Positions 1 to 19,441 of a stretch of DNA of 19,441 bases are shown in pieces. The DNA is from Candidatus Thorarchaeota archaeon (lineage in GTDB: Archaea; Asgardarchaeota; Thorarchaeia; Thorarchaeales; Thorarchaeaceae). How positions within the stretch are numbered: position 1 is the stretch's first letter; every line of letters starts with the position of its first letter. The stretch spans positions 1 to 19,441 of the forward strand of contig JBHLRQ010000057.1 of the NCBI GenBank assembly GCA_048882385.1, in the 5' to 3' direction. Both the position numbers and the translations under genes were made by a program. The notes beneath the pieces are model-generated. The model saw only the letters and a program-made list of their open reading frames with translations, was not told the DNA's origin and searched no databases.

Positions 1-752
1 TCTTTCTCAGGAGCTGCTCGCAACCGGGGATTGGTTTGCCGTTTCAAGATTCCTTTCACGACCAACTCGACCGGCAATGAGCCTGATTCACATATTTCCA
101 ACAGGGGATAGATTGCAGCTCTTAGCTGTTTAGCAAAAGCGGACCAACTGAAGATGGTTTTAGCGTAATCTATTGCTTGGTCAAGTGGAATCACTGTCAC
201 ACTCGACGTCATCTCCTCTGGAATCGATTCGGCATCAATGAGAAATCCGACAAAAGGGCAGGAATCAACAGCTGAATCATACATTTCATCCTCTCCTTTC
301 GCAGGTATGCCATTGGGTGCAATCACGAAAATATTAGAATATGGATCTGAATCATTTCCCACCGGATCAACTGTGATCTCTATGAGAGCCCTAGTCAAGG
401 CGTCTTTCGATTGTATCACCGTTCTCGCTCCGAAGAGGCCCGCTACTCCCAAGGAATCGATAGCACACATGGCATATCCGGAGCCTATACCCTCGACAGT
501 TATTCTATGGTCAGTTTCAAAAGGTGAAAATGGATAGGCACCTCGTAGAATGCCTTCATCATCAAAGCTCAAAAGCGACGAGAAGTGTGCTACCTCCACA
601 TAGTTGAGTTGTTTGAAAAGCCTAGAAAACTTCACCTGTATCTCATCAAATGTCATTCCCTTTAGCACGTAACCCAGGACCTTGAGGTGTAGGTCTAGGA
701 AGTCACTAACGACTCGATTATTGATCAGTTTCAATTGTGCATCGGTTGTCAC
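1..752 (-). CDS. merB: MerB-like alkylmercury (organomercurial) lyase family protein, 3' end runs off the window
   Basis: Not in the ORF track; translated by hand from GTG at 752, with AGGAG upstream. The frame is open to the window edge. It contains GAYPFSPFETDHRITVEGIGSGYAMCAIDSLGV (the CxxD of the MerB Cys96/Asp99 motif) and a later DSCPFVGF (Cys159-like). Confidence 0.75.
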   Translation of the reverse strand, partial: MTTDAQLKLINNRVVSDFLDLHLKVLGYVLKGMTFDEIQVKFSRLFKQLNYVEVAHFSSLLSFDDEGILRGAYPFSPFETDHRITVEGIGSGYAMCAIDSLGVAGLFGARTVIQSKDALTRALIEITVDPVGNDSDPYSNIFVIAPNGIPAKGEDEMYDSAVDSCPFVGFLIDAESIPEEMTSSVTVIPLDQAIDYAKTIFSWSAFAKQLRAAIYPLLEICESGSLPVELVVKGILKRQTNPRLRAAPEK

Positions 753-956
753 CTAATCAACTCCTATATGGTGACTGAAGAATCGTCATGTAATGTCTGT
801 AAAGAACGACTTCATGGAGCAATTGGTTGGGAGGTTCAAAGCTTCTCTCTCCACAACCTGCGAGAGCCATGAATTCCACATACTTTTCAAACTATTGTTA
901 AGAGCAATCACATAGGACGCAGATAATGAGTCTAAGGACTAGCCATGGTAGAACTA

Positions 957-1057
957 CGGGTAATTACCCAACTGGAACTTTAGAGCACCTTTCCTCTTTT
1001 GCAACAGTCAATCTTGAATTTGAGCGAACTCTCTGTTCCATCTAAAAGGCAACAATC
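957..1057 (+). repeat. Degenerate intergenic repeat copy A (extended right part)
   Basis: cgggTAAt as in copy B, then agagcacctttcctcttttgcaacagtcaa and gaactctctgttccatctaaaaggcaaca, which matches 18628-18732. Confidence 0.65.
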
Positions 1058-1134
1058 TCTTCATTATGCTCATTTGTCCCTTAGATTTATGAAACATGTT
1101 GTAATAATTTGCCAAAGAAACAGGGTGATTAATA

Positions 1135-2268
1135 TTGAAAACTAGTCTAGAAAAGAAAGTCTTCAGCAAACGCATTGCAAACTGCTCCAAAGCAATGAAT
1201 GAAGAAGGACAAGACGTCCTTCTATTGACAAAACCATCCAACATGTATTATTTCACAGGGGATGGACGTCTCTGTGCTTTTGTAATGATTAGTAGTGACC
1301 AACAGGTTGCAATCGGCGTTCCGCAAACCGATGTAGAAGATGTGACTGATTTGGCACATTTTGATCACATCCTTTCCTTCGAGGATGAAGTAGGTATGAT
1401 CCATTCGATTGCAAAGTTCTTCAGACAGTTTGGAATCAGCAAGGGGGTCGTTGGACTGGAACATACTTTCCTGACCAGTTCGATGATGAAGATGCTTACA
1501 CACCCACATGCCAAACCAGAAGCAGTGACCGTTGCTGACTGCACTGACATTCTCTCGAAACTAAGAACAGTGAAAGACAGCATTGAGATAGAATTGATGA
1601 AAGAGGCAGGACGGATTGCTGACTTAGGGATGGAAGCTGCAATGACTTCTATCAAGGTTGGGATGACAGAGAGCCAGATTGCAGGAGAAGGCGAATACGC
1701 AATGCGTCAAGCTGGTGCTGAAGGGTTCTGGCGTTCCTATGTTGCAAGTGGATCACGGACACGAATTGCACATGGCATTCCCACAAGTCGTAAGGTGCAA
1801 AAAGGCGATATCATCATGATTGACCTTCATCCCTTCGTCAATAATTACTCGTCTGACATCTGTCGATTAGCCTGTATAGGAGAACCAGCAAAAGATCAGA
1901 TCAAAGCATATGATGTATACTTAGAAGCATTACAAAAGACGACAGCGAAATCAGTCGCAGGAATCGATATGGTCGAGCTCGAAAAGACACTTCATGGTGT
2001 CATTCAGACTGCTGGTTATGGGGAGAACATCTTTGGTCCTCCTATCCATGGAATCGGTATTAACTTCGAAGAAGCTCCACTACCTCCTGGTCATGCTTTC
2101 TTCCATGGTGAAAAAGCACCTCCACCTTTAGAAGAAAATACAACTATTGCCATAGGAAATTGCGGAATCTATTCCAAACATTGGGGAATAAGAATAGAGG
2201 ACACTGTTGTAATTGGAAAAAGATCCCCCTTGGTATTGACAAACTATTCACGTGATTTGAAATTGTAA
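1135..2268 (+). CDS. M24 family Xaa-Pro aminopeptidase/prolidase-like protein
   Basis: Creatinase-type N-domain (NMYYFTG) and LRTVKDSIEIELM. Motifs HG, MIDL, YSSDICR, IHGIG and GIRIEDTV. AGGGTGA RBS before the TTG start. Confidence 0.9.
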   Translation: MKTSLEKKVFSKRIANCSKAMNEEGQDVLLLTKPSNMYYFTGDGRLCAFVMISSDQQVAIGVPQTDVEDVTDLAHFDHILSFEDEVGMIHSIAKFFRQFGISKGVVGLEHTFLTSSMMKMLTHPHAKPEAVTVADCTDILSKLRTVKDSIEIELMKEAGRIADLGMEAAMTSIKVGMTESQIAGEGEYAMRQAGAEGFWRSYVASGSRTRIAHGIPTSRKVQKGDIIMIDLHPFVNNYSSDICRLACIGEPAKDQIKAYDVYLEALQKTTAKSVAGIDMVELEKTLHGVIQTAGYGENIFGPPIHGIGINFEEAPLPPGHAFFHGEKAPPPLEENTTIAIGNCGIYSKHWGIRIEDTVVIGKRSPLVLTNYSRDLKL

Positions 2269-2340
2269 GTCAATAGAGGAATCATTGTTGAAGAAATCTA
2301 AGCATTGAAGTCCGAGTAGGAGTAGATATTTTGACCTCTC

Positions 2341-2428
2341 CCTAGATGATTATGAAGTAAAGGTTGACAGGGTCGGGTAATCAGGGACCTTTCCCTAGCC
2401 GTTCACTGTTGAGCACCCTTTCATTTTC
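2341..2428 (+). repeat. Degenerate intergenic repeat copy B (reference copy, 88 bp)
   Basis: cctagatgattatgaagtaaaggttgacagggtcgggTAAtcagggacctttccctagccgttcactGTTGAGCaccctttcattttc, with an internal AGGGA/TCCCT hairpin. Confidence 0.85.
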
Positions 2429-2477
2429 GTTAAATATATGGAGAATAGCTTCGATGCATTAGGATTTGATTTGTGAT

Positions 2478-2495
2478 TCATGTCTAATGACGGTA
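2478..2495. promoter_or_regulatory. Partial match to the Bat-HTH-associated palindrome upstream of the DGC gene
   Basis: tcatgtctaATGACGGTA: the right half-site matches the consensus TACNGTCATATGACNGTA. Confidence 0.4.
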
Positions 2496-2560
2496 TTGTA
2501 GTATAGCAAATTCGACATAGCTACATATTAGCACAGTTTGAAGACATAGAAAATGTGAGT

Positions 2561-3034
2561 ATGCTTATGAGAGAACCGAATACAGATTTTACTCTAGAGG
2601 TAACAGGAACTAGTAGGCGGTGTCCCATTGGAGAGAAAACTGGTGCTCAATATATGTCGGAGAAGAAAACACCTATTCTCGCCTGTGCAGGAGCATGTAT
2701 CCGAGGGGAAATCGCTCGATTAGCCGCGAACATAGTTTCGAAAAACGACGGGTTTCGACATGCATGTCATGGCGAAGTACTCACTGTCCCGGGGTCGGGA
2801 TTTGATAATTGGGTAGCAGCAGCAGACAAAGTCATACTAATCGACGGATGTTTCATGCGATGTTGGGGACGGATTTTAGAAAATCTGATTCCTGAAGAGA
2901 AGTTGGTTCAATTCGATGCTTTATCTCATTATAAGAAGTATACGAATCTATTCGACATTGATGCTGTCCCTGAATCTGAAAGGAATCAAGTAGCACAAAG
3001 TGTGGCTAGTTGGGTACTTGCCAGTATGGAATAG
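2561..3034 (+). CDS. DGC-domain putative zinc-binding protein
   Basis: CAGACIRGEIARLAA, ACHG and IDGCFMRC motifs. The start could be 2555, 2561 or 2567. Confidence 0.85.
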   Translation: MLMREPNTDFTLEVTGTSRRCPIGEKTGAQYMSEKKTPILACAGACIRGEIARLAANIVSKNDGFRHACHGEVLTVPGSGFDNWVAAADKVILIDGCFMRCWGRILENLIPEEKLVQFDALSHYKKYTNLFDIDAVPESERNQVAQSVASWVLASME

Positions 3035-3040
3035 GATGCC

Positions 3041-3065
3041 CATTGCTGAGTCCCTGCCATTTTCC
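3041..3065 (+). repeat. Degenerate repeat copy C (3' motif only)
   Basis: cattgctgagtccctgccattttcc resembles ctgttgagcaccctttcattttc. Confidence 0.45.
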
Positions 3066-3080
3066 TATGGCTGCTATCCA

Positions 3081-3764
3081 TTAATGTGCGCGCCGGAAAA
3101 GCTGGATATATGGTATGAGTGCCGCCACTAACTTTCCTTCCGCTTTCTTCAAATGATCGACAAATGTAGTTCTTGGAACATGCAACCTCTTCGCTATTGT
3201 CTGAACATTCGCTCTTCTTGGAAAACTGAAGTATCCGTGAGAGTACGCGGTGACTAGAGCATCCATTTGCCTATCCGTCAGTTCTGAAAACAAAGTATCT
3301 GCTGTCATCGCTATTGAGCTGATGAACGAACCACTGTACGGTTTCTTCCGTATTATTTCGACATCAAAATGTTCAGTTGCGAGATTCTTCATCAACTTCG
3401 TGATATCTTCATGCTTGAACGCAACTATCCTATAGTATTCCCAACCCTTCTCATAATACACTGGGTTGAATTCGAGGAAGTTCAACTCCTCGAGATAGCG
3501 GCTCACAGATCCAGGTTCTAGACAGGAACATGATTTCGTGACCAAATGTACCCTGTCGCTATCTGATACCTCATTCATGATATTCATGGTTTTCTCCAAA
3601 TCACCCCGAATGCTGGAGTATTCGTCCTGATTCCGAATAACTAACTCTAGGACATCGTGCTCACGATTACACCATTGAAATATCTTCAAAGATGGATGCT
3701 TGCGTGAAATGTTTCCAATTGGACAATCATGACTGACTTTGAATGTGACCTCGAAGAGTGGCAT
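3081..3764 (-). CDS. Bat-type (bacterio-opsin activator, HTH_10) transcription regulator
   Basis: C-terminal LTDRQMDALVTAYSHGYFSFPRRANVQTIAKRLHVPRTTFVDHLKKAEGKL; N-terminal HDCP. Confidence 0.9.
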   Translation of the reverse strand: MPLFEVTFKVSHDCPIGNISRKHPSLKIFQWCNREHDVLELVIRNQDEYSSIRGDLEKTMNIMNEVSDSDRVHLVTKSCSCLEPGSVSRYLEELNFLEFNPVYYEKGWEYYRIVAFKHEDITKLMKNLATEHFDVEIIRKKPYSGSFISSIAMTADTLFSELTDRQMDALVTAYSHGYFSFPRRANVQTIAKRLHVPRTTFVDHLKKAEGKLVAALIPYIQLFRRAH

Positions 3765-3798
3765 ACCCTTTCACTGTTTCAATCCAATATATAGTATT

Positions 3799-3843
3799 AG
3801 CAGTAATATTACGTTTAGATTTAACTACCGTCATATTACGCTA
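3799..3843. promoter_or_regulatory. Tandem palindromic operator-like sites in the divergent promoter
   Basis: agcaGTAATATTACgttt (3799-3816) and TACCGTCATATTACGCTA (3826-3843) resemble 14329-14346. Confidence 0.55.
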
Positions 3844-3887
3844 CAATATTAAACTGAGTTCTGGGTATCTATAATCATGTGATTATC

Positions 3888-4103
3888 ATGGCGTGTGAAA
3901 CAAGTTATGTATCAATAGAACGTAAAGTCACAATTCGAGATGACGAAGAGCCAGTCGATACATCCATCCGTCTGAACAGCGATGGGAACAAGGCTGAACA
4001 GATTAGGGCGTCGCGTGGGAGGATGTACCTTAAACGCAATCGCAATGATCGATACAGGACATCTGGAAGGGCTCTCTTGTTTGCGGCTTCCTTTAACAAA
4101 TAA
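3888..4103 (+). CDS. Small hypothetical protein (71 aa, basic C-terminal half)
   Basis: ATG at 3888, downstream of an AT-rich TATA-like stretch (aatattaaa, about 3845-3853) and divergent from the regulator. No recognisable family. Confidence 0.5.
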   Translation: MACETSYVSIERKVTIRDDEEPVDTSIRLNSDGNKAEQIRASRGRMYLKRNRNDRYRTSGRALLFAASFNK

Positions 4104-4118
4104 TGCGGAAGACATGAA

Positions 4119-4262
4119 ATGCAAGAACTGCTATCTGTATTGCTTTTCCCGCCTCTATTTGTTATTGGATTTTTCAGCGGAATTGCGTCGTTACTACTCG
4201 GTTATAGAGAAGACCTGAGAGTCTTCGCAAGGAGAATTAGAAACAATCGATCAAATGATTGA
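4119..4262 (+). CDS. Small single-pass membrane protein (47 aa), below the ORF-track cutoff
   Basis: MQELLSVLLFPPLFVIGFFSGIASLLLGYREDLRVFARRIRNNRSND*: a hydrophobic helix followed by an Arg-rich tail. It fills the gap between the neighbouring ORFs. Confidence 0.6.
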   Translation: MQELLSVLLFPPLFVIGFFSGIASLLLGYREDLRVFARRIRNNRSND

Positions 4263-4278
4263 GAAGGAGGTGAAACAG

Positions 4279-4506
4279 ATGGGATGCGGAAGTGCAACGA
4301 GAAAGAGAAAATCTAGAGCAACTGTGAGAAATCCTGAGAGAATTGGTCGCGGTACATCAGCTATTCTGATGCCTCGAGTTCCACAGAAATGCTTCAACTG
4401 TGGGGCGAGCATTCACACTGAAAAGGTGAATTGGATTGGCCCAGATAGAATAGAGTGTCCATACTGCGGACAAGCCTTAACGGTTGAATTCGAAAAAGTG
4501 GCTTGA
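4279..4506 (+). CDS. Small zinc-ribbon protein
   Basis: Strong RBS AGGAGGTGA before ATG 4279. CFNC...CPYC pairs and a basic N-terminus. Confidence 0.8.
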   Translation: MGCGSATRKRKSRATVRNPERIGRGTSAILMPRVPQKCFNCGASIHTEKVNWIGPDRIECPYCGQALTVEFEKVA

Positions 4507-4526
4507 ATGGGTGCAGAGGCAGCGGT

Positions 4527-4593
4527 GAGATAGAGTATTTAGGGAAATACCCTTCTCACATTGCTGAACCTCTTTCCATTTTTCAATCATCAA
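4527..4593 (+). repeat. Degenerate repeat copy D
   Basis: gagatagagtatttAGGGaaataCCCTtctcacattgctgaacctctttccatttttcaatcatcaa. Confidence 0.65.
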
Positions 4594-4604
4594 TGTTTTT
4601 GATA

Positions 4605-5183
4605 CTATCTGGAGTTTGCAGTATCACCTTTCGGAAGAATTCCATATCGCTGAACAAATTCACTCTTGATGATGTCCATAATAGCTACATCGTCTCGTTT
4701 TCCATTAATGTATGCTCCTTCTCTAAGAAATCCCAATTTCTGAAATCCAATCTTCTCATAGAAACTGATCGCATGTTGATTGAATTTGTAGACAAAGAGA
4801 TAGACATTATGTAATCCCAAAATGTTGAAAGTAAAATCGAGCAGAACCAACATAGCATCTTTTCCGTAGCCCTTTCCTCTATTGTTTTTGTCAAAGATTA
4901 CCAAGTTATCAATCATACCAGTACCACTGATCCAGTTGACGTTAGATACATCTATGAATCCCACTAGTTTCCGTGTTGTTTTGTCTTCAATGCCGAATGT
5001 GAAGACATATCGACCCGCAAAGCCTTCATTCCTCGATGAAATAAAATCCTGAATCTCCTTGTGTGTCTTGGGAAATGGATTTGGGAAATATTGCCTGACT
5101 TGATATTCATTCCAGTGTTCAAGTATGATGTCTGCGTCTTCAAGCTCTAAACGTCTTAGCTTTACTGTTTCCCCTTGGTACAT
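4605..5183 (-). CDS. GNAT acetyltransferase, RimJ/RimL family
   Basis: Likely start at ATG 5183 (MYQGETVKLRRLE). Motifs NRGKGYGKDAM, LGLHNVYL and NQHAISFYEKIGFQKLG. Confidence 0.9.
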   Translation of the reverse strand: MYQGETVKLRRLELEDADIILEHWNEYQVRQYFPNPFPKTHKEIQDFISSRNEGFAGRYVFTFGIEDKTTRKLVGFIDVSNVNWISGTGMIDNLVIFDKNNRGKGYGKDAMLVLLDFTFNILGLHNVYLFVYKFNQHAISFYEKIGFQKLGFLREGAYINGKRDDVAIMDIIKSEFVQRYGILPKGDTANSR

Positions 5184-5320
5184 TAGAATCAGATAGGCGT
5201 ACTTCTCTCTAATTTTAACTATATGGAAGTGCGCTGGTTTATGCAATCGATAAGAAAGGTCATCGCAATTAGAAATTCATCTCAGAATAACTTCAGAACT
5301 TAGTATCTTCCATCATTTAT

Positions 5321-5408
5321 CCTAGATGGGCTTTTGGTGTAGACTGAAAGAGTCCGGTGAACAGGGAACTTTCCTACTATCATCAGTTTAGCTACCCTTT
5401 TCATTTTC
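5321..5408 (+). repeat. Degenerate repeat copy E (88 bp, colinear with copy B)
   Basis: cctagatg...agactgaaagagtccggTGAacagggaactttcct...gtttagctacccttttcattttc. About 55/88 ungapped identity to copy B by hand count, with the stop at the same offset. Confidence 0.85.
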
Positions 5409-5497
5409 CATTTGACATAGTATTGAGAAGATATATCACGATTCATCATACCTACCAAATGAAGTGAATCCTAGTTTCATTTCACTGGCGAACAAGA

Positions 5498-7429
5498 TTG
5501 ACATATGTCTACATGAAAGCTCTGGAATCAGCTCCAGAACGCTATGACAAAGGAATTAGATGGCTTGGTTGGCTAAAGTTAGATAGTATTCGTAACCATA
5601 TTGCTGACATAATTGAAGCTGAAGCAGAAAATGTACTTGAGATAGGAGCTGGTACTGGCACTCAAGCTCTTCTACTTGCAAAACGGGGTTTAGAAGTTAC
5701 AGGTTTAGACCACTCTTCTGGTATGCTGGCAATTGCTCAAGGAAAGATGGACTCTCTCGAAAAGGAGGAAGGTGAAACAGAGATTGGATCTAGAGTTACA
5801 TTATTGCACAAAGCCGCAGTGGAGCTAGATGAGTTCCCTCATGACTCATTTGATGCGGTCACATCAACACTTGTCCTATCTGAACTTGATCCATCTGAAC
5901 AACGATATGTGCTATCTCATGCGTTTCAGATAATAAAACCTGGAGGCATATTAGTACTAGCTGATGAAGTGATACCACGCCGGGCTTCGACAAGACTGGC
6001 ACATTCGTTGATTTCTGCTCCGCTGAAACTTATCACCTACGTGGTGACTCAGACTTCAACAAAGGCTGTTCGAGATTTAGATAGCATAATTGAGGAAGCA
6101 GGATTCGAAATCGAATCGATTGATAATTATCAGTTAGACTCTTTCCAGCTAATCATTGCAAGAAAACCAAAGGACTCTGATACAGGAGGAGAACCCATCC
6201 CGTCAATTAAGTTCAAACCTATCAAACCCCCATCCGGGGGATTACTTTCCACTTTTTGGGAAACAGCTGCAAGAATGATTGGACATTCTACACAGATTGG
6301 TCTCATCCCTGTGGGTGAACCGACCCCAGATAGCCCCGTACTCTGTACCTGCAATTTCCACTTAACAGTCCGCCGCCTCTATAAACTCTTGAAAACCTCG
6401 AAAATCAACTCCTGGATCCTTGTGGCTCCAACAGATGGCATTAACGTCTGGTGTGCGTCTTGTGGGAAAAACTTCAATGCAGGATCTGTCATTACAGCAA
6501 TCAAAATTTCAAGCCTTGAGAAGTACGTTAACCACCGTAGAATAATACTACCACAACTGGGAGCCTCTGGAATTGACCCAAAGAAAGTAAGTCAGATCAC
6601 AGGATGGCATTGTATCTGGGGTCCAGTGCATATGGAGGACATTCCTAGTTTTCTATCTGATTTCCCAAAATCAGTCCGAAACAAAACAGAGAAGCAGAGA
6701 AAAGTTCGATTTGGTATTGTCAACCGATTGGAGATGGCATCTGCATTATTCTTTCCAATATTGCTGTTATTGATGTTGCCTCTGTCCTTGATTCTCCTTT
6801 TCCTGAATCAAGAGGTTTGGATCATTCCCATACTTTTTACTATGCTGAGCCAGATTTACGGTCTCTTTCTGTTTTGGCCACTAATACCATCTAGATTGGG
6901 CACAAGCAAGACAGCAATCTGGTCATTAGTAATCATTGCTCTGATTTCTTTGGGTTCATGGTATACTACTGATATTCTTGAATTTCCTTATCCAAATGAA
7001 CCATCTTTCCAAGACTTTCTTGCTATTCTCAACTACTGGCCAGTATTGGTTTTTGCGCTCATTCTAATGGCTATCCTCATATATGATGCAGATGGGATGA
7101 CTCCTACACTTCGGTCGTCATTAGCAGCACGAAGTTGGAACAAAGGAAATACAGAGATACAAGAAAGATGGGGGAGTTCCTATTCCCTACTACCCTATGG
7201 AGAGATTTCAGCCATTTTGGATTCATGTAATGGTTGTGGAGTTTGTGTTGATGTTTGTCCTATGTTGATCCCTTCTGTGAATGAAGAAAGCAGAAAGGTC
7301 CAGTTAAGAACACCAGAAAGATGTGTTAATTGTCGAGCCTGTGTAAACCGATGTCCTGAGAACGCTCTATTCCTGAAGCCTGAAACAGAAGCTGCAAAGC
7401 AAGCCCTTCTCAAATTACAACTGAAATGA
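5498..7429 (+). CDS. Fusion of class I SAM methyltransferase, HgcA/CdhD-like corrinoid domain, multi-pass membrane region and 2x[4Fe-4S] ferredoxin (HgcAB-like)
   Basis: VLEIGAGTG SAM motif. Corrinoid-domain motifs PTPDSPVLCTCNFHLT, TDGINVWCASCGK and HRRIILPQLGASG. About 4 hydrophobic helices. Ferredoxin motifs CNGCGVCVDVCP and CVNCRACVNRCP. Confidence 0.85.
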   Translation: MTYVYMKALESAPERYDKGIRWLGWLKLDSIRNHIADIIEAEAENVLEIGAGTGTQALLLAKRGLEVTGLDHSSGMLAIAQGKMDSLEKEEGETEIGSRVTLLHKAAVELDEFPHDSFDAVTSTLVLSELDPSEQRYVLSHAFQIIKPGGILVLADEVIPRRASTRLAHSLISAPLKLITYVVTQTSTKAVRDLDSIIEEAGFEIESIDNYQLDSFQLIIARKPKDSDTGGEPIPSIKFKPIKPPSGGLLSTFWETAARMIGHSTQIGLIPVGEPTPDSPVLCTCNFHLTVRRLYKLLKTSKINSWILVAPTDGINVWCASCGKNFNAGSVITAIKISSLEKYVNHRRIILPQLGASGIDPKKVSQITGWHCIWGPVHMEDIPSFLSDFPKSVRNKTEKQRKVRFGIVNRLEMASALFFPILLLLMLPLSLILLFLNQEVWIIPILFTMLSQIYGLFLFWPLIPSRLGTSKTAIWSLVIIALISLGSWYTTDILEFPYPNEPSFQDFLAILNYWPVLVFALILMAILIYDADGMTPTLRSSLAARSWNKGNTEIQERWGSSYSLLPYGEISAILDSCNGCGVCVDVCPMLIPSVNEESRKVQLRTPERCVNCRACVNRCPENALFLKPETEAAKQALLKLQLK

Positions 7430-7465
7430 ACCAGTTTCTGAAGAAATCATTAGACATCAGCACTT

Positions 7466-7520
7466 GAAGGAGTAGAGGATGACGGGATTTGATGTACAGG
7501 GAATTACGAAACCTTCCTAG
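7466..7520 (+). repeat. Degenerate repeat copy F (left part and hairpin)
   Basis: gaaggagtagaggatgacgggattTGAtgtacagggaa...ttcctag aligns with gaagtaaaggttgacagggtcgggtaatcaggga. Confidence 0.65.
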
Positions 7521-7595
7521 AATCTTAACATGTTCATAGATGACGCCTAACACAAGGATTATATGAACCATGACGAAGATTATTAACAATAGTTA

Positions 7596-8045
7596 ATGGT
7601 TGTGACGAAACCAATGCCAGCACAAATCAGATTTTCTCAGGTTATTGATCGGCCAGTGGCCAAAGTGTTTCACTTCGTAGCTGAACAACACGTTCGCAAC
7701 CACCCACGCTGGGATCCAGACATAGAGCTATGGCTGGAATCAAACAGTCCAATCGGAGTTGGTACAATTATTCGCAGACGCAACAGTCGTAGTGGCACTC
7801 CTGTTGAGGGGACCATGGAGGTGGTGGAATTCAAGCCCAACCAAGTCATGGGAACGCTTATCCGTGATGGCCCAGCCGAGATGCGAGGGCGCATTACGTT
7901 CGAGGTTGTAAATGAGTCCCAAACTAATGTGACAACAGTCATTGATATTCCCGATATGGATGAGTCTATGGACACGAGTTTCATAACAAGCCGCTTGGAG
8001 CGGAGCGGCCGCAATATGAAGCAACTCATCGAGTCTGAAACCTAA
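7596..8045 (+). CDS. SRPBCC (START/polyketide cyclase-like) family protein
   Basis: IDRPVAKVFHFVA...HPRWDP, GVGT and EVVEFKPNQ pattern. Confidence 0.85.
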   Translation: MVVTKPMPAQIRFSQVIDRPVAKVFHFVAEQHVRNHPRWDPDIELWLESNSPIGVGTIIRRRNSRSGTPVEGTMEVVEFKPNQVMGTLIRDGPAEMRGRITFEVVNESQTNVTTVIDIPDMDESMDTSFITSRLERSGRNMKQLIESET

Positions 8046-8069
8046 GAATCGTTTGAAGAGTGTTGACAG

Positions 8070-8456
8070 ATGACTGACCCTATTGTATTCATCATCCGCA
8101 ATCGAGTGAAGGAAGGGATGCTCGACGATTTCAAGAATCACTATAAGAAAAGCATCCCACTGACAGAGAAAAGTAAGCAGGGTACAATTATCCAGCTTGC
8201 ATACATCAACGACGATGCTACTAATGTGGATATCATTCGCGTCTTTCCGAATGCAGAGGCATTAGATCAACAATTACAAGGAGCTGATCGACGAACAAAA
8301 ATAACCTACAAATTCATTGAACCAACCAGCATCGAGATTTATGGTACGCCCAACAATTTTGCCATCGAGATGATGAAGAAGATCGCAGGATTGGAGATTG
8401 ATGTGAGTGTCAAATCTCAATTCATTGGTGGCTTCATTCATTCCAATCACGAGTAA
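8070..8456 (+). CDS. Hypothetical protein, probable dimeric alpha-beta barrel (ABM-like)
   Basis: VKEGMLDDFK...GTIIQLAYIN...IEIYGTP pattern; apparently co-transcribed with the SRPBCC gene. Confidence 0.65.
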   Translation: MTDPIVFIIRNRVKEGMLDDFKNHYKKSIPLTEKSKQGTIIQLAYINDDATNVDIIRVFPNAEALDQQLQGADRRTKITYKFIEPTSIEIYGTPNNFAIEMMKKIAGLEIDVSVKSQFIGGFIHSNHE

Positions 8457-8500
8457 TCAGGGATATCTCTCCTACTCACTCTATTGAACACCCTATCCAC
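8451..8500 (+). repeat. Degenerate repeat copy G (overlaps the stop of the upstream gene)
   Basis: gagTAAtcagggatatctctcctactcactctattgaacaccctatcca; gtaatcaggga is identical to copy B. Confidence 0.7.
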
Positions 8501-9220
8501 TCACAAGATTTTGAAAATGACAAATAGCAAAAATATGCCATGCAGATCTGAAAACATGTGTGCGAACCAAGCTATGTAGACATTCCTGCACTTCATGAAT
8601 ATTAATCCATAAACAATGCCCCCAGCTGCTATCGCTACCAAATCAATCAGGATAATGAACGGGTCATCCGGTGTCCAGTGAATTGCAGCAAACAGGAATG
8701 ATGCAATAATCAAAGATGTTCTTTTGTTAAAGAACCAACTGAGTCTTTCCTGAACTAGTCCTCGAAACACGACTTCTTCGAGCATGGTCGTGAGTGGTAT
8801 TGAGAATAGCAAAACAAAGAACATTCCAAAACTCATGTCAATCGACCAAGCACGATGAGTTCTGATATACTGGAGATAGGCTGGAAAGAGCATTAGACTC
8901 CCCAAGATTATGATACTCTGGATAACTATAACACCTAGAAAAATCAGACTTGCATTCATATGGAGATCATCAACAAGGCTTTCCTGTTTTAGACCCAAAT
9001 CTTCCTTTCTTCGACTGCGTCTTACTGAATCCACTAGAATGTAGGCAATTGGAATTCCAAATGCTACTCCCCCTACAAGGAAAGTTAGAACAAAAAGAAA
9101 CAGTATCACAATCGAGAGTTCGACCAAGAGCAACGGTGTTTGCTCCTGTGAAGGTTTGTTGTCTGATTGGTCACTGATGCTTCTAAGAGCAATACTTGGT
9201 TCATCAAGTTCTCTCAACAA
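8501..9220 (-). CDS. CPBP (Abi/CAAX protease-like) intramembrane metalloprotease
   Basis: EEVVFRG, FAAIH and AHMFSD motifs with many TM segments. The start is uncertain. Confidence 0.9.
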   Translation of the reverse strand: MLRELDEPSIALRSISDQSDNKPSQEQTPLLLVELSIVILFLFVLTFLVGGVAFGIPIAYILVDSVRRSRRKEDLGLKQESLVDDLHMNASLIFLGVIVIQSIIILGSLMLFPAYLQYIRTHRAWSIDMSFGMFFVLLFSIPLTTMLEEVVFRGLVQERLSWFFNKRTSLIIASFLFAAIHWTPDDPFIILIDLVAIAAGGIVYGLIFMKCRNVYIAWFAHMFSDLHGIFLLFVIFKIL

Positions 9221-9273
9221 TCCAAATCCCGTCCGGAATTAGGTACAAACATTAGAAATCATGATTGGGAAGT

Positions 9274-9501
9274 CTATGTTGGCCAATCAAACTCATCAAT
9301 ATCGTCAAGTACCTGTTCACCTTCTGGACAGCATATTTCTGCATCAACTTGTGAACAACAGTCACTTTTTTCATATTCTGAGAATCGGTTCATTTCCATC
9401 TGACCCAAGAAATCAGACAAGCTTAGTCCATACGATTCTAGTATCTCTTCAATCTGTTTCATGATCTTAGCATAATCAATTGCATGAAGTCGGTTTGCCA
9501 T
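9274..9501 (-). CDS. Small acidic protein with two vicinal Cys pairs (75 aa)
   Basis: ATG at 9501 (MANRLHAIDY...), containing SDCCSQVDAEICCPEG. Confidence 0.6.
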   Translation of the reverse strand: MANRLHAIDYAKIMKQIEEILESYGLSLSDFLGQMEMNRFSEYEKSDCCSQVDAEICCPEGEQVLDDIDEFDWPT

Positions 9502-9556
9502 AATTATCCCTCGACGATTCTCAATCCAAGAGAACCGTACTATTATAGAGAGAATG

Positions 9557-9566
9557 TTTATATAAA
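9557..9566. promoter_or_regulatory. Palindromic TATA-like box between divergent genes
   Basis: TTTATATAAA is a perfect palindrome lying between the starts at 9501 (-) and 9606 (+). Confidence 0.45.
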
Positions 9567-9605
9567 TCCTTTTCCTCACAAAGAGCAAGCATTAATGAGA
9601 GCATA

Positions 9606-10289
9606 ATGTGTGGTGACTCGATGAAAACTCCTGCTTACAAGGATACAATAGGAGAAAGACCGGCTCGAATCAAATTGCTTGACAGAGATCAATATGCATT
9701 AATGAATAATCATATTGAGATTATTCGTTCTCTTTGCTGTAAGTTTCTGACAGTCAAGGAGATTCATAGACAATTTCTGGTTAATCATGATAAGCCAACT
9801 TACAGTAGGGCATTGAAGACTCTTTATCGTGATTTAGACAATCTGGAAAAGTCAGAATTGGTAAAGGTTGTGGGTTATAGGAAGTACAAGGGCAGTCGTC
9901 AAATAGAGAAATTATACAGTTGCACTGCAGATGTCTTCTTTCCCCAAGAGAGTGCAGAAATACAGAAGTGGTGGCTCTCAGGTGCAGGACAAAACTATCT
10001 TGTGCAGTTGTCCAGCTTAATCTCAGAGTTCTTTCAGGTTTCTACAGCAGAAAAATCTCAGATTAAGGAACTATTGGAGAGATTCTTTGACCTCTGGGAA
10101 AAGACTGTAAGACAGTTGTTCAAGAGATGTGAAAACTCAGAGCAATTGACATCGATTATCAGTGAAATCGATATAAGCTGGATGGATGACACAACTCGAT
10201 TCATCGGGATGATGGGGGCATTTTTCACCGACCCTATGTTATTCAGGGACTTAATGGTCCTTATTGATAGCGGTAGTAGTAATAGATGA
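9606..10289 (+). CDS. Winged-helix DNA-binding domain protein (putative regulator)
   Basis: LTVKEIH...KTLYRDLDNLEKSELVKVVGYR...EKLYS is a wHTH pattern, followed by a helical C-domain. Confidence 0.7.
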   Translation: MCGDSMKTPAYKDTIGERPARIKLLDRDQYALMNNHIEIIRSLCCKFLTVKEIHRQFLVNHDKPTYSRALKTLYRDLDNLEKSELVKVVGYRKYKGSRQIEKLYSCTADVFFPQESAEIQKWWLSGAGQNYLVQLSSLISEFFQVSTAEKSQIKELLERFFDLWEKTVRQLFKRCENSEQLTSIISEIDISWMDDTTRFIGMMGAFFTDPMLFRDLMVLIDSGSSNR

Positions 10290-10313
10290 TTTACAAAATA
10301 AGAGTTGACAAAT

Positions 10314-10820
10314 ATGAAAAAACGTTGGAACAAAGAGAGAATAATCGAGAGTATCCATATTGAACGACGAAGACTAGAGAAGAACCTCACATCTCTCTCT
10401 GATACAGACATGATGGAGCCTGGCGTAGTCGGAGAGTGGTCCGTGAAGGACATATTGGCTCATCTCTTCGATTGGGAACAGCGATTCCTTGGATGGTATG
10501 AAGCTGGACTAAGAGGTGAGGTTCCAGAAACCCCTGCTCCTGGACTCAAGTGGAGCCAACTACGTATTCTGAATCAAAGAATTTTCGAAAAGTACCAAGA
10601 CAGAGCACTATCGGACATCAAGAAGGAATTTCAATCCTCTTTTGAAAAGGTACTTGAAACTGTAAATGACATTCCTGAAAAGGATCTCTTTAAGATTGGT
10701 AGATATCAATGGACTGGCAAGGATACTATTGGTGGATTCATACTCGCTAACACTGCCAATCATTATCGATGGGCCAAGAGTAGAATTCGTAGCTGGATGA
10801 AACGAACTGCAAGACTCTAA
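10314..10820 (+). CDS. ClbS/DfsB (DinB-like) four-helix bundle protein
   Basis: WSVKDILAHLFDWE, PAPGLKW and NTANHYRWA motifs. Confidence 0.85.
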   Translation: MKKRWNKERIIESIHIERRRLEKNLTSLSDTDMMEPGVVGEWSVKDILAHLFDWEQRFLGWYEAGLRGEVPETPAPGLKWSQLRILNQRIFEKYQDRALSDIKKEFQSSFEKVLETVNDIPEKDLFKIGRYQWTGKDTIGGFILANTANHYRWAKSRIRSWMKRTARL

Positions 10821-10854
10821 TGCAGTCTTTCTAACTCAACACTTCAATATACAA

Positions 10855-10923
10855 GAAGTAAAGACTGAAGGAGTTGGTTGAAAAGGGAACTACTCTCCCT
10901 CTGTTGAGCACCGTTTCATTTTT
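10855..10923 (+). repeat. Degenerate repeat copy H
   Basis: gaagtaaagactgaaggagttggtTGAaaAGGGAactactcTCCCTctGTTGAGCaccgtttcatttt. An ACTCAAC (RYYYAAC) lies upstream at 10834-10840. Confidence 0.85.
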
Positions 10924-11084
10924 ACACTCATCATCTCTCAAAACACAATTCTATCTTGATTTACACTCGTATCTAATTCTCGATGGGAATTACAATGAAA
11001 TTCTAGAATTCATGGAAAATGAATGGCTGAAACCGTATTTCTTATATCACTGACACAAAGGCTTGGTTCAAAACAAGTTGGTAG

Positions 11085-12251
11085 ATGCTTGTGAGCAAGA
11101 GGATTGAGATGACTGAGGAAATTGTTGTAGGAGAGAAGATAGTTGTTAATTCTGAAGTTCTTGGAGAAGATAGGATAATTCTTGTAAGATTTCCCAAGAA
11201 CTATGAAGTTTCCAACAAGAAATATCCTGTCCTCTTCCTGTTGGATGCAGAGTTTTTCTTCTACCAAGCTATATCGGCAGTTGAGTTCTTATCAGAATGT
11301 GGCTACATTAGCCCCAAACCGATTCCAGAGATGATTGTAGTTGGAATTGTTAATATAGATCGAAACCGGGATTATACACCAACTTTTGCTCCTAAGCAAC
11401 GAGAGGTTCTTGAATTTCCAACAAGTGGAAAAGCTGAGAAATTCATTGAATTTCTGAAAATGGAGCTCATTCCTCTAGTGGAAGAAAAATATCGGACACA
11501 TCCGTTTAGGATTTTGGCGGGCTGGTCACTAGGAGGATTGCTGACCGTTCATAGCTTCATGTATCATCCTGATCTCTTCTCTGCCTATTTAGCTATTAGT
11601 CCAAGTCTGTGGTGGGATGAAGATCTCTATGTAGAGCGAACTAAAACTCTGCTTTCTAAAGGAAAAATATCCGATAAACCGCTAATCGTAACCATTGGAT
11701 CTGAAGAAGGAGGAGATATAGGACGAAGTGTTAGGGATGGTTTTATTCCACTCTTTACAAATCACTCGGAGAAGAGTTCCGGATTCAAGGCTGTAGAGCT
11801 TCCTCTTGAGGATCACACTTATGGTCCATACAAAGCATTGTACCAAGGAATGAGGGCACTTTATTCCGACGACATAATTCCACAAGAAATCATTGACAAG
11901 GGATTAGATGCCGTAAATTCATTTTATGAGAATCTTTCAAAGAAATATGGGTACGAGGTCCTAATTCCAGAATCAACTTATTCTCAAGTTGCAAGTAGCA
12001 TGTATAGGCAGGGAAATAAATCCCAGGCCTTAGAGGTTGCGAAAACTTACGTACAAAAATATCCTGAATCATCATATGCTCATTATTATGTTGGAACTAG
12101 ATATCTAAGAGCACAACTTATTGATTTGGCTGTAGAATATGTAGAAAAAGCTCTAGAAATTGAGTCAAATCAGTTTGTCCCTGATTCCGAAAAAATATTC
12201 GCTTATAATTTGAGAATGCAAGAATTAAGAGACATTAGTTCTACTAGATGA
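11085..12251 (+). CDS. Alpha/beta hydrolase (IroE-like esterase) with C-terminal TPR region
   Basis: YPVLFLLDA, RNRDYTP, GWSLGG nucleophile elbow, SPSLWW and EDH, plus a TPR-like tail. The start may be 11109. Confidence 0.9.
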   Translation: MLVSKRIEMTEEIVVGEKIVVNSEVLGEDRIILVRFPKNYEVSNKKYPVLFLLDAEFFFYQAISAVEFLSECGYISPKPIPEMIVVGIVNIDRNRDYTPTFAPKQREVLEFPTSGKAEKFIEFLKMELIPLVEEKYRTHPFRILAGWSLGGLLTVHSFMYHPDLFSAYLAISPSLWWDEDLYVERTKTLLSKGKISDKPLIVTIGSEEGGDIGRSVRDGFIPLFTNHSEKSSGFKAVELPLEDHTYGPYKALYQGMRALYSDDIIPQEIIDKGLDAVNSFYENLSKKYGYEVLIPESTYSQVASSMYRQGNKSQALEVAKTYVQKYPESSYAHYYVGTRYLRAQLIDLAVEYVEKALEIESNQFVPDSEKIFAYNLRMQELRDISSTR

Positions 12252-12270
12252 TTTGATTGAGTGCCACCTG

Positions 12271-12312
12271 CACTTCAAAAAGATGTTAGACTGAACGCAA
12301 AGTGAGGTAATG
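12271..12312 (+). repeat. Degenerate repeat copy (left part only)
   Basis: cacttcaa...tagactgaacgcaaagtgaggTAAt resembles copies E and H. ctagatgatt at 12244-12253 also matches copy B. Confidence 0.45.
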
Positions 12313-12345
12313 TCTTAGTGTCATCAATTAATTCTCTTATCGTAC

Positions 12346-12936
12346 CTACCGATCATTCAATCCCTTTCCATTGAGAATTTGCTGTGTATATTTCTCAACC
12401 CTTGACATCCGAGTTTTGGATTGTTTGGGTGCAGAAAAATAAAGAAGGTATGCTCTTTGCCGCCCTGGTGTCAGTGCATCAAAAGCAGTTTTCAAGGCAG
12501 GTATTTCATCTAATTTAGAGCGAAATTCTTCAGGAATTGTGTATTCTGTGGTCTTCTTGAAATCCACTTTCAAACCAGCTTTTTCCACTTCAATGGCATC
12601 GTGAATATAGGCTTTCAAGATGGGTTCCATCTCAACTATCTCTCGAGCATTGGTGAACCTAATCTGGCGCGTCGCTTGCGTATTATCTGTTTGTGATATT
12701 AGAATACTATTGGCATCATTTAGCAAGGCACCTTTGAAAAACAAAAGCGCACAGTATTCTTTGAAACCATGTATCAAAACTATGTTACTCTTCTGAAACG
12801 TGTAACAAGGTTTCCCCCACTTGAATTCCTCGGTCAACCCACTGTCAAGAACAATCTTTCTCAGTTTCTTAAATTCATCCTGCCACTTTTTGGCTTTACT
12901 AAGAAATGCATCAACCTTAGGATTCATTTTATTCAT
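12346..12936 (-). CDS. ydeI: YdeI/OmpD-associated family protein (DUF1801 + OmdA-like)
   Basis: EEFKWGKPCY, GFKEYCALLFFKGALL and LTPGRQRAYLLYFSAPKQSKTR. Confidence 0.9.
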   Translation of the reverse strand: MNKMNPKVDAFLSKAKKWQDEFKKLRKIVLDSGLTEEFKWGKPCYTFQKSNIVLIHGFKEYCALLFFKGALLNDANSILISQTDNTQATRQIRFTNAREIVEMEPILKAYIHDAIEVEKAGLKVDFKKTTEYTIPEEFRSKLDEIPALKTAFDALTPGRQRAYLLYFSAPKQSKTRMSRVEKYTQQILNGKGLNDR

Positions 12937-13013
12937 TTATTGACCTTCTGAAATATGATGAACTCATATCCGCTTACAGTTTCTTTTTCTTATTTAACAA
13001 GATATTCGTAGCG

Positions 13014-13088
13014 GAAGCTGAGGATGGAAGAGGATGAGAATCATTCTCATCTTGCATCAATGATTTTCTGATATCGAGCACTGTCTCT
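13014..13088 (+). repeat. Degenerate repeat copy I with a perfect palindrome
   Basis: gaagctgaggatggaagaggaTGA; palindrome GATGAGAATcATTCTCATC (13033-13051); later atcgagcactgtctc. Confidence 0.5.
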
Positions 13089-13138
13089 AGTCAGTACTAA
13101 ACTTATGCCAAATGTAGCTTCTAGAAATCCATTATAAC

Positions 13139-13525
13139 TTGGAGAATAGAAAGATGATTGAAGAACTGGAAAAGGTTCGAGAAACAGTCAATACCTATCT
13201 GGAGGCAGTGAAACACAGGGACTGGAATAAGTTTCAAGAGTCATGGCATCCTGAGGCAAGGATGAGTTATGTAAAAGATGGTGAGCCTCAGTCTGTTCCT
13301 CGATCGTTTTGGGAAGACTGGTGCAAGAAACCGATAGAAACACAAGAAAAGAGGACCAGTACGATACCATCGATTGATGTGACTGGAAACATCGCAGCCG
13401 CAAAAGCAATTACACTTCGTGAAACACCTGATGAGAGAATGATATTCATAGACTACTTGACTCTTCTTCAAGATGACAATAAATGGCAAATCATTAGCAA
13501 GTCATACACTACTAAATTGATTTGA
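13139..13525 (+). CDS. NTF2-like (putative lumazine-binding) family protein
   Basis: WHPEARM, IDVTGNIAAAK and DYLTLLQDDNKWQIISK. The start may be 13154. Confidence 0.85.
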   Translation: MENRKMIEELEKVRETVNTYLEAVKHRDWNKFQESWHPEARMSYVKDGEPQSVPRSFWEDWCKKPIETQEKRTSTIPSIDVTGNIAAAKAITLRETPDERMIFIDYLTLLQDDNKWQIISKSYTTKLI

Positions 13526-13553
13526 GAGAATTGACAGAACCCAGTTTTCCAAA

Positions 13554-14294
13554 TCAGGTTTCTTCTGAAATGCTTTCCTCAAGAGGGGCCGGATGGCTCC
13601 CTCTCTGTCCGGAAAAATGATGCCATGTATGAAGATGGGGGATAAGTGCCTGGATTATTTTGTTTTCTGCTTTCCGTAAGTGTTCTTGAAAGGTTGTTCT
13701 TCTGACTCCAACACTGTCTGATATAGTCTTGACATCAGCATCTCTGGGTATTCTGTAGTACCCATGAGAATGAGCAGTGAGAACAGCATCTGTCTGCAAT
13801 TCTGTTAAACCTTCAAACAATGTTTCTGTTCGTACTGTCATTGATCCTGACGCTGAGAATCCATTGAATGGGATTTTGCGAAGAATCCATGGCATGTAGC
13901 TGCACTCCCGAAACTCTTCTATCAGCTTGGTGATATCTTGCTGTCTGAAGGCAAGCACTCGGTGATATTCCCATCCCCCGTAGTAACTAACTGGTGCTAG
14001 GTGTAGAATACCAAGCTCAGACGAACAATCTTCAATGACTCTGTCTACTCCGCAAGGAATTGCTTTTGAAATGAGGTGGTTCTGATACTCATCTCCAACA
14101 TGATCAATGACACCATCAAGTGCACTTGCACTTTCTATCATGTCTGGTTTTTCAGTTCCATCTCGAGAAAACACCTCTATAATCTCGTGATTTTTAATAA
14201 TCCACTTGTGGATGCCTGTCAGAGGATATTTCGTTGAGAATTCTGCTAATCTGCAATTGTGCCGTATCTTGAATTCCAGTTCTAATATTGCCAT
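13554..14294 (-). CDS. Bat-type (HTH_10) transcription regulator, paralogue of 3081-3764
   Basis: LTELQTDAVLTAHSHGYYRIPRDADVKTISDSVGVRRTTFQEHLRKAENKI; shares GWEY.R..AF with the paralogue. Confidence 0.9.
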   Translation of the reverse strand: MAILELEFKIRHNCRLAEFSTKYPLTGIHKWIIKNHEIIEVFSRDGTEKPDMIESASALDGVIDHVGDEYQNHLISKAIPCGVDRVIEDCSSELGILHLAPVSYYGGWEYHRVLAFRQQDITKLIEEFRECSYMPWILRKIPFNGFSASGSMTVRTETLFEGLTELQTDAVLTAHSHGYYRIPRDADVKTISDSVGVRRTTFQEHLRKAENKIIQALIPHLHTWHHFSGQRGSHPAPLEESISEET

Positions 14295-14328
14295 GAAATG
14301 ACCCCAGTGAATTACATAATGTATTGAG

Positions 14329-14346
14329 TACTGCCATATGACAGTA
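14329..14346. promoter_or_regulatory. Palindromic operator-like site
   Basis: TACTGCCATATGACAGTA has 8 of 9 palindromic pairs and lies 35 nt upstream of the regulator start. Confidence 0.6.
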
Positions 14347-14409
14347 TCCCCAAAATAACTAATGAAGCAAAGAATACAAGCAAATAGAGCAGATGAACCT
14401 CTAACTGTT

Positions 14410-14478
14410 AAAAGGTTGAAGCCGACGGGATCAGTTAGTCAGAGAGTTTTCTCATCACTCAACCTGTTGAGCATTTTG
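14410..14478 (+). repeat. Degenerate repeat copy J
   Basis: aaaaggttgaagccgacgggatcagtTAGtcagagagttttctcatcactcaacctGTTGAGCatttt. Confidence 0.75.
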
Positions 14479-14484
14479 TAAAGA

Positions 14485-16860
14485 CTAACGCATAGATTTC
14501 TGAAATCTACCAATAATCTCATCTTGAACAGCTTTTCCCAAATCTACATAATATGCACTGTAGCCTGCAACTCTTACAACTAGATTTCTATATGAGTCGG
14601 GATTTGCTTGCGCTTTAAGAAGAATTTCTGGTTCAATGAAGTTGAATTGAATATGCATTCCTCCTAGTTCTACGTAAGAGTTCAGTATTGAGATAAGAGA
14701 TTGCAATCCCTCTTCTCCTTCTGCAAAACCAGGGTCTAATGCGAGTGTGAAAGCCACTCCATTGGGATGGAGTGCAAAATCAACACTTGTGACTGAATTA
14801 AGAACTGCAGTCAAACCCTTTGAAGGAGCTGATATTACAGGAGAAACACCATTACTCAGAGGAGTTGATGGTAATCGCCCACTAGGCAGCGCACCTGTGA
14901 ACAGACCAAACGCTACGTGTGTGGTCACGGAATACATGCCAGAGATGAATGATCCTCCTCTAATGTTCGTGTGTTTTTCTACCTCTTCACTATATATGCG
15001 TGCCACGAGTTTGGCATAGTCGTCCACGAATTTCTCATCATTTCCGTACTTAGGCGCTTTATTTTGTAGTAGTTGTCTGAGTGGCTCATGGTCCTCGAAT
15101 CCATCCCTTAGAGCAGCTATGAGTTCACTCATGCTTACTTTCTTCTCCCTGAAGACGATTTGGTCTATTGCTGCGAGAGAGTCAGCAACATCAGCCAAAC
15201 CAACTCCCTGAACACCGGTGAAGTTGTACCTTGCAGAACCAGTTGTGATATCTTGACCGTTCTCAAAACAGTCCTCTATACAAAGTGAGAGCAGAGGGGT
15301 TGGCATCATCTCCATATTCAACTGTTCAAAAGAGTTAGACCCCTCTGCCATGAGTCCCACCAAATATGAAACTTGTTTTCGAAATGCCTGAATAACGTCA
15401 TCTATTGATTGCCACGTCGTGGGATCTCCTGTGTTTAGCCCAAGTTCTGATCCTAATAACAGAGTTTCGCCGTCATTCAGTGCAAGCTCCAAACACATGG
15501 CGAGGTTGAAGAGTGCCGCATCTGATGATGTGAAACTTGTACCAAACGGGGCTAGCTCCACACACCCAACAGTTGCATAGTTCCTTGCCTCCTCTTTTGG
15601 AATTCCTTGTCTTTCCCATGATTTGACAACTATTTCATCGTTGAAGACTGCAATATTATTCGCACCTGATACAATGACTTCTGCAATCTTTTTCATTAGA
15701 GCTGGCGGACTACTTTGATGAATCCGGACATGGACATTGGGTAGGGGGAGTCCAACATTCTTAGTTGCATCTAGAATCAGATAGGTCATGTCGTTTGTTG
15801 CATCAATTCCCTCTTTATCGATACCCCCAATTGTTACTGCTTGGGTAGTTAATAGTCCTTCAAAATACATTCCTGTGAAGCTATCAAATGCCGGGACATG
15901 CTCATTTGTCTTGATCCAGAGCATTTCAACAAGCTCAAGTGCTTCTTCCCTCGTCAGTGTTCCAGATTCAATATCTTTCTCGTAGAATGGTTGAAGGTAT
16001 TGGTCAATCCTTCCCATTGAGATTGCTTGACCGTCATAGGTTTCGATGGTGAGAGCAAGGTGTGTGAATCTAATGAACTGAATAGCTTCATGAAAGTTCT
16101 TTGGTGGTTTTGCAGGAACTTGTTTACATATCTCAGCAATTCTCTCTAGCTCTTTCTTTCTCTTGATATCGCTCTCTTCCTTGGCCAATATCGCTGCTCT
16201 TTCAGAATATCGATTCGCAAATTGGATTATTGCATTGGCTACAATTCTAGTGGCTTTATAGAAATTAATCTTGGCGAGAACCTCTGTATCTGTTGTTTTG
16301 CTGTATTCTCTAATTCGTTCTTCTGCCAATTTCTTGAATTCTTCAAAACCCATCGAAAAGAGCATCGGGTAGTTTACACTCAAGTGGCCAAAACCAGCGA
16401 TTTCTGTTAGAATAAAAACAGAACCCGCATACAAAGTTTCTAATATTTTTTCAGGAGTTTTCTTATCAGCCTGTGCAATCAAGGATGCATCAGCCCAATA
16501 TGAAGCAATCTCTTCTTGTACAGCTCTGATGTCATCTTGTGTGACTTCTATCACTCGGCAATCTCTTGATTTTAGCTCTTCAAGCTCTGGAACTATTCGT
16601 GAATCATGAGCTTCTGGATAAACCATTGCACCCCGAACCTTGTCCGAAACACTACCTACAACCAGCTCATCGGGGTATATCTTCAAAGAGATGCCCATCA
16701 GTATGTTTGCTAGTGCCTTTGCTTGCCGGATTATTTGAGGTTCACCCTCGGTTGATTTCATTGAATCAGTATGTAATTTAGTCCTTTCAATACTCAAATG
16801 TGTCTTAGATTCAAGAATGCGACTCAGCATTATTTGGCTTCTTGAGGTCACTTCTCTCAC
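14485..16860 (-). CDS. Glycyl radical enzyme, PFL2/glycerol dehydratase-like family
   Basis: Single-Cys loop VGCVE, Gly loop LVVRVAGYSAY, and motifs SMGRIDQYL, PKYGND and HIQFN. Confidence 0.92.
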   Translation of the reverse strand: MREVTSRSQIMLSRILESKTHLSIERTKLHTDSMKSTEGEPQIIRQAKALANILMGISLKIYPDELVVGSVSDKVRGAMVYPEAHDSRIVPELEELKSRDCRVIEVTQDDIRAVQEEIASYWADASLIAQADKKTPEKILETLYAGSVFILTEIAGFGHLSVNYPMLFSMGFEEFKKLAEERIREYSKTTDTEVLAKINFYKATRIVANAIIQFANRYSERAAILAKEESDIKRKKELERIAEICKQVPAKPPKNFHEAIQFIRFTHLALTIETYDGQAISMGRIDQYLQPFYEKDIESGTLTREEALELVEMLWIKTNEHVPAFDSFTGMYFEGLLTTQAVTIGGIDKEGIDATNDMTYLILDATKNVGLPLPNVHVRIHQSSPPALMKKIAEVIVSGANNIAVFNDEIVVKSWERQGIPKEEARNYATVGCVELAPFGTSFTSSDAALFNLAMCLELALNDGETLLLGSELGLNTGDPTTWQSIDDVIQAFRKQVSYLVGLMAEGSNSFEQLNMEMMPTPLLSLCIEDCFENGQDITTGSARYNFTGVQGVGLADVADSLAAIDQIVFREKKVSMSELIAALRDGFEDHEPLRQLLQNKAPKYGNDEKFVDDYAKLVARIYSEEVEKHTNIRGGSFISGMYSVTTHVAFGLFTGALPSGRLPSTPLSNGVSPVISAPSKGLTAVLNSVTSVDFALHPNGVAFTLALDPGFAEGEEGLQSLISILNSYVELGGMHIQFNFIEPEILLKAQANPDSYRNLVVRVAGYSAYYVDLGKAVQDEIIGRFQKSMR

Positions 16861-16960
16861 TCCTGATTTCTTTCAACGCTCGTCCATATATCTCATGTCA
16901 ATCTGTCTGTTGTCTCTGTTAAAGAATTTGGATTCATAATGGATATTCTAAATTGGCAAT

Positions 16961-17032
16961 AGATAGAGTCTTTCAAGTTCCTCTCACTGTTGAGTGCGCA
17001 TTCCCTTTTGTATTAGTCCGATTATTTGAGCA
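16961..17032 (+). repeat. Degenerate repeat copy K
   Basis: agatagagt (shared with D), then ctctcactGTTGAGTgcgcattcccttttg and atttgagc (shared with A). Confidence 0.65.
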
Positions 17033-17149
17033 GAAGTAATCCTATCCATCTCAACATGTTTTTGATTCTACGAATATGGTCACATTGTGCCCAGAATTTT
17101 CAAAATATGTGACCAGTCAAGAATATTCTGAACTCAAAGGTGAGATAAA

Positions 17150-17767
17150 TTGAATACAAATGAAAATGTTGACAGTCTTGGTGAAGAAACTCCAGAAATT
17201 CCTGGAGTTGATCCAAATAAATACGAAGTCACTCCTTTTCAAGAAATAATAATTCACGAAATACCGTCTGGTTCGGTTCTTGATATTGGATCGGGAGGTG
17301 AAGGAGTCATAGCTCAAATCGGAGGAGAACGGATAACAGCAATTGATAAACGACAATCAGAGATTGATGAAGCTATTGACAAAGCTCCTGACGCAAAATG
17401 GATGGTAGCCGATGCCTTAGATTTACCATTTGACGATGAGGAGTTCGATAATGCAACATCTTTCTTCAGTGGAATGTACATGAGTCATGAGGATAAGAGA
17501 GAAGTTATCAAAGAAGTTCATAGAGTACTACCAGCTGGAGGCGAGTTTTGGATTTGGGATTCAAAAATCAAAACCAACAAAGATGGATTCCTAATCGTTT
17601 TGACTATATCAATCCCCGGTAAAGAGAAAATCAATACTGGATATGGTACAAGCATCACAAATCAAGATGAGGATATTTACAAGAAATATCTCAACGAAGC
17701 AGGTTTCTCTATAGAAGAAATAGAAGTGACGGAACATTGGTTCTTTATTAGAGCACAGAAAATTTAG
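17150..17767 (+). CDS. Class I SAM-dependent methyltransferase
   Basis: VLDIGSGGEG, DALDLPFDDEEFD and EVHRVLPAGG. AGGTGA RBS before TTG. Confidence 0.88.
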   Translation: MNTNENVDSLGEETPEIPGVDPNKYEVTPFQEIIIHEIPSGSVLDIGSGGEGVIAQIGGERITAIDKRQSEIDEAIDKAPDAKWMVADALDLPFDDEEFDNATSFFSGMYMSHEDKREVIKEVHRVLPAGGEFWIWDSKIKTNKDGFLIVLTISIPGKEKINTGYGTSITNQDEDIYKKYLNEAGFSIEEIEVTEHWFFIRAQKI

Positions 17768-17880
17768 CAGAAAACGCCTAATTCCACTTTTCTGAGTTGA
17801 AAGAAGCATGGGCTTATGATGACTGGGAACGCGATGCAATCGCTAAATAGTCCCTATTCTAAACTAGAAAATTGTACTGA

Positions 17881-17906
17881 TTGTTAAGCATTCTTTCTCT
17901 TTTGCA
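17881..17906 (+). repeat. Degenerate repeat copy L (3' motif)
   Basis: ttGTTAAGCattctttctcttttgca. atgggcttatgatgactg at about 17808 also echoes copy E. Confidence 0.6.
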
Positions 17907-17958
17907 TTATTTTCGTTGAACTACACGCTTATTACTAGTCAATCAATCCTCTCCTAGC

Positions 17959-18528
17959 ATGAGTAAAATCCTGATTCTAAATGGGAGTGCAAGAAGAAAG
18001 GGTAACACCCGTTTCCTGATCAATCAGATAAATGATGTACTAGGAGAGAGAGGACTGGAATCAAAAATCCTTCATCTTCATGAACTCAACATCAATAACT
18101 GTCGAGGATGTTTCTGGTGCTACAAGGGGTTCCCACTACGATGTGTTCAAGAAGATGATGATATGAATAGCATTTACCCTGAAATAATCGAAGCTGACAT
18201 CATTGTTTTTGCATCGCCTATTTACTGGTTCAACTATTCTGGCCAATTGAAATTGTTCATTGATCGGTTAGTCGCATTGCATGTTAAAGGTGGTCACAAG
18301 TTGGATGGAAAGCGATTTGCTGCAATCTTCGTTTATGGCGACACCAATGTGGAGGAGTCTGGTGTTCAGCATGCTATTGATTCGATCAAACATCTAATAC
18401 GATATATGAAAGGAGAAACTTTAGGGATTGTCCATGGAACTGCAAATGATATTGGGGATGCTGAGAAGAATACAAGACTGGTTGCTGAGGTTCGTGAACT
18501 AGCTGGCAAGATTTGTGAAGCATCTTAG
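17959..18528 (+). CDS. Flavodoxin-like iron-sulfur flavoprotein / NAD(P)H-dependent FMN reductase family
   Basis: GSARRKGNT, CRGCFWC...C, ASPIYW and LKLFIDR. Confidence 0.9.
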   Translation: MSKILILNGSARRKGNTRFLINQINDVLGERGLESKILHLHELNINNCRGCFWCYKGFPLRCVQEDDDMNSIYPEIIEADIIVFASPIYWFNYSGQLKLFIDRLVALHVKGGHKLDGKRFAAIFVYGDTNVEESGVQHAIDSIKHLIRYMKGETLGIVHGTANDIGDAEKNTRLVAEVRELAGKICEAS

Positions 18529-18627
18529 ACAGTCGTGCGTGTTTCTTCAAGACCCGTTTTGCATCCATCCAACTTGGAGCATCTTTGCCATTGTTGATTG
18601 TTTGAGTGATTGATTTACGTGAATATG

Positions 18628-18732
18628 CTGTTGAGCACTCTTTCATTTTCAACAATCAACTAAATCACAATTTTACAGGTTGGCGAGAATACGAAAAATG
18701 TGAATCTCTCTGTTCAATTTTGAAGGAACATC
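18628..18732 (+). repeat. Terminal repeat copy M abutting the larE stop
   Basis: ctGTTGAGCactctttcattttcaacaatcaa...gaatctctctgttcaattttgaaggaaca, colinear with copy A. Confidence 0.8.
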
Positions 18733-18733
18733 A

Positions 18734-19441
18734 TTAGGAATCTAGAACTTCATCCATAGCACCAGTTCGGTATCCAAAAGCATCAAGAGTTACATACTTG
18801 AATCCTGCTTTCTTGGCTAGTTCGTGCAACTCATCAAGTTTGTCTTCATCAAACAACTTCTCTCTCTCTTCTCGTCCGACCTCTATTCGTACAAGGTTTC
18901 CGTGGAATCTTGCACGAACACATGCGATACCAAACAGCTCCTTGACCTCTCTTTCCACCGCATCAATCATTCTTACACGGTCCTCAGTGATTTCAGTGCC
19001 ATATGGAAATCTGCTAGAGAGACAAGCCATAGACGGTCTGTCCGCAATTGATAGTCCCACCTCTCTTGCATAAGCTCTGATTTCTTCCTTTGTTATTCCT
19101 GCATCAAGAAATGGCGATACGACTCCTGCCTCCTCAAGAGCCTTTACTCCAGGTCGATGTCCTTCCATTTCACTGGCATTAGTACCATCTACAACCAAAT
19201 CCATGTTGTTTTCTTTTGCAGACTTTAGCCATACAGCTGCCAGCTCCTTCTTGCAATGATAACATCGATTAACAGGATTCCTAGTCAAGTTCTCGTTCGA
19301 TAGTTCGTCAACCTGAAGGATTTCTAGATCCACCTCTAATTCTCTTGCAACCTCTTCTGCAGCCTGCAATTCTGATCGGGGAAAGGTAATACTGTCGATG
19401 GTAAGCAATTTCGACTCAGCTGCGCTCTCTTTGGCAAGATG
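18734..19441 (-). CDS. larE: ATP-dependent sacrificial sulfur transferase LarE family, 5' end outside the window
   Basis: NRCYHCK, DGTN, RPG, PSMACLSSRFPYG, VRIEV and GFKYVTLD..GYRTG. The frame is open to the window edge. Confidence 0.92.
   Translation of the reverse strand, partial: HLAKESAAESKLLTIDSITFPRSELQAAEEVARELEVDLEILQVDELSNENLTRNPVNRCYHCKKELAAVWLKSAKENNMDLVVDGTNASEMEGHRPGVKALEEAGVVSPFLDAGITKEEIRAYAREVGLSIADRPSMACLSSRFPYGTEITEDRVRMIDAVEREVKELFGIACVRARFHGNLVRIEVGREEREKLFDEDKLDELHELAKKAGFKYVTLDAFGYRTGAMDEVLDS

What the first reader, a model, noticed from the sequence alone, without database searches (positions are those of the whole stretch)
957..18732. Integron-like cassette array: about 14 co-oriented degenerate repeats separate unrelated 1-4 gene blocks, with no integrase in view
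Seen: one repeat family recurs, always on the + strand, at about 957, 2341, 3041, 4527, 5321, 7466, 8451, 10855, 12271, 13014, 14410, 16961, 17881 and 18628. These are the junctions between functionally unrelated blocks: pepP | DGC | HTH + 3 small ORFs | GNAT | MTase-HgcAB | SRPBCC + ABM | CPBP to DinB | esterase | ydeI | NTF2 + HTH | GRE | MTase | flavoprotein. Repeat orientation is independent of gene orientation, so these are not simply promoters or terminators of the cargo. The best-conserved part, ctGTTGAGCacyctttcatttt, contains GTTRRRY, the established tyrosine-recombinase core of integron attC/attI sites, and follows an AGGGA/TCCCT hairpin. Unlike canonical integrons, the cargo lies in both orientations, appears to carry its own TATA-like promoters, and conservation continues past the GTT. 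Inference: a gene-capture or accretion platform I cannot match to a described system.
Basis: partly seen in the sequence, partly recalled or inferred. Interest (0 to 1): 0.9.

Follow-up and report, generated by a model that had tools for sequence, protein, structure and literature searches.

The report
Gene cassettes stacked behind 16S rRNA
The repeats are decaying copies of the stretch that follows the 16S ribosomal RNA gene, and in these Asgard (Thorarchaeota) archaea they mark a growing stack of swappable gene blocks behind that gene, apparently built without any integron-type enzyme.

Summary
A co-oriented repeat family of about 95 nt separates unrelated gene blocks; strong copies lie on only 5 of the genome's 256 contigs.

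The integron reading does not hold. The repeat is a copy of the 3' trailer of the 16S rRNA gene: the 3' strand of the pre-rRNA processing stem plus a T-rich tail. Some copies also carry the last 8-52 nt of 16S itself.

In four same-genus Thorarchaeota genomes with an assembled 16S 3' end and enough sequence behind it, the array starts right after the 16S gene and runs downstream. The repeat occurs in 24 of 24 genus genomes searched.

Between species the blocks are reordered, gained or lost at the repeats. Several are far more alike (82-93% nt) than the chromosomal background (70-78%).

The repeats have no attC-type hairpin or R'' partner, and no recombinase sits near the arrays (20 of 28 genus genomes lack a tyrosine recombinase match, 20 of 28 a serine one). 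The 23S rRNA gene, with an unrelated trailer, shows the same architecture in 7 of 20 family genomes. Mosaic copies show crossovers inside the trailer.

Best reading: an rRNA-anchored, homology-driven gene-accretion island. This is a new variant of the islands known at tRNA genes.

The parts
3..752 (-). MerB-like (alkylmercury lyase) ORF, running off the left end. The window's first 77 nt are identical to the right end of contig C154, so C154 lies directly upstream.
   Evidence: Pfam PF03243, E 4.5e-12; 77-nt 100% contig-end overlap
975..999 (+).
   Evidence: Matrix score 15.3 bits; nhmmer within-window E 0.27
1135..2268 (+). Block: M24 peptidase (PepP-like)
   Evidence: Pfam PF00557 and PF01321
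2314..2431 (+). Full 16S-trailer copy, the best one in the window
   Evidence: nhmmer E 4e-21 genome-wide; R1 E 2.3e-23; extended model E 1.2e-16
2555..3034 (+). Block: DGC-domain protein. It is 92.6% nt identical to G013, where the neighbours differ.
   Evidence: Pfam PF08859; blastn window 2376-3050 matches G013rc 10605-11279; boundary alignments
3040..3065 (+).
   Evidence: Read directly; homology with G013 ends here
3081..4506 (.). Block: HTH_10/HVO_A0563_N regulator (3081-3764, - strand) plus small ORFs (3879-4506, + strand)
   Evidence: Pfam; ORF list
4509..4599 (+). Degenerate trailer copy
   Evidence: Extended model E 4.7e-4; matrix score 15.1 bits at 4559-4582
4605..5246 (-). Block: GNAT acetyltransferase
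   Evidence: Pfam
5316..5432 (+). Full trailer copy in which the GTTGAGC core has mutated
   Evidence: Extended model E 4.9e-11; R1 E 1.4e-12
5498..7429 (+). Block: fusion of a methyltransferase, a CdhD/HgcA-like domain and a 2x[4Fe-4S] HgcB-like domain. It is 92.1% nt identical to G013 and 79% to G005.
   Evidence: Pfam; blastn
7471..7505 (+). 5' part of a trailer copy, truncated after about 35 nt. G013 has the full copy at the matching place.
   Evidence: nhmmer within-window E 7.6e-4; boundary alignment
7596..8456 (+). Block: SRPBCC-like ORF plus a 128-aa ORF
   Evidence: Pfam; syntenic with G013
8453..8502 (+). Degenerate trailer copy
   Evidence: nhmmer within-window E 0.011; matrix score 9.0 bits
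8501..10820 (.). Block: CAAX protease (- strand), a 104-aa ORF (- strand), a 227-aa ORF (+ strand) and DUF1706/DinB (+ strand). Together with 7596-8456 it forms one 84.8% syntenic stretch with G013.
   Evidence: Pfam; blastn window 7546-10819
10841..10937 (+). Full trailer copy
   Evidence: R1 E 4.1e-15; nhmmer
11085..12251 (+). Block: esterase with TPR repeats
   Evidence: Pfam; homology with G013 ends at 12252
12253..12276 (+). Weak.
   Evidence: Read directly; breakpoint; no model hit
12346..12936 (-). Block: DUF1801/YdeI-OmdA. G017 carries it together with the following 16S fragment, at 84.9% identity.
   Evidence: Pfam; blastn window 12352-13061 matches G017rc 32009-32716
12993..13068 (+). 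Copy of the 3' end of the 16S rRNA itself. It includes a mini-insert of about 30 nt of the kind present in G015's own 16S.
   Evidence: Extended model E 9.7e-7; 87.5% to G015's 16S 3' end; true 16S contigs of two runs lie on 12995-13028; read directly
13139..14294 (.). Block: NTF2/lumazine-binding-like ORF (+ strand) and a second HTH_10 regulator (- strand)
   Evidence: Pfam
14402..14479 (+). Trailer copy lacking the T-rich tail
   Evidence: R1 E 1.9e-12; alignment
14485..16860 (-). Block: glycyl-radical enzyme (PFL-like). It is 83.4% identical to G013, where it directly follows the esterase block.
   Evidence: Pfam; blastn
16945..17011 (+). Trailer copy with an internal deletion
   Evidence: Matrix score 14.3 bits; alignment with G013's copy
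17150..17767 (+). Block: SAM methyltransferase
   Evidence: Pfam
17800..17905 (+). Trailer copy of a foreign type: it carries the insert found in G012's native trailer
   Evidence: Matrix score 18.0 bits at 17879-17902; marker of the G012-type insert at window 17826; alignment
17959..18528 (+). Block: FMN reductase. It is 82.5% identical to G004, where it lies between two other repeats.
   Evidence: Pfam; blastn window 17889-18538 matches G004rc 6368-7017
18626..18650 (+). Copy of the trailer's 3' part only
   Evidence: Matrix score 31.4 bits; nhmmer within-window E 0.0025
18734..19441 (-). Conserved ORF of unknown function, running off the right end. It is present in every compared genus genome at background identity (74.7-78.1%).
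   Evidence: No Pfam hit; blastn

Best explanation
The window is the middle of a gene-accretion island that lies directly downstream of the unlinked 16S rRNA gene of a Thorarchaeota (Asgard) archaeon.

Each 'repeat' is a copy of the 16S 3' trailer. The trailer consists of a small hairpin, the roughly 65-nt 3' strand of the pre-16S processing stem (which ends in GTTGAGCC), and a T-rich tail. Some copies also carry the last 8-52 nt of the 16S rRNA.

How it most likely works (inferred): incoming DNA that carries an rRNA-3'-end or trailer segment next to cargo genes recombines by homology with the resident 16S end or trailer, or with any older copy of it. A single (Campbell-type) crossover leaves the rRNA gene intact and duplicates the trailer. 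Each event therefore adds one block and one co-oriented copy. Recombination between copies then deletes, replaces or reorders blocks. The older copies decay, or are partly re-converted to the resident trailer type.

The rRNA 3' end and trailer are by far the best-conserved homology between species whose chromosomes are only 70-78% identical. They can therefore act as a genus-wide landing pad, with no dedicated integrase required.

Shown: the identity of the repeat; the position of the arrays; reshuffling at the repeats; excess similarity of the cassettes; mosaic copies; the same pattern at the 23S gene.

Inferred: the form of the intermediates (circle or linear fragment) and the enzymes (general homologous recombination).
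For: 1. The repeat is the 16S trailer.
- In G017 (243-kb contig) and G005, a full-length 16S (RF01959) ends 12-25 nt before the first copy, and all further copies follow downstream on the 16S strand.
- G012 and G015 show the same. G042 shows the native trailer only, because its contig ends there.
- Cofolding the 16S leader with the trailer pairs the repeat core with the 5' leader. The leaders also give weak reverse-strand hits to the repeat model.

2. Distribution.
- 24 of 24 genus genomes searched have the repeat, against 0 of 16 genomes from other families. By my reading of the 150 listed rows, every contig with two or more listed matches has them all on one strand (33 rows were not shown).
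- Other genera of the family have copies of their own trailer downstream of their own 16S: G074 has 5, G065 has 5, G156 has 1. That is 3 of 9 family genomes examined. Of 10 genomes from other families, only G054 showed one extra copy.

3. Reshuffling at the repeats.
- Window and G013 share six blocks, in a different order and with different neighbours. The homology ends at the repeats.
- Across seven arrays, the left ends of shared blocks that lie near a core fall 0-110 nt after it. The right ends fall 11-110 nt before the next core, or at it, and never 31-150 nt after one.

4. Horizontal exchange.
- Cassettes are 92.6, 92.1, 91.9, 84.9 and 82.5% nt identical to other species.
- The background, from three 6-kb chromosomal segments, is 76-78% (G013) and 70-76% (the others).
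- The ORF at 18734-19441 is at background level.

5. Homology-driven rather than core-specific.
- Extra co-oriented copies of [23S 3' end + 23S trailer] lie downstream of the 23S gene in 7 of 20 family genomes.
- In G012, one such unit plus its gene (1028 nt) is 94.5% identical to G014's native 23S end, trailer and first downstream gene.
- The orthologous 16S-array copies in G012 and G017 are mosaics. The 5' half is a foreign, G015-like 16S fragment with a mini-insert. The 3' half is each host's own trailer type.
- In G017, 6 of 6 array copies are 89-99% identical to the resident trailer, while native trailers differ by 14-25% between species.
- Trailer types are mixed within single arrays.
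- The 5' ends of the copies vary, while their 3' ends are constant.

6. No recombinase.
- PF00589 gives no match in the own genome. It matches in 8 of 28 genus genomes, and PF00239 in 8 of 28. Neither matches in G000, G017, G005, G013 or G012.
- None of the 20 integrase matches lies on a contig with a listed trailer copy.
- No ORF from an integrase locus has a homologue in the arrays.
Against: - These are all MAGs. The own genome has no assembled 16S or 23S, so adjacency to 16S is shown in relatives and only inferred for this genome.
- A recombinase could sit on unassembled or unbinned DNA, on a virus or plasmid, or belong to a family I did not search.
- Arrays are seen only on the 3' side of the rRNA genes. 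In G005 and G017 the 5' side is a conserved M1 aminopeptidase gene. Pure homologous recombination does not obviously predict this asymmetry.
- Block homology often starts right at or after GTTGAGC, as a site-specific core would give. It is also the longest well-conserved stretch, so homologous crossovers would tend to resolve there too.
- How a new gene first comes to lie next to a trailer is not explained.
- The background identity rests on only three segments, and genes differ in constraint.
- The Logan-contig joints at the repeats are ambiguous. They may reflect better-preserved repeat copies in other strains rather than rearrangements.
Confidence: 0.62

Rival explanations
1. Serial site-specific integration by elements that carry or borrow an integrase and use the rRNA 3' flank as attB. 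This would be the rRNA counterpart of tRNA-anchored islands such as those built by Prochlorococcus tycheposons. The integrase genes would since have been lost, be rare and transient, or act in trans from viruses or plasmids.
For: - The architecture matches tRNA islands: an intact RNA gene, followed by direct partial copies of its 3' end, with newer insertions pushing older ones outward. This is described in passages of bioRxiv 10.1101/2020.12.28.424599.
- Block homology often starts at the GTTGAGC core.
- Tyrosine and serine recombinases do occur sporadically in the genus, each in 8 of 28 genomes.
- Integrase-bearing elements are also rare and transient in the Prochlorococcus case.
Against: - No integrase or integrase remnant was found in any of the seven arrays examined.
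- 0 of 20 integrase matches shares a contig with a listed trailer copy.
- The blocks are only 0.6-3 kb.
- The copies have variable 5' ends.
- Crossovers lie in mid-trailer, with resident-type 3' halves.
- Two unrelated trailer sequences (16S and 23S) are both used.
- 0 of 25 IMG/VR loci that share a 17-mer with the trailer hold a real trailer copy.
Confidence: 0.22
2. A true integron or CALIN: the repeats are attC sites recombined at GTT by an IntI-type tyrosine recombinase that lies outside the assembled contigs.
For: - The repeats are co-oriented and separate unrelated genes.
- GTTGAGC fits the GTTRRRY pattern.
- Archaeal integrons, mostly CALINs, are reported as enriched in Asgard archaea (PMC9668308; abstract and passages).
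Against: - No conserved fold on either strand.
- No R'' partner.
- Conservation runs about 20 nt past the core.
- Cargo lies in both orientations, with 1-4 genes per block.
- The array begins at the 16S gene, and the repeat is the 16S trailer.
- No PF00589 match in 20 of 28 genus genomes.
- The 23S gene shows the same pattern with another sequence.
Confidence: 0.04
3. A MITE/REP-like or regulatory repeat (for example a terminator or insulator module) that spread by transposition or local duplication, with no role in gene capture.
For: - The T-rich tail looks like an archaeal terminator (inference only).
- The copies are intergenic.
Against: - The copies are confined to 5 of 256 contigs and to one strand.
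- They have no terminal inverted repeats and no fold.
- Some include pieces of the 16S gene.
- Synteny breakpoints coincide with them.
Confidence: 0.05
4. An assembly artefact: chimeric joins between co-occurring Thorarchaeota strains at a shared repeat.
For: - Contigs break at the repeats. C227 and C154 overlap by 77 nt inside a repeat.
- Several relatives' contigs end just after an rRNA gene.
Against: - The copies are only about 64% identical on average, and the exact core is no longer than about 25 nt.
- Arrays occur in 24 of 24 genus genomes searched, and inside a 243-kb contig.
- Logan contigs from runs of two studies bridge individual repeats in the window with 0-19 differences: X3 records 19 and 21, and X9 record 27. 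X3 may be the source sample.
Confidence: 0.03

Closest known systems
tRNA/tmRNA-anchored genomic islands built by repeated integration (for example the Prochlorococcus islands and tycheposons; bioRxiv 10.1101/2020.12.28.424599, passages read)
   Same: - An intact, conserved RNA gene sits at one end.
- Co-oriented partial copies of its 3' end are scattered through a hypervariable island.
- Newer insertions push older ones outward.
- Cargo is adaptive or accessory, and content differs between close relatives.
   Different: - The anchor is the 3' end and trailer of an rRNA gene (16S, and also 23S), not a tRNA.
- The blocks are very small (1-4 genes), with 20 or more per array.
- No integrase or integrase remnant was seen in or near any array.
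- The junctions and mosaic copies point to homologous crossovers.
Sedentary chromosomal integrons and CALINs, including those reported in Archaea (PMC9668308; abstract and passages)
   Same: - Long arrays of co-oriented repeats separate unrelated small cassettes.
[quoted passage not shown]
- Cassettes are shared between species.
- A GTTRRRY-like motif lies at the block boundary.
   Different: - The repeats have no attC fold, no R''/L'' arms, no IntI and no attI.
- They are copies of a functional pre-rRNA element.
- Cargo lies in both orientations and appears to use its own promoters.
Homology-facilitated illegitimate recombination, or one-sided homologous anchoring of foreign DNA (de Vries and Wackernagel 2002; Prudhomme et al. 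2002; seen only as cited in a passage of PMC8504540)
   Same: A conserved stretch in donor and recipient serves as the anchor that carries adjacent non-homologous DNA into the genome.
   Different: - It was described for bacterial natural transformation in the laboratory.
- It is not known to build ordered arrays with anchor duplications.
- The junction microhomologies were not examined here.

Membership tests
Integron | IntI-type tyrosine recombinase next to the array | tested here: not met
   PF00589 gives 0 matches in the own genome (95% complete). It matches in 8 of 28 genus genomes, and none of those 20 matches lies on a contig with a listed trailer copy. In G005 the gene upstream of 16S is an M1 aminopeptidase. 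MAG incompleteness limits this test.
Integron | attC sites: imperfect inverted repeats (R''-L''...L'-R') that fold as single strands | tested here: not met
   RNAalifold predicts 0 pairs on either strand for the 14 copies, and single-copy z-scores are mostly between -1 and +1. RYYYAAC lies upstream of 7 of 58 cores, against 8% of random positions; 0 of 58 have the exact reverse complement. IntegronFinder itself could not be run.
Integron | GTTRRRY core at the cassette boundary | tested here: met
   GTTGAGC is the best-conserved part of the repeat, and block homology often begins at or after it. It is explained, however, as the base of the 16S processing stem.
Integron | attI insertion point beside intI; mostly promoterless cassettes in one orientation | tested here: not met
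   The array begins at the 3' end of the 16S gene. The window's blocks lie on both strands and hold 1-4 genes.
RNA-gene-anchored genomic island (tandem integration type) | Intact RNA gene followed by direct partial copies of its 3' end | tested here: met
   Shown in G017, G005, G012 and G015. Copies that include the last 8-52 nt of 16S are listed. The 23S gene shows the same in 7 of 20 family genomes.
RNA-gene-anchored genomic island (tandem integration type) | Element-encoded integrase, or remnants of one, inside the island | tested here: not met
   tblastn of ORFs from six integrase loci of the genus against seven arrays gave no hit. Pfam scans of 23 window ORFs, 6 C154 ORFs, 4 C40 ORFs, 10 G017 ORFs and 10 G005 ORFs showed no recombinase.
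MITE / REP element | Copies scattered over the genome in both orientations; terminal inverted repeats | tested here: not met
   Strong hits lie on 5 of 256 contigs, on one strand per contig. No fold was found.
Known RNA families (Rfam 15) | Match to a curated covariance model | tested here: not met
   0 matches at E <= 1 over the window plus four own-genome loci.
Homology-driven (integrase-free) accretion | Donor-type flank co-transferred with the anchor; crossovers inside the shared homology | tested here: met
   G012 carries G014's native 23S end, trailer and first gene at 94.5% identity. The mosaic 16S-array copies have host-type 3' halves. G017's copies are 89-99% identical to its own native trailer.
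Homology-driven (integrase-free) accretion | Illegitimate (microhomology) joint at the far end of each insert, or circular intermediates | not tested
   Junction microhomologies were not analysed. The runs available were contigs, which cannot show circles.

The most novel reading that the evidence does not exclude
Thorarchaeaceae run an integrase-free gene-capture system. The 3' ends and trailers of their unlinked 16S and 23S rRNA genes are the only long stretches that stay near-identical across species. They would serve as universal homology pads, through which small gene cassettes are inserted, stacked, excised and passed between species. That would be functionally an integron, but built from housekeeping recombination and a pre-rRNA processing element.
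Probability: 0.45. Interest if true: 0.85.

Novelty: new variant of a known kind. Interest (0 to 1): 0.78.

Why it matters
- It identifies a previously undescribed hot spot of gene flow in Asgard archaea, the closest archaeal relatives of eukaryotes. The flank of the rRNA genes acts as the landing pad.
- If the process really needs no dedicated recombinase, conserved RNA genes alone can organise integron-like cassette exchange between species whose chromosomes are only about 75% identical.
- It warns that arrays of this kind can look like integrons or CALINs to motif-based readers and software.
- It explains why contigs of these MAGs break at the rRNA genes, and why 16S is so often missing from them.
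- The cargo here is environmentally relevant: MerB, an HgcAB-like fusion, a glycyl-radical enzyme, and detoxification-type enzymes.

My literature searches found no description of rRNA-anchored cassette arrays. The library lacks most subscription journals, so this is not proof of absence.

Tried and rejected
Steps that led nowhere, and negative results:
- Rfam scan of the window and four own-genome loci at E <= 1: no match.
- Conserved secondary structure of the repeat on either strand: none found.
- Search for viruses carrying the trailer. Two 17-nt patterns returned 25 IMG/VR loci, and none held a real trailer copy when scored with the models.
- Logan contigs of four runs.
  - The joint '2421 goes back to 1' is explained by the C154 repeat upstream of the window. 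It is not a circle.
  - '2427 skips to 4602' (X3, depth 7.6 against about 37) and the three X11 joints have only about 37-41 nt on one side, and that side lies inside a repeat. They may be other strains' better-preserved repeat copies rather than deletions or rearrangements, so I do not count them as evidence.
  - Parts without cover in X10 say nothing.
- The pooled summary of HSP ends is diluted by many HSPs outside the arrays. I used only the pattern among ends that lie near a core.
- Considered and dropped for lack of any support: a CRISPR array, origin (ORB) repeats, IS200/IS605-type ends, casposons, Tn7-like homing, and RNA-mediated (reverse-transcription) capture.
- Not done: searches for HUH/Y1 transposases, TnpB, IS110 or Cas1 families; IntegronFinder or HattCI; analysis of junction microhomology; structure predictions; the protein-database searches (none was needed).
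- Supplementary files were not consulted. Data S3 of PMC9668308 might list Thorarchaeota MAGs among its CALINs.

Full report

The window is a whole contig (C57) of a 3.7-Mb, 256-contig MAG that is 95% complete.

An nhmmer profile seeded from three copies and iterated on the genome found 14 strong copies. Their E values against the whole genome run from 1e-6 to 4e-21. They lie on only five contigs (C57, C154, C227, C226, C40), always on one strand within a contig. Elsewhere in the genome there are only E >= 3 hits, on either strand.

Four window copies are strong: 2314-2431, 5316-5432, 10841-10937 and 14402-14479. Seven more are degenerate or partial.

I built a weight matrix for the 3' part of the repeat only from 35 copies in other genomes. 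It gave 8 hits on the window's + strand, 1 on the - strand, and a mean of 0.18 per shuffle.

- 3041 is a short 3'-part remnant, sitting at a synteny breakpoint.
- 12271 is a faint likeness only, also at a breakpoint.
- 13014 is a different piece of the same source: the 3' end of the 16S rRNA itself.

The left-end ORF, however, matches MerB, not LarE.

**2. What the repeat is.**

Rfam gave nothing, and there is no conserved fold on either strand.

A sequence-only covariance model (R1) matched 24 of 24 same-genus genomes searched. It matched 0 of 16 genomes from other families of the phylum. The matches were again clustered and co-oriented per contig.

G017 has the array inside a 243-kb contig. 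Reading upstream of its first copy showed the end of a 16S rRNA gene. Rfam places full-length 16S genes so that they end 12-25 nt before the first repeat in both G017 and G005. G012, G015 and G042 agree as far as their contigs reach.

Cofolding the 16S 5' leader with the 3' trailer shows what the repeat core is. It is the 3' strand of the long processing stem, and GTTGAGCC forms the base of that stem. It is followed by an unpaired T-rich tail. The leader gives weak reverse-strand hits to the repeat model, as its complement should.

Record titles of relatives name the group as Candidatus Thorarchaeota.

The own genome has no assembled 16S. Contig-end overlaps of 77 nt chain the contigs as C227 -> C154 -> window, and as C226 -> C40 -> C43. 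The C227/C154 overlap lies inside a repeat and is therefore uncertain. The C154/window overlap lies inside the MerB gene. Taken at face value, the own array spans at least 28.6 kb with about 20 copies.

**3. Behaviour of the blocks.**

Window and G013 share six stretches at 75-93% nt identity, but in a different order:
- G013: esterase | repeat | glycyl-radical enzyme | repeat | conserved ORF.
- Window: the YdeI, NTF2+HTH, methyltransferase and FMN-reductase blocks are interposed in that run.
- Window: the DGC-to-DinB run precedes the esterase run; in G013 it follows it.

The FMN-reductase block recurs in G004 between two other repeats. A C154 block recurs in G005 at 91.9% identity.

The boundary alignments give a consistent picture:
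- Block homology starts at or just after the GTTGAGC core.
- It ends at the 5' edge of the next repeat, or at that repeat's core.
- The 5' part of a repeat goes with the upstream context.

Background identity, from three 6-kb chromosomal segments, is 76-78% to G013 and 70-76% to G004, G005, G017 and G012. Several cassettes are therefore much more alike than the chromosomes that carry them, which indicates exchange between species. The ORF at the window's right end is at background level.

**4. Why not an integron.**

Defining features fail on several counts:
- There is no attC-type fold and no R'' partner.
- The own genome has no IntI or any other PF00589 match, and neither do 20 of 28 genus genomes. 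Serine recombinases are equally sporadic.
- No integrase match shares a contig with a listed trailer copy, and the arrays contain no integrase homologues.
- The array begins at the 16S gene, whose upstream neighbour in G005 is an M1 aminopeptidase.

**5. Mechanism.**

Four results point to homology rather than a sequence-specific core.

(a) The 23S rRNA gene is unlinked; in G017 it lies 70 kb from the 16S gene. Its trailer is unrelated in sequence. Yet it shows the same architecture in 7 of 20 family genomes examined. In G012, one 23S-side unit and its gene are 94.5% identical, over 1028 nt, to G014's native 23S end, trailer and first downstream gene. The next copy is 97.7% identical to G012's own.

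(b) The orthologous 16S-array copies in G012 and G017 are mosaics. The 5' half is a foreign-type 16S fragment with a mini-insert of about 30 nt. That insert is absent from both hosts' own 16S but present in G015's. The 3' half is each host's own trailer type. A crossover or a conversion tract inside the trailer would leave exactly this pattern.

(c) G017's six array copies are 89-99% identical to its native trailer, whereas native trailers differ by 14-25% between species. Trailer types are also mixed within single arrays.

(d) The 5' ends of the copies vary, from 52 nt inside the 16S gene to about 50 nt into the trailer. Their 3' ends are constant.

The simplest model is a Campbell-type or one-sided homologous insertion of DNA that carries an rRNA-end or trailer segment. 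Later recombination and conversion among the copies would follow.

Several things remain open:
- why the arrays lie only on the 3' side of the rRNA genes;
- how cassettes are born;
- whether a trans-acting recombinase helps.

**6. Spread.**

Other genera of the family carry copies of their own 16S trailer behind their own 16S. This holds for 3 of 9 family genomes examined, and several of the other six had under 5 kb of downstream sequence.

Ten genomes from other families showed none, except one unexplained extra copy in G054.

**7. Literature.**

- The archaeal-integron paper reports integrons, mostly CALINs, enriched in Asgard archaea. A word search of its main text found neither 'rRNA' nor 'Thorarchae' (PMC9668308; abstract and passages).
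- The Heimdallarchaeum mobile-element paper holds nothing on rRNA-linked arrays (PMC8813620; passages).
- The closest analogue is the tRNA-anchored Prochlorococcus islands (bioRxiv 10.1101/2020.12.28.424599; passages).
- My searches found no description of rRNA-anchored cassette arrays.

**8. Verdict.**

The integron interpretation is replaced by an rRNA-trailer-anchored accretion island. This is a new variant of RNA-gene-anchored islands.

- The identity of the repeat is nearly certain.
- The island behaviour is well supported.
- The integrase-free, homology-driven mechanism is the best-supported inference, but it is not proven.

Noticed in passing
window 5498-7429 (+) and 3-752 (-): A 643-aa fusion of a SAM methyltransferase, a CdhD/HgcA-like corrinoid domain and a two-[4Fe-4S] HgcB-like domain lies in the same array as a MerB-like organomercurial lyase. 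Mercury-related cargo therefore travels as cassettes. The fusion block is 92% identical to G013 and 79% to G005.
   Followed up: partly
L036 (G015:C131, 16S 3' end), L060 (G156), L061 (G083); copy at window 12993-13068: Some species carry an insert of about 30 nt inside the last helix region of their 16S rRNA, just before the conserved ...TCACCTCCT end. Array copies of this variant occur in genomes whose own 16S lacks it (G012, G017).
   Followed up: partly
G014:C73, G036:C1, G150:C2, G069:C5, G122:C71: The 16S matches span 2.3-3.6 kb for a 1478-position model, which suggests large insertions (introns?) in the 16S genes of several Asgard genomes.
   Followed up: no
whole genus: 20 of 28 genus genomes, including one 97% complete in 50 contigs, have no PF00589 match at all. 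An XerA-type chromosome-dimer resolvase therefore appears to be missing, or too divergent to detect. Serine recombinases are also absent from 20 of 28.
   Followed up: no
L103 (G012:C34 downstream of 23S), L102 (G001:C17), L120 (G074:C46), L108 (G065:C120): Small arrays of copies of the 23S rRNA 3' end plus trailer bound short blocks downstream of the 23S gene. G012 holds a unit that is native to G014, at 94.5% identity.
   Followed up: yes
L066 (G054:C1, another family; complete genome): A second co-oriented copy of the first 118 nt of the 16S trailer lies 6.9 kb downstream of the 16S gene (E 8.6e-22). Its nature is unexplored: it could be an rRNA-operon feature or the same phenomenon.
   Followed up: no
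window 18734-19441 (-); paralogue on C154 at about 3766-4473: A conserved ORF with no Pfam family is present in all six compared genus genomes at background identity. It lies near or within the array, and the own genome has a 73%-identical paralogue inside the array.
   Followed up: no
window 3081-3764 (-) and 13554-14294 (-): Two paralogous HVO_A0563_N + HTH_10 regulators (38% aa identity over about 200 residues's table) sit in different blocks of the array.
   Followed up: no
window 14485-16860 (-): A 791-aa glycyl-radical enzyme travels as a single-gene block, with no activating enzyme in the window.
   Followed up: no
contig ends in relatives: Many family contigs end within 0.03-3 kb after an rRNA gene (for example G150, G097, G055, G009). 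This fits repeats behind the rRNA genes breaking the assemblies, and it may contribute to the frequent absence of rRNA genes from these MAGs.
   Followed up: no
L004 604-3336 (-) (own contig C40, just past the last repeat): A 910-aa STAND NTPase (DUF4062, NB-ARC and TPR domains) lies directly after the distal-most repeat copy.
   Followed up: no

What the first reader, a model, noticed from the sequence alone, without database searches (positions are those of the whole stretch)
2341..14478. The repeat's left half reads like a displaced protein C-terminus with a synonymously varying stop codon
Seen, reading in frame on +: B gives LDDYEVKVDRVG-TAA, H gives QEVKTEGVG-TGA, E gives LDGLLV*TERVR-TGA, J gives KVEADGIS-TAG, F gives GVEDDGI-TGA, I gives EAEDGRG-TGA, and the 12288 copy gives *TERKVR-TAA. 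The stop is usually followed closely by the hairpin. Several differences fall at third codon positions (GTC/GTT, GGG/GGT, AGG/AGA, GAC/GAA), and all three stop codons are used. Established: elements integrating into the 3' end of a gene bring a replacement 3' end and displace the old one. Inference: each copy is a formerly functional 3' end plus terminator of one target gene, or of the mobiliser gene itself. Repeated integration would push copies downstream, so the array may record insertion order.
Basis: partly seen in the sequence, partly recalled or inferred. Interest (0 to 1): 0.8.

Follow-up and report, generated by a model that had tools for sequence, protein, structure and literature searches.

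The report
Cassette array punctuated by 16S trailers
The repeats are not leftovers of a protein's tail but copies of the short stretch that follows the 16S ribosomal RNA gene, and in a group of Asgard archaea they separate swappable accessory genes in an array that starts right after that gene.

Summary
The repeats are real: 9 of 9 model matches in the window with E<=0.01 lie on the + strand, and 14 copies in the genome sit on only 5 contigs. The protein reading fails. The open frames are 24-26 codons long, no long ORF ends at the proposed stop, and a hand tally of substitutions gives 34/11/34 for codon positions 1/2/3.

The organism is a Thorarchaeota (Asgard) MAG. In relatives the array begins 24-27 nt after the 3' end of the 16S rRNA gene, on the same strand. 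Both halves of the repeat are complementary to the 16S 5' leader. The repeat is therefore the 3' strand of the pre-16S processing stem plus its T-rich end. The window also holds a relic of the 16S 3' end itself (12995-13030) and a trailer copy of another genus's type (about 4516-4590).

Window modules recur in other species in other orders, with boundaries at the repeats. No tyrosine recombinase lies on any listed array contig, and 20 of 28 genomes of the genus have none.

The target is the 16S rRNA gene, not a protein gene. The recombination mechanism is inferred, not shown.

The parts
981..1002 (+). Remnant of the repeat's right end, at the boundary between the MerB-like module (shared as 4-1011) and the M24 peptidase module (shared from 997).
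   Evidence: Direct-repeat family D4; weak nhmmer and R1 matches only; module boundaries.
2342..2430 (+). Copy B, a full trailer copy: left half, small hairpin, right half containing GTTGAGC, then a T-rich end.
   Evidence: R1 77.1 bits, E 1.3e-23; sequence; aligns to the functional trailers of G005 and G017.
4516..4590 (+). Full trailer copy of a foreign type. It is most like the functional 16S trailer of genus g25 (G067), and it ends the module shared as 3036-4602.
   Evidence: Alignments, about 85% alike by my reading; R1 only weak here (E 0.53); boundary 4602/4603.
5336..5404 (+). Copy E, between the GNAT cassette and the methyltransferase-CdhD-ferredoxin cassette.
   Evidence: R1 45.2 bits; junction alignments.
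7471..7505 (+). Copy F, left half only. It breaks right after the 5' arm of the small hairpin.
   Evidence: R1 19.6 bits over 7471-7534. Alignments show that G013 and G002 have a full repeat at this place. A metagenome contig in run X7 continues from 7482 as a full repeat.
8453..8499 (+). Right-part copy, at the end of the SRPBCC module (shared as 7530-8493).
   Evidence: R1 E 0.0046; joint 2419->8503 in run X12.
10853..10922 (+). Copy H, a full copy after the DinB/DUF1706 gene.
   Evidence: R1 52 bits, E 9e-16; sequence.
12995..13085 (+). It travels with the DUF1801 module (12347-13061).
   Evidence: Alignment to real 16S ends, about 30 of 34 nt alike by my reading. Real 16S contigs lay on 12995-13028 and run on as 16S on both sides (loose ends). 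The module and the short stretch recur in many genomes.
14413..14478 (+). Copy J. It lacks 9 nt of the T-rich end and sits directly before the 3' end of the PFL-like gene, which is on the - strand.
   Evidence: R1 46 bits; alignment.
16950..17007 (+). Copy with the hairpin region deleted, after the PFL-like module (14484-16943).
   Evidence: R1 E 0.0029; alignment.
17880..17902 (+). Right-end remnant between the methyltransferase and FMN-reductase modules.
   Evidence: R1 E 0.01; families D1 and D4; boundaries.
18628..18649 (+). Right-end remnant and last copy, lying before the conserved PP-loop ATPase gene (18734-19441, - strand).
   Evidence: R1 E 0.00043; family D3 at 96%. The PP-loop gene lies 16-29 kb downstream of the 16S or of the array's head-side contig end in 5 species.
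1..19441 (+). Interior and distal part of the cassette array: about 14-15 modules of 0.6-3.3 kb carrying accessory genes. These are MerB-like, M24 peptidase, DGC, two HTH_10 regulators, GNAT, methyltransferase-CdhD-ferredoxin, SRPBCC, a CAAX protease, DinB, an esterase, DUF1801, SnoaL-like, PFL-like, a methyltransferase and an FMN reductase. By my count 12 genes are on + and 8 on -.
   Evidence: Pfam results; modular matches to 25 of 27 other genomes of the genus. Contig C154 ends with the window's first 77 nt at 100% identity, so it joins on the left.

Best explanation
WHAT IT IS (about 0.9). The repeat is the 3' trailer of the 16S rRNA gene of a Thorarchaeota (Asgard) lineage. It is the strand that pairs with the 5' leader to form the pre-16S processing stem, it carries a small local hairpin, and it ends in a T-rich stretch that probably terminates transcription. 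The window is the inner and distal part of an array of small accessory-gene cassettes that begins right after the 16S gene. Every cassette junction carries one trailer copy in the orientation of the 16S gene. The apparent 'peptide plus stop' is a chance reading of the trailer's inner-helix strand.

HOW IT WORKS (inferred, about 0.5). DNA that carries a copy of the 16S-3'-end/trailer segment recombines with the resident segment. The incoming DNA is probably a circle looped out of another array. This Campbell-type event inserts the cargo and leaves a trailer copy on each side, so the 16S gene keeps a working trailer and older copies move downstream. Recombination between copies then deletes, shuffles and homogenises cassettes. 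I favour the general homologous-recombination machinery over a dedicated integrase.

SHOWN: the anatomy, the link to the 16S gene, the leader complementarity, the modular exchange, and the foreign trailer types.
INFERRED: circular intermediates, the enzyme, and the direction of events.
For: ORGANISM. Records that hold the repeat are titled Candidatus Thorarchaeota or Promethearchaeota (19 of 21 stretches are archaeal MAGs).

LINK TO THE 16S GENE. In 4 of 6 array loci fetched from relatives, the archaeal SSU rRNA gene lies directly upstream of the first copy on the same strand. The gaps are 27 nt in L026 and 24 nt in L028. The other 2 loci stop at contig ends about 700 nt past the last copy.

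DISTRIBUTION. Model R1, built only from this genome's array copies, matches 24 of 24 other species of the genus and 0 of 16 genomes of other families. In genus g17 it matches the stretch 30 nt after the 16S gene in 3 of 3 genomes.

LEADER PAIRING. The leader is complementary to both halves of the trailer in G005 and G017. The outer helix is also found as an inverted repeat at 92%. That helix shows a compensatory change between genera: an A-T pair in g1 and a G-C pair in g25 and g18.

RELICS OF THE 16S 3' END INSIDE ARRAYS. They occur at window 12995-13030, in G067 (39 nt, 92%, 7.65 kb downstream), in G059 (65 nt, 92%, flanking MerA and MerB) and in G048.

COPIES FOLLOW THE GENOME'S OWN TRAILER. 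G012's copies share its private roughly 45-nt insertion. G017's eight copies are nearly identical to its functional trailer.

FOREIGN TRAILER TYPES. There is a g25-type copy in the window, a g1-type copy in G067's array and g1-type copies in G012.

MODULAR EXCHANGE. Window modules recur in 25 of 27 other genomes of the genus in other orders, with boundaries at the repeats. G002 lacks the 5412-7504 cassette and has one repeat in its place. Metagenome contigs join 2427 to 4602 at depth 7.6, against 22 to 73 for that run along the window.

NO INTEGRASE. PF00589 and TIGR02249 are not found in this genome. In the genus 20 of 28 genomes have no PF00589 match, and by my comparison 0 of the 20 listed matches lie on a contig that one search lists as holding repeats.
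Against: This genome's own 16S gene is not assembled. Adjacency here therefore rests on relatives, on the 77-nt overlap with C154, and on only a 7-nt overlap plus similarity between the start of C154 and a metagenome 16S contig.

No circular or excised form was seen. The joints come from short contigs of mixed populations and may reflect other strains.

The three left-half copies I inspected (window F; G017 copy 7; G013 after the PFL-like gene) all break at the small hairpin. That hints at a specific cleavage or crossover site rather than homologous exchange.

Cassette boundaries vary: mid-repeat for the methyltransferase cassette, and after the T-rich end for the PFL-like cassette.

For a fold within the repeat itself there is no support. 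RNAalifold predicts no structure and pair counts do not beat shuffles (89 of 500).

Leader-trailer covariation rests on one pair. I did not identify a bulge-helix-bulge motif.

How a new gene first acquires a trailer copy is unexplained.
Confidence: 0.7

Rival explanations
1. An unknown dedicated site-specific system (recombinase or nuclease) uses the 16S trailer as its attachment site. It cuts in or near the small hairpin and moves integrase-less cassettes in trans, as an integron does.
For: The three left-half copies I inspected all end right after the 5' arm of the hairpin. All copies on a contig share one orientation. Cassettes are small and carry no recombinase of their own.
Against: No candidate enzyme was found on any array contig annotated. 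Tyrosine recombinases are missing from 20 of 28 genomes of the genus. Shared-cassette boundaries fall at different places in the repeat. Serine recombinases, HUH enzymes and other families were not searched.
Confidence: 0.25
2. The repeats are integron attC sites, and the window is a cluster of attC sites lacking an integrase (CALIN), as reported for Asgard archaea.
For: The locus is an array of mostly single-gene cassettes with directly oriented repeats of about 75 nt. The right end matches GTTRRRY in 10 of 13 copies (my reading). The cargo is typical of integron cassettes: GNAT, DinB, SnoaL-like and DUF1801. Ghaly et al. 2022 (PMC9668308; abstract and sections 6, 7, 8 and 14 read) report integrons enriched in Asgard genomes, most of them CALINs.
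Against: No RYYYAAC core occurs in the left 25 nt of any of the 13 copies (my reading). Bottom strands fold no better than shuffles in 9 of 11 copies (z from +0.83 to -2.70). No IntI (TIGR02249) is present. By my count genes run 12 on + and 8 on -. The repeat has a different, demonstrable origin as the 16S trailer.
Confidence: 0.07
3. The copies are kept for a function in each cassette, such as transcription termination or an RNA-processing signal borrowed from the rRNA. They mark gene boundaries rather than record integration.
For: Every full copy ends in a T-rich stretch. The left half holds stop codons in all three frames, and two upstream ORFs end in it. Within-genome copies are kept nearly identical in G017.
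Against: Copies keep one orientation while 8 of 20 genes run the other way. Many copies are truncated or decayed. Relics of the 16S gene's own 3' end have no such use. No RNA data are available.
Confidence: 0.1
4. One reading: each copy is the displaced C-terminal coding end plus terminator of a protein gene.
For: Short in-frame readings ending in a stop exist in B and H. By my reading of A2, 8 of 13 copies have a stop at the aligned position.
Against: See the observation check. The frames are 24-26 codons long. No long ORF ends at that stop in 0 of 13 copies. The hand tally is 34/11/34. There are in-frame stops in 3 of 13 rows and non-triplet gaps in 3 of 13. The functional G017 trailer has no stop at that position.
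Confidence: 0.02
5. A miniature transposable element (MITE-like) spread through intergenic DNA.
For: It is short, non-coding, repeated and intergenic.
Against: All 14 copies lie on 5 contigs and all share one orientation on each contig. They are tied to one locus in every genome examined. I saw no terminal inverted repeats or target duplications in the alignments.
Confidence: 0.02

Closest known systems
Integron cassette arrays and CALINs, including the archaeal integrons of Ghaly et al. 2022, PMC9668308
   Same: Both are arrays of small, mostly single-gene accessory cassettes separated by directly oriented repeats of about 60-130 nt next to a fixed anchor. In both, repeat types differ by lineage of origin and cassettes are shared between species.
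   Different: The repeat is the 16S rRNA trailer. There is no RYYYAAC left core, no supported attC fold and no IntI. Genes run in both orientations. The anchor is an rRNA gene, not intI/attI.
Integrative elements and genomic islands that insert into the 3' end of tRNA or tmRNA genes, with tandem accretion (recalled general knowledge)
   Same: Direct repeats equal to the 3' end of an RNA gene flank the inserted DNA. The gene stays intact at one end, and successive insertions give arrays.
   Different: The target is the 16S rRNA 3' end and trailer. The units are 0.6-3 kb without an integrase. Most genomes of the genus have no tyrosine recombinase at all.
Archaeal pre-rRNA processing stems: leader-trailer helix, bulge-helix-bulge cleavage and circular pre-16S (search listing and abstracts only, e.g. 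PMC7038931)
   Same: The first copy behaves as the 3' strand of such a stem: two blocks are complementary to the leader, with one compensatory change.
   Different: Multiplication of the trailer strand downstream of the gene is not part of that literature as far as my searches show. I did not identify the bulge-helix-bulge motif here.
rDNA-specific insertion elements of eukaryotes (R1/R2) and repeated regulatory cassettes of T4-type phages (PeSL); both recalled, not checked
   Same: In the first, ribosomal RNA genes serve as a safe landing site. In the second, short repeated intergenic modules promote gene shuffling.
   Different: There is no homology and no reverse transcriptase or phage context here. 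The likeness is one of logic only.

Membership tests
Integron attC site / CALIN | R' core GTTRRRY at the 3' end of the site | tested here: met
   10 of 13 aligned copies read GTTGAGC. The 3 others read GTAGAGC, GATAATC and GTTTAGC (my reading of A2).
Integron attC site / CALIN | R'' core RYYYAAC at the 5' end, inverse to R' | tested here: not met
   0 of 13 copies have it in the left 25 nt. The partner stretch reads GCTGAC, which pairs with the right end only with a bulge and a G-T pair (my reading).
Integron attC site / CALIN | Stable imperfect hairpin of the bottom strand with extrahelical bases | tested here: inconclusive
   Single-strand DNA folds of 11 bottom strands gave z from +0.83 to -2.70, with 2 of 11 below -2. 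My proposed pairing forms in 74% of cells against 37-51% when slid, but 89 of 500 shuffles reach it. The attC covariance model was not available.
Integron attC site / CALIN | Integron integrase (IntI) in the genome or next to the array | tested here: not met
   TIGR02249 and PF00589 gave no match in this 95%-complete genome. None lies on listed array contigs of the genus.
Integrative island at the 3' end of an RNA gene | Direct repeats that copy the 3' end or flank of the target gene bound the inserted DNA | tested here: met
   Trailer copies sit at every junction. 16S 3'-end relics occur in the window and in G067, G059 and G048.
Integrative island at the 3' end of an RNA gene | Intact target gene at the head of the array | tested here: met
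   Full-length SSU rRNA lies directly before the first copy in L025, L026 and L028, and a cut one in L029. This is not testable in this genome, whose 16S is unassembled.
Integrative island at the 3' end of an RNA gene | Element-encoded integrase beside an att site | tested here: not met
   No recombinase domain was found in any ORF scanned on C57, C154, C226, C227, C40, L026, L056, L065 or L070.
Archaeal pre-16S processing stem (3' strand) | Trailer complementary to the 5' leader across the gene | tested here: met
   Two blocks are complementary in G005 and G017: 12 nt, and about 20 of 24 nt by my reading. The outer block is also seen in G067 and G048 and as an inverted repeat at 92%.
Archaeal pre-16S processing stem (3' strand) | Compensatory changes that keep the helix | tested here: met
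   One pair of the outer helix is A-T in genus g1 and G-C in g25 and g18. G017's inner-helix differences are all G-U compatible (my reading). The sample is small.
Archaeal pre-16S processing stem (3' strand) | Bulge-helix-bulge motif cut by the splicing endonuclease | tested here: inconclusive
   A 4-bp helix flanked by small loops exists in the inner block, but it is not a canonical 3-4-3 motif by my reading. The joined leader and trailer could not be folded (length limit; no joining of sequences).
   Hand tally 34/11/34 on A2. There are 3 rows with in-frame stops and 3 rows with 1-2 nt gaps.
MITE | Dispersed copies in both orientations with terminal inverted repeats | tested here: not met
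   The 14 copies lie on 5 contigs with one orientation per contig. They are tied to one locus in relatives.

The most novel reading that the evidence does not exclude
Thorarchaeia may possess a previously undescribed gene-capture platform that needs no integron integrase. Its attachment site would be the pre-16S rRNA processing-stem strand, so that the most conserved gene of the cell serves as a universal landing pad for cassettes exchanged between species and genera.

Long-term accretion at this site may be what has pushed the 16S and 23S genes 59-69 kb apart while keeping their order and strand. These arrays may also account for part of the 'integron' signal reported as enriched in Asgard archaea.
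Probability: 0.35. Interest if true: 0.9.

Novelty: new variant of a known kind. Interest (0 to 1): 0.8.

Why it matters
It would be a hotspot of gene gain and loss in the closest prokaryotic relatives of eukaryotes, built on the flank of the 16S rRNA gene rather than on a tRNA gene or an integron.

It gives a concrete reason why 16S genes of these MAGs sit at contig ends and are often missing. In one search, 6 of 13 fetched loci ran off their contig within 3.3 kb of the 16S end.

It offers trailer type as a natural tag for the donor lineage of a cassette.

It carries adaptive cargo. Mercury-resistance genes lie between trailer copies in G059, and a MerB-like gene is in the window.

It also calls for a re-check of attC calls in Asgard genomes.

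It makes one open question testable: can arrays of exchangeable cassettes be maintained without a dedicated recombinase?

Tried and rejected
RNA FAMILIES. Rfam on the window at E<=1 gave no match. ARAGORN found no tRNA.

STRUCTURE WITHIN THE REPEAT. RNAalifold on 14 copies predicted no consensus structure. My own stem model for the repeat folding on itself had 74% of cells paired but no covariation beyond shuffles. I dropped the idea that the repeat is mainly a self-folding hairpin.

INTEGRON READING. I considered it first, because of the GTTGAGC end and the cassette-like cargo, and rejected membership (see membership test).

VIRAL OR PLASMID attP. Two exact 19-nt right-end motifs gave 0 matches in viral contigs. 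This is weak, because the search is for exact matches only.

CANDIDATE RECOMBINASE. The conserved gene at the window's right end is a PP-loop ATPase, not a recombinase.

LITERATURE. I ran six searches: and 93 and 94. They found no paper linking Thorarchaeota or Asgard cassette arrays to the 16S flank. Ghaly et al. 2022 has 0 occurrences of '16S', 'rRNA' or 'Thor' in its main text. Its data S1 and S3 could bear on whether these arrays were called attC, but supplements are closed and I did not see them.

EXPRESSION. No RNA holder was listed among the sequencing runs, so nothing can be said about transcription.

READS. Some joints are explained by repeat cross-mapping, not circles. An example is 2421->1, which is the C154 repeat lying before window position 1.

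DECAY WITH DISTANCE. There is no monotonic trend in G017. In this genome and in G005 only the last few copies are weaker, and R1 was built from this genome's own copies.

NOT DONE. I did not make a formal breakpoint survey, a codon-position statistic by script, an attC covariance-model run, searches for serine, HUH or other recombinase families, or a metagenome-contig scan.

Full report
THE OBSERVATION.
The window is a whole contig (C57) of a 3.70 Mb, 256-contig MAG that is 95% complete. A repeat of about 75 nt is real. nhmmer, iterated from three seed copies, finds 14 significant copies in the genome. They lie on only five contigs (C57, C154, C226, C227, C40) and share one orientation on each contig. 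A sequence-only model built from 13 of them (R1) gives 9 matches with E<=0.01 in the window, all on the + strand.

THE PROTEIN READING FAILS.
- The frames open 24 and 26 codons after a stop.
- None of the 13 aligned copies has an ORF of 50-60 aa or more ending at the proposed stop. Two ORFs end at a TAG of the repeat in another frame.
- My hand tally on alignment A2 gives 34, 11 and 34 differences at codon positions 1, 2 and 3.
- Three rows have in-frame stops, three have 1-2 nt gaps at the stop, and only 8 of 13 have a stop there (hand counts because the script machine was lost).
- Rfam and tRNA scans of the window found nothing.

THE ORGANISM AND THE CARGO.
Pfam shows archaeal HTH_10 regulators and a run of small accessory enzymes. 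None is a recombinase. An exact 19-nt motif of the repeat occurs in 21 stretches of public genomes. Nineteen of them are archaeal MAGs, titled Candidatus Thorarchaeota or Promethearchaeota or labelled uncultured archaeon.

THE LINK TO THE 16S GENE.
R1 matches 24 of 24 other species of the genus, clustered and co-oriented, and 0 of 16 genomes of other families of the phylum. I fetched six array loci. In four of them the archaeal SSU rRNA gene lies directly upstream of the first copy on the same strand. The gaps are 27 nt in L026 and 24 nt in L028. The other two loci stop at contig ends about 700 nt beyond the last copy. This genome's own 16S gene is not assembled. C154 ends with the window's first 77 nt at 100% identity, so it joins on the left. 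The start of C154 looks like the beginning of a trailer. It overlaps by 7 nt the loose end of a metagenome 16S contig. That link is weak.

THE REPEAT IS THE 16S TRAILER.
- Aligning the 5' leader with the reverse complement of the trailer in G005 and G017 shows two complementary blocks. The outer block (12 nt) falls in the repeat's right half. The inner block (about 20 of 24 nt with one gap) falls in the left half, which is the very stretch read as a peptide.
- The outer block also appears as an inverted repeat at 92%.
- In genera g25 and g18 one pair of this helix has changed on both sides, from A-T to G-C.
- R1 was built without any 16S-adjacent sequence. Even so, it matches the stretch 30 nt after the 16S gene in 3 of 3 genomes of genus g17, which have only one or two copies.
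- The trailer is therefore ancestral and the arrays are expansions of it.

RELICS OF THE 16S 3' END.
Real 16S contigs from two runs lay on it and continue as 16S on both sides. Similar relics lie 7.65 kb downstream of the 16S gene in G067 (39 nt, 92%), 5.3 kb downstream in G059 (65 nt, 92%) and 9.9 kb downstream in G048. The G059 interval holds a mercuric reductase and an alkylmercury lyase. I examined nine loci downstream of the 16S gene in other genera. Four have trailer copies (G067, G063, G048, G059) and five do not (G052, G060, G025, and the short G054 and G050). Four further loci were under 1 kb and were not examined.

CASSETTE BEHAVIOUR.
- The window matches 25 of 27 other genomes of the genus as discrete modules, in other orders, with ends at the repeats.
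- G002 keeps the order MerB-like, DGC, HTH_10 module, GNAT, SRPBCC, DinB. It lacks the M24 peptidase and the methyltransferase-CdhD cassettes. In place of the latter it has a single repeat. G013 has that cassette with other neighbours.
- Shared sequence begins inside the upstream repeat for that cassette. For the PFL-like cassette it begins just after the T-rich end. In both cases it runs 15-35 nt into the downstream repeat.
- Contigs of public sediment metagenomes show other junctions at repeats. One example is 2427 joined to 4602 at depth 7.6, where the run's depth along the window is 22 to 73.

TRAILER TYPES.
G012's trailer has a private insertion of about 45 nt. Nine of its array copies share the insertion, and its array also holds copies of the type found in this genome. 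G017's eight copies are almost identical to its working trailer, whatever their distance from it. The window holds a full copy of the g25 type at about 4516-4590. G067 (g25) holds a copy of the g1 type. Cassettes have therefore moved between genera and kept the donor's trailer. Within a genome, copies are also homogenised.

MECHANISM.
No tyrosine recombinase or integron integrase is found in this genome. In the genus, 20 of 28 genomes have none. By my comparison, none of the 20 listed matches lies on a contig that one search lists as holding repeats (21 matches were not listed). No viral contig holds either of two exact motifs.

I infer Campbell-type recombination within the 16S-end/trailer homology. 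It is probably carried out by the general recombination machinery, with loop-out circles as carriers. I put this at about 0.5. Against it, the three left-half copies I inspected all break at the small hairpin. That keeps open an unknown site-specific enzyme, at about 0.25.

Integron membership fails on the left core, the fold, the integrase and gene orientation. Only the right end fits.

WHAT IS KNOWN.
Ghaly et al. 2022 (abstract and sections 6, 7, 8 and 14 read) report archaeal integrons, most of them CALINs, enriched in Asgard genomes. Their main text does not mention 16S or rRNA. I could not see their supplementary lists. Six literature searches found nothing on cassette arrays at the 16S flank: and 93 and 94.

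VERDICT.
The protein reading is wrong. The idea of displaced gene ends is right, with the 16S rRNA gene as the target. The system looks like a new variant of integration at an RNA gene combined with integron-like cassette arrays.

Noticed in passing
G017:C205 (16S 137705-139206 -, 23S 65200-68309 -); G052:C2 (16S 61808-63345 -, 23S 34-2965 -): In both genomes where the two genes share a contig, the 23S lies 59-69 kb downstream of the 16S on the same strand. It looks as if an operon had been pried apart. G052 shows no trailer copies in the first 12 kb.
   Followed up: partly
genus g1, 28 genomes: 20 of 28 genomes, this one included, have no match to the tyrosine recombinase family at all, so not even a Xer-type enzyme was detected. 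These are MAGs, so absence is not proven.
   Followed up: partly
L070 (G059:C2:123650-135650) 256-5517: A mercuric reductase with a heavy-metal domain and an alkylmercury lyase sit between two copies of the 16S-end/trailer segment. The window's first gene (3-752, - strand) is also MerB-like.
   Followed up: partly
window 2352-2380 and aligned copies: The majority form of the repeat's left half has stop codons in all three frames (TAA, TAG, TGA), then a further TRA. Two upstream ORFs (L001 5767..6057 and L002 812..1483) end at the TAG.
   Followed up: partly
L028 3900-4250; L025 560-870; L026 15210-15560 (- strand): The 300-350 nt upstream of the 16S gene are strongly conserved between three species, far beyond the two helix blocks. 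The stretch may hold the promoter or another RNA element.
   Followed up: no
G057:C2:589938-592348; G014:C73:13812-16104: These 16S matches span 2.3-2.4 kb for a 1478-position model, which suggests insertions such as introns in the 16S gene.
   Followed up: no
window 18734-19441 (- strand); L001 3766-4473: A PP-loop ATPase gene (QueC-like N-terminus) marks the distal side of the array in five species. It has a 73%-identical copy inside C154, where the ORFs are fragmented.
   Followed up: partly
L065 (G048:C9:15390-27390) 359-7544: The 10-kb insert between trailer copies holds a 1693-aa ORF with no Pfam match and a 580-aa protein with a TnpB/Cas12f-like domain.
   Followed up: no
L004 (G000:C40) 604-3336 (- strand): Directly after this contig's single repeat copy lies a 910-aa STAND-type NTPase (DUF4062, NB-ARC/NACHT, TPR). 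It could be a defence gene.
   Followed up: no
window 3081-3764 and 13554-14294 (both - strand): Two paralogous HTH_10 / HVO_A0563_N regulators lie in separate modules of the array.
   Followed up: no

Follow-up and report, generated by a model that had tools for sequence, protein, structure and literature searches.

A single-chain fusion of a CpaM-type methyltransferase with an HgcAB-like corrinoid and ferredoxin protein in a Candidatus Thorarchaeota genome

Described counterparts of the protein analysed here include the mercury methylase HgcA and its partner HgcB. According to work on the purified pair, SAM methylates HgcAB to a methyl-cobalt-thiolate with no extra methyltransferase, acting as the stoichiometric donor, and residues C73, C94 and C95 of HgcB matter (PMC11588087); a preliminary description of the present DNA had likewise named SAM as the reported HgcAB methyl donor. 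Published criteria for recognizing the pair comprise six high-stringency cap-helix motifs for HgcA and the form C(M/I)ECGA for HgcB (PMC10087281), and a CU motif in HgcA together with a ninth Cys and a terminal CC in HgcB are described in a preprint (bioRxiv 2022.07.06.499078). Canonical hgcAB is adjoined by acr3, arsR and arsM (PMC7438021). P. furiosus and M. methylutens, both with fused hgcAB, made no methylmercury (PMC5893877, PMC10087281), as the preliminary description had said of such organisms. A preprint by Lin et al. groups sequences of Thor- and Lokiarchaeota as a clade within fused HgcAB and, in the text examined, makes no mention of a methyltransferase fusion (bioRxiv 2022.11.21.517362).

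Five described systems or families can be set beside the gene reported here. With HgcA and HgcB it shares a corrinoid domain with a cap-helix Cys, a membrane anchor, two clusters and SAM as the likely donor; HgcA and HgcB, however, form a separate clade, need no CpaM, and have NVWCAAGK, a fifth helix, the N-terminal CU/CC, the HgcB ninth Cys and the terminal CC. Proteins of NF043039 (HgcAB-like fusion protein) have the same corrinoid domain, membrane segment and 2[4Fe-4S] ferredoxin in one chain, to which our protein adds an N-terminal CpaM (corrinoid-protein-associated methyltransferase), the clade-specific residues Cys283, Cys285 and Cys372, and a longer loop ahead of the ferredoxin. That CpaM matches NF043040, a hypothetical equivalog, in its 223 N-terminal residues and its upstream position, but is fused here whereas CpaM is a separate gene. 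The CFeSP large subunit (CdhE/AcsC) has the same corrinoid-binding fold (E 6e-12 to 2h9a), but is soluble rather than membrane-bound, carries Thr instead of Cys in the cap helix and takes its methyl group from methyl-tetrahydrofolate or -methanopterin. Lastly, the SAM:estrogen methyltransferase EmtABCD follows a similar two-step logic, passing the methyl group of SAM first onto cob(I)alamin and then onto an organic acceptor, although its proteins are unrelated, with neither a class I methyltransferase nor an HgcA-type domain (PMC7448270).

Architecture and family membership

The window, by which we mean the whole stretch of 19,441 nt analysed (contig JBHLRQ010000057.1 of assembly GCA_048882385.1), contains an intact ORF at 5498-7429 with no internal stops and no UGA codons in frame. 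Its start codon is TTG, which we preferred to the ATG at 5513 because homologs open with the same YVYMK, beginning five residues ahead of the invariant Met6. The features of the gene are as follows (all on the forward strand, with the basis in brackets).

5498..7429, +, whole ORF, 643 aa: CpaM, corrinoid domain, membrane segment and 2[4Fe-4S] ferredoxin (ORF scan, Pfam, NCBIfam)
5501..6166, +, CpaM class I SAM methyltransferase domain, UbiE/MenG-like, aa 2-223 (NF043040; Foldseek)
5633..5659, +, SAM-binding motif I VLEIGAGTG, aa 46-54 (alignment)
5879..5884, +, Ser128-Glu129 ('SEL'), family signature, placed by fold inference on the acceptor side of the methyltransferase (alignments)
6167..6247, +, Pro-rich linker, aa 224-250, low model confidence (model, split sites)
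6248..6712, +, predicted corrinoid-binding domain, aa 251-405 (PF03599, solved CFeSP structures, NF043039)
6443..6469, +, cap helix NVWCASCGK (motif scan; CFeSP alignment)
6716..7099, +, four predicted membrane helices, ending in a conserved D-x-x-G-x-T motif and lacking the fifth helix seen in HgcA-type proteins (AlphaFold model)
7226..7261, +, first CxxCxxCxxxCP motif (CNGCGVCVDVCP), aa 577-588 (sequence)
7322..7357, +, second CxxCxxCxxxCP motif (CVNCRACVNRCP), aa 609-620, not of the HgcB C(M/I)ECGA form (sequence)
7358..7426, +, C-terminal helix, Cys-free, without the ninth Cys and the terminal CC of HgcB (model; sequence)

Pfam placed a class I methyltransferase at aa 46-154, a CdhD-family domain at aa 268-385 and 4Fe-4S motifs at aa 573-624. 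Together with NCBIfam and the structure model, this bears out the preliminary description, which had read a single ORF joining a class I methyltransferase, a corrinoid domain, TM helices and two CxxCxxCxxxCP clusters. Within the methyltransferase, G50, G52, T53 and D71 were invariant in 55/55 aligned homologs, and E129 was invariant in both alignments (A1, 55 rows; A2, 60 rows) and retained in divergent Asgard forms. The linker at aa 224-250 is the point where unfused relatives divide the gene. The first Cys of the chain is residue 283, leaving aa 1-282 Cys-free, and Cys283, Cys285 and Cys372 were constant in all 27 aligned clade rows. The D-x-x-G-x-T motif here reads DADGMTP (7085-7105), and the 23 residues beyond the last cluster contain no Cys, so that the HgcB Cys tail is indeed absent, as had been noted before.

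In order to place the protein, we scored it against family models. It passed the cut-offs of NF043040 (CpaM; 243.4 bits vs 180, aa 2-223), which upholds a likeness that the preliminary description had pointed out, and of NF043039 (358.5 bits vs 285, aa 251-624), with the corrinoid domain, membrane helices and two CxxCxxCxxxCP motifs of that family all present in one chain. It also has the intact SAM-binding motifs and the corrinoid protein partner of a CpaM. By contrast, it failed those of HgcA (NF040863; 143.2 bits vs 275), HgcB (NF040864; 42 bits vs 99, the cluster reading CVNCRA and the tail being without Cys), UbiE/MenG (TIGR01934; 42.9 bits vs 158.35, E 3e-11) and ArsM (NF008823; 31.2 bits vs 263, the methyltransferase domain being without the As-binding Cys, of which aa 1-282 hold none). 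The predicted cobalt-ligating Cys of HgcA is kept in the cap helix as Cys319; the high-stringency motif N(V/I)WC(A/S)(A/G/S)GK is not matched by the NVWCASCG of the window, and the N-terminal CU/CC of HgcA is absent from the 643-residue chain. The protein therefore belongs to the HgcAB-like and CpaM families and stands outside HgcA and HgcB. Both halves and their pairing are already catalogued by NCBI, and GenBank labels close homologs 'HgcAB-like fusion protein'. Our literature search, which covered few subscription papers and no supplements, found no publication on CpaM or on the three-part fusion. With the halves named and homologs labelled in the databases, the architecture is less novel than the preliminary description had implied.

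The corrinoid domain matched PF03599 (E 6e-16) and the solved structures 2h9a, 4c1n and 4djd (E 6e-12 to 1e-11). Residues 251-405 share homology with HgcA and with the C-terminal domain of the large CFeSP subunit, and are predicted to bind a cobamide. The cap helix NVWCASCGK lies exactly at 6443-6469, as first described. Its Cys319 (6452-6454) was found in 278/278 matched cap motifs (4 of the 282 rows had no motif match, one of them a CdhE) and lines up with the Thr in the cap helix of CFeSP large subunits of solved structure, the helix being of equal length; by analogy with HgcAB it is the predicted cobalt ligand, through a Co-S bond. The preliminary description had regarded a second Cys as added and had laid stress on it. 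Aligned with the HgcA sequence NVWCAAGKG, however, Cys322 (6461-6463) stands in place of Gly, and Gly323 in place of Lys, in a helix as long as that of CFeSP; it is a substitution, and in this register the 'GK' common to both motifs is coincidental. Moreover, Cys322 occurs in 43/278 cap motifs overall; among the full-length close homologs, 20 of 31 have it (otherwise V in 5, E in 3 and A in 3), and its distribution requires 5 changes on the tree (105 rows). Given this variability, we rejected the second Cys as a functional novelty.

An AlphaFold2 model of the whole chain (55-row alignment) reached a pLDDT of 87.6 and a pTM of 0.86, with pLDDT below 50 only at the first residues and at linker positions 230-233; the high pTM suggests a defined arrangement of the domains. 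No solved relative has the whole architecture. The matches listed by Foldseek were methyltransferase-fold chains, covering less than one-third of the model (TMq up to 0.29), and the best were class I methyltransferases, with Coq5 second. The helices modelled in the hydrophobic segment span aa 407-435, 439-458, 468-493 and 514-534. A further hydrophobic helix after the D/N-x-x-G-x-T/S motif was present in 8/99 ferredoxin-fused vs 30/32 ferredoxin-separate rows; fusion of the ferredoxin accompanies loss of the fifth helix, and for this reason the four helices of the model would hold ferredoxin and corrinoid domain on the same face of the membrane. In a covariation scan of 237 pairs (effective number 141), E134-K336 ranked second overall, with L130-I335 and Q217-K336 near. 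An acid/base pair occurs there in 202/237, with no charge swaps, and the basic residue is also found in two CdhE outgroups, so that E134-K336 gives a hint only of an inter-module contact.

We considered whether the fusion might stem from faulty assembly, or from an isolated case of read-through between neighbouring genes, since 25 of the 30 best Asgard loci hold both genes unfused. A protein search (8000 candidates scored, 478 at E up to 0.001, 120 listed) returned, among the matches listed and with the window's own entry excluded, 30 homologs from several sources that share 53-93% identity with the query over 98-100% of its length. Named full-length homologs are from Thor-, Prometheo-, Hel- and Hodarchaeota, several of them called 'HgcAB-like fusion protein', and the closest match listed (93%) is labelled Candidatus Thorarchaeota. 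A contig from a separate study spans 5753-7600 and so runs through the two junctions between domains; it shows 4 differences and is free of gaps. Among the 4 runs compared, none was listed with an indel or a joint, and support for the fused clade was 100/100. The artefact, which the preliminary description had itself raised as a way in which it might fail, was rejected on the homologs and the independent contig, and we put its probability at next to nothing.

Pairing with the corrinoid family and phylogeny

Among 301 Asgard genomes, 138 had an HgcA-like corrinoid match and 58 exceeded the NF043039 cut-off. Of the 30 best loci, picked by the corrinoid model alone with the methyltransferase disregarded, 4 had CpaM fused and 25 had it directly upstream, while in one it was unseen. 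The converse holds in 401 Acidobacteriota genomes, where CpaM above its cut-off adjoined a corrinoid match in 8/8 cases; no corrinoid partner was seen for the single weaker CpaM match. Canonical hgcA had no CpaM-like gene within 1.5 kb at any of the 20 loci above the HgcA cut-off in the same genomes. At the 10 Acidobacteriota loci examined below that cut-off, CpaM was directly upstream in seven, the remainder being one locus with none, one contig end and one divergent HgcA/HgcB pair, and in the sole genome with both systems CpaM sits on the second, HgcAB-like gene. CpaM and this corrinoid family are thus mutually obligate partners that have been repeatedly fused. Asgard genomes commonly carry the fused form.

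Writing MT, Cor and Fd for the methyltransferase, corrinoid and ferredoxin modules, we observed the layouts MT+Cor+Fd, MT+Cor|Fd, MT|Cor+Fd and MT|Cor|Fd, the modules never departing from this order. These come from 80 metagenome loci (the best 80 of 564), which were selected with the full-length query and are biased towards loci bearing the methyltransferase, and from 20 further Asgard loci chosen by frame length. The step between fused and adjacent CpaM accounts for 6 changes on a tree of 89 rows, and ferredoxin fusion for one change over 98 rows. Distances in the trees of the two partners are correlated (r 0.76 over 89 rows; r 0.82 over 38 unfused pairs; 45/86 splits in common), a congruence that lends weak support to a functional link, because adjacent genes have a common history regardless of function.

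Our careful tree contained 53 rows, hand-picked from 282, and 298 columns (LG+G4, 5 CdhE outgroups); its HgcA rows were 8 Acidobacteriota loci and 1 Asgard locus rather than published references. Canonical HgcA formed a 100/100 clade, and the window's own 100/100 group was nested in another, distinct clade, which had 25 rows and 100/98 support. Union with HgcA was rejected on the 53-row tree (p-AU 0.007), but not on a quick 107-row tree (p-AU 0.153). Six lineages meet in a polytomy at the base of the tree, and canonical HgcA is the only one among them without a CpaM-like partner; this suggests that CpaM may have been lost in HgcA. The arrangement with HgcA as sister to all CpaM-bearing rows appeared in 8/1000 bootstrap trees and was not rejected (p-AU 0.39).

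Neighbouring genes, host and paralog

There is no conserved fourth gene, in that any one neighbour is found again at 5 at most of the 21 Asgard loci with wide flanks. Counting genes up to 3 kb from the corrinoid domain, we found ACR3 in 1/21 of these, and among the metagenome loci TetR in 15/80 and an F420-dependent oxidoreductase in 7/80, the TetR/DDN loci being largely interrelated; ABC exporter, HpnN-like and acyl-CoA ligase genes lie near some loci. A MerB-like gene is present at window 3-752, 4.7 kb upstream (48.3 bits vs a cut-off of 27). Similar matches occurred in 23/301 Asgard genomes, and by eye none of those listed in other genomes was near any of the corrinoid matches listed, a listing that left out 32; as the gene was near the cassette in 0/208 other loci, and is hence peculiar to this genome, we rejected it as a partner. 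A promoter and terminator scan with a bacterial consensus gave chance-level counts (5 vs 5.4 and 2 vs 1.9).

The host genome is 95.3% complete and has cdhD/E elsewhere, but no match to CobS was found in it, and therefore either the cobamide would be salvaged or the gene is unassembled. Elsewhere the same genome encodes a paralog in which a methyltransferase is fused to an HgcA-like domain; the ferredoxin that comes next has a Cys tail of the HgcB type. Within 3 kb of paralog-class loci (n=11), ArsR was present at 4 and ACR3 at 3; a matching count at our canonical hgcA loci is uninformative, as their flanks extend only ~1.5 kb. Judged by its Cys tail, the paralog would be a better metal(loid) candidate than the gene at 5498-7429.

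Proposed mechanism, alternatives and acceptor

We consider it reasonably probable that the chain is a membrane-bound relay passing methyl groups from SAM to a cobamide and on to an acceptor. The ferredoxin would bring the bound cobamide into the Co(I) state, in which CpaM would load it with methyl from SAM, and the Cys319-ligated methyl-cobalt would hand the methyl to an acceptor delivered by the membrane, probably not mercury. This reduce-methylate-transfer cycle is modelled on purified HgcAB (PMC11588087), and the loading role of CpaM is suggested by gene pairing and fusion. In favour of the relay are the two cut-offs passed, the obligate pairing, the repeated fusion, the lack of a fourth gene and the confident model. 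Against it, canonical HgcAB was methylated by SAM with a KD of 33 uM and no separate methyltransferase (PMC11588087); because the HgcA fold needs no loading enzyme, CpaM could have another job. Our literature search found no biochemical test of CpaM or of an HgcAB-like protein.

One such job would be direct methylation of an organic, quinone-like or lipid substrate in the manner of UbiE/MenG, while the corrinoid and ferredoxin modules would act on that membrane substrate in another step, for instance by reducing or dehalogenating it. CpaM does resemble UbiE/MenG (TIGR01934 E 3e-11; Coq5 as second Foldseek match; Atlas neighbours with PF01209), lipid- and TetR-type neighbours occur at bacterial loci, HgcAB needs no separate methyltransferase (PMC11588087), and HgcAB is reported in a preprint to dechlorinate CCl4 (10.64898/2026.04.26.720869). 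CpaM nevertheless lies far under the UbiE/MenG cut-off (43 bits vs 158) and was never found alone (8/8 paired), and the pathway-gene neighbours that such a role would lead one to expect do not recur, so that we hold this reading to be decidedly unlikely. Slightly less likely again is a role for CpaM in mere reactivation, in which SAM-driven reductive methylation would rescue oxidized Co(II) and turnover would use another methyl donor or non-methyl chemistry. The C-terminal domain of methionine synthase (MetH) performs such a SAM-driven reductive methylation, and reactivation systems usually combine a SAM site with a ferredoxin. SAM-dependent reactivation is also mentioned in PMC7448270. A second methyl-donor module, however, is neither fused to the protein nor conserved nearby, and SAM is the stoichiometric donor in HgcAB (PMC11588087).

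A self-contained mercury methylase, that is an HgcAB with its own SAM-loading domain, would account for the cap-helix Cys, the membrane segment and the two clusters, for SAM as the HgcAB donor and for the MerB-like gene at window 3-752. That gene is nonetheless missing from all 208 other loci, and the protein fails the HgcA and HgcB cut-offs, matches none of the six cap motifs nor C(M/I)ECGA (PMC10087281), and is without the HgcB ninth Cys, the terminal CC and the N-terminal CU/CC, no Cys preceding residue 283. Its clade (100/98) stands apart from HgcA, the union being rejected with 53 rows (p-AU 0.007) yet not with 107 (0.153), and neither of the two organisms tested that have fused hgcAB produced methylmercury. 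Taken together, these points make a mercury methylase very unlikely.

Returning to the SAM-to-cobamide relay, the acceptor would probably not be Hg, because of the separate clade and the missing Cys motifs of HgcA and HgcB. A toxic or lipophilic organic molecule is the acceptor we would name first, at somewhat below an even chance; the TetR (15/80) and F420-dependent oxidoreductase (7/80) neighbours, ABC exporters, HpnN-like genes and acyl-CoA ligase point that way. A non-Hg metal(loid) is a less likely, though still sizeable, possibility, some other acceptor we think distinctly improbable, and Hg as the main substrate more improbable than that. The self-contained SAM-corrinoid-acceptor machine of the preliminary description fits the comparative evidence, whereas the metal(loid) substrate that it had named as one option has little behind it in this clade, with ACR3 at 1/21 loci.

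These findings touch on two open questions, the role of 'fused HgcAB' proteins and the original purpose of HgcAB. The fusion names CpaM as the missing partner, tied to SAM as the HgcAB donor, and since a single chain that can be expressed holds every part, it opens cobamide loading and the screening of acceptors to direct experiment. Fused genes of this kind should not count as mercury methylators in metagenome surveys. More speculatively, and with a probability we put well below even, the CpaM-corrinoid-ferredoxin relay may be the form ancestral to an entire class of membrane B12 methylases, widespread in Asgard archaea (138/301 genomes with an HgcA-like gene); HgcAB would derive from it by loss of CpaM, and the present protein would be the most compact of its complete versions. 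If that is true, the paralog in this genome, which in relatives is often beside arsR/acr3, would be an unrecognized SAM-loaded metal(loid) methylase of sediments.

Genes around the fusion

The three-part fusion (5498-7429, + strand), in which methyltransferase, corrinoid-membrane and ferredoxin domains are joined in one chain, shares the window with the following genes:

3-752, - strand: MerB-like gene (alkylmercury lyase family), running past the window end
2555-3034, + strand: DGC-domain (putative metal-binding) protein (Pfam)
3081-3764, - strand: second HTH_10 regulator (Pfam)
13554-16860, - strand: PFL-like glycyl radical enzyme of 791 aa, then an HTH_10 regulator (Pfam)
18734-19441, - strand: ORF with a CLSSRFPYG motif

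The MerB-like gene lies 4.7 kb upstream of the fusion, and a further MerB-like gene was found on another contig of the host genome (C143); none of the 208 other loci compared was found to have such a gene near the relative of the fusion. The DGC-domain protein is also encoded upstream of the fusion in the closest relative. In another compared locus (L092:4445-7902), the gene directly upstream of a three-part fusion specifies a radical SAM protein with a CUAEP/CCAEP tail (615 bits against a cut-off of 500). The ORF at 18734-19441 returned no Pfam match at 1e-5; its motif presumably resembles that of LarE-type sulfur transferases.

Cysteines and gene arrangements among relatives

Within the fusion, Cys283 and Cys285 (6344-6352) and Cys372 (6611-6613) were invariant in all 27 of the 27 clade members, and are more constant than the second cysteine of the cap helix (Cys322 of NVWCASCGK). 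Additionally, some HgcAB-like proteins with an unfused CpaM (loci L024-L028) have a C-terminal CC pair, e.g. KRDCC, so that a cysteine tail is not unique to HgcB.

In deep-branching Asgard forms (L130-L136, L144 and L145) the methyltransferase, corrinoid-membrane protein and ferredoxin are specified by three separate genes, with cap motifs that include NVWCGSRGG and NVWCSAAGG; some of these loci are flanked on both sides by genes that, judged by appearance, are heterodisulfide-reductase-like. One Asgard genome carries a canonical pair without CpaM, and an ArsM-like gene is located two genes upstream of it:

L146 (G025:C110:735-3716): hgcA (436 bits) and hgcB (108 bits)

Outside this group, PF0729 of P. 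furiosus is probably the fused HgcAB of that organism. PF0729 is included among copper-induced antioxidant genes (PMC7830388).

A paralog in the host genome

The host genome contains a paralog of the window gene on a further contig:

G000:C87:3439-5525 (L002, L004): 583-aa chain combining a CpaM-like methyltransferase with an HgcA-like domain

Its cap motif is NVWCAARGK, and it scored 191 bits with the HgcA model, below the cut-off of 275. It is followed by a separate ferredoxin gene, the product of which carries GCGC and a terminal SCCG, features that liken it to HgcB. Amongst the 11 loci of relatives in the paralog's class, ArsR was found within 3 kb in four and ACR3 in three. As a candidate metal(loid) methylase, this paralog is preferable to the fusion at 5498-7429.
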